From IMG/VR virus record IMGVR_UViG_3300042940_002333: a stretch of DNA of 64,000 bases. The stretch is one strand, 5' to 3'. The stretch is from an uncultured virus (IMG/VR IMGVR_UViG_3300042940_002333) (Duplodnaviria; Heunggongvirae; Uroviricota; Caudoviricetes). A program made the position numbers and the translations under genes. Below are positions 1 through 64,000 of the stretch, piece by piece. The first letter of the stretch is position 1, and every line of letters starts with the position of its first letter. Below the pieces are notes generated by a model, which did no database searches, was not told where the DNA came from, and saw nothing but the letters and a program-made list of their open reading frames with translations.

Positions 1-2832
1 TACGAAAAAGGATTGTTTGTCGCTCATTCTATTTTTGATGAAAACGAAAAGTTGAAACAAGCCGGGTTTCGTTGGCACGCAGACAGAAAAAAGTGGATAA
101 GCGAGGATTATCGGTCTGCTGATAAACTATCCTCGTATTGCGACAGCGTTGCCTCGTTCCAGATAAAGTTCTTCAAAGAGGGTATGCAAAAATCGGTGCA
201 GCAAAGCGCGAGTGCTGAAAGCAAGCCTGGATTTCCGATTTACCATAACCCACAAGTAACACCTTTCCCTTATCAACGTGCCGGCGTAGAGTATATCCTA
301 CCAAGACCTGCCGTTATCTTAGCTGATGAAATGGGATTAGGGAAATTAGAATTCGTTGAAAATAAAATATTTACACCTACTGGAAGGAAGAGAATTGGCG
401 ATGTAATAATTGGCGATAAAGTTATCGGAAGCGATGGCAACGCGTATAATATTACTGGTGTTTTTCCTCAAGGAATAAAGGATTTATATAGAGTTACGTT
501 TAACGACGGAGCCTCTGTTTTGGTCGGATTAGATCACCTGTGGACTGTATTCACGAGGAACATACATAGGGGAAGAAAAGACGGTTATGAAGACAGAACG
601 ATTGTTTTGACAACAGGACAACTACTTGATAGAAAACTCAAAATGAGTCTTAAAGGAACAGACTGGAACGAAAAACGACCTTACGAATTTTCAACTTATT
701 ATGTAGAAAAAAACGGAAATTTAAAATGGCAAATACCCATTGTAAAACCAATAAACTTTACGAACAAAGATGTTTTACCTATTGAACCGTACCTGCTTGG
801 ACTTACGCTTGGCGATGGACATATAAGGGGATGTAACGTGCATTTTACTATTCATAAAAATGATTTTGACGAAATTTTCAAATACTATCAAGTAAAAGAA
901 AAAAACAAAAATGCTAAAAGACCTAATGTGCGATTTTGTTCTATTAATCTTAAAGCTGGCATTGAGTTCCTCGGTCTACAAGGTAAAAAATCAAACGATA
1001 AATTTATTCCAGATATTTATAAGTATTCGTCTATTGACAACAGAATATCTATCTTACAGGGCTTGATGGATACTGACGGTCATTGTATGATTGGCAAAAA
1101 AGGTAAGAAAAAAGTTTTCTCTGGCACAGAATACTGCACAGTGTCGGAACAACTCGCAAAGGATGTTTGTGAAATAGTACATTCTTTAGGAGGAATCGCG
1201 AGACTGAAAATAAAGAAACAACCAGCCTACATCTATAAAGGAGAAAAAAAGACAGGAAAGCAAGCATACAGGATAAATATAAAAATGCCAGACGGAATTA
1301 ACCCGTTTCGATTAAAAAGAAAGGCAGACAGATACAGTGTTCCAGAAAAATACAACGTAGCAAGGTACATAAAAGATATAAAATTCGAGAAGATAGGCGA
1401 GGCTGTTTGTATTCAGGTAGACGCACCAGACCAGCTTTATGTTACCGAACACGGGATAGTTACACACAACACTGGCCAGGCGTTGATCGTAATGAATATG
1501 CGACACCCGGTTGAAGCCTTAATTGTTTGCCCAAGTATTTTAAAATACAACTGGCTCAAAGAAGCAAGGAAGTGGATGATAGGGCATATCACCGCCTATA
1601 TTTACGAAAGTAAAAAGATCCGCTATTACAAAGCCCGCCTAACTAACCACGACAAGAACACCGTTCTCCATATTATCAATTACGATATTCTGGAAAAATT
1701 CAAAGACAGGTTATTGGATCTCCCGATTAATTTCTTTATAGCTGATGAAAGTCACTATATTAAAAATCAAGACGCAAAGCGCACAAAAATTGCCCAGCAA
1801 CTCGCAAGAAAAGCAAAGTGGAAGATATTTATTACCGGTACACCCATTTACAATAAACCAAAAGACCTATACGTCGCCCTTAACCTGATAGATCCCGAAA
1901 TGTTCGATAACTTTTATATGTTCGCCACAAAGTATTGTGGTGCCAAGAAAGTAAAGTTTAATGGCAAGTCGGTAATGAAATACGATGGTCCGACAAACGT
2001 AGATGAGCTTAATACAATTCTACGGGCAAATTATATGGTTCGCCGTATGAAAAAGGATGTAATGAAAGACCTCCCAGAAAAAATGAAAGACGTAATCATT
2101 TTAAATGAAAGCGACTTGGATGGATTAGTGGAGAAAGAAAAAAAGGTATTGGCTGATAGTAAGGAAAAGGAAGAAAAATTAAAAGCCGAGGTTGAGGAAT
2201 TACGCGAGTTAGTAAAAACCAACAAAGAATACGAAACTATTTACAAGGACAAGGTAAAAAGTATGCGTGAAATAAAGTTCAAGAACTTTGGTGAGCTTTC
2301 TCGTATCCGAAAAGAACTGGCTGTAAAAAAAGTACCGTATGTAACGGATTTCGTAAAGGAAATGTTGGACAACGACGAAGACCAGCAGAGTAAAATTGTT
2401 GTTTTCGGGCATCATACCGAGGTATTGGAGTCTATTTATATGGCTCTGATAAAATATGGCCCAGTAATCATTACTGGTAAAACGAATGACGCTGAACGCC
2501 AAAGGGCAATTTCTCTATTCAAAGAAAAGAATAATACCCGAGTTTTTATCGGAAGTATGGGAGCTGCTGGAACGGGCGTTGACGGACTTCAAACGAACTG
2601 CAGCACGGTAGTATTTGCTGAATTAGATTGGACGCCATCTTTGGTTGACCAGGCGGAAAGCCGTCTGCAACGTATCGGTCAAAAGAATACCGTTTGGGTT
2701 TATCATATCGTAGCTAATGATAGCATTGACAGTAGGATCGTAAAACTGATGATGGAGAAAGAAGCTGTTTCGAAAGAGATACTCGATTTTCGCCCAGAAG
2801 AGCTTTATGACAAACTCGTGCAGGTAAAGTAA
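1..2832 (+). CDS. SNF2-family (SMARCAL1/HARP-like) helicase containing an intein; probably 5'-truncated
   Basis: Motifs LADEMGLGK|T, LIVCPS, IINYD, IADESHYIKN, ITGTPIYN, KIVVFGHH, WTPSLVDQAESRLQRIGQ. The frame is open from base 1, so TTG at 13 is probably not the true start. Confidence 0.92.
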   Translation, partial: YEKGLFVAHSIFDENEKLKQAGFRWHADRKKWISEDYRSADKLSSYCDSVASFQIKFFKEGMQKSVQQSASAESKPGFPIYHNPQVTPFPYQRAGVEYILPRPAVILADEMGLGKLEFVENKIFTPTGRKRIGDVIIGDKVIGSDGNAYNITGVFPQGIKDLYRVTFNDGASVLVGLDHLWTVFTRNIHRGRKDGYEDRTIVLTTGQLLDRKLKMSLKGTDWNEKRPYEFSTYYVEKNGNLKWQIPIVKPINFTNKDVLPIEPYLLGLTLGDGHIRGCNVHFTIHKNDFDEIFKYYQVKEKNKNAKRPNVRFCSINLKAGIEFLGLQGKKSNDKFIPDIYKYSSIDNRISILQGLMDTDGHCMIGKKGKKKVFSGTEYCTVSEQLAKDVCEIVHSLGGIARLKIKKQPAYIYKGEKKTGKQAYRINIKMPDGINPFRLKRKADRYSVPEKYNVARYIKDIKFEKIGEAVCIQVDAPDQLYVTEHGIVTHNTGQALIVMNMRHPVEALIVCPSILKYNWLKEARKWMIGHITAYIYESKKIRYYKARLTNHDKNTVLHIINYDILEKFKDRLLDLPINFFIADESHYIKNQDAKRTKIAQQLARKAKWKIFITGTPIYNKPKDLYVALNLIDPEMFDNFYMFATKYCGAKKVKFNGKSVMKYDGPTNVDELNTILRANYMVRRMKKDVMKDLPEKMKDVIILNESDLDGLVEKEKKVLADSKEKEEKLKAEVEELRELVKTNKEYETIYKDKVKSMREIKFKNFGELSRIRKELAVKKVPYVTDFVKEMLDNDEDQQSKIVVFGHHTEVLESIYMALIKYGPVIITGKTNDAERQRAISLFKEKNNTRVFIGSMGAAGTGVDGLQTNCSTVVFAELDWTPSLVDQAESRLQRIGQKNTVWVYHIVANDSIDSRIVKLMMEKEAVSKEILDFRPEELYDKLVQVK
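346..1470 (+). mobile_element. Class 3 intein with LAGLIDADG homing endonuclease (375 aa) inserted in Walker A
   Basis: Splits GLGK|T. Begins LEFVENKIFTPTG, has block B DHLW, LAGLIDADG motifs LLGLTLGDG and LQGLMDTDG, block F AVCIQV, and ends IVTHN followed by Thr+1. Confidence 0.92.
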
Positions 2833-2934
2833 CAACCACCTGTTCAAAAGTCCATTCACGAGTGAGTAAAAACACTTGTAAAAGTCGCAAAAATATAACA
2901 TATTTGTAAGTAAACCAATGTAAAGTATAACGCT

Positions 2935-3390
2935 ATGAAAAATGTTATTGAAAAAAAACTAACAAATAAGTTAGAAAAGTTTGTTAATGCCATCCAAAAC
3001 CCTATTTTTGCAAGTAGATTTCGGGATAAACTAGAGGCAAGATTGTTGGTTGCCGGTACGCATATGGAAACAGGTCTAAGATTTGTTGTCAATAAGTACA
3101 GAAAAACCTACAAATTTGTCTATGGTAAAGATCGAGTAAAGGCGTTTTTAATCAACAATTTAGGTGCTTTTGAAATAGATCACCAGAAAATTGTAAATTG
3201 GATTGAAAACGGGGATGTAGAGGAGAATAAAGAGTCTTATGTAGAGTGCAAAAACCGAATATCTGCCGTACTGAGAGCTACTCGTAGATTAAATTCGTTT
3301 AAATTAGCCGACAATATAACGATTACGGCTTATCTTAATGAACATATTAATCGCAAGCGCTTTTCGTCAAGATACAAATTAGCAACATAA
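2935..3390 (+). CDS. hypothetical protein
   Basis: 151 aa ORF in the + strand gene run; no motif recognised. Confidence 0.7.
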   Translation: MKNVIEKKLTNKLEKFVNAIQNPIFASRFRDKLEARLLVAGTHMETGLRFVVNKYRKTYKFVYGKDRVKAFLINNLGAFEIDHQKIVNWIENGDVEENKESYVECKNRISAVLRATRRLNSFKLADNITITAYLNEHINRKRFSSRYKLAT

Positions 3391-3399
3391 ACACTTCAA

Positions 3400-6300
3400 A
3401 TGGATAATAACCAAATGCCCGGTGGACTACTCGTAGGTAACAGCCACTCAAACGGAGGAATTAAAATTAAAACCCCAGAGGGGCAAATCGAAGCCGAGGG
3501 CGGTGAGGTTATAATCAATAAACGCATTTTATCGTCAGACGAGAAATACGTCTGTGAGGGTACCCCTCGCGAAATGACTTCCAAGATCAATGAAATGGAG
3601 GGTGGCGTTAGCTGGTCTGCAGGTGGATCTTGCAAAATAGTTAAGAAATCAGAAGATGGAAGTGTTATAGGAGAAGAGGAAATAAACAGGGCTCCAGAGG
3701 GTATTGTTGTCCAGTACATCAAAGACGGCAAGCTCCGTTATATTTCGGCAGATACCAATGACCAGGCAGAGCTGATCCACGACGCTCTAAATGATTTCAA
3801 AGAAGGGTTTATTACCAAAGAAGAACTAACAAACACACTTGAGAGTTATCAGTCCGAAGACCAAGAATTAGACGCAACGACAGAAATTATTGGTGGGGAA
3901 AAATACATTTATATTCCATTCTATGAGGGCTGGGTTCCGTTCTTCAATAAGGAAGCAGTAAATCTTGACGAAAAAGCCGGCGATGGTAAAAACATTATTC
4001 GTGAAGACGTTACTTTCGAGAGAAATGGCGATGGATGGAATTTCCATTACAAAGATAGTTTCGGAACTGAGGCAATGGGAGTGATCCGAAAAAACACACA
4101 AACAGGAGAGTTAGATTATATCATTGAAGATACTCAGGGTAGTTTTAATGCTGATGGCGACAGAGAAACTTCCAATAAAGTGTATAAAGCTCTTGAAAAA
4201 GAACTTGCCAACTACTCAGAAAGATTTGGTAATACTGGCGTAAAAAGAGCATCTTTCGGAATGATGCTTAACAGATGGTTTGGACAGAAAAGTGAGGTTG
4301 ATATAAGTGATGTTAAGGATAACCTTTATCTTTTACAAACTGAACTTGAAAACATAAGAACCGAATATAGATTTGGTGGATTGTCTTCAAAGGAGTATTC
4401 AGATGAAAAGAAAGAAATTATAGGCAGATATCAAAAGCATATTGATCAAGCTCAGAAACTTGGTATTCCTATAAGATCAAACATTTTATATACGCCGTCT
4501 TATATAGCAGAAAAGGGAAAAAGAATCCCTCGTCAAGTTGCACAAGATGCTCCAGTGAGAGAGGAAATGTTGCCTGGTCAATTCCGTATTTACTCAAAAA
4601 CAAATCGTGAGTATGACGAATGGATAGGATCTGAACAAGAAATAAATGAATACATTAACGAAGTTGCTGGCGGAGATTTCCCTGCTAATGCTACTATCGA
4701 TGAAAAGCTCGACTCATTAAACCTTGCCAGACAAGCTCGACAAGAGGATGAAATGGCAAGAATGGGTAAAAGCATTATGCGTACACAGGACGCTGCTAAA
4801 CGTCCAAGCCCGTCAGTAAGTGCCACTATTTACCCAGCCGGTACCAGAATGGAGGGTAATGACGGAAATATGTGGGAAATTGCAGTAGCCTCTAACGGTG
4901 TTCGTAGATGGGCAAGGATAAAAGGTTTTGAAGACGGAACTGAATTAAATGCTACAAAATTAAAACCAGAAACAAAACTTTATGTTGAGGTAATTGAGAT
5001 AAACAACAGTAACAGCGAACAATCTGCTGTTCTTTGCTATAAATTTCATAAAGACGGAAAGCACATTGCTGACGTAGATTTTGATATAGATTTTGACGTT
5101 GAGGAAGAAAATGAATATAGCGACTCTTGGAACGCAAGAACTGAAAGTGTTTTTCAGAAAAAAACAGGCACAACAGAGTATTTTTTTGCCGACAGTTTTA
5201 GTTTAAGAGAAATTTTTAATACAGAGGGTGGCGACATTACTTTAAGTCCAGAGGATGTTGATAGAATAAACCTGGAGTTTAGTGCTATTTTCAAAAGCAA
5301 AATAAAGGCAGAGTTAATTGATAACTTAAAAGACATATACCTTACCGACAATCAGTTTCAAAAAATAATTAATAAACCTAAAGCCGCCGACGGACTTAAT
5401 GTTGTTTCTTCTTGTGGGTGTAATCACGCTGCAGACGGAATGGAGATTGAACCGTATTTACAAAGCGAATTAAAAGCGGCGGGTTTTGATCCGTCAAAGT
5501 ACACGGCTGAACAAGCTGACCTTATTCTTCAACCGGCAATAGCTCCAGAGAACTACTTTATGGATGGGGAAATTTCTCACGCCAAAGCAAAAGTTTACTG
5601 GAAGCAGAAATTAGCAAACGCTGGATTAAGCTCTGCCGATATAGCAAAAGCAGTTAGGGCATTCGCCGCCGACGGAGTTGAAGTATCCGACATTGACTTT
5701 GAAATTAAATCTTTAGAAGTTGAAAAAGAAATGTTGAAAGAACAGCTAATGGAAATTAGTATGGGTGTTATACCTCGTTCAAGTAAAAAAGGCATTGAGG
5801 ATAAACTTGGTGATATTAATGATAAGATCAATAATCTTCTAAAAAAGAAATACCCAAACTTTAAATCTGGGAAAGCCGCAGACGGAAAGAATTTAAAAAC
5901 TATCAGCCGTAAGACCAGAGAACATTGGTTCAGTGAAGCTGGGGAACTTGGCGACGCTCCTAAAGGCACAGCTTACAATATGATAATGAAAGCTATGGCT
6001 AAAAAGTTTGGCGCCGAGAATATGGAACTGGTCGGGCAAGATAAGGATCATTATATCTATGAGCTTGAGGGCAACCCGATGATGATTTCGGCTACAACTT
6101 CAATGCTTCACGAAGAAAGAGGCTTGGATGTTGAAATGTACGGTCGCAAAACAAGAGTGCATCTTCCGAAATTAATGATAGACGCACAAATGGCTGGTGT
6201 TAGATTTCCGTTGATCACCCCGTATGGAAATGGCGGTGGGGTTGAAACGGAAGTTAATTATTCAGTTGAATTAAATAGCAACGAAAATGAATATTATGAA

Positions 6301-9300
6301 TTTCCGACAAAAGACGAAGCGTTTTCTTTTGCAAGAAAAAAAGAAAGAGAGGGTAATGACGTAACAGGCGTTTACGAATATAATAATAACGAAATGACAA
6401 AAGATTTGTTAAGAGCATTTAATAATTATTCTATTGGTTTAAGAATGTCTGCCAAAAAATACGCCAATGGCGGTGGAATAAAAACTGATTTAAACGAATT
6501 AGAAAATACTGAACTTAGAAATGTATTAATTTCTTTTTGGAATGATTTTTTTAATAATCATATCGGCAATTATCTATCAATAGAAAAAGAGAATTATATA
6601 TTATCAAACATTGATAATGTATTTGTTATTGTTAGAAATGAAGATAAAGGCAATTTTAGTGATGTTGAAAAACAAAACATTGATAGGTTTTTAAGTCCTT
6701 ACTTTCACTCAGATAAAAAACCTTTGTTTACTGATTTTTTTAATAGTTATGAAATAAAGGATAATAAAATCATAATCTATATTAAGGATATGTACGCCAA
6801 TGGCGGTGGGATAAATAGCAGATATTTAGATACTATTTCTGATGATAAAAAATCTAAGATATTAAAAAACATCGCTGATCATTATGGTATTTCGGTATCA
6901 GCCGCAGAAGAAGAAGTTAAAGATGCAGATGCAGAAATGCTGTATGAATATATTGCTAATGACCAATCATTGAGAATGGATGTTTACAATGATTTTGAAA
7001 GCAATGAGTACGCAAACGGCTCTACTGTTAAATACGCTAAAGGCTCTACTGTTAAAGGTGCTAAATTTAATTTAGAAGAATTTAATGATTGGTGGGACGA
7101 CGGTGGTCAAGAAACTGCTGATGAAGAATACGGAAAATTAGTAACCAAAGCGTTATTAAAAAAACAACCAAGTTATCCGAATGAAGCAAACGCATACTCG
7201 GAAGCATTATGGGAATTAGCAAAAAAAGACAATGCACATAAAAAATACGCTAAAGGCTCTACTATTGAAGGTGGTGGCGGTGTCGGAAAAGAATGGGAGG
7301 TTGAATTTTATTACTTGCATAGGGATGGTGCTGACGATAGTGCTGACCAGTATGAAAAGGTTAAGATTATAGCCAATAGTGCCGAGGAAGCAGAAAAAAA
7401 AGCAGCCATTCAACACGAAGACTGGTATAGCAATGGGAATAACGGAAACTATCATTTTGAAGTTACAAGCGTAAAAGAAATCAGTGGCGTTCCGAAAGCC
7501 TGGAACGGCAGAAGTTTTAGAAAATCTTACGGATCTGGCTTCTCGGGAAGAACGAACCGTGGAGAGTATTTAGGTAACGGCGTGTGGGGAGACGACGAGG
7601 GTAATCGTTGGGATAAAGACGGAAAGACTATTTCTGGTTATGGAAAGAGTGGAAAAACAAGAGAAGAAGAATACGAAGAAAAATACGGAAAAAAAAGCAC
7701 TGCTCCTGATCCTGTTACAGAAGATGAGAAGATTACCAAAGCAAATTTAATTGCCAGTCGTATCGCGGCCAAAAAAGGTCAGCCAGTAACTCAAAAACTT
7801 GTTGAATGGGTATTGAAACAAATGTCAGAGGGCAAGTTCGCTGCCGACGGAAAAGAAATCAAAGCACTACTTGAGCAGATCGCAAGTGACTTCAGTAGCT
7901 TCCGACCAGGCGGACAAAGAGGTAATGTAATAGTAGACAAAGACAGTGTTAGTAAGGAGTTCCGTGATTTAGGAAACTGGGAAACTGATTACGAGAACCC
8001 AGACTATGAGGAGGGTGACGAGGAAGATAACGATTATGAGATCTGGAAAGATGAGGACTTATATGAAAAGCAATTTAAAGATTGGGCAAGTAAACAACCT
8101 TGGTTTAATAAAGTAGACCTTGAAGTTACTACCGGCGAAAAGAACTGGGCATATTTTTATATTACCCCAAAAGATAAAGCAGAACACGGAAAAGAAATCA
8201 GTAACGAAAGTCTTGAGGGGAAAACCGTAAGACTTATTAATATGCCTGACGATCCGCTTCCTGTTCCTGCCGGCACACTGGGTAAAATAAAAGGCGTTGA
8301 TGACGCAGGTCATATTCTTGTTAGATGGGAGAACGGAAGCGGATTATCGCTTATCCCCGGCGTTGATGAATACGAGATCATTGACATTGCAGCTAAAGGA
8401 AAAAAGATTGGCGTAATATCAAATTACTCAGATTTTTATAAGGTGTTAGTTGACCTTGCACACAAATCAAACTCTGGAGAGGAATTTAAAGAAAAACTAT
8501 TCGCATTTGATCCTGATAGAAAATATATTCCCAAATACTACTCGGACTTTAGAAGAAATGTTATGGATGTGTCCGACGAGCAGTGGGTACGCGCACAACG
8601 CGAAAACAAAATGGCGGGGCTGGCAACCTGGGAGGGTGGATATGAAATTCTAAAAAACAAACCGTTGGCGGCAGCAAATGGTAGACTTGTGCCTGTTGAT
8701 TTAACCAATGCTACTACTGACGAGAAGTTTGACGGAATAGTTGCCGCACTTGAGAAAGCAAACATTAGCGCAAGAGTTAAAATTTTAAGCAATGCTTTTG
8801 GTCACGCAGATAAAATATACGTTGAGCTTGGACACGATTACAGAAACGATAGAGCTGTTGAAAAGGCTATTGAGAAATACACAGGTCTTCATTATGGAGG
8901 ATTTGGAAGAAATAAGGATTATATTATGTGTGCCAACGTAGGCGACGCAGGAAGAAAATCTGAACGTATTTACGGAAAGAAAAACATTTCCCGTGCATTA
9001 ATGGCTAACGGTGGTGGAGTTGGCGGCGAATACGAGGTTATTCTTTATAATCGTTGGGGTGACGAAAACCATTCATATAGTAAACCAACGCTTAAAGAAG
9101 CTGTTGAGTCAGCAAATGGTGACAAAAAACTTTTTGAAGAAAATGGCGAGTATTATGTAATTATGCACAACGGAGAAATCGTTGAGAGTTCAAAAGAGGA
9201 TTTCCGAAAATGGTTTGGTTTAGATAAAGCCGCAAACGGAACGCAAGTGAAAAACAAATACGCACAAGCTAAAGATTACTGGCTTCAACTTTACGAACAG

Positions 9301-11244
9301 ATGACTCCGAAGCAACGCACTATTTGGCACGGAGAGTGGAACAGAATAAATAAAGACAATGACTGGGTTACAGACGAACACGTTGCTGAATACATCCAAG
9401 GAGAAATCCGAGAACAATTCGATGGTAATTTTACATTAAATAGAACTGACGTTACCGGTCCGAGATTTTTTGATTTAGCTTATAAATATATTGCTTATCG
9501 TGGTGCTATCAAAGAACCAGAGTTCTGGGATGACGTTGCTAGCGACGGCACGGAAGTTGGAGATTCATACTACATAATAAGAATGTGGGATACTGACGAG
9601 GACAAAATGAAAGGTGTTTCTCCAGAGGAAGCTAAATACACAACAAGAAGTGAAGCGATACGCTGGGCAAATCACTATCACTACGAAGAGAACTTTGGAG
9701 TTGTTGAGGTAGAGGACGAGAATGGAAACCGAATAATGACTCTTGACGCTTATGCAGCAGACGGAAAGCAAGTAGATCAAGCTGATTATCTGACCAACGC
9801 TATTTTAAGCGTTCTGGATCTTCAAAGTCATATGTCTGCTCACGGAAACACTATTACTATTCACGGAAGCAAATACACTTACTACTCTCACACCCAGTAC
9901 AACATAAGAGTTACCGGTGACAGAGGTGCAATCTACAACATCATTCCTTACACAGCATCTTCTTCGGCAGGTAATCTTGAGGGGTCCAGCTTCTTTGCAC
10001 TTATCCGTCAAAAAAGACCGTCAGAAAACTTCGCTCTTACAAAAGAGGGTGAGATTTACGACATTGCCGAGGATGGAACTTCTATTTCTGAAAAAAAAAA
10101 CGATAGTGTAGCTGGCGACGGAGCGGTTGCACCAGAAAACCTACCAAACCGATCAAGACACGCTTCACCTATCAAAATTGTTATATTTAAACACAAGAAC
10201 AATCCTAGATTGGTGATCACTGTAAAAGCATACCCAAATATGTCCATTGCCGAAATAGATAATCCTCAAAACATTCGCTTCCCATATGTTGTAGGTCAGG
10301 TATTAAATATGGGCCATAAGAACTGGGCGTGTATGAACAACTACCTCGTGAACGACGAAGATCCTTGCCCAGAGAAAAAGATTTTCGGAATGAGAGCAAA
10401 GGATATTCCGCAAGGACACCCTTTAAGGCATATTTATCCCGGTAAGTTTAAAGCTGACGGCGGTGGAATTGAAAAGGCCGCGAGAGGTCTAAAAATATCG
10501 ACATTAAGAGAAGAATTAAATAACTACAACACCAGAATCGATGAGCTAGAAGCTGAATTGAAAGATCCAGAAATCAGCGATAGCAGAAGAACTGAAATTG
10601 AGGTAAACTTATTGCCAGATCTTGAACAAGGAAGGCACGTTAACCTTTCGACTTTGAGGGGAATACTTCGAAGACGCTTATGGGGTACAGGCAGAGTTGC
10701 TCAAGGCGATTCTCCATTAATAAATTCCATTGGCAACGATATGCCTATTCACGGAAAGGGTTACACAAACGGCGGTGGCGTTTCGCCTGGTATGACTACC
10801 CATTACATAGTTTTTTCCCATAACGGAAGAGAGAAATTACGAAAAGATTATTATAATATAACGGAAGAAGAAGTTAGAAAAAAACAGGACTCTTATGGAT
10901 ATAATGACGATGGTGATGAAAAAGAATATAAAGAAGTAAAGTTTTCATCGTTCAAAGACCTTGATTTACGCCCATTTGAATTTAGCATTTTCGTTGAAAA
11001 ATACTCTGACGGCGGTGGGATTGAAGAAAACAGCGATCTTAAAGGTAAAAAAGGATACATTAAGGATAGAAAAAAAGAAGCGAGTGGTCCTACTTTATAC
11101 TACATAATGGTTGATGACGAACCCGTGTATCGAGAAGTTACGAGGTCATATGTTCCTGGTCACCCAATCAAAGAGTGGGAATCTTATTTCGATTCAGAGA
11201 AAGCGGCGAAAGATTATGCTAATAAAATAGGTGTTGTATTATAA
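3400..11244 (+). CDS. giant multi-module polyvalent protein / putative polyprotein 1 (2614 aa)
   Basis: About 30 AxDG/YANGGG-type linkers separate mostly 50-150 aa modules. N-terminal GxSHxxGGI...EAEGGEVIINK motif, RPSPS...GNDGNMW module (4801-4920), DUF4314-like module (about 8215-8385). Confidence 0.85.
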   Translation: MDNNQMPGGLLVGNSHSNGGIKIKTPEGQIEAEGGEVIINKRILSSDEKYVCEGTPREMTSKINEMEGGVSWSAGGSCKIVKKSEDGSVIGEEEINRAPEGIVVQYIKDGKLRYISADTNDQAELIHDALNDFKEGFITKEELTNTLESYQSEDQELDATTEIIGGEKYIYIPFYEGWVPFFNKEAVNLDEKAGDGKNIIREDVTFERNGDGWNFHYKDSFGTEAMGVIRKNTQTGELDYIIEDTQGSFNADGDRETSNKVYKALEKELANYSERFGNTGVKRASFGMMLNRWFGQKSEVDISDVKDNLYLLQTELENIRTEYRFGGLSSKEYSDEKKEIIGRYQKHIDQAQKLGIPIRSNILYTPSYIAEKGKRIPRQVAQDAPVREEMLPGQFRIYSKTNREYDEWIGSEQEINEYINEVAGGDFPANATIDEKLDSLNLARQARQEDEMARMGKSIMRTQDAAKRPSPSVSATIYPAGTRMEGNDGNMWEIAVASNGVRRWARIKGFEDGTELNATKLKPETKLYVEVIEINNSNSEQSAVLCYKFHKDGKHIADVDFDIDFDVEEENEYSDSWNARTESVFQKKTGTTEYFFADSFSLREIFNTEGGDITLSPEDVDRINLEFSAIFKSKIKAELIDNLKDIYLTDNQFQKIINKPKAADGLNVVSSCGCNHAADGMEIEPYLQSELKAAGFDPSKYTAEQADLILQPAIAPENYFMDGEISHAKAKVYWKQKLANAGLSSADIAKAVRAFAADGVEVSDIDFEIKSLEVEKEMLKEQLMEISMGVIPRSSKKGIEDKLGDINDKINNLLKKKYPNFKSGKAADGKNLKTISRKTREHWFSEAGELGDAPKGTAYNMIMKAMAKKFGAENMELVGQDKDHYIYELEGNPMMISATTSMLHEERGLDVEMYGRKTRVHLPKLMIDAQMAGVRFPLITPYGNGGGVETEVNYSVELNSNENEYYEFPTKDEAFSFARKKEREGNDVTGVYEYNNNEMTKDLLRAFNNYSIGLRMSAKKYANGGGIKTDLNELENTELRNVLISFWNDFFNNHIGNYLSIEKENYILSNIDNVFVIVRNEDKGNFSDVEKQNIDRFLSPYFHSDKKPLFTDFFNSYEIKDNKIIIYIKDMYANGGGINSRYLDTISDDKKSKILKNIADHYGISVSAAEEEVKDADAEMLYEYIANDQSLRMDVYNDFESNEYANGSTVKYAKGSTVKGAKFNLEEFNDWWDDGGQETADEEYGKLVTKALLKKQPSYPNEANAYSEALWELAKKDNAHKKYAKGSTIEGGGGVGKEWEVEFYYLHRDGADDSADQYEKVKIIANSAEEAEKKAAIQHEDWYSNGNNGNYHFEVTSVKEISGVPKAWNGRSFRKSYGSGFSGRTNRGEYLGNGVWGDDEGNRWDKDGKTISGYGKSGKTREEEYEEKYGKKSTAPDPVTEDEKITKANLIASRIAAKKGQPVTQKLVEWVLKQMSEGKFAADGKEIKALLEQIASDFSSFRPGGQRGNVIVDKDSVSKEFRDLGNWETDYENPDYEEGDEEDNDYEIWKDEDLYEKQFKDWASKQPWFNKVDLEVTTGEKNWAYFYITPKDKAEHGKEISNESLEGKTVRLINMPDDPLPVPAGTLGKIKGVDDAGHILVRWENGSGLSLIPGVDEYEIIDIAAKGKKIGVISNYSDFYKVLVDLAHKSNSGEEFKEKLFAFDPDRKYIPKYYSDFRRNVMDVSDEQWVRAQRENKMAGLATWEGGYEILKNKPLAAANGRLVPVDLTNATTDEKFDGIVAALEKANISARVKILSNAFGHADKIYVELGHDYRNDRAVEKAIEKYTGLHYGGFGRNKDYIMCANVGDAGRKSERIYGKKNISRALMANGGGVGGEYEVILYNRWGDENHSYSKPTLKEAVESANGDKKLFEENGEYYVIMHNGEIVESSKEDFRKWFGLDKAANGTQVKNKYAQAKDYWLQLYEQMTPKQRTIWHGEWNRINKDNDWVTDEHVAEYIQGEIREQFDGNFTLNRTDVTGPRFFDLAYKYIAYRGAIKEPEFWDDVASDGTEVGDSYYIIRMWDTDEDKMKGVSPEEAKYTTRSEAIRWANHYHYEENFGVVEVEDENGNRIMTLDAYAADGKQVDQADYLTNAILSVLDLQSHMSAHGNTITIHGSKYTYYSHTQYNIRVTGDRGAIYNIIPYTASSSAGNLEGSSFFALIRQKRPSENFALTKEGEIYDIAEDGTSISEKKNDSVAGDGAVAPENLPNRSRHASPIKIVIFKHKNNPRLVITVKAYPNMSIAEIDNPQNIRFPYVVGQVLNMGHKNWACMNNYLVNDEDPCPEKKIFGMRAKDIPQGHPLRHIYPGKFKADGGGIEKAARGLKISTLREELNNYNTRIDELEAELKDPEISDSRRTEIEVNLLPDLEQGRHVNLSTLRGILRRRLWGTGRVAQGDSPLINSIGNDMPIHGKGYTNGGGVSPGMTTHYIVFSHNGREKLRKDYYNITEEEVRKKQDSYGYNDDGDEKEYKEVKFSSFKDLDLRPFEFSIFVEKYSDGGGIEENSDLKGKKGYIKDRKKEASGPTLYYIMVDDEPVYREVTRSYVPGHPIKEWESYFDSEKAAKDYANKIGVVL

Positions 11245-14200
11245 TGGATATAACTAAAATGCCCATAATCGGTAAGGTTACGACCAAAGTTTTAACCTAC
11301 TTTATATCTTATCCTGACGGTAGGAAAGAACCTTATGATATGCCAGCAGAAACTTATTCTGTCGTTGATGTTTATGAACATAATGGGCATAAGTTTTACG
11401 TCACGAATATCTGGCACAAAGAACACAAGCGTTCCCCTTTAACTATCGTTGATGATATTGTGGAAAAATACGAGCCGGTAGAAACAAGAGCTGCAGACGG
11501 GACTGAAATTGAGCCCAGCTTAATGCTGTATAAAAAATCAACTTTACCAGAAGATTTAAAAGAAAAATGGGTAAAATATGTAAATGATCACGGTTCTACT
11601 TGGAAAACCAAAAAGGATTGGTACAATGCCGCGATCGACTTTATTCCCAAATACTATATTCCTTTCGGTATATCACAGGAGATAGATGAAGCATTGCTAA
11701 GCGTAGCTTGGGAATTACTCGGATACTACCGATTGTTTCTATCCAAAAATTTCTGGTCTAAAACTTCATCTAACGGAAATGAAATTGAAGATTGGGATTT
11801 CGGAATAATAAAGCCAGGCGTAAAAGTAAGAACAACACCAACTCATTTCGGTAAATGGGATTACAGATACGGAACTGTTTTAGAATATCTCGGCAGGAAG
11901 ACAATTTTCAAGGATTTATCGGGAAAAGAATACATCGATATTGAGGGTAATGCGTGGCGAGTTAAGTGGGATGATGGAGAGGTAAATGATGTAAATGAAA
12001 ATTTAATTGAAAGAGTATCTTTAAAAGATTACAACAAAAGGATCAACGCTGGCGACGGTGGAGTTGTTACTTATAGACAAAAATATAATAAGAAATATGG
12101 CTATAATCAAAACGAATCTCACGATTTGAATGAAATAGCAAAAGATACTGGAGTTTCTAAAAAAGGATTACAGCAAATCTATAACAAAGGAATTGGTGCA
12201 TATAAAACAAATCCACAATCAGTACGCCCTAATGTAAAATCAAAAGAACAATGGGCAAAAGCAAGAGTTTATAGTGCAGTTATGGGAGGTAAAGCTGCAA
12301 GAATTGATGCTAACGAATTGAAAATGAATAATGGAGGGGAAATTCTTTTAGCACCCAACGGAAAACCAAGCAACTTAACTCCCGAACAATATAGACTTGT
12401 TCGTACTACTGCTTTTAAAAAATGGTTTGGGGATTGGGAAAATTCACCCGAAACTGCAAGTAAAGTTGTTGATGAAAATGGTGAGCCACTACAAGTTTAT
12501 CATAAAACTGATTATAGGTTTACGGTTTTTGATAAAGAAAAATTAGGTAGTAGTTCTCAATGGGGTACTGCATACTTTGGTTTCTATTTTTCTAATAAAT
12601 ACGAAAGAATAAGTTATGGAAAAAGAGCTATTAAGTGTTTTTTAAATATAAGGAATCCATATCTTATAGAAAGTGAAACCTATTCCGATTATGATTTAGA
12701 ATATAAAAGATTTGATGTGAGTAATTTCAGTAAAAATGATGGCGTTATAATAAAAGCTATGAGATTAGGTGGAAATGAAAAAGCAGATAAGCATTTTGTT
12801 GCTTTTGAACCTACCCAAATAAAACTCTCAGACGGAAGTAACACGACGTTTGACGGTAGCAACCCTGATATAAGGTTTGAAGAGGGTGGTTACCTACACG
12901 GATCTCAGTACAATTTTTGCGACACTGGTTTTAAACTGGGTGCTGGTAAAGGTCAGGGCGAGAATTTATGGGGTAGAGGTCTTTATTTCACAAAAGATAA
13001 AGATTTAGCTACTTATTATGCTAAGTTTATTAAGAGTGAAGATGTAACCGACAAATTACAACAAAAGGTAGCCGAAAAACTCGGGTTTAAAACATATAGC
13101 GATATTCCGTTTGATTATGAAAAAAAGGGAATCAAAACAAAATACGGACAAGTCTTAAAATTCGACCTTTTCAATCAGTACCTTAAAGCATATGTTGATA
13201 AATCAAAGGATAACGGTGTTGTTTATAAAGTAACTCTGTTTTCAGGCAAAGACAAGTCTGAATATAAAATTATTGACTTTTCTGGAGAAAACAGCGATAA
13301 ACCCGATAAAATAAAAAAGGATCTGCAAGATTTAAGAACTCTTATTGCTACTCTGGTAAAAAACAGAAGAAAATATACCAATGGAGTAAAATCATTCTTT
13401 ATTAAAAAGGACTGGGAGTTTGATTCAGAGAAGTATAGTGAGAATTATGACTCTACTTTGAAGTATATGCGTAGGTATCTCAAGGATTCTGAACATAGCT
13501 ACAACTTGTCATCTATGATGTATAATTTAGCCTACGATATTAAAAAATTATTTAAGCCAGATTATAGTCAGTATGCAAAAGATTATTCCAAAATTTATAA
13601 TAAACAAAAAGTTCTTCCTATTGAAGAACGACTAAAGTTGAGTGACGAAGTAGCTTATTACCAAGGAGTACAATTTACTGAGTTTATTAAAGACGCTGGA
13701 TATAGCGCCCTTACTTACTGGTTTAGTCCATCTACCATTCCAATGGATAAAGAACACGAACATAATGCCAGAGCAATAGTAGTTTTTGATGAAAAAGATG
13801 TAGAGATTGATAAGTGTATTATTGCCGCTAACGGCACAGAGATCCCAGAACGGTATAAAAATATAGGCTTTACTGAAGTCGGGCAAAAGAAAAAATCCAC
13901 AATACCAAGTAAAAAGTGGATGGTTTTAGCCAAAAAAGGCGATAAATATAAAGTTGTTCACGGCGGATACAAAGGAATGGAGGACTATTCACAGCATCAC
14001 GATGATGATAGGAGAAAAAGATTTTGGCAAAGAATGGGTGGAATAAACTCGGAAAAAGCAAACGATAAATTCAGTCCTTTATATTGGCATAAAAAATTCG
14101 GCACCTGGGAAGATGGTGGTCCGATAGAGAGCGAATATGTAACCTACAAAGAACTTACCTACCCAAGCGGATCCACGCTGGACTTCTACAAAGGCAAGAT

Positions 14201-14996
14201 TTACTTAATCGGCGATGATGCCAAATACATATCAATTCTTGATACTGACTTTAACGAAATTGATACTATTCCCTTATTTGAACACGCCGATCACCGTATC
14301 CCTAAAAAAGAGAAACGTGATATTGAAACCTCAACTATTGTCCAGATAAACGGGCAGGACATCCTGGCGCTTATTGGCTCTGGCTCAAAAAACAAACGCC
14401 GTCGCATTTACCTTGTTCCCTTAAATACCGAGAAAGTTATTGAAAAAGAGATTAGCACAGTAAAATACGGCAAGTTTATCGACAAATTGTACGATAACGG
14501 CATAGCCGAGGTAAACATTGAGGGTAGTGCTTTGACCGGCACACACCTGCTGCTTTCAAATAGGGGAAACAAAGCCAATCCGAGCAATTACCTTATCGCT
14601 ACGGAAAAGGGATTTTGGACAAGTCAAAAAGACGCGGGAATAATCCTTACCAAGTTAAATCTTCCTGACGGTCTTGGAATATCCGAACTGGCTTATGATA
14701 AAGGCGTTCTGTTCTTCACGGCTTCGGTAGAGAATACCAGCAACGCTTTTGACGACGGAGAAATTGGCGACAGCTATTTAGGTTATGTTGAGGGCATAGA
14801 TATTCTAATTGGAGAAAAGAGCATTACTCCCGACCACCTGATCAACCTGGCCGAATACGATAAAGCATTCGTCGGACATAAAGTAGAGGGGATTTGCATT
14901 GAAAACAGCGATAATGGATATGTTATTGACTTGGTTTCAGATAACGACGATGGAAAGAGTACAATGTTTAAAATTAAATTATACCTTGATAAATAA
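11244..14996 (+). CDS. polyvalent protein / putative polyprotein 2 with two ART-like domains (1250 aa)
   Basis: LLAPNGKPSNL...FKKWFGDW...KVVDENGEPLQVYH...GFYFS (ART-PolyVal-like); LHGS...GRGLYFT (second ART-like); DUF5824-like, DUF5754-like and C-terminal DUF6929-like segments; same linkers; TAATG-coupled to the previous gene. Confidence 0.82.
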   Translation: MDITKMPIIGKVTTKVLTYFISYPDGRKEPYDMPAETYSVVDVYEHNGHKFYVTNIWHKEHKRSPLTIVDDIVEKYEPVETRAADGTEIEPSLMLYKKSTLPEDLKEKWVKYVNDHGSTWKTKKDWYNAAIDFIPKYYIPFGISQEIDEALLSVAWELLGYYRLFLSKNFWSKTSSNGNEIEDWDFGIIKPGVKVRTTPTHFGKWDYRYGTVLEYLGRKTIFKDLSGKEYIDIEGNAWRVKWDDGEVNDVNENLIERVSLKDYNKRINAGDGGVVTYRQKYNKKYGYNQNESHDLNEIAKDTGVSKKGLQQIYNKGIGAYKTNPQSVRPNVKSKEQWAKARVYSAVMGGKAARIDANELKMNNGGEILLAPNGKPSNLTPEQYRLVRTTAFKKWFGDWENSPETASKVVDENGEPLQVYHKTDYRFTVFDKEKLGSSSQWGTAYFGFYFSNKYERISYGKRAIKCFLNIRNPYLIESETYSDYDLEYKRFDVSNFSKNDGVIIKAMRLGGNEKADKHFVAFEPTQIKLSDGSNTTFDGSNPDIRFEEGGYLHGSQYNFCDTGFKLGAGKGQGENLWGRGLYFTKDKDLATYYAKFIKSEDVTDKLQQKVAEKLGFKTYSDIPFDYEKKGIKTKYGQVLKFDLFNQYLKAYVDKSKDNGVVYKVTLFSGKDKSEYKIIDFSGENSDKPDKIKKDLQDLRTLIATLVKNRRKYTNGVKSFFIKKDWEFDSEKYSENYDSTLKYMRRYLKDSEHSYNLSSMMYNLAYDIKKLFKPDYSQYAKDYSKIYNKQKVLPIEERLKLSDEVAYYQGVQFTEFIKDAGYSALTYWFSPSTIPMDKEHEHNARAIVVFDEKDVEIDKCIIAANGTEIPERYKNIGFTEVGQKKKSTIPSKKWMVLAKKGDKYKVVHGGYKGMEDYSQHHDDDRRKRFWQRMGGINSEKANDKFSPLYWHKKFGTWEDGGPIESEYVTYKELTYPSGSTLDFYKGKIYLIGDDAKYISILDTDFNEIDTIPLFEHADHRIPKKEKRDIETSTIVQINGQDILALIGSGSKNKRRRIYLVPLNTEKVIEKEISTVKYGKFIDKLYDNGIAEVNIEGSALTGTHLLLSNRGNKANPSNYLIATEKGFWTSQKDAGIILTKLNLPDGLGISELAYDKGVLFFTASVENTSNAFDDGEIGDSYLGYVEGIDILIGEKSITPDHLINLAEYDKAFVGHKVEGICIENSDNGYVIDLVSDNDDGKSTMFKIKLYLDK

Positions 14997-15117
14997 TATC
15001 AAATTTGTTATGAAAAACGACTACGATTTAATACATTTACCAGAATTATCCTTAACCTATTCTTCATTAAAAAAATACTTAAAAAATTTATATAACCTTA
15101 ACCTAAAAACAGACAAA

Positions 15118-18100
15118 ATGGGATTTTTTAGCTTTAAAACATCAGATACAAAGAAAACAATTTACAATGACTCCTCAAGAAGAGGCCCGTCGCCCTCTCC
15201 AGTGTATATGATTACCGAAGATGGTAGATCTTGGAGAGAAGATAGTTATGGTGGTTACGGAGAGTTTGGTGGAAAAGATATTTTTGAACTTATTGCTGAA
15301 ATGAACGGTGGTAAAACCCGTGATGACGCTTGGAGCATAGTGTTCACACAAGGAATTGAGAGAAACGGTAAGAAATACTATCAGGGAATGTATCCCGGTG
15401 CCGATTTTATGAATTACCAAAATGACAAAATTAAAGCAGAGGGCTTAACGGCAAACGAGCTTAGAGAAAAGTACGGATGGAAAAATTTTGGTGGAGGTAT
15501 GGATTTTGCGGAAGCAGCAGAAGAGGGCTTTAAACTACCTAAGTTGGTAGAGCATCTTCCAAACAAAGCAGACTGGGATAAAGTTTGGAAAAAACTTCCT
15601 TACCCTAAACACGCACCTAACCAAGGTTTAGCTGATGGTGGTAGCGTTGGGGATGACGAGTATCCTGACTTTATTGATAGTGAAGCAGCGAAACACGGAA
15701 CAAGAGTTCGCAGAAAAAGACCTTTATATGCTATAATGATGGGGAAATACTCCCAGATGGACAATCCTCAATACGTTGAGGTTAGTGGCGAAGATATGGA
15801 TGAAGCTATGGCTAAATTCAAAGCGGAGGGCGTAGACGCAAATCCAGCAAACATACATTTCTCTAAACAACCACCATATTATTACTCTGGCGGTGGCTAT
15901 GCGGCCAACGGGAAGTCTGTTCGTGATCTTGACCAAGAAGAAGATGATGAATTTGCTGGTGCTGTTCCGATTGAGCACGTTCCGTCAATTAAAAGCACAA
16001 CGCTTTATTTCCAAGAGGGAACATCAGACAAAGAATACCATATCCAATTAAGAGAATTAATGCCGGGAAGATTTATTGTGAACTTCCAGTACGGTCGCCG
16101 TGGCGGGCCACTTCAAAGTGGAACTAAGACAACAACTCCCGTTTCGTTACAAGAGGCTGAAATGATATTTGAAAAATTGAAGCACGAAAAAGAACGCAAA
16201 GGTTATCACGAGGGAATGGCTGGTGGAGGAAAGATAAGTGATCTTGATAGCACTACTCAGAGTTTAATAAACGAAATAATTGATTATTTAGAAAAAGAAT
16301 TTGGCGGTAAGGTTACAGCGTCAAGAATGACCGGTTCAATGAAAAATTATATTAAATTCAGCAAAAGAGGTGGTTCTTTTTATGACTTTAATGAACAATG
16401 GACAAAAAATCCAAAATATAATAAAATACTACAAGATAAATTTGGATACGATGTATTTATGAGTAATTCTAGTATTAATATCGAGTTATTGGGTTACGTT
16501 AGAAAAGATCAGTTCGCTTCTATTAAAGTTGCAGCCGACGGTAGTGGGGTTGGTTTGAGTAGAGATATTTATAGTATTGGAGATGAAGTTGTGTATGGTT
16601 GGAATGGAAGATATTATAAAATAGGAAAAATAAATTCGAGAGTTGATGAAAACACCTACTCTATTTTAGAAAATAATGGAAATAAAATAACATTAAATCG
16701 TAGAGATTTTGATTTAGCACCATCATCAATAGACGATTATGCTAAAACATTAGGTTTCTACGCTAATGGCGGTGGTATTCCGAATAACTACAAAGGTAAG
16801 AATGCTCATCAAGTATGGGATGCGTTGAACAAAAAGCAACGTCATCATTTCTTATTTGACCACGAAGAGGATATAGTAGCAAGATTAACAGAAAGGAACG
16901 ACAAATCCGTTGAAGAAGTTATAGAGTTACAAAATAAATCTTATATGAATCTTCCAGAGGCAGTAAAAGATATTATTGCTGTTCATATTGTAAGTGGTCA
17001 ATACACCAATGGCGGTGGAGTTGAATTTGATATTTACGACTTTGACAAAAAAATGGCATTAATCAACTTAGATATGATTTATGAATATTCTGTTAAACTA
17101 GATGATATAGTTACAGAAGAAAGTAGTATTGAAGAGTGGATTAAAATGAAACTTACAAAAGTAGAGCAAAACATAGCTGATATTAAACATTCACTTTCAG
17201 GTTGGGAAAAATTTGAAAAAGGCGGAATGATTTTCAAAAAACAGCTTTTACATATTTCAAAATATGCTAAAGACTTAATTAATATGATTAACTCAGGTTC
17301 TAAATTAATGAGTTGGCAAGAAAATAAATTAGCTATTAGTGCTGATTACATAGATGGAATATATCATCATTTGGACTATATTCGTAAAACAAATTTAGAC
17401 AAACTAGATGAGTACTTAGGTATTTACGCTAATGGTGGTGGAGTAGGAAAAATAGAAGTCGGAGATGCTTTTCAGCCAAGTGGTTTACCATACTCTCTTA
17501 TTGTTCAATCAATAAATAAAGGTATTGCTGAATTACATAGAACCTTTTATAATTTAAAAACTGACTCATCTACGTTAGGATTTAAAGAATTTAGTTTAAC
17601 AGTAAGTGAAATTCAACGATTAGTCGATGGAAAAGAATGGAGAAAAGTTAATGTAAAATTACAAGATAATAGCCAGTTGAAATACGCCAATGGTGGTGGT
17701 ATTGGAAAAGAATATAAATTAAGAGCAGAAGGTCTTAATGATTTTATTAATTTTCTTGGAACTGGAATCTATTTTGATATAAAATGGTTTAAGGTCGAAA
17801 CCACCTCTGGACCTGACGTAATAGTTACATTTTCAACAAATTTATCGTTAAAACAAATAAAATCAAATTTAGAGCAAGTTCAAGATTCCCACGTTATGTT
17901 AGACACATTAAAACCTGTTAATGAATATACAGGAGAAAGAATGGCCGATGGTGGTGGTGTTGAATCTAAGTATTACGTTATGGATGCTAAAAGTGGAGAG
18001 GTTGTTTCAAAAGGTTTTGATACAGAAGAAGAATCGAAAGTTGAAATGTATAGAATGTTTGAAGAAACTGGAAATAGATTTTTAATTCAAAAAACGATGG

Positions 18101-20007
18101 CTAATGGCGGTGGGGTTAGCGATAAAGTTTACATTGACTTCCTTAATAAAGACAAAAGACACCAGCAGGATAGAAAATACTTTGATACTTACGAAAAGGC
18201 AGTCAAGTGGGCTCGTGCAAATTTTGAAAGATTCCATCCTGATATGATTAAGTACGTTAGTTACGCTGCCGATGGTGGTGGAGTTGGAACAAAGTGGACT
18301 TACGAGATCAAGGTATTCAACGATCCTAAATACTACGGACACGGAAGAACTTGGGATACTAAGGAAGAAGCTGAACAAGCCGGGAAAGAAAAACTAAACA
18401 ACTGGATGAACGCAGAAGATTTCCGTGTTGTTCAAGCTACCGAGGAAGCCGCAAGAGGAAAGGTTGTTCCTGGTAAAGTTGGATATTTTGTCCAGTTACA
18501 ACAAGATACCCCAAATCAAGTAAGATACTTACAAATAGGTATAAACACAGAAGGTAGTTTTACCGGTATGGCTTATGACTATGTAGGTGGTGGAGCATAC
18601 GAAACACAATGGCTATTGAATAACTACTCGGTAGATGACGAGGGTGTTATGGAACCAGAAGAGCAGGAAGCTGCCGTTGCCGAATGTCTTACTGAAAAGT
18701 ACGGGAAAGATTTTTCCGACAAGGTAATGACTGGCATAAACAAGATGTTTGCAGAGTTATTCACCTATGAAGATAATGGCAATCTTACTACAAGTTTATC
18801 TGATTTTGCCGCCAATGGTGTTACTTCTGAATACGCAAGTTTCCCAAGAGTAACTATCGGAAACACTATTTTTAGCAGTGTTTATAACAACAGTGGTATG
18901 GCTAAACAAGGAAAGAAAGTTGCTGCTAAATCACGAAACGAAAAAGTTTACTTAGCGTTGCTTGAAGAGGCGAGAGAAGAAAAAGCCTGGGCAGAAAAAA
19001 TGAGTAAAGATAAAGAATGGATGAGTTCGGCTTCTAATGTTTCTAAAGATATGGTAGCGGAAGCCTTAGATAAATCAGCAGAAGAACTTGCTAATACATC
19101 GTATAACTATTTAGAATATCGTGCCCATATGACTGACAAAACAGGTTATCATACAGATAAACCGTCAAAAGAAAAGTGGGAGAAGTTAAGTGGCAGGAAA
19201 ATCGCCTCTGACGGAATGTTTATGGAGGGAGAGTTTGATAAAATTGTTGCCGACTTAAAGAAATACCTATCAACTGTTCCTTACATCTGGACAAAAGGAA
19301 ATAAATCTTACGTTCCGATTGAGGGATGGCAGTATGCCGCAGCTCTTATGGGAATGAACTCCCGCGTGGTTGATATTAAGCCTGTTACAGAAAAACAAGG
19401 GTGGATGGCAACAGCAGAAGTTGTAAACCAAGAGGGCATAGTTGTTTGTACCGGTTTTGGATATGTAGATCGTAGCGAAACTAAATGGTCAAAGGCAAGT
19501 GAGTATGAATTAATTTCATTCGCGCAAACCAGAGCCGTTTCCCGTGCATTGAGAAATTGTATCAGTTACCTTATCAAAGCTGCTGGATACTCAACTACAC
19601 CGGCAGAAGAAATGTACGGATTAAGTGATGTAAAAAAATCAAGCCCTAATTTATCAAAAGCAAGTCCTATACGCCCAATAATCGGTGTTGACGATACAGA
19701 TGGTTATAGTCGCCCAGAGTACATTGAGCCTGTTCAACCACCGATTGTAAAAGTTGAAAAGAAAGATCCAGCTAAGTTCGAGGTTATGCTTACAGAGGTG
19801 TGGGCAGAGGCTAAAGGAACTAATATCGTTCTTGTTTCTCCGAAGTTTATGACAGAGGTTGAGGAGTCGTTAATGACTGGTCTATCCGAATTAAGCTATG
19901 AAACTATGTTAAGAGAGATCCTTGACTGGTTAATCGATAATAATATCATATTGAGAAGCAAGCCTTTTATGAAAAAAATAAAACAATCATTCACTGAAAA
20001 TAAATAA
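15118..20007 (+). CDS. polyvalent protein / putative polyprotein 3 with WGR and SSAP-like domains
   Basis: Likely start MGFFSFKTSDT at 15118 after an A-rich leader (ORF open from 14899). WGR-like SDKEY...QYGRRG...EKERKGY (about 15990-16215); C-terminal SSAP-like AQTRAVSRALR...TPAEEM; many YANGGGV/AADG linkers. Confidence 0.82.
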   Translation: MGFFSFKTSDTKKTIYNDSSRRGPSPSPVYMITEDGRSWREDSYGGYGEFGGKDIFELIAEMNGGKTRDDAWSIVFTQGIERNGKKYYQGMYPGADFMNYQNDKIKAEGLTANELREKYGWKNFGGGMDFAEAAEEGFKLPKLVEHLPNKADWDKVWKKLPYPKHAPNQGLADGGSVGDDEYPDFIDSEAAKHGTRVRRKRPLYAIMMGKYSQMDNPQYVEVSGEDMDEAMAKFKAEGVDANPANIHFSKQPPYYYSGGGYAANGKSVRDLDQEEDDEFAGAVPIEHVPSIKSTTLYFQEGTSDKEYHIQLRELMPGRFIVNFQYGRRGGPLQSGTKTTTPVSLQEAEMIFEKLKHEKERKGYHEGMAGGGKISDLDSTTQSLINEIIDYLEKEFGGKVTASRMTGSMKNYIKFSKRGGSFYDFNEQWTKNPKYNKILQDKFGYDVFMSNSSINIELLGYVRKDQFASIKVAADGSGVGLSRDIYSIGDEVVYGWNGRYYKIGKINSRVDENTYSILENNGNKITLNRRDFDLAPSSIDDYAKTLGFYANGGGIPNNYKGKNAHQVWDALNKKQRHHFLFDHEEDIVARLTERNDKSVEEVIELQNKSYMNLPEAVKDIIAVHIVSGQYTNGGGVEFDIYDFDKKMALINLDMIYEYSVKLDDIVTEESSIEEWIKMKLTKVEQNIADIKHSLSGWEKFEKGGMIFKKQLLHISKYAKDLINMINSGSKLMSWQENKLAISADYIDGIYHHLDYIRKTNLDKLDEYLGIYANGGGVGKIEVGDAFQPSGLPYSLIVQSINKGIAELHRTFYNLKTDSSTLGFKEFSLTVSEIQRLVDGKEWRKVNVKLQDNSQLKYANGGGIGKEYKLRAEGLNDFINFLGTGIYFDIKWFKVETTSGPDVIVTFSTNLSLKQIKSNLEQVQDSHVMLDTLKPVNEYTGERMADGGGVESKYYVMDAKSGEVVSKGFDTEEESKVEMYRMFEETGNRFLIQKTMANGGGVSDKVYIDFLNKDKRHQQDRKYFDTYEKAVKWARANFERFHPDMIKYVSYAADGGGVGTKWTYEIKVFNDPKYYGHGRTWDTKEEAEQAGKEKLNNWMNAEDFRVVQATEEAARGKVVPGKVGYFVQLQQDTPNQVRYLQIGINTEGSFTGMAYDYVGGGAYETQWLLNNYSVDDEGVMEPEEQEAAVAECLTEKYGKDFSDKVMTGINKMFAELFTYEDNGNLTTSLSDFAANGVTSEYASFPRVTIGNTIFSSVYNNSGMAKQGKKVAAKSRNEKVYLALLEEAREEKAWAEKMSKDKEWMSSASNVSKDMVAEALDKSAEELANTSYNYLEYRAHMTDKTGYHTDKPSKEKWEKLSGRKIASDGMFMEGEFDKIVADLKKYLSTVPYIWTKGNKSYVPIEGWQYAAALMGMNSRVVDIKPVTEKQGWMATAEVVNQEGIVVCTGFGYVDRSETKWSKASEYELISFAQTRAVSRALRNCISYLIKAAGYSTTPAEEMYGLSDVKKSSPNLSKASPIRPIIGVDDTDGYSRPEYIEPVQPPIVKVEKKDPAKFEVMLTEVWAEAKGTNIVLVSPKFMTEVEESLMTGLSELSYETMLREILDWLIDNNIILRSKPFMKKIKQSFTENK

Positions 20008-20009
20008 CT

Positions 20010-22178
20010 ATGCCAAAATATAAAATTGACAAGAAAGAAGCAGTAGAGGGCATTATTGAGGAGAATTTATTTTCCCAGCCATTTATGGTAGAAATGTTCG
20101 GAACTGACATTGAATATGAATTGGATCACGATACCTCTCCAGATACAGACGAGGCGAGAAATCCTATTTTAAAACAACATATTTTAGTTGAGATTGAAGC
20201 CAGCAAGCAAACCATAGAATTAATTGAAGCCTCTGTTGACAACTTTGAAGCCTCAGTAAAAAACTGGCTAAAACAATATGGATTAGACTCTTACTTTGAC
20301 TCAATCTACACAAGCGAGGGTGATGTAACTATATCCATTGATGTTCCAGATCAGGACGATTCTTGGTCTCCAGAGAAATACGCAGCTAAAGGTCTTGAGG
20401 TAGACGGAAGTTATATCCCAAGAGTAATCCTTGGTGCTATTGATCGTTTAAAGAACGCGCAAGATCTGCCTGCCGGTGTAATGCAGGAAATGGTAGATAA
20501 GGTTGTGGACGAAATACGAGGCGCTGGAGAAACAAACCTTAACGAGTCGTATGTATTTGTGGATTTTCTTGAAAAACTCTCTGACGAGGTTAGAAAGAGT
20601 ATTAAAGGGGAAACTATTGACTACCTTAAATCCCACCCATCAGATAATACAGGCTTAGGGAACACTCTTTCTGTTATTGATACCACTATTATTCAATATA
20701 GCGAAGATAAAATTTATGCCGAGTATGAGCATAAAATGAAAGTGATGAAAACACTCCTTGACGCCAGGGCTAAAGCTATTAAAAAAGAAGTTCACGATGC
20801 TATTGACGCTGGCAATAAATCCCCAATCAGTTATGTGATCACCTCGGCTATCCGCCCAAAGCCGTCAAGAGCAGAGGACGGTAAAGACCTTGGGAAAACA
20901 ACTGTCTCTTTTTACAAATGGGGTGTTTACCAAGGAGAAGAAGAAATTGACGCAAAAGATCTAACCCATATGGTTCAGCTCGGGCAATACGAGTTAGAGG
21001 GATTTGATATTCGTGACGAAGATATTGACAAAACATTTTATGCCGAAGAAAGCGACATTGACGATACCAACGTAGATGAAGATGGTTATGGAGTTAAGCG
21101 TGCATACGCTATTGAAGAAGACAAAGCAAAGAATGGAGCGCCTATATCTAACGCAAAGGTTGATAAAGCATACGAAAAAGTAAATGCACTTTTCCAATCG
21201 ACCGTTGAAATGTATGGTAACCTACGCCTTAGAAGAGACGACCATTACTCAGATCTCGTTGAATTGCTTGAGAATGTTGAAATAGGTTATTATAAGGAAT
21301 CTCCAGATAGCGATTATCAGGAAGAGTTGGTAAGCAATAGTTTTACAATGACCGCAAAAGAAGCGATAGATCAGCTTAACAGTTATTACGAATACATAAT
21401 GGAGGATTTCCCGAACAAAGAGATTTTTAAAGTTACAATGTCTGGAAATACCGAAGTGAATAACTACAACAAAGTTAGCAAGCCGTATAAGCAAGATGTT
21501 TATGTAATAGCTACTACTCGATCCGAAGCTGAAAGTGAGGCTAAACAAATAATGGCCGGTACTCATCCAACTCAGAACGGAAACAAAACGATTAATTCGG
21601 TAATGATTGGAAACGAGTCTTTCGGAATAGACGGAACAAAAGCCACGGTTAGTTCGGTAAATAAATATAAGGATGGTGGTAACATCGCCGCAGACGGGAA
21701 GGGCCTGGATTCATTTTATACAGAGCGATTAGAAGATATTAAAGATAAAATGAAAGACAGACCTAACAAAAGTGTTAGCACTGGCAAGCAGGATGGCTAT
21801 CCAGAATATAAGGCTAACTTCGAGAATGCTCTGTTTAATAAATACGGCGTTATGATCGGCGATACCGATATTGAGGACAACTCAATCAAAGAGGCTTTCG
21901 ATAAAAACGAAAATGTTGATAACCTTGTTAATTACCTCGGCGAAAAGCACCAAATTACGCCAGTAGCAGCACAAGGCACGGCTGTTGAAATAAAAAGTCC
22001 AGTCAAATCAAAATCCGCTACCGCAAAAAGTTATATTTGCATTATCAAGGACAGATTCGGTAAAGAGATCGGCTCCTACGAATTAGATTACGCCGATGAT
22101 GATTATGTAAGCACTTTCCTTTCGGCAATAGGCGTAAAGCTTAAAGCAGGAGATACTAAGGAAATAGTTGAAGCGTAA
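20010..22178 (+). CDS. polyvalent protein / putative polyprotein 4 (722 aa)
   Basis: Linkers YAAKGLEV, RAEDGKDL, KAKNGAPI, YKDGGNI, IAADGKGL, VAAQGTAV; contains a paralog of the next gene. Confidence 0.8.
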   Translation: MPKYKIDKKEAVEGIIEENLFSQPFMVEMFGTDIEYELDHDTSPDTDEARNPILKQHILVEIEASKQTIELIEASVDNFEASVKNWLKQYGLDSYFDSIYTSEGDVTISIDVPDQDDSWSPEKYAAKGLEVDGSYIPRVILGAIDRLKNAQDLPAGVMQEMVDKVVDEIRGAGETNLNESYVFVDFLEKLSDEVRKSIKGETIDYLKSHPSDNTGLGNTLSVIDTTIIQYSEDKIYAEYEHKMKVMKTLLDARAKAIKKEVHDAIDAGNKSPISYVITSAIRPKPSRAEDGKDLGKTTVSFYKWGVYQGEEEIDAKDLTHMVQLGQYELEGFDIRDEDIDKTFYAEESDIDDTNVDEDGYGVKRAYAIEEDKAKNGAPISNAKVDKAYEKVNALFQSTVEMYGNLRLRRDDHYSDLVELLENVEIGYYKESPDSDYQEELVSNSFTMTAKEAIDQLNSYYEYIMEDFPNKEIFKVTMSGNTEVNNYNKVSKPYKQDVYVIATTRSEAESEAKQIMAGTHPTQNGNKTINSVMIGNESFGIDGTKATVSSVNKYKDGGNIAADGKGLDSFYTERLEDIKDKMKDRPNKSVSTGKQDGYPEYKANFENALFNKYGVMIGDTDIEDNSIKEAFDKNENVDNLVNYLGEKHQITPVAAQGTAVEIKSPVKSKSATAKSYICIIKDRFGKEIGSYELDYADDDYVSTFLSAIGVKLKAGDTKEIVEA

Positions 22179-22223
22179 TTTGATTTTATTTAACAGGTAG
22201 AACTAAAAATAAATTCAAATAAA

Positions 22224-22256
22224 TTTGGAGTTTGTCCTAATGTATATTATATTTGC
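22224..22256 (+). promoter_or_regulatory. Bacteroidota-type sigma70 promoter (-33 TTTG / -7 TATATTTG)
   Basis: TTTG at 22224, 20 nt spacer, TATATTTGC at 22248, upstream of 22286. Confidence 0.75.
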
Positions 22257-22285
22257 ACTATATTAATCTTTTAAAAAAATAACTT

Positions 22286-22738
22286 ATGGTAGGTAAAATT
22301 TTCGAAATCCTTGCAGGGATAAAAAAAACAAGTCAGATTACTAAATCAGCATCAGTTGAGTCAGTAGACAAAATCGTGGCAGAAATTATGTCAGGAAACA
22401 TTAACCCGGTAGAAGCGTATGTTATACTTGACTACTTGACAAAAGTAACGGCAGAGTCGCTTAAAAACATTAAGCCGGCAGCTCTTGATCATATTCAAAA
22501 AGAGGGCGAGAATATCGCTTTCGGGGTTCAGTTAAACCTTGCTGAAACCAAAGATTACTCTTATGAAGAAGATAAAGACTGGACAGAAACTAACCGTAAA
22601 ATGTCACAGTTCAAAAATGCTTTACAGGTTCGCGAGAAATTCCTTAAAGGACTTGTAGCCGAAGCTATCGAAGCAGATAAACCTACTCCTATCAGCTACA
22701 CAACAAGCATCAGAATTACCCCAAAACCCTTATATTAA
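22286..22738 (+). CDS. hypothetical phage protein, stand-alone paralog of a polyprotein 4 module
   Basis: GNINPVEAYVILDYL...YSYEED...PISYTTSIRITPKP aligns with GETNLNESYVFVDFL...QYSED...PISYVITSAIRPKP. Confidence 0.8.
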   Translation: MVGKIFEILAGIKKTSQITKSASVESVDKIVAEIMSGNINPVEAYVILDYLTKVTAESLKNIKPAALDHIQKEGENIAFGVQLNLAETKDYSYEEDKDWTETNRKMSQFKNALQVREKFLKGLVAEAIEADKPTPISYTTSIRITPKPLY

Positions 22739-22744
22739 TTTTAA

Positions 22745-23149
22745 ATGGCGAAGAGACCAGTAAGCAGGAAGAAAATTTCTGTTGCTGCTTCGTCGTCTAA
22801 AGTCAAGCCCAAAAAGGCTTCTAAAAAGGCGGAAAGCAGTAAAAGAATATCATATAAGCAAGAGTATGTAAAACTACTCCAGCAGACCAATAAGACGCTC
22901 ACCAAAGAAGTGAAAGCGATCCGAAAGGCTATTGAACAACCAAAGTATTCTCCAGATTACGAGGCTTTCCCTAAAGAAACGCTTGCTACTCCTAAACCAG
23001 TAAAAAAACCGACAAATGCACCAACAGGAACAATCGAGGAACAGATCCTTAATCAGCTAAATGAGATAGAATCTCAAATACGACAAAGGGATATGATATT
23101 TGATGAACTTGCGTCTGGTTCTTCTAAACTGGGAGGGATAGATGCCTAA
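22745..23149 (+). CDS. basic protein with Lys/Ser-rich N-terminus and coiled coils
   Basis: MAKRPVSRKK...KPKKASKK; predicted helical segments. Confidence 0.7.
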   Translation: MAKRPVSRKKISVAASSSKVKPKKASKKAESSKRISYKQEYVKLLQQTNKTLTKEVKAIRKAIEQPKYSPDYEAFPKETLATPKPVKKPTNAPTGTIEEQILNQLNEIESQIRQRDMIFDELASGSSKLGGIDA

Positions 23150-23753
23150 ACACAATGCACCAAAAATTAACTGGGCGCTAATCAGCACCAGAATTGCTGG
23201 TATCGTTGAAAGACTTACCGAGCAGAATTTTTGCATTGATATATCTGAAAGAATTTTAAGAGAATTACAGTCGGGCCTTATTTGGCGTAACGACTTAAAT
23301 CAGCCGGTCATATCGGCTTACTGGTCAAAAGAAGTCTTACAACACTTTAAACTTAATGATTTTAAGCCTCTAATCGAAAGAGAGGTTTATATTGAATCCA
23401 ACTTCTATTCTTACCTTAATCTAACGGAAATGAACACCAATAACATTAAGAGTGGTGGAACAACATATGTAGTGGATTTACTATTTGATACTACTGATAG
23501 GAAAACAGGAGAGGATCTCAATACTTGGATAAGCATAAATCAGGATTTCAAAGACTCCCTAAGAAATAAATGGATGGCAGATGTTTTGGCTTATTGGATT
23601 AAGGAAGACCGACTGGTTACCAGAAAAAAGAAAATGCCGAAGCTTGAGGAGTATTGGAACTATGAGGATTACATAAAGCTAACACGCGTTTGGGATCCAG
23701 AACTAAACATATTCATAGTTTTTATTACCGGCACATACGACCTTTACGCATAA
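23142..23753 (+). CDS. hypothetical protein
   Basis: 203 aa ORF overlapping the previous stop. Confidence 0.7.
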   Translation: MPKHNAPKINWALISTRIAGIVERLTEQNFCIDISERILRELQSGLIWRNDLNQPVISAYWSKEVLQHFKLNDFKPLIEREVYIESNFYSYLNLTEMNTNNIKSGGTTYVVDLLFDTTDRKTGEDLNTWISINQDFKDSLRNKWMADVLAYWIKEDRLVTRKKKMPKLEEYWNYEDYIKLTRVWDPELNIFIVFITGTYDLYA

Positions 23754-23756
23754 AAA

Positions 23757-23790
23757 GAAACGCCTCAGTTTCCCAAGGCGTCAGACAAAA
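23757..23790. terminator. hairpin between convergent operons
   Basis: ACGCCT...AGGCGT stem flanked by A-runs between the convergent stops at 23753 and 23819. Confidence 0.5.
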
Positions 23791-23818
23791 AATTCTATCT
23801 TTTGTGTGGTTACATTAA

Positions 23819-24301
23819 CTAATTTAGTGTAAGCAAATACTTTGTTCTGTTGCAAAGTTCTCTTATATCAGCTATGATATTGTGGAGATCCGTGTCTTTT
23901 ATGTCAACTATTTTCTCAAGAGCAAAAGTATGTTCATAAACATCATTGATAAGTTGCTCTGGTTTCATTAATACCGAAGTCTTTGAAGTGCTTATAATTT
24001 CTTGTCTGCCATACTTACCAAAATAAGTTTCGATAAACCTATCTGCTAATTCATCAATTTTCTCATAAAATTCTTGCAATGACTTATGCTGTGCGTAGCT
24101 TTTAGTCAATAAATGTAACCAATGTGCTTGAGTTTTATATTCTAACAATTTTGTCAGCGCTTCACCCTGACCTGTAAAAGAGCTTTCGGTACTTGGGCTT
24201 TGAACAACTATTTTAACCTTTTTCTCTTTTCTTCTAAACACAAAAAAAACTACTACTAAAGCAACAATAGCTAATATGCTAAATAAGTTTTGTCTTTTCA
24301 T
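23819..24301 (-). CDS. membrane-anchored ferritin/Dps-like (DUF5856-like) protein
   Basis: N-terminal TM, then QAHWLHLLTKSYAQHKSLQEFYE...DRFIETYFGKYGR...TKYLLTL. Confidence 0.75.
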   Translation of the reverse strand: MKRQNLFSILAIVALVVVFFVFRRKEKKVKIVVQSPSTESSFTGQGEALTKLLEYKTQAHWLHLLTKSYAQHKSLQEFYEKIDELADRFIETYFGKYGRQEIISTSKTSVLMKPEQLINDVYEHTFALEKIVDIKDTDLHNIIADIRELCNRTKYLLTLN

Positions 24302-24328
24302 AATTTTTACATTTTCTTTCGAGCTTAA

Positions 24329-24628
24329 TTATAATGAAGCGTCTTGTGGGCACACGCATCCAGACTGAGACAAAGGTTCAAATCTACACCCTGGAGGACA
24401 AGTAGGAGTTTTTGCTATTGGAGAAACTGTTCCTACATTTCTACCAGAACCAGTACCAGTTCCGATAGTACCTAATTCATTAAAGCTTGCTCCAACAGTT
24501 CTTTTTGGTTTTCTAATCGCTCTGTAATCACTTTCTGCATTTTTCTTCTTTCTCAAGAAAAAGTACCAAACCAGAATAATCGCTACGACTACTCCAATTA
24601 TCATCCAATGTTTTTTTTCTAATTTCAT
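24329..24628 (-). CDS. small membrane protein: TM + ESDY + Cys-rich tail
   Basis: KKHWMIIGVVVAIILVWYFFLRKKKNAESDY...CPPGC...GCVCP. Confidence 0.8.
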   Translation of the reverse strand: MKLEKKHWMIIGVVVAIILVWYFFLRKKKNAESDYRAIRKPKRTVGASFNELGTIGTGTGSGRNVGTVSPIAKTPTCPPGCRFEPLSQSGCVCPQDASL

Positions 24629-24701
24629 AAGTGTTTTATATATATATTGTTTTTATTATTTTAAAGTCCACCAATCTTGTTTCATTCAACTGATTTTTTT
24701 T

Positions 24702-24911
24702 TTACAATTCAAGAGATTCTGGACAACACCCCCAATGACCATTACTTAGGCAAGGGCCTCTGTAATATCCTTTAGGACATTTCCAACCACCTCTATAATT
24801 ACTTTCAGCTTTTTTAAGGAAATTAGTCTTTCTTAAAAAGAAATACCAAACTAATATAATCGCTACAATCACAACGCCAATTATCATCCATTGTTTTTTC
24901 GTTATTTTCAT
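24702..24911 (-). CDS. small membrane protein: TM + ESNY + defensin-like Cys tail
   Basis: KKQWMIIG...WYFFLRK...AESNYRGGWKCPKG...PC...GCCP. Confidence 0.8.
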   Translation of the reverse strand: MKITKKQWMIIGVVIVAIILVWYFFLRKTNFLKKAESNYRGGWKCPKGYYRGPCLSNGHWGCCPESLEL

Positions 24912-24927
24912 AATTGTTTTTTATATT

Positions 24928-25131
24928 TTACAGTCCACCAAGTCCGTCTTTACTACGAGGAACGTGGTAACTTATTTTTAACCAGCGTGGCCATTTAAAA
25001 TTACTCTCCTCTGCTCTGCTTTTATTACCTTGAGCCATTACTTTGCCCATAGTGAGAACAATCCAAACAATAAAGGCAATCATCGCAAAAGCGAAAATTA
25101 TCTCAAGCCATTGTTTTGTTTCTTGTTTCAT
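24928..25131 (-). CDS. small membrane protein with ESNF motif
   Basis: Single TM; AEESNF. Confidence 0.7.
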   Translation of the reverse strand: MKQETKQWLEIIFAFAMIAFIVWIVLTMGKVMAQGNKSRAEESNFKWPRWLKISYHVPRSKDGLGGL

Positions 25132-25132
25132 T

Positions 25133-25732
25133 TTATTTAATTAAGATTGCACGAAGAATCACATTTTGAGTTTGCGCTGTATTCGCAAGAACCGATAAAC
25201 TTGTTTTTATGATTACAGGGTTAAGAAATGTTAGAACTGGGCATTTTGCTGTTTGAGTAATAATAGCCGTATTTACGCCTGGGTTAGAATCTCTTTCTGC
25301 TTCAATAACATCAGTAATATTAACAGTAGTAGCCAACTGATTAATGTTTGATCTGATTTGAAAAACTGCTGTTTCTGGACCCAATGGATCCGACTCGTAT
25401 GTATATTCAGCATCTATCATATAAGTACCGGCATCTAAAAGTAAGTAGTTGTTTCCATAAACTGTATCTACTACGGTTAAATTAAAAGGGCCAGCAGAAA
25501 CTACCGAGTACCCTTCATTGGTTATTGCTCCACCGCCACCAGTTACAAGCTCGCGAAGAATTATATTTGTTTTTGTGTTTACCCAAATTAATGAGTTAGC
25601 TACAAAATCCCATAATAAATTACAAGGAACATTGTTATTCGCGTCTGGAACAACATTATCAAACTGATCAGCGTTTACAGCCATACTTGCGATAAACACA
25701 CAGTTGTTTGGGTTAAAAGGAACTCCGATCAT
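25133..25732 (-). CDS. putative beta-rich structural protein
   Basis: Gly linker followed by a beta-strand-rich domain (AGTYMID). Confidence 0.55.
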   Translation of the reverse strand: MIGVPFNPNNCVFIASMAVNADQFDNVVPDANNNVPCNLLWDFVANSLIWVNTKTNIILRELVTGGGGAITNEGYSVVSAGPFNLTVVDTVYGNNYLLLDAGTYMIDAEYTYESDPLGPETAVFQIRSNINQLATTVNITDVIEAERDSNPGVNTAIITQTAKCPVLTFLNPVIIKTSLSVLANTAQTQNVILRAILIK

Positions 25733-25767
25733 TTTTTAGTTTTAGTTTATTTATAAAGAGTTAATAA

Positions 25768-26064
25768 TTACAATAAGTCATCATCATCGGTATATCTTGA
25801 GTTTTTATCCCCAGTCATTTTTGAGAGAAAATTTCTTAACCTCAACAAACCGGTATTCATATCTCCGAGATCTAAACCTCTCTTTACAACTCGCCTGGCA
25901 ATGTCCAGCTCGATTTTCTTTTTTGGATGCTTCTGATTATGAAGAACCACTATATTAAATATACTGTCTTCAAGAACAGAACCAAATATTATTTTCTTTT
26001 TCCTGCCCGCTTTCTTCTTCCCGTAACCTTTAGGAAGAACTATCTTCTTTCGGGGAGAATCCAT
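25768..26064 (-). CDS. small basic protein, remotely DUF5824-like
   Basis: HNQKHP...RRVVKRG...RLRNFL...YTDDDDLL pattern. Confidence 0.6.
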   Translation of the reverse strand: MDSPRKKIVLPKGYGKKKAGRKKKIIFGSVLEDSIFNIVVLHNQKHPKKKIELDIARRVVKRGLDLGDMNTGLLRLRNFLSKMTGDKNSRYTDDDDLL

Positions 26065-26586
26065 TTAAGCTAATCCTTGACTTCTGTATAAATCCCAACT
26101 AACAATAGAATTTCCGATACAACTTTGAGCTGCGTTAGCAGTCAACGGACCAAACTTTCCGTCTGGAACAAGTTTTAAACCACATTTGTTGTTTAAAGCT
26201 ACTTGTAAGTTCTTAACGTAATTATTATTAGATCCAGTTTTTAATGGAAAACCATAAGGCGCAACCGGTGTTCCAGGAACACTTGCATTAGGAGTCCACG
26301 GGCCACCAAGACCAGGGAAACCACCTGGATATTGATTAGGTTGTTGCTGACCACTTCTTGCTGCTTGAATTTGTGCCATAAGCATAGCGATTTGATCAAC
26401 TATACCTGCCTTTGCTTGAGGAGGCATATTTGGATTTTGATTTAACTGCGCTTGTAGCATTGCAAGTTGATTGGCAGCTTCTGCGTCTTTTCTATCTTTA
26501 TTTTTTTTATAGATTAAGAAACCTACAACGCCGATGATAATTACTATAACGACGATTACTAAAATTATGATTGCTTTTCTGCTCAT
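26065..26586 (-). CDS. membrane protein with peptidoglycan-binding (PG_binding_1-like) domain
   Basis: N-terminal TM; PLKTGS...VKNLQVALN...DGKFGPLT. Confidence 0.82.
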   Translation of the reverse strand: MSRKAIIILVIVVIVIIIGVVGFLIYKKNKDRKDAEAANQLAMLQAQLNQNPNMPPQAKAGIVDQIAMLMAQIQAARSGQQQPNQYPGGFPGLGGPWTPNASVPGTPVAPYGFPLKTGSNNNYVKNLQVALNNKCGLKLVPDGKFGPLTANAAQSCIGNSIVSWDLYRSQGLA

Positions 26587-26587
26587 T

Positions 26588-27301
26588 TTATTTTCTGATT
26601 AAATTTGTATAAACGTATGCCCAAGCTGGAGCCATTCCTATCATTCCATTATTTTTAATATAATTAAGATTTAACCAAATCTTAGAGAAATCACCTTCAG
26701 ACTTTAATTCGTAAACTCCTATCGGCTTACTTAAATCAATGTTATTTGCTAAACGACCGAATGATGAATTTCCAGATGGTGTTGAGAATAAAACAAGCTT
26801 CGGCAGTTTTGCATAAACAGAATTTCCTTTCTGCATACCGGTTGGAGTCGGTGTAGGTTTAAACAAGCTAACGCATCCAAATGCTGCGTCTGGCTTCATA
26901 CCTGGAGGGCATTTAGCACCTGAAGATCCGCCCTCAAGTTTCATTTGAGTTAAAAGAGCCTCGGTTACTGAAGTTGTTTTATAACAAGAGCTTAAAGCTG
27001 ATTCTGTTTTTGGTCCGAAAGCTCCATCAGGAGTAAGTCCTGCATTACATTTTTTGTTTATTGCGTTTTGAATCTGAATAACTGAATCCCCATTCATTCC
27101 TCTTTTTATCGGGAAAGAAATTGGAGTTGTGTATGCAGACGGTGCTCCGCCTGGATAATTAATAGGAGGTAGATTGTAATCACCATCTGTTCCCTCATCT
27201 TCAGGCTTCTTGATAAATTTTTTATAAACTAACCAAGATGATATAGCGAGTAGTATTACTACTACTATAACAATAATGACAATTACGGCTTTCTTATTCA
27301 T
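26588..27301 (-). CDS. membrane protein with peptidoglycan-binding domain
   Basis: N-terminal TM; PIKRGM...VIQIQNAIN...DGAFGPKTESAL; paralog of 26065-26586. Confidence 0.82.
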   Translation of the reverse strand: MNKKAVIVIIVIVVVILLAISSWLVYKKFIKKPEDEGTDGDYNLPPINYPGGAPSAYTTPISFPIKRGMNGDSVIQIQNAINKKCNAGLTPDGAFGPKTESALSSCYKTTSVTEALLTQMKLEGGSSGAKCPPGMKPDAAFGCVSLFKPTPTPTGMQKGNSVYAKLPKLVLFSTPSGNSSFGRLANNIDLSKPIGVYELKSEGDFSKIWLNLNYIKNNGMIGMAPAWAYVYTNLIRK

Positions 27302-27373
27302 TATAAAAAATGATTTTAATTAACTGCAATTATACAAAAATGTTAGATAAAATTTTATTAAAACTTTTCATAT

Positions 27374-27418
27374 TTAGTGAACGATACTTGTTCACTAATT
27401 TTCTTTGTGCTATATTTG
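27374..27418 (+). promoter_or_regulatory. palindromic operator TTAGTGAAC-N7-GTTCACTAA overlapping a Bacteroidota-type promoter
   Basis: Perfect 9 bp inverted repeat at 27374-27398 and TATATTTG at 27411, in the divergent intergenic region. Confidence 0.7.
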
Positions 27419-27452
27419 TACTTAAAAGGCACACGAATTATTACAAACTAAA

Positions 27453-27704
27453 ATGATTAAAATGAGTGATGAACCAAAAGAGCCGTTTGAGGCACCTGCA
27501 ATTAAGACTCGGAAGAAGCGAGATAAAGTGAAGAAAGCAAGAATACATATTTATATATCTAATGACTGTATTAATCAGGTTGACGCTAAAGGCGCGGAGT
27601 TCGGCTTGGATAGATCTCCCTGCATTCAGATGCTTATAAATTTTGCATTATTGAATATGAAAACTTCAAACTTCGGGCAGTATAGCACGCAAAAGCAAAT
27701 GTAA
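27453..27704 (+). CDS. ribbon-helix-helix DNA-binding regulator
   Basis: RIHIYIS (strand)-NDCINQVDAKG (helix)-GLDRSPCIQMLINFAL (helix). Confidence 0.7.
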   Translation: MIKMSDEPKEPFEAPAIKTRKKRDKVKKARIHIYISNDCINQVDAKGAEFGLDRSPCIQMLINFALLNMKTSNFGQYSTQKQM

Positions 27705-27706
27705 TT

Positions 27707-28951
27707 ATGGCATTAAGAGTACACGCAAAAGATAGCAGATCCTTGCTTGAGTATCTTCGTCGAAATGAAAGAGATTTTCAGACTGAGAACACAAGCACCG
27801 GTTTCCCAACATTTAATGTTTCGGGAAAGGCTATTTATGTGCGCGATAAAGTTATCCACAGAGGTACTCTTAATAAAATTCTTCAATTCCATAATCAAGT
27901 ATCCAAAAGCAACGTGTATAAGTTTGTTAGCGAGTGGAAAGAGGCTGACATAATAAAGGAATCGCAAGAATTAGAGCGTTCATTAATCTATAAAGCGTTT
28001 ACTTTTAACCCTGTTACAGAAAAAAGTTTTGAAAAAGTTATTAAGATAGACTTTAATACAGCTTATTGGCAAACCTGCCGGTATTTTAAAGCAATAGATC
28101 GCGCTTTGTATAAAGATATTAACGATAATTGCACAAAAGAAACTAGGTTGAGAATAACTGGAACTCTGGGAAAGAAAAACATCCTTACTGATTATGTAAA
28201 GGGTAATAAGCAAAAGAGTTATTTCAAAGAAGAAAGTAAAAGAAGGATTGTATTCCAGAACATATATAACCGTATTCGTAAGTTTGTTGATGAACTGATG
28301 ATCTGGTGTTGTAAGCAAAACCCAAGCAACTTTTTAGGATATTATGTAGACTGCGTGTGGCTTAGAGAATATGACGCCGACCTTATCGAAGAGCTGGAAA
28401 AGATCTATAAACTGAAAATAGAAGTAGTGGATTTAGAGATTATTTCAAACGCAAGCGGTAAAATAGTTTTGTGTGAAGAAAATGAAGAAAATTCAGAGTC
28501 AAAAATATATGACGCCCAATTCAAATATAACGAATTTGTAATCTATAAAAATTTGTATAACTTTACCCCTAACTTAGGGGGTATTAACCTCAAAGTAAAA
28601 ATGACAGAAAACGAAAACAATGTAGCTGGTCAGAACGATAGTCCTGACACTCAAAATGTAAAGACAGAGCAAGTTGAAGCTCAAGTAAATCAACCGGTAG
28701 AACCGCAAGACCTGGATGTAACAGGCGAGAACAGTGTAGTCGATGAACAAGTGGAAACACGGTTTGATCCAGATGAAAAGATATTAAGCGATATGTTTGA
28801 TTCTGGAAAAACAGAAGTGACCACAAATGACTTAATTGTAGCTGGATTTGACACTTCGCGTATGGCGTCGTACACATTCCAAGTTGGTTCATTTAAGTTG
28901 TCTCGACTTCTTTTAGTTAGTCCTTATAAGATTGAAAAAACGCAACAATAA
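27707..28951 (+). CDS. minimal family-B DNA polymerase-like protein fused to an acidic linker and a small C-terminal domain
   Basis: KIDFNTAYW (motif A-like), RLRITGTLG (B-like), YYVDCVW (C-like); possible internal start at 28601. Confidence 0.55.
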   Translation: MALRVHAKDSRSLLEYLRRNERDFQTENTSTGFPTFNVSGKAIYVRDKVIHRGTLNKILQFHNQVSKSNVYKFVSEWKEADIIKESQELERSLIYKAFTFNPVTEKSFEKVIKIDFNTAYWQTCRYFKAIDRALYKDINDNCTKETRLRITGTLGKKNILTDYVKGNKQKSYFKEESKRRIVFQNIYNRIRKFVDELMIWCCKQNPSNFLGYYVDCVWLREYDADLIEELEKIYKLKIEVVDLEIISNASGKIVLCEENEENSESKIYDAQFKYNEFVIYKNLYNFTPNLGGINLKVKMTENENNVAGQNDSPDTQNVKTEQVEAQVNQPVEPQDLDVTGENSVVDEQVETRFDPDEKILSDMFDSGKTEVTTNDLIVAGFDTSRMASYTFQVGSFKLSRLLLVSPYKIEKTQQ

Positions 28952-29562
28952 TGCCAGAGATAGTTTCATACACCGACGAAAAAGCTAACAGCATAAAGTC
29001 TTTCGACTTAATTTCCAATATGATGTGGCGTAGAGCAAATTACTTGCTTGAACACACGTTTAAGAAAAACGAGAATATTCTCGTGATAGATCCTTGTTCT
29101 GGTGGTGGTAAACTCATCTCTTGTATGAAAAAAACCTGGATAGGAAAAGCGTACGAGCCAAACTACGGGCCGTTTATGTATGCCAAGCATTACCTTGAGC
29201 AAAACGGTTACGAAAATTTAGACGTATATAATATGCCGTTTGAATTTCACTTCTCCTCGGTAAATCTACCAGAGTATCATCTTATAATCAGTATTCCGTA
29301 CACGAATAGAGAAATAAATGCGTCTATTGAAACCTGTAAAGAATGTCGTAATTTTAAGAACTACGCTTATTATGTAATGAATAAAAGTATGGATACCTTA
29401 CAAGAAAATGGTATCGGCGTATTCGCTATACCAGCAAGTTTGCTTGACAAGGAAAAGTTCGCGTATGAAATCGATTGTATAACAAACAAAGCCGAAGTCC
29501 TGAGTATTGAACAATTCCAGGATTATGCTATCATTACACTTAAAAAAGATAAACTTAAATAA
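28951..29562 (+). CDS. degenerate N6-adenine methyltransferase-like protein
   Basis: SAM-binding VIDPCSGGG; motif IV reads ISIPY rather than NPPY; LQENGIGVFAIP. Confidence 0.7.
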   Translation: MPEIVSYTDEKANSIKSFDLISNMMWRRANYLLEHTFKKNENILVIDPCSGGGKLISCMKKTWIGKAYEPNYGPFMYAKHYLEQNGYENLDVYNMPFEFHFSSVNLPEYHLIISIPYTNREINASIETCKECRNFKNYAYYVMNKSMDTLQENGIGVFAIPASLLDKEKFAYEIDCITNKAEVLSIEQFQDYAIITLKKDKLK

Positions 29563-29563
29563 T

Positions 29564-29860
29564 ATGATACACATAGCCTCGCCTGGAAGGGCAAAGATCA
29601 TTGGTGTTAAAGTTAATAGCGTAGGGTTAATGAAAATTAAAGTCCTATCTACTGCTACAAATAACCTTAACGAAAAACTTGCTGTAAAAGCAGGAGAAAG
29701 TACCGTTGTTATATCTAAGGATATTCCACTGACTAAGTATCAAAACACAATGGCTTCTTTTCCAGTTGGTAAAGGATCTGTTGTAAATATAGACTATATT
29801 ACTGAAAAAGGAGCGTCTGGCAAATTCAGTGTTGAATCGCAGAAATTACTTCCTTTATAA
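29564..29860 (+). CDS. hypothetical beta-rich protein
   Basis: Likely start MIHIASPG just after the previous stop (ORF open from 29507). Confidence 0.6.
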   Translation: MIHIASPGRAKIIGVKVNSVGLMKIKVLSTATNNLNEKLAVKAGESTVVISKDIPLTKYQNTMASFPVGKGSVVNIDYITEKGASGKFSVESQKLLPL

Positions 29861-29881
29861 TCTCAAAAAACCAAAAATCAA

Positions 29882-30442
29882 ATGGCAAAAAAACCAACCA
29901 AAGGCAGCTCAAAACCTGCCGGCAATGTAAAGAAAGCTCCTGCTAAGAAAAAAGTAGAGAAGCCAGCAGAAACACCTGTAAAGACCGTTGATGAAACGCC
30001 AGAGCCGCAGGGAACTGCACTAGAATTTTTTATCAATGAATCACCGGCTGTTGAACCAGTGGATCCACCAGAAGCTTCAGAGGAAATAACCAAAGAAGAA
30101 GCGCAAGAAGTTGCGTCTGAAATCATAAAAGACGTAGTGGAAATAGCTGTTGATGTTATTGAAGAAGCTGTTGATCATCCAGTGTCGGAAGAAATACCAG
30201 CAGTAGAAGATATCCCGGTTAATAAACCACTAGTTCCGTCTGTTGATGATTTGGAAGAGAAAAGCCTTGATAATTGGTGGAGATCAAGAAACAAACCGAC
30301 TGACATAAATCATTTCGAGTTATCATACTCTGGAGTTAATTTAAGCAAGTTCGGTATGCTTGAGGCAAAAGTAGGTAAGTTCCGATTCAAAAGAGTTCAC
30401 GTTGGAGCTAACTGGGAAATAACCGTTGATGAAAGTAAATAA
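29882..30442 (+). CDS. protein with Lys/Ala-rich N-terminus, acidic linker and shared C-terminal domain
   Basis: MAKKPTKG...KKAPAKKK; C-terminal LDNWW...ELSYSGVN...KVGKFRFKR. Confidence 0.75.
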   Translation: MAKKPTKGSSKPAGNVKKAPAKKKVEKPAETPVKTVDETPEPQGTALEFFINESPAVEPVDPPEASEEITKEEAQEVASEIIKDVVEIAVDVIEEAVDHPVSEEIPAVEDIPVNKPLVPSVDDLEEKSLDNWWRSRNKPTDINHFELSYSGVNLSKFGMLEAKVGKFRFKRVHVGANWEITVDESK

Positions 30443-30690
30443 TGGAAAATCTACAACAACATATTGAAGACAGAGAAGCTCTGAAAAGAGTTATCCGAAA
30501 AGGCATTACAGGTCTTTGTAATCAAGAAAACACTTCTTTTCCGAACATATGCCGTTATGGTAATCGAAGCACGCTTGACCAAGAAGAAATGGTTGAAAGG
30601 GTGTTTAAGTTAATGACCGATGAGATTTTGCCTATGGATATAGCAGAAGCTTTTTCTTCTTTAGATAGCGAACTCGAACCAGAGGATTAA
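30442..30690 (+). CDS. hypothetical protein
   Basis: 82 aa, TAATG-coupled. Confidence 0.65.
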   Translation: MENLQQHIEDREALKRVIRKGITGLCNQENTSFPNICRYGNRSTLDQEEMVERVFKLMTDEILPMDIAEAFSSLDSELEPED

Positions 30691-30751
30691 TACTGTTGAA
30701 TGCGGTTTGTATCTCCGTTTTTCGTCATACAATATGCAGGCAGCATAAGCT

Positions 30752-30779
30752 AAGGGAATTAAAAACTCCCTTTTCTTTT
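30752..30779 (+). terminator. intrinsic terminator
   Basis: AAGGGAATT-AAA-AACTCCCTT followed by TTCTTT. Confidence 0.6.
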
Positions 30780-30903
30780 ACCCTTAAATATAACATATTT
30801 GTTAGACTAATTAATTGATAATAAGTTTTTTAAAAACATATTTGATATGTAAAAGAGCTTTATTATATTTACAGCACTATTAATAGCACCAAATCTAACA
30901 AAA

Positions 30904-33900
30904 ATGATAAAAGAGCAAGATCTTTCCTTCCTTTACGACTTATCTGGATTTTATGAAATTGACAGCAACCCAGAAAAGGTTGTTATTACGTCAAAAATTG
31001 ATGATATAACAGATGACGGAACCTTATCTTCCCGTAGAATTACACTATCGGGAATCATAACCGACAAGTTAAAGGGTACTATTAAAACAGGTGACATTAT
31101 ACTTGTAGCTAACGAGGATATGACAAAGAAATTATATTGCCTTATCACTATTGCGTGTGGGCAAGTAGTTCCTTTCGTTATTTATGAAGTTGACCTAAAT
31201 ACCGGTAACGAAGTGATCGCGGATTTCCTTAAAGGCGATGTTGATTTACTTATGGAATACCCAATGTTTAATGACATTGATGAAATCGTTTTTTTCTTAT
31301 CAAATTTAAACCGAGTGTTCAGCGATAACGCATCTGTCGAAGACAGAACACTTATACAGCCAATAAAGGAATATCTCGATAAAGGCTTATGGGCAGCTTA
31401 TATAGACGGTATGTATGATAGCCCTGATGAAATTACAAGTAGACTTGGATTAACTAAAGTGGGAGAGTCTGTGTCTGCTATTCTTCCAGATCTTGCTATA
31501 TCAATGACTCCTGTTCCTATTTACGAGAAAGATGGAAAGTTCGTGGCGTTTTATGATTACAATGTTTATGGAGATTACAATTTAGTAAAAGCCATTTTCT
31601 GCGAAGTAGTAAAAGCTCCAGAGGCAAAAGCATTCCTTTACAATAACGCTTTTGGATCATTATTCTCTAAGGCAATCCTCGGCAATGTTATGAAAAACCT
31701 TGTAGCGTTTGAAAATGATATTAAGATCATAAAAGCACCAAAGCCTACTACTAAAACAGAAGAGCAGATAACCAAAGAAATTATACAACAACAAGCCGAA
31801 GTTATGCCGGCGCCAGTAGATGCTTGGGCTAACGTCGAAGATGTTTTTCAAGAAGGATTAAAGGAAAGCAAGACGAAACGTAAAAAGAAAAGAGAAAAAT
31901 CTTTTGAAGTTCAAGCAGAAATATCCCAGCAAGAAAAAGAAATTGCCATTAAGGAAACGATAATGGAGCAACCAAAGAGTATCGTTATTCCTAAGTTTAA
32001 AAAAATAAATGTTGCTGCCGCCGATAAAGGTCTTGAGAGTATTACTAATGCACCTTCTGAAAGTTATCCTGCTGATTGGGATTATGTTTATACGATTGAA
32101 GAAACGAGCAAACGATATAATAAAACAGTTGGTCAAAAATATTTACAAGAAAAAGACGAATTTGTTTTAGATCCAGAACAGAAAAAAGGTATGACGATAG
32201 AAGACTGGAACGCATATTTTATTGCACATCCAGAATTGAGTCATTTAATACAGCCGGCAATCGGTCACCTTGGCGGTCTATCAATTACACAAGAATCATT
32301 AATTGAAAGTGGACACTTAATATATAATATAAAGTCAGACAAATTTGTTTATATTCACGAATACGTTGTTGGAAACATTTATAAATTCATAGATGACTAT
32401 GATGCTTTCAAGGACGCAATAATAAATAAAATCGGTCAAATTGCTTATGACAAGCAAATGGAGATACTTCTTTCCAAAAGACCAGAAGTTAAACGTATAG
32501 ACGAAATATTACCTGAAAAAAAACCGTTTATTCACCCATTAGATGAAATTATTGTCGATTATAAAATAAACGAAGCCGCCGAAGTTATTTATTACAATAA
32601 CGACAACAACGCTTTAATGAGAGCCAAGAAGAAATCTTTAGAGGCACAGGTAAAGGCAGGAACAATAAAAAGAAACGATTATGATACCGAGCTGCAAGAA
32701 TACGGGAACAGGGTTCAATCACTTTCTATTGTTATTTTCTTTAAAGAATGGCTTAAAGATCAAGTCGGAAAATTAGCCGCATATGGATTGTCAGATATTC
32801 AAATGGCTAATGATCTTTATTTCGGTACAATGTCTTACAACTCTTTCGCAAGAGATATGGTTGAAAGAGGATTGGTTCAGATGGCGCCAAATCATAAAAC
32901 ATTTACCGACGCTGTTTCTCAATCTGACTTTTTCGAGGCAAAAGATAGCGCAAAGCGATTTGTTAATGATTTGTTCCAAGAGTTTTTATTAACTCAAACT
33001 CGTGAAGATGACAGAGCTAAAATTGAATACAAATGGAATGCGAGATATAATGGTTATGTAGAACCAGATCCTTGGAAACTTCCCATATTTATACGTCACT
33101 CAAAATGGTTTAAAGCAAGGTCTAAAAAAAACTTTCTTAAATTAGATGAGGTGCAGATCTCTGGTATTAAGTTTGCAACCATAGGCAATTCAAGTATTAT
33201 TGCTCACGAGGTAGGATACGGAAAAACCCTCGTAGCTATCGGTTATATGAGCCATTGCTTTGAAACCGGCACAGCAAGAAACATTCTGGTTACCGTTCCT
33301 AAAACATTATACACTAACCGTAAATGGAAAGAGGAGATAATTGGATCTGACGACTTGAAAAAGCACGGTGATTATCTTGTTGGAGCAACACCACAATATA
33401 ACCTTATCGAGCTGGGCAACTTTTCCACATCTTCTATATGGAGTAACGGAAACAGTCAATTCAAAGATTACTCTGAAGACGATATAGATAAAATCAACAG
33501 GATCGCTCAGTTGTTTACCGAAATAGGCGGCAGAGAAGCAGAGAAACAAAAGTCTAAAAGCATCGGTACAGCAACGCTTCCGACAAACGCTTATAATTTC
33601 CGTAAATCTGTTTCTATGAGTAACTTCTCTTGGAGTAAACTTATAGATAAAATTCTTCCCGGCTTAGACAAGAGTTTATTTTATAGATCTGTTGGATTAA
33701 GTTTTGAAGAAAAAAAGCGAATAATTGATCTTTTGGCTGGATACACTTTCCGTCCAAATGCGGCAGATAAGCAGACCGACCTACATAACCTTGTTCAAGA
33801 AATCATTAAAATAAGATGGATTGATCGATTTCATAATCCGTCTTTCCCTGGAACTCCTTTCACTGGATTCTCAACTTATAATGAGGCGCTCATAAAAACT

Positions 33901-36900
33901 TATGATGCTTTTTACGAGAAAGAGCTTCCAAATAGATACGAGAAAGATAAGGCTGGAAAAATAATTTGGGTTAAAGATACTCAAGCTCCAACCGGTGAGT
34001 CTAAAAAACTCAGACCTCTTAAAGCAGTATATGAGGAGTATATCCTTGAAGTTCTTGAGGATTTGCACAAATGGCTAGAAATGACTCTTCAAAAAATGAA
34101 AGATTTTGCCATTTATGAATATGGCAAGTGGAAATTTAATTCTTCTACTAACAACATTATTCTTTCAACAAAAGAGGCTTTAGGTGAGATTGGATTTTCA
34201 AGATCACACTTGGATGCTGTTACTGACGTTGTGAAAGAAATTACCACATACGAAAACGAAGAGGCCTTTGATATTGACAAGGAATACGAAGTGTCTGTTG
34301 TGGATACAGTAACCGGTGAAAAGAAATCGTATAAGAGAAAGCCAGAGGTTGTGTTGCAAAAGCAGTTACAAGACCTGGTAAGCAAAATAGAAACAAACCT
34401 AACCGAAGCTGGTCCGAGAGGAAAGTTCTTTTTAGAAAACCTAAAGATTGACGGATTTATTCTGGATGAAGCACATATCGCCAAAAAAGTTTTCACAAAT
34501 GTAAAAACAGACGCTAGTATTAGGCTTGACGACTACGAGGGTAAGCGTTTAACCATCAAGACAACCTCACACGATATTAAAGGAGGTCAGGCGCCGACTC
34601 AAGCATTAGCTGTGTTTGGTATTTGCCAGTATATTAAATCGTTGAACAGAAAGCAACCTTTGATGCTTTTAACGGCTACCCCGTTTAGTAATCAGCCGAC
34701 TGAGATCTTCTCTATGTTATCTCTAGTTGGTATTTCTCAATTAAGAGAGTATGGAATATCTAACATTAAAAACTTCTTCGATTTATTCTTAAAGGAAACT
34801 CTAAAGTTTGATTTCGATCATAACGGAGATTTTATTAAGCGTATATCGGTTGAGGATTTCCGTAATAAAGAAATGCTGATTAGTCTTATCCAATCTGTTA
34901 TTGATATTAGACGCGAAGCAAGTCTTGATAAAAAGGCAGATCCAAACGACAAATCAAGAAAGCCAGAGAAAAAAATATTCCCAAGGCTTACCGATGACGC
35001 GTTTAAAAATGATGGTATTAAATCTACTCAAGAAAATGAACAAGCACAACTGCAAGATGTAAATACTGTGGCTTTAGTAAACAGGCTAACAACAAATACC
35101 TGCTCGATTGTAGACCAGAATGACGTTCAAAGAAAAATGTTAAAGGATATTGAGAATGTTACATCTGGAGTTATCAATCCAAAAACTCAGCTTGAGTACA
35201 CGTTTGATGACGTTTGTCCTAACGCGCTTTTATTTAATGAAATCGAAAAAGAAAAAGAAAAGGGTGATAGTGTGAAATCTGATGAGGAAGAAGAAAGACA
35301 ATCGGTTGTTGTAGCATTAAGAACAATCCTTAACACAAATATCAAAGGTATCCCGAATGGGTTAAACGTAAGAACACAACAGGAAGCCGATAACGCTATG
35401 CCGGGAATGAAATATGGAGATCTTATTTTTGTGGCAAACCCAGGTGATAAGTGGGTAATTTATAAGAAAGTATCAAAAAAAGGTTCTCGGTCAAGTGCCG
35501 GTTATGATGCGCTTGAAAGGGTTACAGATGAGGATCGCATTAACGATACACTAAAATTACTTTCAAGGAAAAATGAATATGGATCTACGTTTAAGGCTTT
35601 AGGTATGGCAAGAGGTATTGCATTAACGCCTTACACCTATACCTGTAATGATTTGCCCGATCCAACTCCAGAAAACCTAATCAAATTCTCTCCTAAAATA
35701 GAGTATCTGGTAAAGGCATTAAAGTCGGTTAAAGATCACCACATTATTGAAGTTCCTAAGAAAATAAAAATCTTACAAGACGAGCAAAAAGAACTTGCTT
35801 CAAAGTCTAAAATGAATGCCGAAGATAATGCACGATATATACAAATCGGTATCGATTTGGCTCAACTTGAAATGGCAAGAGAGGTTTCTGGTCAGGTAGT
35901 TTACACTAATATGATCAGGTTCAATTATTATTACCGCGATAGTAGTGGTAAAGCCACCTATAAAAGAATGAACATCGCACACTTAATAAAAGAGTATCTT
36001 GTTAATAAGGGCTGGTTTACTGACGATGAAGTTCAGCTTGTATCCTCTGACACCTCTGACGCTGCAAAAGAGCAATACATTAAGGATTTCCAGAACGGGA
36101 AAATAAAAGTATTATTTGGTACACCTGCAATTAAAGAGGGTGTTGATTTACAACACAAGGCATCTACAATGTATATTATGACTCCAGACTGGAACCCGAC
36201 TGATATGCGTCAGGTGGAGGGAAGGATATGGAGACGCGATAACGAAAACAAGTATGTTCGTATTGTTTATGTGTTACTTGACCAATCGGTAGAAATATTC
36301 ATTTATTCTAAGTTGGAAGAAAAGGCGCGCCGATTACAAAAGATTATGAGAGAGCGCAACACGATAGAGGAGTTGGAAATTAAAGAAATGTCGCTTGATC
36401 CTAATCAAACAAAGGTTGCTTTGGCGTCAGATCCAGAAAAGCGTGCTGATATTGTTACAAAGCTATCAAGAGAAATTTTAATTGATAAGCGTAAAAAGGC
36501 AAATAAATCTCGCGAGGAACTGAATAGAATTACAGCAAATTTACCGGCTGTATATCAAAACATCGACATCATTGCCGATCAATACTTAATGCCGTACATC
36601 GACGCTTATCCAGAATATCTTAAAAAAGATGCTGAATACAGGTTAAAGCAAATAGTTGAGCTTTACTTGACAAATAAGGATGATTTTTACTTGAGATTTA
36701 TGTCATCGATTAATACTTATCCAGGGGCTATTTCTACAAAAATGATGTTGGCTGATCATACTTTTGATTTAGCTGCAAGATGGGAAGATGAAAGAAATTA
36801 TGTTTCCGTAAGAGAGTTTGCTATTTGGGCAGGTCCTAGTTATGTATCAATAAACGGATTACAGGATATTATTAACGGACTTGAGGCTGGTATAGAAAAC

Positions 36901-37827
36901 AGGGGTGCAATCTTGTCTATGACCACTGACACAAACATCACTATTGATATTGTGAATCAGATTCTACCAATGAGGCATTCTAATAAAGTATCCGAAAATT
37001 ATAATATAGACGACAGGCTTGTTACTAGATTTACAGAAACTTCATACACTCGATTATTCAAATTATCAACAGTGATTTTTGCATATACCGATGAAATGAG
37101 GGATTTACTTTTAAAAATGCTAAAACGCATCAAGGAAAAGCAAAAGACAGCAACAGTAAGTCAAGAAGAAATTAAGGAGGAATTTATATCTATCGCTCCT
37201 ATACTTCTTGGTATGGTTGAGGAATACGCAAAGACAAGTCCGTTTGTGAAGCCAGAAAATTATGTGCCTTATATTAAGGCTCGAGAAGATAAAAACGCAA
37301 AACCACAATTTACGAAAGTGGATTTTGAAACAATGGATCTTCTTAAAAAGGTTAGTGAAATCGCTTACGTTTACAGGGCGATAGAAAGACTATTCTCTGC
37401 TTTCTCATCTATGAATGTTGATAGACAAAGGGATGTTATCAATAAGAAGAACAAAGCTACTCTTGAGGTTGAGTTACTTGCCGACTTAGGTCTGGCTTCC
37501 GATGACAAATCTACTTTGTATGAATCAAGAAAGGCGTTTGTTGATCTATTTACACCGGTTGTTAATTCATTCAGCTTATTAAGAGATATAGAATCTACGT
37601 TCCTAAAGACGCGTAATTACACGCTGAACGATATACCTAAACTTGTTGAAGAAGAAAACTCAAAATATGACGCTCTGACAAAAGAAATAGAGGATTTAGA
37701 GGCAGAGAGGATTATGCTTATTGAAAAATTTAAGAAAATAAGTAAAGAGCGCGAAGATGTTAGTATTGACAAAATAGTAGCTAAATTCGCGTTAAGTAAT
37801 TCACTCCTTGAATGTAAATTAATATAA
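30904..37827 (+). CDS. giant DarB-like SNF2/SF2 helicase (2307 aa)
   Basis: AHEVGYGKT, ILVTVPK, FILDEAH, LLTATPFSN, EGVDLQ, DWNPTDMRQVEGRIWRRDN, with long insertions. Confidence 0.85.
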   Translation: MIKEQDLSFLYDLSGFYEIDSNPEKVVITSKIDDITDDGTLSSRRITLSGIITDKLKGTIKTGDIILVANEDMTKKLYCLITIACGQVVPFVIYEVDLNTGNEVIADFLKGDVDLLMEYPMFNDIDEIVFFLSNLNRVFSDNASVEDRTLIQPIKEYLDKGLWAAYIDGMYDSPDEITSRLGLTKVGESVSAILPDLAISMTPVPIYEKDGKFVAFYDYNVYGDYNLVKAIFCEVVKAPEAKAFLYNNAFGSLFSKAILGNVMKNLVAFENDIKIIKAPKPTTKTEEQITKEIIQQQAEVMPAPVDAWANVEDVFQEGLKESKTKRKKKREKSFEVQAEISQQEKEIAIKETIMEQPKSIVIPKFKKINVAAADKGLESITNAPSESYPADWDYVYTIEETSKRYNKTVGQKYLQEKDEFVLDPEQKKGMTIEDWNAYFIAHPELSHLIQPAIGHLGGLSITQESLIESGHLIYNIKSDKFVYIHEYVVGNIYKFIDDYDAFKDAIINKIGQIAYDKQMEILLSKRPEVKRIDEILPEKKPFIHPLDEIIVDYKINEAAEVIYYNNDNNALMRAKKKSLEAQVKAGTIKRNDYDTELQEYGNRVQSLSIVIFFKEWLKDQVGKLAAYGLSDIQMANDLYFGTMSYNSFARDMVERGLVQMAPNHKTFTDAVSQSDFFEAKDSAKRFVNDLFQEFLLTQTREDDRAKIEYKWNARYNGYVEPDPWKLPIFIRHSKWFKARSKKNFLKLDEVQISGIKFATIGNSSIIAHEVGYGKTLVAIGYMSHCFETGTARNILVTVPKTLYTNRKWKEEIIGSDDLKKHGDYLVGATPQYNLIELGNFSTSSIWSNGNSQFKDYSEDDIDKINRIAQLFTEIGGREAEKQKSKSIGTATLPTNAYNFRKSVSMSNFSWSKLIDKILPGLDKSLFYRSVGLSFEEKKRIIDLLAGYTFRPNAADKQTDLHNLVQEIIKIRWIDRFHNPSFPGTPFTGFSTYNEALIKTYDAFYEKELPNRYEKDKAGKIIWVKDTQAPTGESKKLRPLKAVYEEYILEVLEDLHKWLEMTLQKMKDFAIYEYGKWKFNSSTNNIILSTKEALGEIGFSRSHLDAVTDVVKEITTYENEEAFDIDKEYEVSVVDTVTGEKKSYKRKPEVVLQKQLQDLVSKIETNLTEAGPRGKFFLENLKIDGFILDEAHIAKKVFTNVKTDASIRLDDYEGKRLTIKTTSHDIKGGQAPTQALAVFGICQYIKSLNRKQPLMLLTATPFSNQPTEIFSMLSLVGISQLREYGISNIKNFFDLFLKETLKFDFDHNGDFIKRISVEDFRNKEMLISLIQSVIDIRREASLDKKADPNDKSRKPEKKIFPRLTDDAFKNDGIKSTQENEQAQLQDVNTVALVNRLTTNTCSIVDQNDVQRKMLKDIENVTSGVINPKTQLEYTFDDVCPNALLFNEIEKEKEKGDSVKSDEEEERQSVVVALRTILNTNIKGIPNGLNVRTQQEADNAMPGMKYGDLIFVANPGDKWVIYKKVSKKGSRSSAGYDALERVTDEDRINDTLKLLSRKNEYGSTFKALGMARGIALTPYTYTCNDLPDPTPENLIKFSPKIEYLVKALKSVKDHHIIEVPKKIKILQDEQKELASKSKMNAEDNARYIQIGIDLAQLEMAREVSGQVVYTNMIRFNYYYRDSSGKATYKRMNIAHLIKEYLVNKGWFTDDEVQLVSSDTSDAAKEQYIKDFQNGKIKVLFGTPAIKEGVDLQHKASTMYIMTPDWNPTDMRQVEGRIWRRDNENKYVRIVYVLLDQSVEIFIYSKLEEKARRLQKIMRERNTIEELEIKEMSLDPNQTKVALASDPEKRADIVTKLSREILIDKRKKANKSREELNRITANLPAVYQNIDIIADQYLMPYIDAYPEYLKKDAEYRLKQIVELYLTNKDDFYLRFMSSINTYPGAISTKMMLADHTFDLAARWEDERNYVSVREFAIWAGPSYVSINGLQDIINGLEAGIENRGAILSMTTDTNITIDIVNQILPMRHSNKVSENYNIDDRLVTRFTETSYTRLFKLSTVIFAYTDEMRDLLLKMLKRIKEKQKTATVSQEEIKEEFISIAPILLGMVEEYAKTSPFVKPENYVPYIKAREDKNAKPQFTKVDFETMDLLKKVSEIAYVYRAIERLFSAFSSMNVDRQRDVINKKNKATLEVELLADLGLASDDKSTLYESRKAFVDLFTPVVNSFSLLRDIESTFLKTRNYTLNDIPKLVEEENSKYDALTKEIEDLEAERIMLIEKFKKISKEREDVSIDKIVAKFALSNSLLECKLI

Positions 37828-37841
37828 CAAAAACCAGAATA

Positions 37842-40301
37842 ATGACTGAACCTACAAAAATTGATGATGTGTTAAGAAATTTTGGTATGACAAGGGAACT
37901 TTTGACAAAGAAGAACCCTGCCTACCAAGATGATTTTGTAAAGCTGGATAAGTATTACGAGAGGTATAGCGCCTCCCCATCAGATAGCGTTCTAAACGCT
38001 ACAAACAAAATTACTTTTATATTTTTGGATAAGCTCCAAAAAGAAAATCCAGAAATGTTTGAGGTAGCCGAAGAAGAGGACGCCGCAGTTGAAATTAAGG
38101 TGGATGATAAATTTACCAAGCACAAGGAAGACCTTCTTTTCTATATTGAAGAGCGTAACCAGGATGCTATGGAAGATCTGTTTAAGGAGGTTGGGGAAAA
38201 GAACGCCAAGCACCTTTTGACATTTGATAATTTCAAACCGTACAATAAAGCCATTACTGAAAAGAATACCCTGATAATCTATTACCTTATGGAGCAGGGT
38301 AAAAAGTATGGTATATTCAAGGAGGTTATTCTCGGAAGGGATGGAGAGCTTTTGAATAAATTGATTGCTACCAAAAATGTGGAAATTCTTAACGAGGCTT
38401 TCCAGGCTATAAAAGGTGACGAGAGAGCTGCAGAAATGTTCAAGAAGTATATGGTGGCTCAACAAATGGTTGAACTTGGGGATATAGAACTTGCGACTTT
38501 AGCCGAGGAGATACAAGGCGAAGAAGCAGAGGCGCCGGCAAGCACCCCAGAAACAAGTATCCCAGAAAAGAAACCTAAAAAGAAAGCCAGTGCTGTTGTT
38601 ACCGAGCAGGCCCCATTAAAAGATTTAGTTGAAAAAATAAATTCTGGCGCATTGGCTTTGGATATTCCTTTAGTGGTTAGGCTTGAGAAAAAGTTTGCCA
38701 TTCGGATCTTGGATACAGCCGAAGAGATTGCCAATGGAAGTTCGGACTATTACCGATTTATTGTTCCTACGGCAGTATCAAGATATTTTGACGCAAAGAT
38801 CCTTTTTACGGACAGCGACTATACTATTTATGAAGCCAAGAAAACCGACTTTGAAAGACAATTCGGAACAAGTGTTTATGAGCTTGGAATTTGCTGGTAC
38901 AACCTGATTAACCTTATATCTGTTGAGGATGTGCTTTGCTTGTTATATTTAGCGAACATATCTACGTCTTTAATGGTAGATAGAAACAATGTTAAGTTGC
39001 GTACCGAATACTTGGATAAACTCAGATTTGTGATTACCAATCCAGAAAGTAATAAGATTGACGGGAAGTTCTTTACTGTTAAAGAAGCTAATCTAATGAG
39101 TTTAAAAAGAAGTGGGTTTTTGGATGAAAACTACTGTCCAACAAAATTGTTATATTGTGCGATAGTACTACATTCTTTCCCTTTCCCTGCATACACGCAC
39201 CCATTTGAGTTCATTAAAATTAACGAGTTAAACTCAATGTTCCAGTTTAAAACATTGAAAGGCGAGTTCGGAAACGAGTCGTTTTTTACAGATGGCGACG
39301 TGCTGTTTCATAACTTCTCGGACCTTGGAGTTACAAATTACTCTACTGCACTTACCGACGTTTCTAGAACGACAATACTTAACTTGAAGAGTAACGGTAG
39401 GGCAGATATAACCAAGCAAAGTGCCGTAATTAACCACTTCATTCCGTTCATCTACACGGTTCCTAAATCGGGTGTTGTTATCCCGACGTTCAGTATAAAA
39501 ATGCTGGATACTGAGGGCAGAAGAATAAACTGGGGAGTTTACGAACTGCAGAATAATGACAAAAAGATCTTCGTTAATTCTTACGCTTTAAGTAACATTA
39601 TTATGAATACGAGCGAGGGCTTCTATTCAATTATGACATACGACGGAGTATTATCGGATACCATATTCGCTTCTCCAAAAGAGGGTGTAATTGTTAAAAA
39701 AGATAATTCTTATGTGGCTGTCCGTGGCATAAATGCTAATCAATTCCTGTCGGATAATTTCGGTAAGAACTGGGAAAAATACTACGATGAAATGTATTCA
39801 AAACAGCACCTAAGTAAAGAGGTTCTGAACAAGCTTGATCCCGATATGGTTAAGGCAATCTTCGAAAGTGAGAATGTTCTTATCGGTTCAACCGTTACTG
39901 GTCTTGAGTACAAATTGGAAAAGAAATACGAGCCAACCTTTCAAAAAGAAGCCGTTAAGCCACCACCACAGGTAAGGAAAATTATAGTGCCGGTTGCCAA
40001 AAAAGATGACCGAATTTATATCACTCCGACATATGCAAGGGAGAAGTTGGATAGGGTTTTAATACCGGTATTTGATAAGATTCAATCTCTCCGTGGCGAA
40101 CAGCGTGACGAGGCTATCTTGGACGAAATGTATGCAAAAGGCATCGATAGGGTGTTTCCAAAAGATCTCGTTTATATGGGATTTGGATTAAAAGAATGGA
40201 TTACCGACAAGCCAGAACGTATCAATTTTAAGAACAAATACAGACTTGTAATCCCGGTATTTTTAAGTTTCAAACCAACCTATTATCTTGAGAAGATATG
40301 A
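37842..40301 (+). CDS. large hypothetical protein with shared C-terminal domain
   Basis: 819 aa; C-terminal ILDEMY...DLVYMGF...YRL resembles the C-termini of 27707 and 29882. Confidence 0.75.
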   Translation: MTEPTKIDDVLRNFGMTRELLTKKNPAYQDDFVKLDKYYERYSASPSDSVLNATNKITFIFLDKLQKENPEMFEVAEEEDAAVEIKVDDKFTKHKEDLLFYIEERNQDAMEDLFKEVGEKNAKHLLTFDNFKPYNKAITEKNTLIIYYLMEQGKKYGIFKEVILGRDGELLNKLIATKNVEILNEAFQAIKGDERAAEMFKKYMVAQQMVELGDIELATLAEEIQGEEAEAPASTPETSIPEKKPKKKASAVVTEQAPLKDLVEKINSGALALDIPLVVRLEKKFAIRILDTAEEIANGSSDYYRFIVPTAVSRYFDAKILFTDSDYTIYEAKKTDFERQFGTSVYELGICWYNLINLISVEDVLCLLYLANISTSLMVDRNNVKLRTEYLDKLRFVITNPESNKIDGKFFTVKEANLMSLKRSGFLDENYCPTKLLYCAIVLHSFPFPAYTHPFEFIKINELNSMFQFKTLKGEFGNESFFTDGDVLFHNFSDLGVTNYSTALTDVSRTTILNLKSNGRADITKQSAVINHFIPFIYTVPKSGVVIPTFSIKMLDTEGRRINWGVYELQNNDKKIFVNSYALSNIIMNTSEGFYSIMTYDGVLSDTIFASPKEGVIVKKDNSYVAVRGINANQFLSDNFGKNWEKYYDEMYSKQHLSKEVLNKLDPDMVKAIFESENVLIGSTVTGLEYKLEKKYEPTFQKEAVKPPPQVRKIIVPVAKKDDRIYITPTYAREKLDRVLIPVFDKIQSLRGEQRDEAILDEMYAKGIDRVFPKDLVYMGFGLKEWITDKPERINFKNKYRLVIPVFLSFKPTYYLEKI

Positions 40302-40915
40302 GTGATCAATTAGACTATCACGCTAAAAAGCAAATCGAAATCCTGTCGTCAATTCAAGGGAATATGCACCGTGTAGACTTCCTGCAATATATGAGTTATT
40401 GCGTAAATAAATGGAAGCGCTTGGAGGTAGACATTGATATTATTGACTCGATTATGACCTCCATTTGTAAGCAATGGAACATATCAAAGAAAGAGCTTAT
40501 TGAGAACAAAAAGTTCGCAGAACCGAGATCTATGATGTATTATATCATCAAAAAGAACATTAAATTGTCTTACGGAGAAATCGGGGATATGTTCAGGATA
40601 AGTAAAAGCTACGTCAAAAAATCATACGACGATATAGCCTACGTTTTAGAAAACCCAACAATAAGCCAGCAAAAAACAATGGTTAATGACGTAAGGCTTA
40701 CTGGCAAAAACCAGCAGTTAATTATGACGGCAAGAGGTAATCCAGAAGATAAATCTGTTTTGAATGCCAGACGCGTTTTAATGATGCGAGGTATAAGCTG
40801 GGAGGATGAGATCCCGAAGGAAGAAAAGGATCTGGTTAGTATATTCCAGTGCATACAAACCGATCTTTCTGAAAAAAGCATAATAGCAGCAACAGGCGAG
40901 CACTTTCAGAATTAA
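40298..40915 (+). CDS. DnaA domain IV-like helix-turn-helix protein
   Basis: ICKQWNISKKEL...AEPRSMMYY...LSYGEIGDMFR resembles the DnaA C-terminal HTH. Confidence 0.65.
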   Translation: MSDQLDYHAKKQIEILSSIQGNMHRVDFLQYMSYCVNKWKRLEVDIDIIDSIMTSICKQWNISKKELIENKKFAEPRSMMYYIIKKNIKLSYGEIGDMFRISKSYVKKSYDDIAYVLENPTISQQKTMVNDVRLTGKNQQLIMTARGNPEDKSVLNARRVLMMRGISWEDEIPKEEKDLVSIFQCIQTDLSEKSIIAATGEHFQN

Positions 40916-40992
40916 CCTATTTTCCTAGAACAGACCAAGGCCTTACTACCCCATACAAATCTAATTATTTATTGAAATAATCAAGTTTCGAG

Positions 40993-41023
40993 TTTGGCAC
41001 ACAAAAAAAATCTGTATATTTGC
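40993..41023 (+). promoter_or_regulatory. Bacteroidota-type promoter for the packaging operon
   Basis: TTTG at 40993, TATATTTGC at 41015. Confidence 0.7.
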
Positions 41024-41077
41024 GAATAGGGAATAACATAAATGATATTTTAACCGAGAAAACAATATGTAAAGCCA

Positions 41078-41983
41078 ATGGAAAACACCGAGTATAGCCC
41101 GTTTGACGCACCTGTAAAGGAGCCGAAAACATTAAAAACAGAAACGTCAGGCGGCATAAAAATGGAGCCGATAACCGACGCTGAATTAGACGGAAAAAAG
41201 GCAGACGCCCCAAAAGATGCTCCGACTTTCGAGATACCTCAATTTGATGAAATACCTAATGCCGAATTTGGTAAGGGTGGATTTGGCGCAGGTGACCCTA
41301 TGGCGCCTGGTGCAGGTTCGAATAATGGAGCTGGTGGAAACTCTGGTGGAGGAAGCAATAAGGCTGAAAGCTCTACGGTAGATTCTGGCTTCGCAAAAGA
41401 GTTCTCTGAATACACCGCAAAATGGCTTGTGGATATTTTCTTCCGTTTATTAATTGCCGGCTTCCAACAATATGCCAAGATCGACAAGGTAGAAATTATC
41501 AAGGCTGTTGATGACGGGTATATAGATGCCAGATTTTTAAAGTTCGTGGACGAGGCTAATGATAATGTTGAGAAATCCATTAATGTTACCGACGACGAAA
41601 AGAAGTTCGTTATAGAACCCTTAAAGTATTTCCTTGAAGTTAAGAAAATCCAGCTTAAACCTGAGTGGATGTTTATTACAGGTTTATTAATGGTAGGTGG
41701 TGGAATGTTCATTAAAGCTATGGACATCAAAAACCAGAATAAGGCAATGCTCGACAAGATCATTAAAGAAAGTGCGGCTATTCGCGAGAATGAAAGAGTG
41801 AGCAAGAGTGAGTCTAATTATAAGAAAAGGAATACCGAACCGAACTTTGCTGAAAACATAGAAAATTTCGTTCCGCCGGTAAACACGAGTAGCAACAACT
41901 CAAACTTTACCTCTCCTAAAAGTTCTGGTGGGGTTGAGATAGTTGATGTGGAAGAATTAGACAATGATGACAATGCACAATAA
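41078..41983 (+). CDS. membrane protein upstream of the packaging ATPase
   Basis: Hydrophobic segments WLVDIFFRLLIAGF and PEWMFITGLLMVGGGMFI; contains ESNY. Confidence 0.75.
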   Translation: MENTEYSPFDAPVKEPKTLKTETSGGIKMEPITDAELDGKKADAPKDAPTFEIPQFDEIPNAEFGKGGFGAGDPMAPGAGSNNGAGGNSGGGSNKAESSTVDSGFAKEFSEYTAKWLVDIFFRLLIAGFQQYAKIDKVEIIKAVDDGYIDARFLKFVDEANDNVEKSINVTDDEKKFVIEPLKYFLEVKKIQLKPEWMFITGLLMVGGGMFIKAMDIKNQNKAMLDKIIKESAAIRENERVSKSESNYKKRNTEPNFAENIENFVPPVNTSSNNSNFTSPKSSGGVEIVDVEELDNDDNAQ

Positions 41984-42079
41984 AAATTATGGACTTGGAT
42001 ATTGACGTTATTAATTCGTCGATAGTTGTTAAAAAAGAAATCTTGGCTATAAAAGATAAAGAATTAGAAAAATTAACGT

Positions 42080-42613
42080 ATGACGCTAAAAGTAATAAAA
42101 GGAAAAAAAGAAACTGGATCAGGCGTATCCGACAAAGGTTTATTTATAATAGAAGCAATCAACAATAAAGATGAGGTTGGCTACATTGCAGAAGTCGGTG
42201 GTAAGATATCAGTTTCTCAAAAACTTATACCGCAGGTAGTAAGGTACACATCTTATAAAGAAGCCAAGCTGCAGGTAAACCATATTGAAAGTAACATACA
42301 AGGCTTGAAGCTTAAAATTCTGAGCCAAAAAAAGATTGAGGAAATTTTAGCCGATGATAAAAATTTGGACGTTGTTGTTCCTGTCGGAGAAGTAAAGGAG
42401 TCTTATATAGTTGGAGTGTTTGACAATACGACCCTTGAAACTATTGGATACTTATGTTATAACCCAGACAACAAGAGCTACTTTATGAAAAAGAGTAAAA
42501 ACGGCGTGGCATTCTGGGATAGTAAAGAAAACGTAGATAAATTTATTGAGGGAGGAACAAAGCTTATCGCTTCATACCCTAATCTTAAACTTACAGCAAT
42601 ATTATTAAAATAA
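42080..42613 (+). CDS. hypothetical protein
   Basis: 177 aa; appears to have two similar halves (EVGYI / TIGYL). Confidence 0.7.
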   Translation: MTLKVIKGKKETGSGVSDKGLFIIEAINNKDEVGYIAEVGGKISVSQKLIPQVVRYTSYKEAKLQVNHIESNIQGLKLKILSQKKIEEILADDKNLDVVVPVGEVKESYIVGVFDNTTLETIGYLCYNPDNKSYFMKKSKNGVAFWDSKENVDKFIEGGTKLIASYPNLKLTAILLK

Positions 42614-42614
42614 A

Positions 42615-43535
42615 ATGTCAGGAATAGATAGCTTATTCAATAGATCAGGACGGAGGAAGATTGCCTATGCTCCTAATGACCTTGAACGTCAGCCTTTACT
42701 TACTATTGTATGTGGTATGAAAGGTGTTGGTAAAACATACCAAGGTATAAAGGATATTGACCGATACGTTACTGATAACCCTAAAACAGGTAAAAAGGGT
42801 CGTAAGGCTTTAATTCTCGATTTTAATAACGAGGAGTCTTACCAAAAATATAAAGCTGTATTACCAAAATATATTAAAACACTTACCGAACCAAGAGCCA
42901 GACGTGTTCCTCCATTTGATGAGTATGGAAAACAATACGACCTGGATAAAATGAAATTGGTTGCAGAGTACACTATATTTAACTTCAAGAATGGATTACT
43001 TGTACTTGAGGATATTGATAAATATATGACCGGCGCAAAAGGTAAATCGCTAATTGGTGCAATGACTACCAACCGACATAGTGGTATGGATATTTTAATC
43101 ACACATCAGTCTGTTTCTAAGGTAACACAAACCGAATGGCAGAATGCCGCGTTTGTTCGCCTTCATCACCAGCTTGACGACGTTGATCGTATTGAAGATG
43201 CTTTGCCGAATTATCCTTTAATGAAAATCGCACAGATCCTTGTAGATAGAAGATATTACGAAGCAGTGCGTCAATATAAAGAAATGGGTACTATTTCTGA
43301 CGACGAGTTCCGTAAGCGTAGAAGTTTCTTTGTGTATATTGATATGATGGAACATAAGATCATTGGTGGTACAGTAGATGAGTTCCGTTCATCAGTAATG
43401 GAATTTATCCGACAAAATCCTCGCCTTATATCAAAACGTATGCGTGTAGGCGACGCAAAGGGTAAAACATTAAGTAAAGAAGATGCTATGAGGTCTTTAT
43501 TTCAAGACTACGCGCACTACTATGAAAAACGCTGA
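42615..43535 (+). CDS. FtsK/HerA-superfamily (A32-like) genome-packaging ATPase
   Basis: Walker A GMKGVGKT, Walker B LLVLEDID, arginine finger and Gln sensor in NRHSGMDILITHQS; located just upstream of the capsid candidate. Confidence 0.8.
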   Translation: MSGIDSLFNRSGRRKIAYAPNDLERQPLLTIVCGMKGVGKTYQGIKDIDRYVTDNPKTGKKGRKALILDFNNEESYQKYKAVLPKYIKTLTEPRARRVPPFDEYGKQYDLDKMKLVAEYTIFNFKNGLLVLEDIDKYMTGAKGKSLIGAMTTNRHSGMDILITHQSVSKVTQTEWQNAAFVRLHHQLDDVDRIEDALPNYPLMKIAQILVDRRYYEAVRQYKEMGTISDDEFRKRRSFFVYIDMMEHKIIGGTVDEFRSSVMEFIRQNPRLISKRMRVGDAKGKTLSKEDAMRSLFQDYAHYYEKR

Positions 43536-43585
43536 TTTTCCTATGAAAGCGTAGTTTATCAACAGCGTTATTAACAAGTAAATTT

Positions 43586-43657
43586 TTAGTGAACGGCAAT
43601 CGTTCTGTAAATTCATAACATTTTTGTTTGTAGAATAACAAATGTGATATACATTTG
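43586..43657 (+). promoter_or_regulatory. second operator copy plus Bacteroidota-type promoter of the capsid operon
   Basis: TTAGTGAAC-N7-GTTCTGTAA at 43586-43610; TTTG at 43627 and TACATTTG at 43650. Confidence 0.65.
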
Positions 43658-43692
43658 TCAATAAGAAATTCATTAACTAAAAAAAATTAAAA

Positions 43693-43821
43693 ATGACAAA
43701 CATCGACTGGAGAGCTTTTTGGACATCAATGGCAACTATCTTAGTAGCTTTGATTATTTACGCGATCATTATTGAACCGATTGTAAAGAAGTACAAAATT
43801 CAAGTTGTAAAAGAGTCTTAA
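43693..43821 (+). CDS. small membrane protein (42 aa, not in ORF track)
   Basis: MTNIDWRAFWTSMATILVALIIYAIIIEPIVKKYKIQVVKES after an A-rich leader, directly before the capsid candidate. Confidence 0.7.
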   Translation: MTNIDWRAFWTSMATILVALIIYAIIIEPIVKKYKIQVVKES

Positions 43822-43885
43822 AAATAAGTACGCTCAACAAACCTAAATAAATCAATTATTAACTAAAAAAAAAAGAACAAAAGAA

Positions 43886-44584
43886 ATGAATATGCAAGAT
43901 TTCTATTTCGAGTCAGCCGACTACTCAAATTATGATGGAGACGCGCTGAATGAATCTAACTATTTCGCACAAGGCGGAAATGAAGCAGCATTACAGAATG
44001 TTGTTGAACCGTTAGATCGTACATTAACTTTCCGCGTAACGAACGCGGGTCCAACAAATCCAGCTATTGCTATTTTGTTTGACGGAAACGTAAGTCCTTT
44101 AGTTCAACCTGCCGGTGTTACCGTAACTGTTGCTGAGACAGGTGGTGGTGCTGGATCTCACGATCAGGTACGCGTTGAAACTTTAGGTAACCCATTCGTT
44201 ATCCAAGGTCTTCGTTACTTCGTAGGTAACGCACAACAATTTGGTAACGCTTTAACCATTCAAAAGCGTTTCCCAACTGGTAAATTGATCCAGTACTTAT
44301 GGCAACCAGCTAACTATGTATCACCGACTAACCTTAACCCGTTAGTAATTGATGCTATCGATTTCGGTTTGGTTGTTGATGGACGTACACAGATCCAAGT
44401 ACCTGTTGATTTCACTGGTGCTCCGAACATCGTTACTTTAGTGTTCACATTGAAAGCTAAAACAAGTAACGCTCATATGTTGTTCGGTAAGAATCCAAAA
44501 GAGCTTGCAGTAGCGCCTCGCGTAGTAGGTAACCCAGTTGCCGACATCGCATTAGTGCGTTCACAAGGCAGACAAATTGGATAA
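43886..44584 (+). CDS. putative major capsid protein (single jelly-roll-like, 232 aa)
   Basis: Beta-strand-rich with no TM; codon use typical of high expression (CGT, GGT, AAC, TTC, ATC); strong A-rich leader; own terminator; next to the ATPase; acidic N-terminal arm with ESADY/SNYDG/ESNY. Confidence 0.6.
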   Translation: MNMQDFYFESADYSNYDGDALNESNYFAQGGNEAALQNVVEPLDRTLTFRVTNAGPTNPAIAILFDGNVSPLVQPAGVTVTVAETGGGAGSHDQVRVETLGNPFVIQGLRYFVGNAQQFGNALTIQKRFPTGKLIQYLWQPANYVSPTNLNPLVIDAIDFGLVVDGRTQIQVPVDFTGAPNIVTLVFTLKAKTSNAHMLFGKNPKELAVAPRVVGNPVADIALVRSQGRQIG

Positions 44585-44616
44585 TACCAAGCCACGCAAT
44601 TAAGCGACAGAAAACT

Positions 44617-44649
44617 AAAAGGCGGTCACATAAGATGGCCGCCTTTTTT
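44617..44649 (+). terminator. intrinsic terminator after the capsid candidate
   Basis: AAAAGGCGGTCA-loop-TGGCCGCCTTTTTT. Confidence 0.85.
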
Positions 44650-44674
44650 AATTTAATCACTAATCTGGTAGCAA

Positions 44675-45268
44675 ATGCAAAACTTCAATCATAATACACT
44701 AACAAACGGATTATCAGACGGCAGACTTGGCGTGCAGAGAGGGAGTGTTAAACAACTTGGCGAATCAAACTATTTGGTTTCTAACGACGGTGTTCAAACA
44801 ATGGAACTTCCTAGAAATATGTTGGGGCCAAAAAAACATCAGGGTGCAAGAAGCACACCTTTATTAATACCTCCTATTAAATATATAGTTTATAACAACC
44901 CACAAGTTGCTTATGACTTCCTTATAAGTAAAGGCTTAAATGTAGAGCCAAGTATCCCGTCAACCTATCAGTTCGCAAGAATTTTCGTTAAGGAAAACGG
45001 AGATCAGGGAATACTTGAATTTGTAGCCGCAGCTCACCCAGATAAAGAAACTATCGTTAAGGCTCTTGGTCTTGATAAAAAAGAATCGAATTTTGACGGA
45101 GATTCTGCGCCGACACAAACAACATCAGATAGATCAACTTCAGCAAGCCCGGCTAAAACACCAGTTACCGAAACTGCAGGTGAGTGGATAAAGCTTAATC
45201 AAAAGACAATTATTATTGTTTTAGCTGTGATCATATTCTTTTTATTAATAAACAGAGCAAGTAAGTAA
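44675..45268 (+). CDS. C-terminally anchored membrane protein (ESNY, ESNFDG)
   Basis: C-terminal TM followed by a basic tail. Confidence 0.8.
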   Translation: MQNFNHNTLTNGLSDGRLGVQRGSVKQLGESNYLVSNDGVQTMELPRNMLGPKKHQGARSTPLLIPPIKYIVYNNPQVAYDFLISKGLNVEPSIPSTYQFARIFVKENGDQGILEFVAAAHPDKETIVKALGLDKKESNFDGDSAPTQTTSDRSTSASPAKTPVTETAGEWIKLNQKTIIIVLAVIIFFLLINRASK

Positions 45269-45906
45269 TGATTTACATTGACGATTATAACTCAAAAGTT
45301 ATTAGCAACGGTCCTCCTAAAAAAGAGGACAAGGCAATGCTTGCCGATACAAAAAAACAAATGGATAGCAGACAACAAGCTATCTTTTGGTATTTAGCTG
45401 GGGTAACTATTGGTTATAATTACGAAGAGGTAAAAGTACTTCTTTCTAAATACGGATACGATGTATCAAACGAACAAGATGCCGCTACTGCAATAGCAGA
45501 AATGATCGGTACTCCGAAATGGACAAAGTTCCTTTTAGAGTTCGGTAATCTTATTGAAGAAAGCGTTGATGAAAGCGTATTTAATAAACTTGAAGATGGT
45601 GCCGAAGAAAGTAGCTTCGTTGCAGCTCTTATCGGTGCAATCGGAGCTATCGGAGGTTCCTCACTTGGACTTGCTAAATCATCAAAAGATAAAAAAGCAG
45701 CAGAAGTAAACGCGAAAGCTGCAATGTTCGCAGGTATAACAAATGTGTTAGCTGAGAAACAAAGAGTTGACGCAGAGAGAGAGAGAACACTTCGCGAAGA
45801 AAAGAAAAGTACAATCTGGATAGTTATTGCTGTTGTAGTTGTATTATTAGCAATTATTGGATTTGTAGTTTATAAAAGAATGAAAGCAAAAGCTATTGCT
45901 AATTAA
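45268..45906 (+). CDS. C-terminally anchored membrane protein (ESSF)
   Basis: ESSF followed by hydrophobic VAALIGAIGAIGG; C-terminal TM. Confidence 0.8.
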   Translation: MIYIDDYNSKVISNGPPKKEDKAMLADTKKQMDSRQQAIFWYLAGVTIGYNYEEVKVLLSKYGYDVSNEQDAATAIAEMIGTPKWTKFLLEFGNLIEESVDESVFNKLEDGAEESSFVAALIGAIGAIGGSSLGLAKSSKDKKAAEVNAKAAMFAGITNVLAEKQRVDAERERTLREEKKSTIWIVIAVVVVLLAIIGFVVYKRMKAKAIAN

Positions 45907-45950
45907 TGTAGTAGTAGTAAAATTGAATAAAAATAACTTAAAATACTAAA

Positions 45951-46478
45951 ATGAATAACGGAAACGGTTTTGTATATTCGGGACAAGAAGTACCAGGAAT
46001 GGGAAACAGCCCTTACAGTAATTTCAATCCTAGTAAATGGAATGAAGCAGATTTTATGAGTAATTTTGATGGTGGTGACGATGGACTAAACTATCGTTTC
46101 TTTGATCAGGATGAAAATGGATATACCGGTAATGATGTTGTAGAAGAAGCTGATTTCTTGGGAAATCTTTTTGCTTGCAGAAGACAATGTAAAGCTGACC
46201 AAGGTGGGTATCCAAGTTTAAGACAATGTATCCGTGCCTGTAAAGGTAAAGGACCAACAAGATCAGCTCTTAAAGGAAAAGAAGCTGACACTAACGCTCA
46301 AATGGCTGCCGCATTAACAGCACTGGCCTCTGACAAAGGTAACAATTCTGCAGCTAGAGAATCATCTGGTGGTAGTTCAAAAACAATCATTTGGGTAGTT
46401 GTAGGAATAGTAGCAGTAATTGCTATTGCACTATTAATTTATTTTTTAACCAGAAACAAAGCTGTGCCGGTTGCATAA
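45951..46478 (+). CDS. C-terminally anchored Cys-containing membrane protein
   Basis: SNF/EADF repeats; CRRQC...CIRAC; C-terminal TM. Confidence 0.8.
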   Translation: MNNGNGFVYSGQEVPGMGNSPYSNFNPSKWNEADFMSNFDGGDDGLNYRFFDQDENGYTGNDVVEEADFLGNLFACRRQCKADQGGYPSLRQCIRACKGKGPTRSALKGKEADTNAQMAAALTALASDKGNNSAARESSGGSSKTIIWVVVGIVAVIAIALLIYFLTRNKAVPVA

Positions 46479-46520
46479 ATTTAAAAAAACACAAAATATA
46501 AACCAAATAAATGTAAAGTT

Positions 46521-46700
46521 ATGAACGAAGAAAATCAAAAAACACCGAATGTCTATAAGACTTCGAAGACAACCTGGATACTAATTGGATTTATGGTTGT
46601 AATTTTAGGTGTTATCATTTTTATGATGACCAGAAAGAAAAAAGCAGAAGTTGGTGCAGACTTTGGTGGCGGTGAAGCGTCAGCTCCAGTTGCACCTTAA
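46521..46700 (+). CDS. small membrane protein (59 aa, not in ORF track)
   Basis: MNEENQKTPN...WILIGFMVVILGVIIFMMTRKKK. Confidence 0.7.
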   Translation: MNEENQKTPNVYKTSKTTWILIGFMVVILGVIIFMMTRKKKAEVGADFGGGEASAPVAP

Positions 46701-46711
46701 AAATAAGACAA

Positions 46712-47167
46712 ATGGCAAGAGGACTAACTGAACAAGAGAAGCAAAAAATAAAGGAGTCGGTAGTGGCTTCCTGCGTATCGAAAGGCATTAAGCCTACGGT
46801 AATGTCAGGTGGGCAAACTGTTGCTAATCCTATGTACACTTCTTGTGTTCAGTTAGGATATGCCGATGCCGTTAGAGAGGCAAGTAAAGGTAAGCTTGGT
46901 TTATGGTTTTCAAAGGTAAATTCTTTTGTTCAATCACAAGGAGGCTTAACCGGTATGTTCCAGAGCATTTCTTCTATTGCTAATCAATACAAGACTGGTA
47001 CTCCAGATCTTACTGATTCGCAAAGCACGGTGCCCAGCGATTATCCTGGCTACGTTTCAAGCAAGGAAAAAGGTGGAATGACTGGTTTATGGCTTATAAT
47101 TGTTATTTTATTGATTGTTCTTGTTATAGCATCAGTATTGTATTTTAATAAGAGCAAGAAAGCGTAA
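46712..47167 (+). CDS. C-terminally anchored membrane protein
   Basis: C-terminal TM followed by KSKKA. Confidence 0.8.
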   Translation: MARGLTEQEKQKIKESVVASCVSKGIKPTVMSGGQTVANPMYTSCVQLGYADAVREASKGKLGLWFSKVNSFVQSQGGLTGMFQSISSIANQYKTGTPDLTDSQSTVPSDYPGYVSSKEKGGMTGLWLIIVILLIVLVIASVLYFNKSKKA

Positions 47168-47310
47168 TGACAATAGAAAAAGAAGAGAGTAATAAACTGG
47201 AGAAGTATTTTACAACAAAGAAACTCTATATGAAGCTCGGACTATTGCTTCTTGGGGTTGTTATAGTTGTTTTTCTCTTTAAGAAAATGAAAGTTGAATA
47301 TGTTAGTTAG
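47167..47310 (+). CDS. small membrane protein (47 aa, not in ORF track)
   Basis: TAATG-coupled; LGLLLLGVVIVVFLFKK. Confidence 0.65.
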   Translation: MTIEKEESNKLEKYFTTKKLYMKLGLLLLGVVIVVFLFKKMKVEYVS

Positions 47311-47430
47311 TGGTCAAAAATAATTGATAACATATTTGATAGGTAACAAAAAAATGATTAAAATCGCACTAACAAAATTGATATAAAAATAAACCTAAAA
47401 ACAATAAATTTAACCTAAAAAACAAATAAA

Positions 47431-47880
47431 ATGAACCTGACAAAAAACCAAATCTACATTATCTCATCGGTAATAATTATCGCTGTGATTTATTTTATGT
47501 TCTTCCGTAAGAAGACTACATCATCAACAGCTAACAAAATGGCTATGCCTCCTGCTGGTACTCAAACTGATCCGAACCCAGGTGAGTCTGGATACTACGG
47601 AAGCCAGTTCGGTTGGAACGATGGTACAAACCCTCTTTACACTTCTTTTGATCAAGCAATGGGTTCTGTTGACGGTAATGAGTCAAACAGTGTTGCTGGT
47701 ATGATGGAAAGTAATTACAAAGCTAATGCTCTATACCCTAAATATACTAACAAAGCTGCTCCTTTACATAGCGATTACGCTGCAAACGATGTAAACGAAA
47801 GCAATTATAATATTAATCACCCTTGGACATTTCCACTGCCAGGTACAGACAACCCTTCTAAAAACTGGGAGACCAACTAA
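47431..47880 (+). CDS. N-anchored membrane protein with multiple ES[NG][YS] motifs
   Basis: TM, then ESGY, ESNS, ESNY, HSDY, ESNY. Confidence 0.8.
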   Translation: MNLTKNQIYIISSVIIIAVIYFMFFRKKTTSSTANKMAMPPAGTQTDPNPGESGYYGSQFGWNDGTNPLYTSFDQAMGSVDGNESNSVAGMMESNYKANALYPKYTNKAAPLHSDYAANDVNESNYNINHPWTFPLPGTDNPSKNWETN

Positions 47881-47885
47881 AAAAA

Positions 47886-48371
47886 ATGGGTTTGACAGGT
47901 AAAAATATAAAGTATATCATTATCGGTGCGATTGTACTGGTAGTGATATACTATTTTTTCTTCAAAAAGAAAGAAGTTGATTCTACTAAAAAGTCTGGAG
48001 AGCAGGTTAATTTACCTTTGATACAACAAGAGAGATCTGTTAAACCTGCCGAAGAAGAAGATATACAGGAATTGGGAACCGATCCAACTGTTGATCCAGA
48101 AGCTAAAATTGAACTTGGCTATGTAGGCCCTCAAGATTGTGCTGAAAACTGCAATTTTCCTTACAATAGCCGTGTAGTTAAATGCTACGATGGTAATAGG
48201 ATTGAAGAATGTTTGAATCAAGCAAATCTGATGAAACAAGCGTGCTTAATGAAGTGCGACAAGTCTTTGCCAATATACAAGAACATTGAAACAAAGGTAA
48301 ATACTCCGTTACAGGAAGATAATTACGCAAACACTTTACAAAGCATTATTGCATCAAAAGGATATGTTTAA
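47886..48371 (+). CDS. N-anchored Cys-rich membrane protein
   Basis: TM; six Cys. Confidence 0.75.
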   Translation: MGLTGKNIKYIIIGAIVLVVIYYFFFKKKEVDSTKKSGEQVNLPLIQQERSVKPAEEEDIQELGTDPTVDPEAKIELGYVGPQDCAENCNFPYNSRVVKCYDGNRIEECLNQANLMKQACLMKCDKSLPIYKNIETKVNTPLQEDNYANTLQSIIASKGYV

Positions 48372-48861
48372 AGACGCAAAAACAAAGAAAATAGCACTAA
48401 TAGTTATTGCAGTAGTTGTACTCGCTTTAATTATCTGGTATTTTTTTATTCGTAAGGATAAGAATAAAATTGTAATTAATCTACCTGATAGTTCTTTTGA
48501 TGATGGGATAAGCCCAGATAGCTTAAATGATGCAAAAGAAACTGAATTGAAAAATATGCCGGGATTATTAAATCTTGAGTATAGAATTTCAAAGTACGGG
48601 AAGAAAAATGTATTCCCTATGATTATCGAGAAAATTACACCTGGCGAAATTGAATTACCAAATCGCAGGTCATTATTAAATAAAGACGCAGAGTATAAGT
48701 TTATTGATGTGTTACCTGGCGATCAAATTAAGATCGTCTATATGCAAAGACTAAACTATACAATAGACCACAATGTGTTCACAGATGTTTTTTTAGTTAC
48801 CGATAAGGATAATTTAATCGCTGTAACACAAGCAAAAGAACATTTTAAATTAGTAAATTAG
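48364..48861 (+). CDS. N-anchored membrane protein
   Basis: Likely start MFKDAK; TM ending WYFFIRK. Confidence 0.75.
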   Translation: MFKDAKTKKIALIVIAVVVLALIIWYFFIRKDKNKIVINLPDSSFDDGISPDSLNDAKETELKNMPGLLNLEYRISKYGKKNVFPMIIEKITPGEIELPNRRSLLNKDAEYKFIDVLPGDQIKIVYMQRLNYTIDHNVFTDVFLVTDKDNLIAVTQAKEHFKLVN

Positions 48862-48874
48862 TAACATAAAAAAC

Positions 48875-49240
48875 CCTGACAATGACTTTAACTAAAAATC
48901 ATTACACAATTATCGCAGTAATAATAGGACTTATTGCTGTTTGGTATTTCTTTTTAAGAAAAAAACCAACCGAAAGCGGTTACACTAAAAGATTCGCTTC
49001 TGTTACTCCATCTGTTACTCCAGAGGAAACTCGCGCTTGTAACGCCTCAACAACTAATGCTTGTGGAACAAATATGGTTTGCGTGAACGGACGCTGTGAA
49101 TTTGCTTCTGGTTCACACTGGTAAAAATAAATAAATAATTATAAAAACCTGACAATGACTTTAACTAAAAATCATTACACAATTATCGCAGTAATAATAG
49201 GACTTATTGCTGTTTGGTATTTCTTTTTAAGAAAAAAACC
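48875..49240 (+). repeat. 93 bp exact direct repeat (48875-48967 and 49148-49240)
   Basis: Identical start region and leader coding sequence of two adjacent genes, diverging at the ES motif. Confidence 0.9.
48882..49124 (+). CDS. small membrane protein: TM + ESGY + Cys-rich tail
   Basis: CNASTTNACGTNMVCVNGRC. Confidence 0.8.
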   Translation: MTLTKNHYTIIAVIIGLIAVWYFFLRKKPTESGYTKRFASVTPSVTPEETRACNASTTNACGTNMVCVNGRCEFASGSHW

Positions 49241-49358
49241 GGTTGAAAGTAATTTTAAGGCTGCTGGTGTGAGCTATCCAAATTGTAAAAGAGAATGCGG
49301 TCGCTGCACTCCAACTAATACGCCTTGTATTGGCGCAGGTGGATATTTAGTAGACTAA
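49155..49358 (+). CDS. small membrane protein: TM + ESNF + Cys-rich tail
   Basis: CKRECGRCTPTNTPC. Confidence 0.8.
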   Translation: MTLTKNHYTIIAVIIGLIAVWYFFLRKKPVESNFKAAGVSYPNCKRECGRCTPTNTPCIGAGGYLVD

Positions 49359-49393
49359 AATTAAGTAAATTAATAACATAAAAAACCTGACAA

Positions 49394-49717
49394 ATGAATA
49401 TCACTAAAAAACAATGGATGATCATAGGTGTAATCGCCGTGATCGCAGTATGGTACTTCTTTTTAAGAAAGAAAAAACCGGCAGAAAGCGGATACGCAGC
49501 TTACCAATTAGATCCTAACGGAATCGAAAGTGGTTTTGCGGCATCAATGGGGAAAGTACCTTCAAGGATTAAAGGAGGCGGAACGTCGCAAGCAGGGAAA
49601 GGCTATTGGGTTTCATCTATTGAGGATGGTAACGACTATTGCAGATGGTATGATGCAAACGGAGTTAACACCGTAACTTACAACTTACCTTGTACCGCAG
49701 CGCAAGCAAATATGTAA
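49394..49717 (+). CDS. small membrane protein: TM + ESGY/ESGF + Cys tail
   Basis: KKQWMIIG...WYFFLRKKKPAESGY; same leader family as 24329 and 24702. Confidence 0.8.
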   Translation: MNITKKQWMIIGVIAVIAVWYFFLRKKKPAESGYAAYQLDPNGIESGFAASMGKVPSRIKGGGTSQAGKGYWVSSIEDGNDYCRWYDANGVNTVTYNLPCTAAQANM

Positions 49718-49733
49718 TCGCAACATTAAGTAA

Positions 49734-50462
49734 ATGAAATACGAAGTAGATTTAGAAGAAAGACCAACACTGATAAAGTTCAAGGTGGACATAAAAGGCC
49801 CGCAGTTGATTACTATTGTCGGATTTGATCCAGACCATAAAGATACCGTATATTTCGCAAGAACAGCTCGCGTAACGCAAAGAGGACAAGTGCTTGAAAT
49901 ACCTATGCCTATCGCGCCAAAGAGATTGATACTTGAAATTAATCCAGAAAATCGTTCTTTCGGTAGTTATTTGAACATATATGACATTGTAGTTTTAGAT
50001 TTACCTGCAACTACGACTGTGTTCCCTGAGAAAACATTGGAGTTTTACAACTTCCTTAAAAAGTTCGCTAAAGAAGCAGGTTATATCGATCCAGGGTTTT
50101 ATGTAAGCAAGGATGAGAATTATGTCATCTGGGCGAAAGAAACTATGGACAAAGAGGGAACGCCGGCAAAGGTTAATCGTAGAACAGGCGTGGTTAAGAT
50201 TAGCTTGAGCAAAATGAGAGAATATACTGTGTTTATGCGTATTTTCATTGGGCTTCACGAATTTTTCCACTATGCCTTACAAACTACCGATGAGGTTTCT
50301 GCCGATATGGGTGCTGCAAAAGTTTATTTAGCAATGGGCTACCCTAAGTCAGAAGCGAATTATTCGATGACCAAGATATTTGACAATAGCCCTTCAGCAT
50401 TAGAGCGTGTAAAAGTTTTGGATAAAGTTATTAAAGAAAGTGATTACGCGAGAAATCGATAA
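49734..50462 (+). CDS. zincin-like metalloprotease (HExxH)
   Basis: FIGLHEFFH...DEVSAD (third-ligand ExxAD pattern); ends with KESDY. Confidence 0.7.
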   Translation: MKYEVDLEERPTLIKFKVDIKGPQLITIVGFDPDHKDTVYFARTARVTQRGQVLEIPMPIAPKRLILEINPENRSFGSYLNIYDIVVLDLPATTTVFPEKTLEFYNFLKKFAKEAGYIDPGFYVSKDENYVIWAKETMDKEGTPAKVNRRTGVVKISLSKMREYTVFMRIFIGLHEFFHYALQTTDEVSADMGAAKVYLAMGYPKSEANYSMTKIFDNSPSALERVKVLDKVIKESDYARNR

Positions 50463-50476
50463 TATAAAAAATTAAA

Positions 50477-51610
50477 ATGGGAAAACTATTATCACAAAGA
50501 GAACAGATGAACTTGCCATTCGGTATGAATGAGCAGGAACTAATCTTTTATAGCCCTACGCTTTACGAAATGTATCGTAACGAGGGTCAAGGGTATGATA
50601 AAGAGGCTTTCCGTTGGGATCCGATTGTAAGCAAAGGTATGCTAGCAAGTGAATTTGCTGTTGCAGACGGCTTGTGGTGGACAATGTTACTTACTCCTGA
50701 ATCTCAAATGCAAATAAATCCAGGCGACAATCTTGTAGTTCCTGTTGAAACATACGATGATTACAGACAACTTCCGCCGGTAGAAAAGTATTTGACCTCA
50801 GACGTATCTTATACTGGTAAGGTTATAAATGAGAGAAGTAATTTTCACGACTCTAGCAATAGTTTTTGTGGAGATTTCAATGGTTATTTTAATCAAGAGT
50901 CAAACGCTATCGGAAAGGTATCTGCGAGTGAGGTATCGCCTATATCTACACCGAGATCGATATCACCTGTATCTACACCAAGATCAGCATCACCTATTAT
51001 TAAACCTAGTGCTGGAACTACTGTTCCTGGAAAATCAGCGCCAATTACAGGTGGCGGAGGTACTCGTACTGGAGAAGATAACCCACCTATTTGTGATATG
51101 AGCTTTGGAGAATGGGGGCCTTGTGAAAACGGAATTCAAAGAAGGGAAGTAATTTTATCTCCTGATGGTTGTATTCAGATTGGTCGTCCTATTGCTGCAC
51201 AACCTTGCGGAACTGGAACTAGTGATGCAGATATGGGTGACGGAGGTGGATCTATGGGTGGCGGCGGTGGATTTGGCGGCGGCGGTGGAGGCGGAGCTTC
51301 TCCCGAAGAATCAACTGGCGCAAAAGAGGGAGAACAAGCTACTGTTGTATGTAAAACAAATTATAAACCAGTTATTATCGGTATTGTTGCTGGTTTAGCT
51401 GTTGGATATTTATACGCTAAAAACAAAAACAAGGATATTAAGTTGTTCAGTGCTGTTGTAGCGATTATCGGAGGAATACTTGGTTTTGTTTACGCAAAAC
51501 ATCAGTGTAGCCCGATTGGATTATTAACAAAATTGAAAATACCGAGCAAGTCAAATGCGTCGGCACCTGCGACAGCGAAAACAGAAGCTAAATACTACGG
51601 AGGTAGATAA
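50477..51610 (+). CDS. membrane protein with a TSP1-like Cys motif, Gly/Ser-Pro-rich linkers and two C-terminal TMs
   Basis: CDMSFGEWGPCENGIQRREV; SPxSTPRS repeats; poly-Gly. Confidence 0.75.
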   Translation: MGKLLSQREQMNLPFGMNEQELIFYSPTLYEMYRNEGQGYDKEAFRWDPIVSKGMLASEFAVADGLWWTMLLTPESQMQINPGDNLVVPVETYDDYRQLPPVEKYLTSDVSYTGKVINERSNFHDSSNSFCGDFNGYFNQESNAIGKVSASEVSPISTPRSISPVSTPRSASPIIKPSAGTTVPGKSAPITGGGGTRTGEDNPPICDMSFGEWGPCENGIQRREVILSPDGCIQIGRPIAAQPCGTGTSDADMGDGGGSMGGGGGFGGGGGGGASPEESTGAKEGEQATVVCKTNYKPVIIGIVAGLAVGYLYAKNKNKDIKLFSAVVAIIGGILGFVYAKHQCSPIGLLTKLKIPSKSNASAPATAKTEAKYYGGR

Positions 51611-51750
51611 TGGAAGGAAAATTGTTCGGAATAGTGCCAAAGGGCTTTATGGTAGCAGTTATTATGATGTGGATGCTGATTATAACCATTATGGTTTTTC
51701 AGATATATAAAAGAAACAGATTAGAAAAAGAGTTTTTAAACCAAAACTAA
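51610..51750 (+). CDS. small membrane protein (46 aa, not in ORF track)
   Basis: TAATG-coupled; FMVAVIMMWMLIITIMVF. Confidence 0.65.
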   Translation: MEGKLFGIVPKGFMVAVIMMWMLIITIMVFQIYKRNRLEKEFLNQN

Positions 51751-51914
51751 TGATTGAGAGCAGACATATATTACTTTTACTACTCGGCATAGCTTTATTA
51801 GCTATCATCTGGAAATTATCAAAAACAAAGGAAACTGAAAGCTCTTACGTTGCCGGTATTAACGGAAGTTGGTATGTTAAAGAGCCGTGGCAAGACTCTT
51901 GGCCGTTACTTTAA
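51750..51914 (+). CDS. small membrane protein with ESSY (54 aa, not in ORF track)
   Basis: HILLLLLGIALLAIIWK...TESSY. Confidence 0.7.
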   Translation: MIESRHILLLLLGIALLAIIWKLSKTKETESSYVAGINGSWYVKEPWQDSWPLL

Positions 51915-51925
51915 AAATTAAAACT

Positions 51926-52792
51926 ATGTGCGGAAATAGCAAAAATAAAATAAACTGTCAATGCGACGGTAACTGCGATTGCGGAGAGATACTGCCTAAC
52001 GGGATGATCTCTTGCGATAATTGTGGCTGGGAAGCAAAAGAAAAGTATAATGCCATTACCGGCAGATTTACTTGTCCTTCTTGCAGAACAGAAAAGCTTA
52101 ACTTAGATTATTATTCAAATTACTCTAATAACTCAAATAAAAAAAATCAAATGACAAACAACGACAACTTTACGCAAGGATTAGTTGGTTTCGCGACTGC
52201 TAACCCTGGTTTCCTTGACTGGAGCGAAAACCCACTTGGAAAACTAAACGGAAACAACGAATCAAACTTTGCTAATAATGTATCTTCACAGAATGTTGTT
52301 GGATACGCTATTGGGCAACAATGGATGCCGATGAATCCAATTCACGGACAAGATATCACTGAAAGTAATTTCTTATTATTAGGATTAGGCGCGCTTGCTT
52401 TAAGAAAAGATATTTTCTGCGGAAGGTATTGTAAGTCTTTAGGTTATATGCGTTCTGCCGACAAAAATTCTTTCAAAAGATGTAAGGCTGCTTGTAAGGT
52501 AAACTTCAAAAAAGCTAAAAAAGGTCAATGGAAATATCCTGCTGCACCAGAGGGTGCTGAATCAAATATTTCTCCAGAAGATTTAGACGCTCAATCACAA
52601 AGAGATGTAAATTCAATGTCTAAAGAGCAGATAGACAATGCTGCAAGAAACGTTGCCTCACAAAGTGGATCTACACCTATCATACAACCAGAAAAAAACA
52701 ATACGATGATGTATGTAATTATTGGCGCTGTTGCGTTAGTGATTATTGTAGCACTTATTGTGTTTATGCGTAGAAAGGCTACGACAGCCTAA
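51926..52792 (+). CDS. C-terminally anchored protein with an N-terminal Cys/Zn-ribbon-like segment and ESNF motifs
   Basis: Start MCGNSK (possible second start at 52151); CDNC...CPSC; ESNF twice; CGRYC...CKAAC; C-terminal TM. Confidence 0.75.
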   Translation: MCGNSKNKINCQCDGNCDCGEILPNGMISCDNCGWEAKEKYNAITGRFTCPSCRTEKLNLDYYSNYSNNSNKKNQMTNNDNFTQGLVGFATANPGFLDWSENPLGKLNGNNESNFANNVSSQNVVGYAIGQQWMPMNPIHGQDITESNFLLLGLGALALRKDIFCGRYCKSLGYMRSADKNSFKRCKAACKVNFKKAKKGQWKYPAAPEGAESNISPEDLDAQSQRDVNSMSKEQIDNAARNVASQSGSTPIIQPEKNNTMMYVIIGAVALVIIVALIVFMRRKATTA

Positions 52793-52852
52793 TAATTACT
52801 ACCGGTGATAGCTGGATTGTAACGATGATTGTTTTACCGCATAAATTAATGA

Positions 52853-53632
52853 ATGTACTACATATACAAAATAGCATATCGTATCTCAGACGAGATTATT
52901 GCCAAGAAAGAAGCCGAAAAGCCTTTTTGGTGGGAGCATCTTCACCCAGAAGTGAAAGGTCAGTCCATCGAGGAGATTGAAAAAGGTATTCTTGAGGCAG
53001 GTACTCCCGCAGAGAAGCTGGCAGAAATGACTAAGCACGAAAAGTTCTTGGCTGTCAGCGAGGGTTGCTATGTTATTGATAGTAAAGAGTCACTTAGAGT
53101 AAGTCAGGAGTTAGAGTCGTTAAAGAAAGATGTCGAGCGTAACAAAGCCTCTTTCTTAGGACAAGCCTCTCCGAATATACAAAAACAAGTACAAGAAACG
53201 TATGAGCCTATTTCTTTTGGTAATCCAACTCCATCAGCAGTAGGCGCGCCTGCGTCGCCGAGTCCTATTCCAGCAAGTACTATCTCTCCAAACGAAAGTG
53301 GTTTTGATATACCTGGAGAACCGTCAAGTCCGTCTATGACAAAAAGTAATGATCCGTTATCGCTTGATGATGACCATTTAAAAATTATGGCTGCAAACGT
53401 AAATGATTCCGACTTAAAAGATGACGAGGATAAGCCTTTCGGTGGTTCTTTAGCCGGTGATATGAGTTCTACGCCTGGAAAGGCAGAGCTTCGCAAGTAT
53501 GCACAATCGATTGTTAGTAAAACGGTAAGTGATATTAACTCGAAAGCAGATGGTATTCCTGATGATGTTGCTGTTATGAAAGAGCAAGAGCTTCTTCAAG
53601 CAGTTATTGATGAATTAAAATCATTACGATAA
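52853..53632 (+). CDS. hypothetical soluble protein (ESGF)
   Basis: 259 aa with a Pro/Ser-rich middle; possibly scaffold-like. Confidence 0.7.
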   Translation: MYYIYKIAYRISDEIIAKKEAEKPFWWEHLHPEVKGQSIEEIEKGILEAGTPAEKLAEMTKHEKFLAVSEGCYVIDSKESLRVSQELESLKKDVERNKASFLGQASPNIQKQVQETYEPISFGNPTPSAVGAPASPSPIPASTISPNESGFDIPGEPSSPSMTKSNDPLSLDDDHLKIMAANVNDSDLKDDEDKPFGGSLAGDMSSTPGKAELRKYAQSIVSKTVSDINSKADGIPDDVAVMKEQELLQAVIDELKSLR

Positions 53633-53671
53633 TTAATTTAATAATTACCAAATTATAAAAACAAAAAAATA

Positions 53672-54658
53672 ATGAATACAGGAGATATAAATTCATTTTA
53701 TCCATTAAATCCAGACTCGGGTTTAGAATCTGCTTATTACCCATATAATAACAGCGAGAGTTCTTATGATGATCTTGATGATAGTAAAGATAATCAAGGT
53801 AGCATTGAAGATGAGGGCGAGGAAGATGAGGTTCCCGGTGTTCGTGATAAATGCCCTTTTGGAGAATTTAGAACGCGTGTAAGAGCTAAGAAACAAGAAT
53901 TAAAAAATCAGTATGGTGAGGGTTTTTTCTCCATTGGAGAATGTGGTATTAAGCCGTCAAGAGTTGCTTATAATCCAAATGTAAAGATTAGCACTACTTA
54001 TTGGCCGTTTACGGGTTGCGGTGTAAAACCGGCTCGAATGTCGTATGGTCCTCCACATTTTAGAACTAAAAATAACGCCGCCAGATACGATGCCGATACT
54101 CAAAGATTTAATAATGATATGGCTAAGTGGTACGAATGTCAAAATCGTCAAGGTAAGGTAGCTATTCAAGGTAACGAACAAGCTTACGATAGCGCAACTG
54201 TAAGGTGGAATGGGGCTATGGCTGTTTGGAATAAGTGTCGTGAAGAAAATAAAGGAATTTGGGTATCAGGATGGCGAAAAGAATGGCGTAAATTTAAAAA
54301 AGCTGGCGGTCTTAATCAATTAAGAGATCAGTGTCGTGGTGTTGTGCCTCCGCCGCACGCTTCAGCTCCACCGCGTTCTTGTGCGGATATGGAAAGAGAT
54401 TTCGACATAATTGCAGGTCAAAGTTGGGGAACGGCCGATCCAGCAATAAAGAATGAATGGATTGCAAAAGGATGTAAAGGTACAGCAAAAGCCATTGCTA
54501 ATAAAATCGTTGCTAATAAAGAAACTGATATGCAGGGATCCAGAACATCTGGCGAAGAAACTCCTCCTACTGATAACAAAAAAATGTATATTATTATTGC
54601 TGTAATTGTGCTTATCGTAATCGCAACAATTTTTATTATAAAAAGACAAATGAAGTAA
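53672..54658 (+). CDS. C-terminally anchored Cys/Trp-rich membrane protein
   Basis: ESAY, ESSY; internal duplications CGIKP/CGVKP; C-terminal TM. Confidence 0.8.
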   Translation: MNTGDINSFYPLNPDSGLESAYYPYNNSESSYDDLDDSKDNQGSIEDEGEEDEVPGVRDKCPFGEFRTRVRAKKQELKNQYGEGFFSIGECGIKPSRVAYNPNVKISTTYWPFTGCGVKPARMSYGPPHFRTKNNAARYDADTQRFNNDMAKWYECQNRQGKVAIQGNEQAYDSATVRWNGAMAVWNKCREENKGIWVSGWRKEWRKFKKAGGLNQLRDQCRGVVPPPHASAPPRSCADMERDFDIIAGQSWGTADPAIKNEWIAKGCKGTAKAIANKIVANKETDMQGSRTSGEETPPTDNKKMYIIIAVIVLIVIATIFIIKRQMK

Positions 54659-54690
54659 GAATGTAATGTATAATCAAAAAATGTAAAGCT

Positions 54691-55830
54691 ATGTCAGATT
54701 TAAAAATCAATTATTACGAAGTCCTTAAAGATACTCCTATGTGGGATCTGGACGAAACGAACAAGGTTGCCTTGCCGGTAAAAACAGATGATAAAAAGAA
54801 TATCTCTGCTGAAAACTGGAAGAATGTATGGATGGTTGAGAAAGGAAAGTATGTTAAGAGTTTTGGTCAGACGAGAGTGATGAAATCATATCCCGACAAC
54901 AAGAAAGAAGAGTTTATTCTGCTTGTAAGTGGGAACGGTGTTCTTCTCAAAGATGTAAATCTTTTTAAAGATAAAGTAGATGATTGTGGGTGCGACGGAA
55001 ATCCTATCGCTTTACCAACAGAAGTAATGAAAGCTATGGAAGCAGAAAATAAAACAGAAAACACGGAACATAAAGCATTGGATAAAGAGAGTGCATATCT
55101 TAACAAATCAAAAGGCTTTGATACAAAAGGCTTATACGGATTTTTATTGGGTGCCGTAATCGGTGCTGCAATTATGTGGCTATCTACCAAAGATAAAAAG
55201 AAAACAATTATCGGTGCAGTTGCCGGTGGTGTACTCGGAATGATTATCGGGTATTTTATTGGTCGCAGAGGTACAAAGAAGTTGGAAACAATGGATAAGC
55301 TCAATCAAATTGAAAGAGTTGCTAACAATACGGATGTTGAAACCGTTGAGTCTGGTGCTAAATCAGACGCCGACAATCAAGGTTTCTTTCAATTAGGACA
55401 AACTTATGATTTTTCGATTCCTTACCCTGTTTATGCGCTTATTTATGAGGAAAAAACATTCTTCGTAGCTAAAGACCAAAAGACAAACAAAAAGGCTATA
55501 ATTAAGCCTAATGGCAAGATAAGAGGAAAATTAATAGAGGTTAAAGAGCCGGCTTTCTTTGTTCCGAACCCACACACTAAAAAAGTTGAAAGAATAGTAA
55601 GCCAAAAGCCTTTACCTTATTTGGATTTAGGGAATAACATTTTCATTCCTTTAGCTGTGGTTGATCCAGATTCAATGATAACCCCAGAAGAAGCAATGAC
55701 ATTCTTAACAACAGGAAAAGGTCTTGAAAACGAAGTTTACGTTAAAGGAAGATATGCGGGTAAGAGATTGTTTAACCTTATGTATATGCCGTCACACGCA
55801 GTAATTATAAACAACAAATTTGGAAATTAA
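54691..55830 (+). CDS. membrane protein with a central two-TM glycine-zipper hairpin
   Basis: GFLLGAVIGAAIMW...IIGAVAGGVLGMIIGYFIG; ESAY. Confidence 0.8.
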   Translation: MSDLKINYYEVLKDTPMWDLDETNKVALPVKTDDKKNISAENWKNVWMVEKGKYVKSFGQTRVMKSYPDNKKEEFILLVSGNGVLLKDVNLFKDKVDDCGCDGNPIALPTEVMKAMEAENKTENTEHKALDKESAYLNKSKGFDTKGLYGFLLGAVIGAAIMWLSTKDKKKTIIGAVAGGVLGMIIGYFIGRRGTKKLETMDKLNQIERVANNTDVETVESGAKSDADNQGFFQLGQTYDFSIPYPVYALIYEEKTFFVAKDQKTNKKAIIKPNGKIRGKLIEVKEPAFFVPNPHTKKVERIVSQKPLPYLDLGNNIFIPLAVVDPDSMITPEEAMTFLTTGKGLENEVYVKGRYAGKRLFNLMYMPSHAVIINNKFGN

Positions 55831-55946
55831 TGACACCAGAGGAAAGAGAAAATAGAAAAAAAACGATTGTATTTTTCTTAGGAGCCTTAGCTTTAATTGC
55901 TTTGGTAATCATATACGTTAAGCAATTAAAAGAAGCAGAAGATTAA
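55830..55946 (+). CDS. small membrane protein (38 aa, not in ORF track)
   Basis: TAATG-coupled on both sides; IVFFLGALALIALVIIYV. Confidence 0.65.
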   Translation: MTPEERENRKKTIVFFLGALALIALVIIYVKQLKEAED

Positions 55947-56626
55947 TGAAAACAAAGAACATAATAATAATTGGCGTGGTTACCATTGTGGTACTCGGCA
56001 TTGTTATTTACGTTCTTGTGAGAAAAGGTAAGTTTAAAAATAAGAACCCAAAGAACATACTTATTGTAGGGGATAGCCAAAGTGCGATAAAAACGGCTGA
56101 CGGGAAAGATATTTCTTTTACCTGGTCAAGATTATTGAAGAACTCTTTAGAACCAAAAGGCTACTCGGTTGATGTACTTGCTTTAGGCGGTATGCCTACT
56201 AAATGGATGAGGGATAATTTACCGGCACAACTATCAAAGAAAAAATACGATAGGGTTTATATTCTCGGAGGCGGTAACGATTCGGCTAATTCATCTATTG
56301 CTTTAAAAACTACTCTTGATAATTTTCAGTCAATGGTAGATATGGCAAACGCTAATGGTGCAGATCCTTTTATTATGCTGGGGTATAGAATTGACAACTT
56401 TAGTGATTACCGAAAAATGCCTTTAACTATTTACGTTAAGAAGCAAGAGGATTGGATTCCTTACATTGAGAGAAGAAAACAAATACAAGATAATTTAAAG
56501 AGAATTAAAAATGCTGGGATTGTTCCCGTTTATGATTTGAATGGAATGACAAGTGATGGAATACACCCGACGGCACAAGGACATAAGATAATTGCTCAAA
56601 AAATGATAAACCATATTACCCAGTAA
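55946..56626 (+). CDS. membrane-anchored SGNH/GDSL hydrolase
   Basis: IVGDSQS, GG, GGGND, DGIHP blocks; N-terminal TM. Confidence 0.9.
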   Translation: MKTKNIIIIGVVTIVVLGIVIYVLVRKGKFKNKNPKNILIVGDSQSAIKTADGKDISFTWSRLLKNSLEPKGYSVDVLALGGMPTKWMRDNLPAQLSKKKYDRVYILGGGNDSANSSIALKTTLDNFQSMVDMANANGADPFIMLGYRIDNFSDYRKMPLTIYVKKQEDWIPYIERRKQIQDNLKRIKNAGIVPVYDLNGMTSDGIHPTAQGHKIIAQKMINHITQ

Positions 56627-57333
56627 TGACAAAGGAAGAAGCATTAAGAGATTTTTTTAATACTGTTCTCAAAGGGGAGAGTAAGACTTATAATGACCAT
56701 AACTGGTATAGTACGTCTGGACTTAGGGGTTACATACAGGGAAGTGGAAATAGCCCTTATTCGTTGCTTAAAAAACCATTGAGTGAGTACACGCTTGGCG
56801 AAATAAAACAATTTCAGTCAAGATCACGAGATTCGGTTGGACAGCTTTGGGCAACAGGTCGCTATCAGATTATACCAAGTACATTAAAAGGCATTCAGTC
56901 AAAGCTGGGATTATCAGATTCTGCAAAATACGATAGGGCAACCCAAGATAAAATGGCTTACGGTTTAATTGTTGAGAGAAAACCGATTAATGACTACATA
57001 AAAGGTTCCGTGCCAGACACAACAACTACCAGGCAAAACGCAGCGTTGCATATGGCAATGATCTGGTCAAGCATTGGTGTTCCTTACGCGGTAAATGGAA
57101 AACAAACTAATCAAAGTTATTATCCAAAAGACAAAGCTTCGGTTGATACTGCTGCAGTTCAGGCAAAACTACAACAATTAAGGGGTAGTATGCTCTCAAG
57201 AGGTATTGATTTAGCTAAAGAGAACCCGAAAACAACCATAGCTATCTTTGTGATAGTAGCAATAATGATAATTGGAGCTATAATGTTATTAATTTATAGA
57301 AAAAAGATTGCAATAGCTCTAACAAAAGTGTAA
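56626..57333 (+). CDS. lysozyme-like peptidoglycan hydrolase with C-terminal TM
   Basis: GES..YN, ATGRYQIIPSTL, TQDK motifs; C-terminal TM. Confidence 0.82.
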   Translation: MTKEEALRDFFNTVLKGESKTYNDHNWYSTSGLRGYIQGSGNSPYSLLKKPLSEYTLGEIKQFQSRSRDSVGQLWATGRYQIIPSTLKGIQSKLGLSDSAKYDRATQDKMAYGLIVERKPINDYIKGSVPDTTTTRQNAALHMAMIWSSIGVPYAVNGKQTNQSYYPKDKASVDTAAVQAKLQQLRGSMLSRGIDLAKENPKTTIAIFVIVAIMIIGAIMLLIYRKKIAIALTKV

Positions 57334-57358
57334 TTTTAAAACTTAAAAACAAACAAAA

Positions 57359-57934
57359 ATGTTATACAACGGATTCGTAGTAGTAGACACTAGAGATTCT
57401 CAAATGGCAGAATTTAATAACGCCGAGGAAAGTAATTATCCTCCTGGCACTTACGCTGGTCCTGGTGGAGCTCCATCTGGAACATATGGCCCTAATTTGC
57501 CAGGAAGCTCTGGCGGATCTTCTGGACCTTTACCTGGTCTTGGCGGTACTGGTTGGGGTGGAAGTCAATCTGGTGGTGGTCAATCTCGTGGTGGAGCCGG
57601 TCAGTACATAAACGCTGACACTATTGCCGCAGGAACAAATCTACTTGGTGGTATTTTTGGAGCGATTGGTGCGTCAAAGGCAGCAAAAGGGCCTATTGCA
57701 GGAAATGTAAAGGCTGTTTGTGGCAGAAAACCATTGTTTAATATCGGTGGGAAGAAAGATAGGTATTTTGCTTGTGCAGAAAGAGTGGCAAACCCTCAAC
57801 CTGTTTTTAGAGAAACACCTCCCCCAGAATCAAACAAGGGTTTAATCATTGGATTAATTGTAGCTGTTGTGTTGATAGGGATAATTATTACAGTAGTACT
57901 TGTTATGAAAAATAAAAAAGCGGCAGTAGCTTAA
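57359..57934 (+). CDS. Gly-rich C-terminally anchored membrane protein (ESNY)
   Basis: AEESNY; CGRKP; C-terminal TM. Confidence 0.8.
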   Translation: MLYNGFVVVDTRDSQMAEFNNAEESNYPPGTYAGPGGAPSGTYGPNLPGSSGGSSGPLPGLGGTGWGGSQSGGGQSRGGAGQYINADTIAAGTNLLGGIFGAIGASKAAKGPIAGNVKAVCGRKPLFNIGGKKDRYFACAERVANPQPVFRETPPPESNKGLIIGLIVAVVLIGIIITVVLVMKNKKAAVA

Positions 57935-57944
57935 TCTAAACACT

Positions 57945-58304
57945 ATGGCACAATATAAATTTAATAAAGATTGGTCTGGCGGAACTTATGTTCCTTCGGG
58001 GCAAGGTAGAGCGGTGTCTCTTGTTTCCTTTAAACAAGGGGACGTTGTAGAGGGAACTCCAATCAGAAACGACGTAAACTCCGAGCCACCAACTTTTATT
58101 GAGTTTCAGTCTAAAATGGGAACTGTTCGTGTAGGTTACGGCGGGAGAGCAGGAAGCCCTCTAGATTTAGTGTCTGGTGGAAATGTGGCATCTAAAACGA
58201 TGGGAACTGAAACTGGATTGCTTACTAAGAAAAACATTATCATAGCCGTGGTAGTTATCGCTATCGTAGCGGCAATTATTTATTTCATTAAACTAAAAAA
58301 ATAA
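57945..58304 (+). CDS. C-terminally anchored protein with an SH3-like domain (paralog family)
   Basis: YKFNKDW...SFKQGDVVEG. Confidence 0.75.
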   Translation: MAQYKFNKDWSGGTYVPSGQGRAVSLVSFKQGDVVEGTPIRNDVNSEPPTFIEFQSKMGTVRVGYGGRAGSPLDLVSGGNVASKTMGTETGLLTKKNIIIAVVVIAIVAAIIYFIKLKK

Positions 58305-58708
58305 TGACAATAAGTTTTATATTCGATAAAGACTGGACAGGGCCAAACTTAGCTTCTTCAGGTACACAGATTTCTTTCAAAAAAGGAGAATATGTTACCG
58401 GTGAAGTTGTAGACTCTAACACTCAAGATCCAACAAACTATGTCGTTATAACTAACACTAAGGGTCAAGCTCGCGTTCCTTTTGGTGGAAAATCGTATCA
58501 AGGATTAAATTCTATACTTAAATCTCCAGTTGCTCCGTGGCTTGGAGAAACGAAAGTAGATACAACTCCTGTGGGTGATTATAAAGCAGGGGACGTCACG
58601 GAAAAAATTAAAGAAATTAGTATGCCGGTAAAGATTATCGCTGGAGTTGTTTTGGTAATCATCATATTTTTTATTGTAAAATATATTAAAAAATTAAAAA
58701 GCAAGTAA
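58304..58708 (+). CDS. C-terminally anchored protein with an SH3-like domain (paralog family)
   Basis: FIFDKDW...SFKKGEYVTG. Confidence 0.75.
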   Translation: MTISFIFDKDWTGPNLASSGTQISFKKGEYVTGEVVDSNTQDPTNYVVITNTKGQARVPFGGKSYQGLNSILKSPVAPWLGETKVDTTPVGDYKAGDVTEKIKEISMPVKIIAGVVLVIIIFFIVKYIKKLKSK

Positions 58709-59007
58709 TGAACAAGAACGTAAAAGCCATCATCATCATTGTAGTTCTTCTGATAATAGCGTATCTGGTTTACAGGTTTGCGTTCAAGAATAAGAACTTG
58801 GTAAAAGGATATGCAAAGAAACCTGGAGATTGGGTTGCTTGTCAAGTAAAAGACTTTGACAGTAAAAACTATCAGGGCTACAATACTGCCGGTGTACAAA
58901 TTATTTTTAAGAAAGATGCGGTAAAAACCCGCCCAGGAAAAGATACTAATCTAGGTCAATGTGCTGACGCTGTTGCTAACCTTAATGTTTACACTTTAAA
59001 AGCATAA
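58708..59007 (+). CDS. N-anchored membrane protein
   Basis: N-terminal TM. Confidence 0.75.
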   Translation: MNKNVKAIIIIVVLLIIAYLVYRFAFKNKNLVKGYAKKPGDWVACQVKDFDSKNYQGYNTAGVQIIFKKDAVKTRPGKDTNLGQCADAVANLNVYTLKA

Positions 59008-59009
59008 AA

Positions 59010-59504
59010 ATGGAAAATAAAACATCAAAAATATTAGGGTTATTTAAGGACATTCCAGGTTGGGCAAAGGGAGTAATGCTTATTATCGTTGTCTTGCTTA
59101 TTGCGTGGATAGTGTATATGTTTTACAAGACAACTGGATTTCAAACTGGTGAGGAGCGTGATATTCAAAAAGACCTTGATAAAGACCAAGATGTTTTAAT
59201 CGATAAAGGTCAAAAACCTACCTTTCCGAGAACTTGGTATAGAGGTGCTGCCGATAAACTTTATGGTTGCGGTGCAGGTCAAGCACTTGGTGGAACAGAC
59301 GAGAGTTGTATTTACTCAGTGTTTGTTCAACTAAAGAACGATCTTGACGTGTTACTTTTAATTGAGGCTTTCGGCTCAAGAAGAAAAGGTTTTTCTTTTG
59401 CAGAAGCCAATTTAACAGGATGGATCACTGACGAAATGAACTCAGAAGAAAGAAGTGCACTAAATAATATATTAGCAAGAAGAGTAATTAAATACAGATT
59501 TTAA
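59010..59504 (+). CDS. N-anchored membrane protein with an annexin-like repeat
   Basis: ADKLY...GGTDESCIYSVF...L..WITDEM. Confidence 0.65.
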   Translation: MENKTSKILGLFKDIPGWAKGVMLIIVVLLIAWIVYMFYKTTGFQTGEERDIQKDLDKDQDVLIDKGQKPTFPRTWYRGAADKLYGCGAGQALGGTDESCIYSVFVQLKNDLDVLLLIEAFGSRRKGFSFAEANLTGWITDEMNSEERSALNNILARRVIKYRF

Positions 59505-59505
59505 T

Positions 59506-59958
59506 ATGATACAAAATTTAGGAAATAATACGATAATGCCTGTTGTTGAACCACCACCTTTTAATAAGGTTGGGCAGTATATTTTTAAAACAAACTATTT
59601 AGCGTCAAGCCCTCCTCCAGAATGTGCTAAATCGAACCCTCCTTGTCCGTATATGCCAAATAGGAGAGAATTTAAAGCAGGAGAAGCTGTTGACGGAAAA
59701 ATGACTGGTCAGAATCTTGATTCAAACGGATTGCTAATTCCAATGTCTTTGTTAGCACTTAATCCTATTGACGCAAGAAACACTGGTAGAGAAATGAATG
59801 ATAAAGCCACCGATAAAGATCCTTGGACAGGAAAACCCGAATGGAATAAGATATTTTCTATTCAGAATTTCTGGAGACTGGTAATCGTGATGATTTTCCT
59901 TTACCTGTTCTTGAAATATATGTTGCCCTTAATCAAAAGCTCATTTAAAAAAGCGTAA
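59506..59958 (+). CDS. C-terminally anchored protein (SH3-like paralog family)
   Basis: YIFKTNY...EFKAGEAVDG; C-terminal TM. Confidence 0.7.
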   Translation: MIQNLGNNTIMPVVEPPPFNKVGQYIFKTNYLASSPPPECAKSNPPCPYMPNRREFKAGEAVDGKMTGQNLDSNGLLIPMSLLALNPIDARNTGREMNDKATDKDPWTGKPEWNKIFSIQNFWRLVIVMIFLYLFLKYMLPLIKSSFKKA

Positions 59959-59986
59959 TGGATTTATACGGAACAAAATATAGAAG

Positions 59987-60370
59987 ATGATATTACAGAA
60001 ACAGACCATAGGAGGACTTGATGAAAACATACAAGGTAATTGTATGGCGACCTGTATTGCTTGTTTATTGGATATGCCCGTATCTAAAGTTCCTAATTTT
60101 GTGACTAAGCCAAGGACATTTGATCTGCTTGGAGAGTTCCTGACCGAAAGAGGGTACAAATTTAACGGGTTTTGGTATTACCCGCCTCCAGATTGGGCAA
60201 AGAAATTTAATGGGGTTGATGGATTTGCGATTATCGGCGGGCCAAGCCCTCGCCCTTACGTTAATTCACACGCAGTACTTTATAAAGACGGGAAGCCGTT
60301 TTGGGATCCGCACCCAGACGACACATTTACACTCGGAATAAAAAGAATTTATTTAATAACAAAGAAATAA
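59987..60370 (+). CDS. papain-fold, C39-like cysteine peptidase candidate
   Basis: Q...GNCMATCIACLL...SHAVLY...WDP gives a Cys-His-Asp arrangement. Confidence 0.55.
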   Translation: MILQKQTIGGLDENIQGNCMATCIACLLDMPVSKVPNFVTKPRTFDLLGEFLTERGYKFNGFWYYPPPDWAKKFNGVDGFAIIGGPSPRPYVNSHAVLYKDGKPFWDPHPDDTFTLGIKRIYLITKK

Positions 60371-60391
60371 TAACCTAAAAAACAAAATAAA

Positions 60392-60553
60392 ATGGAAGGC
60401 GACGCAAAAAAAATCGTATGGACAGTAGGAGCTCAATTAATTGCTCTTACAATCGGCTTATTAACTATCGCACTTATCGTGTGGGTATCTGGAAAAGCTT
60501 GGAAAAAATCTCAAGCAGAAAGCAATTATAACGGAAACTGGTTAAATTACTAA
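60392..60553 (+). CDS. small membrane protein with ESNY (53 aa, not in ORF track)
   Basis: MEGDAKKIVW...LIVWVSGKAWKKSQAESNYNGNWLNY. Confidence 0.72.
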   Translation: MEGDAKKIVWTVGAQLIALTIGLLTIALIVWVSGKAWKKSQAESNYNGNWLNY

Positions 60554-60657
60554 CAGTAATTAAAAATCACCATATTGTGTATAACAAATTTGCGATGTGG
60601 TGTTTTTTATGTATTTTCGTGGAGTAAAATAATTTATTAACTAAAAAATGTAAAGTT

Positions 60658-61029
60658 ATGTTTGGATTCGATTTAGGAAAAATGCTTGGCGGCGACGGTG
60701 GTGGCGGAAATGGAATGATTATGAATATGATTATGAAGCAACTTGCCTCGCCAGGAACACAAAAAATGATTGCCGGTAAAATTGACGAAATGTTCGCTCA
60801 TTTAGCTGGAACTGTAAAGTGTGAAAAGAAAGATTTAGCTTTGTTGTTAAAACTGGAAATGGTACCAGAATTAAACGAAAAAGGTGAACATCTTTTAGAG
60901 GATGATGGAAAAGGTGTAGCCGTACAAAAGCTTACTCAGAAAGCGATTATCTATGTAATGGTTGGCAATAAAGCAGTACAAAAGATTGCTATTGATCAAT
61001 TTCTTGCGATGATGCAGGAACAAGGATAG
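60658..61029 (+). CDS. hypothetical protein
   Basis: 123 aa; upstream promoter-like TTTG at 60589 and TATTTTCG at 60612. Confidence 0.7.
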   Translation: MFGFDLGKMLGGDGGGGNGMIMNMIMKQLASPGTQKMIAGKIDEMFAHLAGTVKCEKKDLALLLKLEMVPELNEKGEHLLEDDGKGVAVQKLTQKAIIYVMVGNKAVQKIAIDQFLAMMQEQG

Positions 61030-61040
61030 GAGACACAAAA

Positions 61041-61292
61041 ATGACAATGTATTCACCAGCACAACCAGAGGTATTAATAGCTTCTGGTACAATAGAACAA
61101 ATTAGCTCAATGTATTCTTGGGCTACTTTTATTAATAGTGGAGCTGCGGCTGGAACGATTGATTTCGGCGGCGGAAACATTGTTACTCTCGGAGCGGGCG
61201 AATCACTCACAATGCCTTACCTTGGTCGTCCATACGCATTTACAGAGATTGATGGTACTCTTACGACTATTAAAATCATTTATGTAAGATAA
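61041..61292 (+). CDS. small beta-rich structural protein (vertex/penton-like candidate)
   Basis: 83 aa all-beta pattern directly upstream of the spike genes. Confidence 0.5.
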   Translation: MTMYSPAQPEVLIASGTIEQISSMYSWATFINSGAAAGTIDFGGGNIVTLGAGESLTMPYLGRPYAFTEIDGTLTTIKIIYVR

Positions 61293-61293
61293 A

Positions 61294-62571
61294 ATGGGAT
61301 TTGAAGGATCTTCTGGTTGGCACCCACCTGGTGGTGGTGGAGGTGGCGGAATGGCTTTTACTTCTCTTACTTATGCTGCGTTACAAACTTTAATAGGAAC
61401 ATCAGCGTTAGTACAAGGAAATTATTATTTAATAAATGACTATCAAACGATTTACGACCAACCTGATTATGATGCGGCAGGTAGTCCTAAACCGGTAGTT
61501 ACAACAAATACAGGCTCTGTTGAACCTTTAATTGTTCAAGCGTCTTCTGTTAATCAGATAAATGAAAATGCTATTTCAACTTTATTCCCGTTAGATATTA
61601 TTCAATACGATGTAACGTTTACTGAAACAGAGGTTATGTTACAACCCGCAAAAGGCAGAATAACATTACGAATAGATACAAATAATAATAGAACTAACTA
61701 TGACCATAGAGCAGTTGTATTTAAAAGATACGAAACAAGTCCCTCAAGTGGAATCTATACGGTTGTTAATGATAATGGAAATGCTTCATTAGATACAATA
61801 CCAACATTTGGAGCAGACTGCTATTCTAATAAAATAGGTAATTTTTATACAACTTTAGATTTAAACAATACAGGATTTATATTATCAAATAATATTTTTG
61901 GAGATAATTGTTCTGATAATACAACAGGAGCAGATTTTTATAACAATACAATAGGCTCAATAGTTTATCAAAATAAGTTTGGGGATTTATGTCACAATAA
62001 CGTCATCGAAGGTGATGCTTATAACAATAACGTAAACAATAATTTTAGCTTAAATACGATTGGAAGTCAATTTTATAATAACTCCATATTCAATGGATTT
62101 AGACAAAATGTAATTGGCTCACAATTTCAAGGAAATGAAATTTTAAGTGGATTTAGAGAAAATACAACGTCAGCAGGATTTGCTAAAAATAGAATTGGGT
62201 ATGATTTTAGAAATGTAGGCATAACTATTGGAACAAACTTTTTAGATAATCAAATAGGAAATAATTTTAGTTCAAATGTTGCTATCGGAGATAACTTTCA
62301 AAATAATTCAATAGGAGATAATTTTCAAACTAATACAATAGGAGATGACTTTAAAAGCAATAATATTTGTGATAATTTCACGTCAAATTCAAATATTTTA
62401 AACAATTTTAAATTTAATATATTTCAATCGCCAACTACTTTAAATTATTCAACAGCTACTCACGTTTACGGGAATTATAATTGTACTATATTTTCAAATA
62501 GTACGGGGTTACAAAGGTTGAGTTATTTTGATGCCGTAGATACATTAACAATAGTAAATCCCAATTCATAA
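61294..62571 (+). CDS. spike/fibre protein with Asn-rich beta-helix repeats
   Basis: MGFEGSSGWH-polyG; YYLINDYQT; repeated NxIGxxF units. Confidence 0.75.
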   Translation: MGFEGSSGWHPPGGGGGGGMAFTSLTYAALQTLIGTSALVQGNYYLINDYQTIYDQPDYDAAGSPKPVVTTNTGSVEPLIVQASSVNQINENAISTLFPLDIIQYDVTFTETEVMLQPAKGRITLRIDTNNNRTNYDHRAVVFKRYETSPSSGIYTVVNDNGNASLDTIPTFGADCYSNKIGNFYTTLDLNNTGFILSNNIFGDNCSDNTTGADFYNNTIGSIVYQNKFGDLCHNNVIEGDAYNNNVNNNFSLNTIGSQFYNNSIFNGFRQNVIGSQFQGNEILSGFRENTTSAGFAKNRIGYDFRNVGITIGTNFLDNQIGNNFSSNVAIGDNFQNNSIGDNFQTNTIGDDFKSNNICDNFTSNSNILNNFKFNIFQSPTTLNYSTATHVYGNYNCTIFSNSTGLQRLSYFDAVDTLTIVNPNS

Positions 62572-62897
62572 TGGAAGAAAAAGCACCAATACCAACAAGC
62601 GTAGCGTATTTAACATCAGAAAATTACGCTACATATACTACGGTAACTTACGAGCAAGTAGTAAGTGCTTTAGGATATACTCCTTATGATGAAACAAATC
62701 CGAGTAAATTCATTTCGGGCATAGATTCATTAATGGTTACTGACGCTTTAGGTTATACTCCTTATGATAGCACAAACCCCGACGGATTTATTACAGTAAG
62801 AGCACTTGAAGGTTATGTGCCTTTTTCGGGTGCTAGTACAGATTTAGATTTAGGAACTCATAGTGTAAGTGGGATTATTCTGATATTTTTGTATTGA
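62571..62897 (+). CDS. fibre-like repeat protein, possibly truncated
   Basis: Two ALGYTPYDxTNP repeats and YVPFSGASTDLDLG, then an abrupt end. Confidence 0.6.
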   Translation: MEEKAPIPTSVAYLTSENYATYTTVTYEQVVSALGYTPYDETNPSKFISGIDSLMVTDALGYTPYDSTNPDGFITVRALEGYVPFSGASTDLDLGTHSVSGIILIFLY

Positions 62898-62960
62898 ATA
62901 AAATTTATTAGCAAAAAATATAGTTTACAGAATTTTTGTATATAATAAGATAAAATAAAA

Positions 62961-64000
62961 ATGGGATTTGAAGGATCTTCTGGTTGGCACGGTCCAAGTG
63001 CCGGGGGTGGTGGTGGTGCAATTCCATTAGCACAAGGCGAAATATATGTCGATGATAACGCTAATACACAGACTTTAACTAATCAAAACACATTCTACAA
63101 ACTCACAGCACCAACTTGGTCTGCTGGTACTAATAATGGCTTTACGCCAAATCTTGGCAGTCAAGAAATTCAATGCAACGGTGACGGAACTTATTTAGTA
63201 GTTTGTCAGGGCGATATCATTGCTCAAAATAATGAGCAAATAGAGTTTGCTTTATTCGTTAATAATGTTGAGCAAATAAATTTTGAATCGCTTGTTACAG
63301 GAAGAGGAGGTGCTCAACATTCTTCTTGGGGATATAATGGATTTGTTATTTTATCTGTTGGAGATATTGTAGATGTTCGAGTTCAATGTACTTCAAGTGC
63401 AGGTGAAACAATACTCTTACAACATATAAATTTAAGTTTACAAGCAAGTGCAGGCGCAACGGGTGCAACGGGTGCAACGGGTGCTGGTGGAGCTCTAGGT
63501 TATTGGGGTTCTTTTTGGTCAACTGATGATCAAATAGCAGCTAATACAACAACTGCTTATCCAATAACTTTAAACAATACCGACCCTGATTCTAATGGAG
63601 TAAGTATTGTTTCTAGTAGTCGTTTAACTTTTGCCTATGCAGGCGTTTATAATATTCAATTCTCTGCCCAGGCTGACAGAATATCGGGTAGCGGTACTGA
63701 CACTATTGATATATGGTTTCGTAAAAATGGAACTGATGTAGCAGATAGCAATACTGTTGTAACAGTATCTGGTTCTGCATTAGCAGCTAAGACCGTTGCT
63801 GCTTGGAACTATATGGCTGAGTGTAATGCTGGTGATTATGTAGAACTAATGTGGAGAACTTCAGATACTAGACTTGAGTTAGTTGCAAGTGCGGCAGGAA
63901 TAATTCCTATTAGACCAGCAGTTCCTAGTGTTATTCTTACAGCCTCTCAAGTTATGTACACTCAAATTGCACCAAGCGGAAATCCAAACATTTCAGTTAC
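62961..64000 (+). CDS. spike protein with two C1q/TNF-like (BclA-CTD-like) domains and a short collagen-like linker; runs off the window end
   Basis: Same MGFEGSSGWH start as 61294; DGTYLV and AGVYNIQFS...GDYVELMW domains; (GAT)3 triplets encoded near 63453-63480; no stop before 64000. Confidence 0.8.
   Translation, partial: MGFEGSSGWHGPSAGGGGGAIPLAQGEIYVDDNANTQTLTNQNTFYKLTAPTWSAGTNNGFTPNLGSQEIQCNGDGTYLVVCQGDIIAQNNEQIEFALFVNNVEQINFESLVTGRGGAQHSSWGYNGFVILSVGDIVDVRVQCTSSAGETILLQHINLSLQASAGATGATGATGAGGALGYWGSFWSTDDQIAANTTTAYPITLNNTDPDSNGVSIVSSSRLTFAYAGVYNIQFSAQADRISGSGTDTIDIWFRKNGTDVADSNTVVTVSGSALAAKTVAAWNYMAECNAGDYVELMWRTSDTRLELVASAAGIIPIRPAVPSVILTASQVMYTQIAPSGNPNISV

Follow-up and report, generated by a model that had tools for sequence, protein, structure and literature searches.

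What are the four giant proteins that this phage encodes side by side, and what is the short peptide that keeps recurring along them? The DNA analysed, here called the window, is a stretch of 64,000 nucleotides from an uncultured tailed phage of lake water that probably infects a member of the Bacteroidota, and the ORF listing places four adjoining genes at 3400-22178 on the plus strand (about 6,250 aa summed). Protein A (3400..11244, +; ORF call and translation) has 2614 aa and about 25 modules, with a Pfam DUF4314 domain at aa 1605-1660. Protein B (11244..14996, +; 1250 aa) carries DUF5824, ART-PolyVal, DUF5754 and DUF6929/DUF6910 modules. Protein C (15010..20007, +) has 1665 aa if translation starts at the ATG at 15010. 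Its reading frame is already open at 14899 (14899-20007, 1702 aa), and the database form, of 1665 aa, fits the start at 15010. It holds a WGR module and a series of small ones, and its C-terminal module offers a lead to the Rad52/Sak type. Protein D (20010..22178, +; 722 aa) matched no Pfam family. About forty small, mostly unrelated modules are chained in four giant proteins through one standard short joint, and the genes encode polyvalent proteins in the sense of Iyer et al. (2017, PMC5512222).

How uniform is the joint, and could it be accidental? At every module boundary there is a standard eight-residue junction peptide, with one register and two versions: K-A-A-[DN]-G-x-x-[VI] (type I) and K-[YFM]-A-[NKD]-G-G-G-[VI] (type II). 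Type I is exemplified by A-A-D-G-L-N-V at 5383..5403 (+), with K in front, and type II by Y-A-N-G-G-G-I at 6460..6480 (+; TAC GCC AAT GGC GGT GGA ATA) and Y-A-N-G-G-G-V at 17425..17445 (+), which closes a widely shuffled module. An earlier note on this DNA had separated two linker variants; they are a single motif in a single register, and P0007 has AADGTTV where its relatives have YANGGGV. A strict pattern (A.[DN]G..[VIL] or.[DN]GGG[VI]) gives 34 in-frame matches, two of them overlapping at one site: 18, 3, 10 and 3 in proteins A to D, those of protein D all of the AxDG kind. This confirms the earlier description of four consecutive ORFs as module chains split by a recurring linker. Its figure of about 30 linkers in ORF 3400 (protein A) alone was too high, since to the 18 strict sites only three of the form YA[NK]GST[VI] are added and a loose pattern finds 28.

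The proteins are rich in glycine (8%), which would suit an origin of the motif in chance, low complexity or recent tandem duplication, but matches are almost absent from shuffles and from the other five frames. All three plus frames of the region together hold 35 strict matches and the whole remaining six-frame translation of the window holds 3, and shuffled proteins have fewer than one each. A scoring matrix built solely from the joint sites of relatives and then run on the window's ORFs recovers 21 sites in ORF 3400 and ORF 14899 (shuffled mean 0.26) and none in the other ORFs (13,874 aa). Consensus joints were likewise not found in the other ORFs of a related 73.6-kb phage contig, G001. Against duplication, the modules between joints are not repeats, and against chance, hundreds of proteins from other samples carry the motif as well. 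The shuffles, frame counts and relatives-trained matrix refute an accidental motif, the probability of which is negligible. Across 184 related metagenomic proteins (128,748 aa), 550 type II sites, spread over 123 of the 184, compare with 4.4 in shuffles, and 25 type I sites with 4.0; close homologues of protein A have 5-9 type I sites apiece. Positions other than the anchors are still strongly biased in the relatives (K 0.31 before the motif, Y/M/F 0.77 in position 1 and G 0.75 in position 5). No description of this junction peptide was found in the literature searched.

Do the joints mark the edges of folded units? They bracket all Pfam domains found in the four proteins. The DUF4314 module (8212..8379, +) lies between AEHGKEI and AAKGKKI and has stand-alone homologues of 73-100 aa. 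ART-PolyVal, the ADP-ribosyltransferase of polyvalent proteins, occupies 12471..12851 (+; PF18760, E 3.5e-14), and the WGR module 16012..16212 (+; PF05406, E 3e-6), with joints at aa 335 and aa 440. These three modules had been named earlier, and Pfam confirms them with joints on both sides; DUF5824, DUF5754 and DUF6929 were detected additionally. The SSAP-like domain proposed with them is a lead only, without a Pfam or PDB-sequence match, although its Atlas neighbours include an SSAP_Sak cluster at 0.90. When aa 1010-1380 of protein A were modelled with AF2, four compact domains resulted and six of six joints lay in coil, five of them in or near segments with pLDDT below 50 and the other at a dip to 71; the joint at 6460..6480 is a low-pLDDT coil (model residues 12-18). 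In these six joints and at the Pfam domain edges, the linkers lie outside folded domains. The modules are small, fold independently and mostly deserve to be called unrelated: all-against-all phmmer of 53 pieces gave E<1e-3 for one of 1378 pairs and E<1e-2 for seven, and the few weak pairs are confined to about six small modules and have alignments that include the joint itself. The earlier view of polyvalent proteins made of autonomous modules with a stereotyped peptide between them is supported.

How have such chains been assembled? Among the 150 best matches, 78% of the 300 alignment ends fall within 8 aa of a joint against 29% for the null, a share reached by 3 of 2000 random placements, but two or three modules dominate this statistic and the ends are therefore not independent. 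One module of 141 aa (16993..17445, +; BLAST boundaries, flanking sequences, alignment), with joints on both sides, recurs in more than 25 other polyvalent proteins, where its position varies widely. Many modules are free-standing genes in other phages. The module at aa 1481-1600 of protein A (7840..8199, +) forms complete stand-alone proteins of 107-159 aa elsewhere (P0158, P0131, P0145, P0148, P0184, P0144, P0123, P0178). In the stretch searched, 22 of 149 matches are no longer than 170 aa, and complete stand-alone proteins match at least 5 of the 12 modules, as the earlier note had anticipated for its pieces.

That note missed a further feature, conservation of the joint DNA at synonymous sites. 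GGT encodes the middle Gly of 14 of 15 joints, compared with 37% of 134 control Gly-Gly pairs (p 7.6e-6). Among the joints of the window and G001, two genomes with core proteins that share only about 30% identity, 14 of 20 have GGC-GGT-GGN, as opposed to 8 of 68 control GGG tripeptides (p 1e-6). The Asp codon is GAC at 9 of 10 A-A-D-G sites against a background of 0.37. Part of this constraint could reflect a recent spread of modules along with their joints. Eight of the 9-10 long-contig differences across the region form one patch (18270-18312) that starts inside a joint (three of four runs). In the short proteins P0090, P0086 and P0130 a joint lies about 10 aa from the C-terminus, and P0021 and P0039 have a joint remnant at the N-terminus; with nothing there to release, these look more like recombination scars. 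The peptide is likely an in-frame recombination joint, encoded by a conserved stretch of about 21 nt that puts all modules in the same phase.

How might the chains leave the virion? By sequence comparison, protein A begins with a domain that otherwise ends the tape measure proteins of Bacteroidota phages, a connection absent from the earlier note. This GxSHxxGGI...IEAEGGEVIINKR domain (3400..3699, +; GxSH domain below) is homologous to their C-terminal domain, with 26 phage records matched by tblastn, all with Bacteroidota hosts, and blastp E values of 1e-12 to 3e-18 against tape measure proteins identified by PHROGs. Of 26 close polyvalent homologues, 17 have it at their very N-terminus. In tape measure proteins it is flanked by KAADGMLV and KFAxGGxI, that is, by both joint types. 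Protein A itself matches no PHROG tape measure family and is without a tape-measure body, and none of the window's genes could be recognised as encoding a capsid, portal, terminase or tape measure protein. The tape-measure-type start of ORF 3400 indicates the tail rather than the capsid.

Is there an enzyme that could cut the joint? Of two ORFs singled out in the earlier note, ORF 49734 (49734..50462, +) now appears to be a conserved HExxH zincin, a core gene of the phage group with an N-terminal beta-sandwich followed by a zincin-like domain. H175, E176, H179, E187, D191 and E207 are invariant in 26 sequences. The AF2 model (pLDDT 86.6) has weak Foldseek matches to the minigluzincins 4jiu and 4jix; the only PDB fold match at E<=0.001 is a carbohydrate-binding module against the N-terminal half, and Pfam M48 is matched only at E 0.16. 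The protein is a candidate protease on the strength of the invariant HExxH and the weak fold matches. The G001 homologue sits between two polyvalent genes that carry joints, in a block with tail fibre, hub and endolysin genes; no homologue was found in 50,697 phage records, which include phages whose tape measure proteins carry the same peptides. The other, ORF 59987 (59987..60370, +), is a small Cys/His protein (phrog_5845) with a papain-like or C39-like lead. Some depositors label the family as a cysteine protease (3 of 25 rows among the matches listed, for homologues in Acinetobacter phages), and Peptidase_C39 is present in 11% of the members of one Atlas cluster nearby. It has no Pfam or PDB-sequence match, and no clan CE or C39 family is significant.

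Where would cutting take place, and by what? ASFV pp220 and pp62 are cut at GG|X, and poxvirus core proteins at AG|X, by clan CE proteases. These polyproteins, too, have a short Gly-containing site at each boundary, and the earlier note invoked them for the present ones. In a specific version of that idea, capsid-packed chains would be cut at GG|X or AG|X by a similar cysteine or head-maturation protease. The G-G-G within the joint and the annotations around ORF 59987 would fit, but we regard this as unlikely. The ASFV and poxvirus substrates are structural proteins of eukaryotic viruses, whereas here no clan CE protease is recognised, type I joints (A-A-D-G-x-x-V) have no G-G, and the ORF 59987 family is common in Acinetobacter, Caulobacter and jumbo phages. 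The motif is missing from all other ORFs of the window and G001, which leaves no tie to head maturation substrates, and the sole virion-related homology is to the tail, not the head. Could the chains instead process themselves, with the GxSH domain as a cis-acting protease flanked by its own sites, or by breaking spontaneously at Asn-Gly or Asp-Gly? Both joint types flank this domain in tape measure proteins, an arrangement known from viral polyprotein proteases; no other part of protein A's relatives is as well conserved (60-85% identity), its His, G-G and E-A-E-G-G-E hardly vary across 39 sequences, and position 3 of the joint is N or D in this window. In the relatives, however, Lys is commonest at position 3 (K 0.33, N 0.26, D 0.14), so the joint can do without Asn/Asp chemistry. 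P0275 has Arg in place of the Ser of GxSH, the domain (about 70 aa) matches no Pfam or protease family, and G001 has joints while the domain was not found in its 73.6 kb (CheckV 62% complete). Self-processing is very improbable.

Perhaps, then, the chains are never cut, the joint being a short hinge and in-frame crossover point and the full-length beads on a string acting as such, perhaps after delivery. This is a serious contender, though on balance we doubt it. It agrees with the synonymous conservation, with the homology breakpoints at joints, with terminal joints where release would be pointless and with the difference patch starting within a joint; nothing ties a protease to the motif, and N4 virion RNAP, ArdC and TraC1 are described in PMC5512222 as delivered uncut. 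A modelled joint with only about 6 coil residues between ordered elements would also be tight for a protease acting on a folded chain. A hinge, on the other hand, needs no protein-level keeping of K-[YFM]-A-x-G-G-G-[VI], and at position 1 Y, M and F, with codons up to three bases apart, alternate while the flanks are without any conservation. Tape measure proteins, which as a class are known to undergo trimming, have the same peptides on either side of a terminal domain, and in TP901-1 Tal processing has been proven at a junction motif of the NGGG type (PMC11409707). That the joint is a proteolytic release site, cut after delivery into the host, is a possibility against which we lean only slightly.

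How do known systems compare? Iyer, Burroughs, Anand, de Souza and Aravind described polyvalent proteins in phages and conjugative elements as giant chains of many unrelated small effector-type domains, ART-PolyVal included, for which they predicted delivery alongside the DNA and possible processing (PMC5512222). That paper ascribes processing to a zincin (MPTase) domain inside the chain, gives 2-15 domains in its abstract and has no occurrence of the word 'linker', whereas here none of the four chains has an HExxH, one chain has about 25 modules and a standard junction peptide stands at every boundary. In Tal, the tail-associated lysin of TP901-1 and Tuc2009, the motif NGGGNSGGGD between domains of a virion tail protein is proteolytically processed, at one site in one protein, beside cell-wall-degrading domains (PMC11409707). 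The present chains have about 40 sites, flanked by Y/F/M-A and V/I, and the window yielded no M23-type peptidase. In T5 and lambda (gpH), tape measure proteins are cut near the C-terminus (PMC10038345); T5 pb2 yields pb2* and pb2C, and the cut piece stays in the tail and is expelled first at infection. The likeness lies in protein A's first domain and its flanking joints; the T5 cut follows Arg, and protein A has no tape-measure body. For Bacteroidota-phage tape measure proteins, no documented cleavage was found in the literature searched. Virion-packed takeover or anti-restriction proteins are well known. The T4 internal proteins are processed by a phage protease and injected. So are the Dar proteins of P1 (PMC5512222). 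These are single-function proteins, each with its own targeting signal, in contrast to the present chains of dozens of modules, and the T4 and P1 protease sites occur in head proteins too, a pattern that the other ORFs of the window and G001 do not show.

What would this mean for the phage? The explanation that we prefer as a whole, virion-loaded cargo chains with an in-frame recombination joint that is also cut, stands just short of an even chance. It is somewhat probable that the N-terminal domain of protein A would bring the chains into the virion, from which they would exit via the tail with or ahead of the DNA. Crossovers in the conserved joint of about 21 nt would swap, add or remove modules in frame, a step that the shuffling and the joint DNA make quite probable. 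More tentatively, the exposed joint may also be cut, by a phage protease with the zincin ORF 49734 as first candidate or by the activity that trims tape measure proteins, which would free about 40 small takeover or anti-defence proteins.

Proteins A-D are encoded by four tightly packed ORFs, all on the + strand: protein A (3400-11244, 2614 aa, with the Pfam family DUF4314), protein B (11244-14996, 1250 aa, with DUF5824, ART-PolyVal, DUF5754 and DUF6929/DUF6910), protein C (14899-20007, with WGR) and protein D (20010-22178, 722 aa, with no Pfam family). Protein C is 1665 aa long in the protein collection, which fits a start at the ATG at 15010. Only a few stretches of the four chains are recognised by Pfam. 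What kind of proteins are they? The ART-PolyVal domain of protein B (PF18760, E 3.5e-14) scores above the curated Pfam cut-off, and it is a signature domain of the polyvalent proteins described by Iyer et al. 2017 (PMC5512222). As in that class, unrelated effector-type domains share one chain: there are six Pfam domains and, when the chains are divided, 53 mostly unrelated pieces. The description of the modules as unrelated in the earlier note is thus mostly borne out, as only 1 of 1378 pairs matches at E<1e-3 and 7 do at E<1e-2, the matching pairs being confined to about six small modules. An in-chain zincin (MPTase) is frequent but not obligatory in the polyvalent class of Iyer et al. 2017; no HExxH or HxxEH occurs anywhere in proteins A-D, whereas a separate HExxH gene is present at 49734. 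A search of 5.8 billion clusters gave protein C 33 relatives, each with just one or a few modules in common (35-88% identity). The C-terminal module of protein C is a lead for an SSAP (Rad52/Sak/Erf-type annealing protein), the earlier note having listed an SSAP-like domain in the chains; its Atlas neighbours include SSAP_Sak (19% of a cluster, score 0.90) and Rad52 (0.88), and it matches phrog_19042, a PHROG without assigned function; a search for an SSAP family gave no Pfam match at E<=1 and no PDB-sequence match.

The modules are separated by a short joint which occurs as K-[YFM]-A-[NKD]-G-G-G-[VI] (type II) or K-A-A-[DN]-G-x-x-[VI] (type I). The strict pattern has 34 in-frame matches in proteins A-D; across the three + frames of the region it is found 35 times, the entire rest of the window's six-frame translation has 3, and shuffled proteins give less than one strict match each. 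The two linker variants of the earlier note are both real, but they share one register and form a single motif (position 1 Y/F/M/A, 2 A, 3 N/D/K, 4 G, 5-6 GG or any, 7 V/I) and not separate elements; the related metagenomic protein P0007 has AADGTTV at the very site where its relatives have YANGGGV. The estimate of about 30 linkers in protein A proved too high, with 18 strict and 3 YA[NK]GST[VI] sites counted (28 with a loose pattern). A scoring matrix built from relatives' sites alone, which is blind to the A-A-D-G sites less used by those relatives, detects 21 joints in proteins A and C (0.26 in shuffles) and none in the other ORFs of the window, 13,874 aa in total. Among 184 related proteins (128,748 aa) there are 550 type II joints against 4.4 after shuffling, carried by 123 of the proteins, and 25 type I joints against 4.0; each close homologue of protein A has 5-9 of type I. 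In a residue profile of the relatives anchored on A, G and the final V/I/L alone, the unanchored positions are biased too: K precedes the joint (0.31), position 1 is Y (0.50), M (0.14) or F (0.13), position 3 is K, N or D with Lys commonest, position 5 is G (0.75), and conservation stops after position 8. Judged from sequence, such a profile marks a short linear motif, not a generic flexible linker. No published description of the joint was found by motif or in the literature on polyvalent-protein cargo, proteolysis or linkers, supplements lying outside the search.

Other repeats and boundary elements were seen as well. The shuffled 141-aa module of protein C often ends, in P0021, P0025, P0033 and other relatives, in an extra conserved K-[MV]-G-[NS]-R-A ahead of the joint, perhaps a further type of boundary element. 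Two further ORFs of the window (50477-51610 and 61294-62571, both +) have runs of 7-8 glycines, and an 810-aa ORF (L004:13589-16021, -) of G001, a related 73.6-kb phage contig, has many [ST]-x-I-G-G-G repeats; all three may be fibre or structural proteins, and none has a PHROG or Pfam assignment. No phage record gave a tblastn match to the ORFs at 50477 or 37842.

Do the joints coincide with real domain edges? They bracket every Pfam domain, including DUF4314, ART-PolyVal and WGR, in agreement with the earlier observation that recognisable domains start and end at the linkers. An AlphaFold model of protein A aa 1010-1380 (52-sequence alignment, mean pLDDT 78.7) has four compact domains with all six joints in coil; segments with pLDDT below 50 are residues 1-15, 197-211 and 278-287 of the model, and at the joint at residues 123-129 the pLDDT dips to 71 between blocks of 96 and 95. 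Linkers inside folded domains, named in the earlier note as evidence against its reading, were not seen for the joints tested, because the six modelled joints lie in coil and the Pfam domains are bracketed by joints. Foldseek gave no match with E<=0.001 for the four-domain model among viral predicted structures, and only weak single-domain likenesses, to phage proteins of 60-78 aa. Homology breaks at the same places. With protein A aa 940-2139 as query, phmmer found 1363 matches at E<=1e-3 among 1.84 billion representatives, and 78% of the 300 alignment ends of the 150 best fall within 8 aa of a joint, compared with 29% for random joint positions; 3 of 2000 random joint sets reach 78%, a figure to be read with the ends not being independent, as a few modules dominate. 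A joint is crossed by 34 of the 150 best alignments, and 22 of 149 matches are at most 170 aa long. The expectation that single pieces match complete stand-alone small proteins holds for 5 of the 12 modules in this stretch. The single-module proteins begin with Met and carry at most one joint, at the C-terminal end; they include five forms of aa 1481-1594 (P0158, P0131, P0145, P0148 and P0184, 107-127 aa), P0127 (70 aa), P0090 and P0152, P0102, and DUF4314 proteins. The 141-aa module at 16993-17445 occupies more than 10 different places in other chains and is bounded by joints at both ends in every case.

The joint is conserved in its DNA as well, and this synonymous-site conservation is new here. 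Type II joints follow the consensus TAC GCY AAT GGC GGT GGN RTT. Of 15 joints, 14 have GGT as the codon of the central Gly, compared with 37% of 134 Gly-Gly pairs elsewhere in the window (p 7.6e-6), and GGC-GGT-GGN is used by 14 of 20 joints of the window and G001, against 8 of 68 other GGG tripeptides of both genomes (Fisher p 1e-6). GAC is used by 9 of 10 A-A-D-G sites against a background of 0.37, a purely descriptive comparison. Could this be a simple preference for C-ending codons? The joint Asn is mostly AAT and the Tyr TAC, and therefore it is not. The joints of G001 use the same codons as those of the window even though the core proteins are only about 30% identical; the codons of the Elizabethkingia phage TCUEAP1 tape measure gene differ from them. 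We read the codon pattern as a sign of joints kept alike through recombination and acting as crossover points, and the view of joints as in-frame recombination points is well supported overall; recent spread of modules along with their joints would also contribute to the codon conservation.

Lake-water metagenomes offer one possible glimpse of such an event. On long contigs, 8 of 9-10 differences lie in one patch (18270-18312) in three of four runs, a single case; in the main-depth contigs of the runs coded X4, X8 and X19 there are 8 substitutions in these 43 nt, with the remaining 18.8 kb nearly identical. The patch starts within the joint at protein C aa 1122-1129, turns ...DGGGV into ...DGAEV, and looks like a conversion tract. 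In a further run (X14), a minor 130-nt variant contig with 9 differences (8380-8449) is centred on the joint AAKGKKI after DUF4314. Compared with the region, contigs of the four runs show six joins with 5 of 12 endpoints in or near junction DNA, which could reflect joint-joint likeness because the matching sides are just 20-42 nt at 85%; loose contig ends do not cluster at joints in these runs. The architecture, its boundaries, its spread and the shuffling at joints are established.

How would such chains reach the host? The N-terminal ~90 aa of protein A (GxSHxxGGI...IEAEGGEVIINKR) have matches solely in Bacteroidota phages among 50,697 phage records, and these fall inside genes annotated as tape measure protein. 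The domain is near the C-terminus in ten proteins, of which four of the five scanned match tape measure PHROGs, and it is the extreme N-terminus in 17 of 26 close polyvalent homologues. In all seven proteins with ends inspected, both joint types border it, KAA[DNR]GM.. at one end and KFAxGG.. at the opposite end. Cultured phages with the domain in their tape measure proteins include Elizabethkingia phage TCUEAP1 and Bacteroides phages EMB1/2. Protein A has the terminal GxSH domain of this Bacteroidota-phage tape measure type; as for a tape-measure body, PHROGs yields no tape measure family for proteins A-D. The sequence likeness suggests a link, new here, between protein A and the phage tail through a terminal domain. 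The tape measure proteins of T5 and lambda are trimmed close to the C-terminus, and the cut piece in T5 remains in the tail and is expelled at infection (PMC10038345); processing has been proven at an NGGG-type motif where domains of TP901-1 Tal meet (PMC11409707). With these precedents joint cleavage and passage through the tail become more likely, though they prove neither. We regard loading of the chains into the virion through the tape-measure-type domain as somewhat probable.

Are the joints cut, and by what? Proteolytic cleavage is quite possible, though we would place it a little below an even chance. A short conserved site at each boundary, as in polyproteins of the ASFV and poxvirus type, is what the joints provide, and for a virus-encoded protease, of clan CE or another dedicated kind, there are two leads. 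ORF 49734, a zincin-like candidate, has 49 homologues, with H175, E176, H179, E187, D191 and E207 invariant in 26 aligned sequences; in its model (pLDDT 86.6) a beta-sandwich precedes a helical domain that weakly resembles the minigluzincins abylysin and jannalysin, and in G001 the homologue of ORF 49734 has a joint-bearing polyvalent gene on either side. No cultured phage record contains a homologue of ORF 49734, its score against Pfam M48 reaches only E 0.16, and its alignment finds no match in IMG/VR. JGI metagenome contigs hold 18 loci of the zincin, mostly on contigs of 1-12 kb, too short to judge co-occurrence with polyvalent genes. ORF 59987, a Cys/His protein of phrog_5845, is a papain/C39 lead only: homologues of it bear the name cysteine protease in some deposited records, Peptidase_C39 is present in 11% of the members of one Atlas neighbour cluster, and the family is widespread among unrelated phages. 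Prohead-protease cargo of the T4 internal-protein type offers another comparison; there the site also marks capsid, scaffold or protease proteins, whereas here the window's other ORFs have 0 sites in 13,874 aa (with capsid genes not recognised) and the other ORFs of G001 have no consensus joint. Spontaneous breakage at Asn-Gly or Asp-Gly was dropped because Lys is the commonest residue at joint position 3 in relatives. An M23 Gly-Gly peptidase in the window was likewise dropped as an idea: by eye, ORF 56626 and its G001 counterpart are without M23 His motifs, and both match endolysin and baseplate-hub PHROGs.

What element carries these genes? No capsid, portal, terminase or tape measure gene was recognised in the window, and 24 coded lake-water runs from 2020-2024 contain the region almost unaltered. 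The relative G001 is a tailed phage (62% complete by CheckV), and its polyvalent genes share a block with its tail fibre, hub and endolysin genes. Neither ORF 3400 (megablast against the 50,697 phage records) nor protein C (against IMG/VR) has a match, and a module alignment finds no copy in 185,579 species genomes and therefore no sign of a prophage or ICE copy there. In the window, proteins A-D are flanked by an SNF2-family helicase on one side and a methylase-helicase giant on the other. The SNF2 domain of the former (13-2832, +) is spread over 620 aa by an insert that is probably an intein, given its LAGLIDADG and Hint matches. The latter (30904-37827, +) is a methyltransferase and helicase protein of 2307 aa which matches a DarB-like anti-restriction PHROG and has no junction peptides. 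A P-loop ATPase (42615-43535, +) weakly matches Zot (E 1.3e-4) and terminase (E 9e-5), and many small ORFs lie downstream of it, a few with weak membrane-protein family matches. A DUF5856 protein (23819-24301, -), with the PHROG name starvation-inducible regulator, belongs to a small minus-strand block in which two ORFs have weak endolysin/peptidoglycan-binding matches. G001 has two GIY-YIG homing endonuclease genes (L001:8978-9943 and L003:2135-2986), one of them directly upstream of a polyvalent gene.

Since polyvalent proteins were described, how they are built, delivered and possibly processed have been open questions. One speculative and, as a whole, rather unlikely reading would have phages run a cargo-cassette system with the joint as its universal in-frame 'splice site', at once a ~21-nt DNA joint for in-phase swaps and an eight-residue release signal. 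Co-infecting phages would then swap, add or drop modules in phase via the conserved DNA, a protein-coding analogue of integron cassettes; the peptide would be a release signal taken over from the site at which tape measure proteins are trimmed, and one tail-loaded chain would bring dozens of separate small effectors into the host. For cleavage the joint would be a defined site, with two candidate proteases, the tape-measure-type terminal domain suggests a route into the virion, and if the joint is cut, custom cargo could be loaded into phage particles. A standard joint lets hundreds of giant metagenomic proteins be parsed into functional units, many of them small phage orphans with a possible anti-defence role. 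Its synonymous conservation suggests that the DNA itself guides module shuffling, which would explain the repeated in-frame fusion of unrelated genes.

Follow-up and report, generated by a model that had tools for sequence, protein, structure and literature searches.

The stretch of DNA analysed here (64,000 nucleotides; hereafter the window) comes from a virus-like contig that extends to 107 kb or more, and at 48875..49717 it carries three plus-strand genes for small, related proteins. Member 1 (48882..49124, 80 aa) consists of a signal-anchor leader, an ESGY tag (residues 31-34; codons at 48972..48983), a Thr/Pro spacer and a core with four cysteines. Member 2 (49155..49358, 67 aa) has the leader of member 1, an ESNF tag (49245..49256) and an unrelated four-cysteine core, while member 3 (49394..49717, 107 aa) has a related leader, two tags (residues 31 and 45; ESGY at 49484-49495 and ESGF at 49526-49537, spanning 49484..49537) and a core with two cysteines. 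As the first-pass annotation of this DNA had observed, members 1 and 2 share 93 identical nucleotides on the plus strand (48875..48967 and 49148..49240) and become unrelated after the tag, and member 3 has the same type of leader and a similar upstream region (the upstream and leader sequence is 72% identical to that of member 1 across 76 nt), although it differs in having two tags and only two cysteines. Each 93-nt copy comprises 7 nt of upstream start region and leader codons 1-29, and because the repeat ends one codon before the tag, the tags themselves already differ (T-ESGY versus V-ESNF).

The read-coverage check for an assembly artefact proposed in that annotation was carried out. In all four of the lake runs examined, out of 24, the 93 nt form a separate contig with a depth (61.8, 109.7, 10.7 and 29.5) about twice that of the flanks (approximately 30, 52, 7 and 14), indicating that the repeat is real; these four runs may be the window's own source. 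The contig of the first tail is no less deep than the flanks and extends 30 nt into the second copy, and the exact proteins of members 1, 2 and 3 occur on 107, 117 and 114 contigs, respectively (overall range 93-117). Although no run contig examined spans both copies or the whole stretch, as would be expected of an artefact, that explanation is in effect refuted by these data.

A constant leader with interchangeable tails

The window contains five members of this family, two of which, both on the minus strand, had been missed: member 4 (24329..24628, 99 aa), with the leader, ESDY, a basic Gly/Thr spacer and a four-cysteine core, and member 5 (24702..24911, 69 aa), with the leader, an ESNY tag and a four-cysteine core. 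Both belong to a second, minus-strand cluster of N-anchored tagged genes (23819..25131). There, 24928 carries ESNF, and 23819-24301 joins an anchor and ESSF to a DUF5856/phrog_858 domain, presumably ferritin- or Dps-like, giving a folded, enzyme-like cargo behind a leader of the family kind. On the plus strand, 47431..48861 encodes three more N-anchored proteins whose leaders match the family's more loosely, and one of these proteins (47431-47880) has three tags and no cysteine. Members are scattered at other loci as well (numbered here with the prefix L): five lie within 6.5 kb in L004, dispersed among other late genes, and scattered members are also found in L005, as they are in the window's cluster at 24 kb.

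A profile built from the five members retrieved 211 proteins, of which the 120 listed were analysed. The leader pattern is present in 119 of these, with a mean identity of 70%, and a tag-like motif lies no more than nine residues off in 118 of the 119, conforming to strict ES[NGSD][YFW] in 112; these values are partly circular because the search profile contained both leader and tag. The tag is found 2-7 residues past the basic flank of the anchor. Behind it, the tails are mostly unrelated, with only 117 of 6903 pairs similar among the listed homologues and 99 full-length classes among 118 listed, so that the proposal of a constant leader joined to non-homologous cores held up when homologues were collected.

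The tails nevertheless have features in common. Among the listed homologues, the number of cysteines is even in 112 of 114 Cys-bearing tails, a count to which the circularity does not apply; it ranges from 0 to 12, with widely variable spacings. CPxG occurs in 35 of 118 listed tails and two CxxC motifs in only 6, while 5 of 119 listed are short or free of cysteine. Beyond the tag the net charge is positive in 105 of 118 listed, the tail composition includes 12.4% G, 8.6% T and 7.7% P, and Gly/Pro/Thr-rich spacers precede the cores. In multi-core members, tags lie at the module borders. A Pfam scan of 97 homologues gave matches at E<=0.001 for three, with one above the cut-off, a tail matching CBM_14 (chitin-binding peritrophin-A), and gave no tail family for any of the five window members. 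For member 1, all ESM Atlas matches were below 0.9 or under the bar, and comparison of the tails with window and close-locus proteins returned no non-family match except two family-type genes that the pattern had overlooked. The family profile found nothing in the two MAGs behind L001 and L002, which are incomplete bins, and a leader DNA pattern matched 18 loci, none with leader plus tag and none with the peptidase described below. A promoter and terminator scan was at chance level.

The description of the leader as a transmembrane segment stands insofar as it is a membrane anchor, but it is of the uncleaved signal-anchor type, with neither a lipobox nor GG/GA before the tag in any of the 120 listed proteins. 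In 116 of 118 listed, Lys and Arg favor the C-terminal over the N-terminal flank of the anchor. Under the positive-inside rule, the positively charged flank of an anchor faces the cytoplasm, and the tail would therefore be cytoplasmic.

Leader plus tag is at least 90% identical in 133 pairs, of which 31 have similar tails, and 47 of 116 similar tail pairs have just one module in common. The tail of member 1 is found under another leader in homologue P0019 (tail 83%, leader 63% identical), and P0391 and P0001 have near-identical tails with altered leader starts. On this evidence, recombination that swapped leaders between genes is the best reading of the 93-nt identity, and looks likelier than the continuing expansion by duplication first suggested. 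Cores remain stable inside any one population, where allele changes fall mostly in loops and the cysteines are fixed, and some cores recur in distant viruses, which argues for a shuffled pool as opposed to free hypermutation. The family combines a conserved anchor and a tag with tails that are interchangeable, mostly cationic and nearly always even in their cysteine count, and leaders and modules are exchanged between its genes.

The tag in the late gene block of a probable tailless virus

The ES motif, at which the earlier annotation proposed a test of cleavage, is not a family-specific, RiPP-like site: it recurs across the late gene block, including the putative capsid protein, a recurrence which that annotation overlooked. 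In the late block, 18 of 44 proteins contain ES[NGSD][YF], with 23 occurrences in total versus 0.48 in shuffled sequences, and leaving out the five members there are still 17 in 13 of 39 (versus 0.44); both the pattern and the block were picked after viewing the sequence. Other proteins have 2 occurrences in 21, versus 1.36 shuffled, a control set to which the 1241-codon frame at 11226-14948 does not belong. Upstream of the family, a plus-strand run of membrane proteins (44675..47310) has the tag or the variants EA[DN]F/[YM]SNF in 44675, 45268 and 45951, and downstream, the membrane proteins of the plus-strand late block at 50477..60553 have tags in 51750, 51926, 52853, 53672, 57359 and 60392. 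In 45951 and 51926 the tag is retained right before conserved Cys modules while the upstream sequence varies. Gly/Ala/Leu-rich hydrophobic segments directly follow the tag in 45268-45906 and 51926-52792 and could be membrane-active once exposed.

The family tails contain 40 extra, internal tags in 35 of 118 listed (0.47 expected). None of 39 splits a Cys pair (7.9 at random), and of those between the first and last Cys none of 10 does so (3.9 at random, P=0.004, with two pairs not independent). At L012 (4613-5719), the homologue of 45268 is divided into two genes, the second of which starts where the tag ends in the window; this is a single case, and the second half matches 45268 at E=7e-4 only. 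An unrelated 152-aa gene separates the two halves. The homologue of 45268 in L005 has no strict tag. Cys-free anchored proteins made up of repeated tags and short spacers are encoded at L012 6260-6460, which has two near-identical 8-residue units, at L040 7450-7911 and in the window at 47431-47880.

The putative major capsid protein (43886..44584, plus strand, 232 aa) has an acidic N-terminal piece with YSNY at residue 13 and ESNY at residue 23, the latter just ahead of the fold, and a 36-sequence alignment likewise places the tag immediately before the fold, behind a spacer of variable length. It is modelled as a single jelly roll (pLDDT 69, best Z 6.7) that matches capsid and penton chains, but non-viral jelly rolls as well. 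Upstream lies a gene for a Zot-like P-loop ATPase, the putative genome-packaging ATPase (42615..43535, plus strand), and we infer a capsid role for 43886 from this gene order together with the middling model. The window also encodes SNF2 helicases, some 30 small membrane proteins, and proteins with endolysin-like and peptidoglycan-binding matches, and its proteins gave no Pfam or PHROGs match for a portal, tail-tube or HK97 capsid protein; we infer a tailless, membrane-containing virus. A Shine-Dalgarno-like word precedes only 5 of 64 window genes and the starts are A-rich, a combination that is a trait of Bacteroidota. The capsid alignment found only two matches in GTDB, both short contigs in Flavobacteriales and Bacteroidetes bins, and this is probably a lake virus of Bacteroidota bacteria.

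Several other features of the window deserve mention. An SNF2 helicase whose matches to Hint and LAGLIDADG make an intein likely is encoded at 184-2832, in a frame open from the first base. Unannotated ORFs of very large size (2614, 1241, 1697 and 722 codons) run through 3400-22178, with DUF4314 and WGR as the only matches, and a bacterial DnaA C-terminal helix-turn-helix domain is encoded at 40298-40915, just upstream of the packaging module. No Dsb- or thioredoxin-type CxxC motif was found in the window, which is only a part of its contig. The capsid protein, ATPase and peptidase had no match in 50,697 phage records, and IMG/VR searches with member 1, the capsid protein, the peptidase and the capsid alignment returned no close relative.

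A candidate maturation peptidase and its distant relatives

The gene that follows member 3 after a gap of 16 nt (49734..50462, plus strand) encodes a 242-aa candidate maturation protease. Its model (pLDDT 87.7) has a CBM-like N-terminal beta-sandwich followed by a zincin-type domain, for which the best fold match is the M48 peptidase BepA (Z 8.4, rmsd 3.7, 116 aligned), followed by 3c37 (Z 7.0) and abylysin (Z 6.7). While these Z-scores are middling, the predicted zincin fold is supported by the motif: an HExxH (50256-50270, plus strand) is part of an HExxH-x7-E-x3-D (H175, E176, H179, E187 and D191) that is invariant in 40 of 40 close and 102 of 102 wide aligned homologues, and the downstream Glu, which as third zinc ligand characterizes gluzincins, is conserved. 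The protein is thus a predicted gluzincin metallopeptidase that may act in maturation. HExxH and the downstream Glu are also features of M48 peptidases and minigluzincins (BepA, 3c37, abylysin, jannalysin), with the fold match covering residues ~96-240; unlike these, it has a CBM-like beta-sandwich at its N-terminus, lacks a signal peptide and is encoded in a viral late block. It has no Pfam or PHROG match, and in the ESM Atlas it scores 0.97 with unnamed viral clusters and only 0.80-0.87 with peptidase families. A predicted complex of the peptidase with zinc and residues 24-55 of member 1 scored 0.00, with the controls also not folded, and speaks neither for nor against an interaction.

Homologues of the peptidase form 1001 clusters at 50% identity (E<=0.001). 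In 7 of the 12 close loci that include an upstream gene, one of the 7 being the same virus, the immediate upstream neighbour of the peptidase gene is a family gene; the other 5 lack this adjacency. At L023 (3759-4250), the peptidase is membrane-anchored at its C-terminus through a linker with the tag variant EANF, which suggests self-release or tethering of the peptidase.

IMG/VR yielded 56 loci with the peptidase, of which 34 are non-redundant. Across 407 membrane proteins of these 34 distant loci, [SA][NSG][FYA]xG occurs 111 times versus 26 in shuffled sequences (27 of 34 loci), compared with 105 versus 82 in non-membrane proteins, while ES[NGSD][YF] is not enriched (6 versus 4.9). An unguided k-mer count ranked NAxG top among 4-mers gapped at the third place (116 versus 21, 33 loci). 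Of 42 other loci, 28 have a match to the capsid profile and 27 a homologue of the ATPase, and the distant capsid homologues in many cases begin with an acidic N-terminus in which variants of the tag are repeated. Only 6 of the 42 other loci, each spanning ~20 kb at most, have paralogous leaders, and in 3 of these Cys tails follow, implying that the family is not among the core components of the system.

One of these loci, L028, is informative on the relation between family and tag. It has four genes with a different constant leader, the tag K[AS]NA[FIM]G and varied Cys tails, one of which has the core of member 3 (E=6e-15, pairwise). Membrane proteins of L028 have 12 SNAxG-type tags and no ES tag, compared with 21 ES tags and 2 of the other type in the window, and the tag of the family thus follows each virus's own code. 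The L028 leader pattern recovered just 3 loci, all on contigs already in the locus set. The window and loci L020-L081 delineate a large and apparently undescribed tailless group having a single-jelly-roll protein, a Zot-like ATPase and a gluzincin, with contigs of up to 190 kb in the protein collection. L024 (7208-19881), a small distant relative on a 347-kb contig, combines the ATPase, a jelly-roll protein and a short peptidase with tagged membrane proteins and lysins; it lies beside a tyrosine-recombinase-like (integrase-like) gene and is a probable provirus.

Interpretation and relation to known systems

The interpretation that we favor, with a probability of about 0.5, is that family members are membrane-anchored virion pro-proteins that dock through the tag and are cut by the viral zincin, and whose host-facing disulfide modules diversify by recombination. 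The anchor would insert so that the tail faces the cytoplasm, the side of the membrane on which the capsid protein and the soluble peptidase also lie, and the tag would recruit the anchored protein into the assembling particle. The zincin would then cut at the tag or beside it, trimming the propiece of the capsid protein and freeing the family cores, one per tag in multi-core members. After lysis the cysteines of the cores would pair, and the cores would most likely act at the surface of the host cell, through binding or membrane perturbation, during entry or exit. Such a site of action is proposed as the reason that cores vary between lineages and that the leader serves as a recombination hub. 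As expected for the substrates of a maturation protease like AVP, I7 or T4 gp21, the short motif is found on the putative capsid protein and on particle-type proteins, assigned to the particle by their gene block, and not on replication proteins. A cytoplasmic tail, however, fits disulfides badly, as it makes oxidation after lysis necessary, and the tags at module borders could also come from recombination at tag-coding DNA in the absence of any cutting.

The main rival is that the tag serves for docking only, binding the capsid protein or a scaffold and never being cut within the family. As a corollary, the tails would never be released, each forming a variable disulfide knob on a flexible stalk, a mini-spike that binds receptors or provides shielding. 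We consider both the proposal and its corollary possible, albeit doubtful. Tags that lie just 4-9 residues from the C-terminus, in 60392 and in homologues of 50477 in L007, L015 and L018, fit docking better than cutting, and multi-tag proteins without a core (47431; L012 6260; L040 7615), the Gly/Pro/Thr-rich spacers ahead of the cores and the single CBM_14 match (1 of 97) also point in this direction. It accounts less readily for tags that delimit whole Cys modules far from the membrane in multi-core members, for the naturally occurring division of the 45268 homologue of L012 into two genes where the tag would be, or for a peptidase with an invariant active site encoded in the same block and tethered via a tag-bearing linker in L023.

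The first-pass annotation had drawn a parallel with RiPP or toxin precursors, and the constant leader, variable Cys cores and multi-core forms agree with it, whereas neither the tailoring enzyme nor the exporter of such systems was recognised among the 64 window proteins. Taken as a full explanation, it would make the family non-virion precursors in the membrane of the infected cell, the released peptides of which exclude other viruses, block defence or kill neighbours. The leader/core and multi-core layout, the net positive post-tag tails (105 of 118 listed) and the differences in copy number and position between relatives are all compatible with this idea, but we judge it unlikely given that the tag extends to the putative capsid protein and to the membrane proteins of the late block, that lipobox and double-Gly are absent from all 120 listed, that no tailoring enzyme, exporter or immunity gene was recognised among the window proteins, and that there is no single Cys framework. 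Less probable again is a near-neutral expansion, in which a leader spread by recombination picks up whatever sequence it meets, leaving the tails nearly functionless. This would explain why most tails are unrelated (117 of 6903 pairs similar) and why 5 of 119 listed are short or Cys-free; it would not explain an even number of cysteines in 112 of 114 listed, the retention of the same core in a distant virus under another leader, or alleles that hold their cysteines while loops vary.

Beyond the favored account of anchored, zincin-cut pro-proteins, we tentatively suggest that a capsid-maturation tag and its zincin have been co-opted as a peptide-library system in large tailless bacterial viruses. 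Membrane-anchored and sometimes multi-core precursors, cut at assembly, could load or release combinatorial disulfide-stapled cationic peptides that act on bacteria, and, equally tentatively, these precursors could be reshuffled at the constant leader and traded between distant viruses. If so, the virus would encode its own counterpart of venom or multi-core RiPP precursors. The tails represent a sizeable pool of uncharacterised, probably disulfide-rich peptides. Were the favored account true, a bacterial virus without tail fibres would diversify its host-facing parts by swapping small disulfide modules behind a fixed anchor, and if the tag is a cleavage site, a large and apparently undescribed group of tailless bacterial viruses would have a maturation code that relies on a metalloprotease.

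Some known categories can be set aside. A classical RiPP cluster would require a tailoring enzyme and an exporter nearby, and the Pfam and PHROGs searches recognised neither among the 64 window proteins, the peptidase being the only candidate enzyme. Double-glycine (class II) bacteriocins are not matched, with GG/GA before the tag in 0 of 120 listed and no C39 ABC transporter among the window proteins, nor are lipoprotein exclusion factors of the Llp/Cor type, with a lipobox and lipidated Cys in 0 of 120 listed. A conotoxin-like superfamily would have one Cys framework per leader, in place of 0-12 cysteines with varying spacings. Charybdis elements (10.1101/2025.08.03.668216) are unrelated elements of 4.6 kb. 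A search of largely open-access literature returned no description of the family or the virus group. The window virus is not among the groups treated in the accessible part of PMC5894146, and PMC7198788, from its accessible part, concerns tailed Bacteroidetes viruses and does not cover it. The PRD1, PM2 and FLiP groups and single-jelly-roll viruses likewise encode a jelly-roll protein beside a P-loop ATPase along with many small membrane proteins, but differ from the present virus in that its contigs reach at least 107 kb and it has no match in the phage records searched.

Functional parallels come from viruses of eukaryotes. In adenovirus maturation, which involves pVI, pVII and L1 52/55k, the protease AVP processes numerous precursors of capsid and core proteins at one short site that they have in common (PMC4246237), and the N-terminal region of pVI serves both in binding to the capsid protein and as a cleavage substrate, the cut releasing a lytic peptide (10.1101/857581). 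AVP belongs to the papain-like cysteine proteases and comes from a eukaryotic virus without an inner membrane, whereas the candidate here is a gluzincin, and its putative substrates are mostly membrane proteins, one class of which is a shuffled paralogue family. More generally, the shared-motif maturation known in jelly-roll viruses uses cysteine proteases. In vaccinia, the tail of A17 docks on the D13 jelly-roll scaffold and is later trimmed by the I7 protease; both the protease class and the site differ from those of the candidate here, and we know of no hypervariable leader/core family in vaccinia. That feature has its counterpart in multi-core precursors of the cyanobactin PatE type and in conotoxin precursors, which have a constant leader, repeated recognition tags and variable cores, disulfide-rich in the case of conotoxins. 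The window family resembles these precursors in its conserved leader, itself partly circular as a measurement, and its variable C-terminal core or cores, and departs from them in that the leader is a membrane anchor, the tag is held in common with the capsid protein and there is no fixed Cys framework. By analogy, the family appears to work like a multi-core or conotoxin-type precursor grafted onto a viral maturation code.
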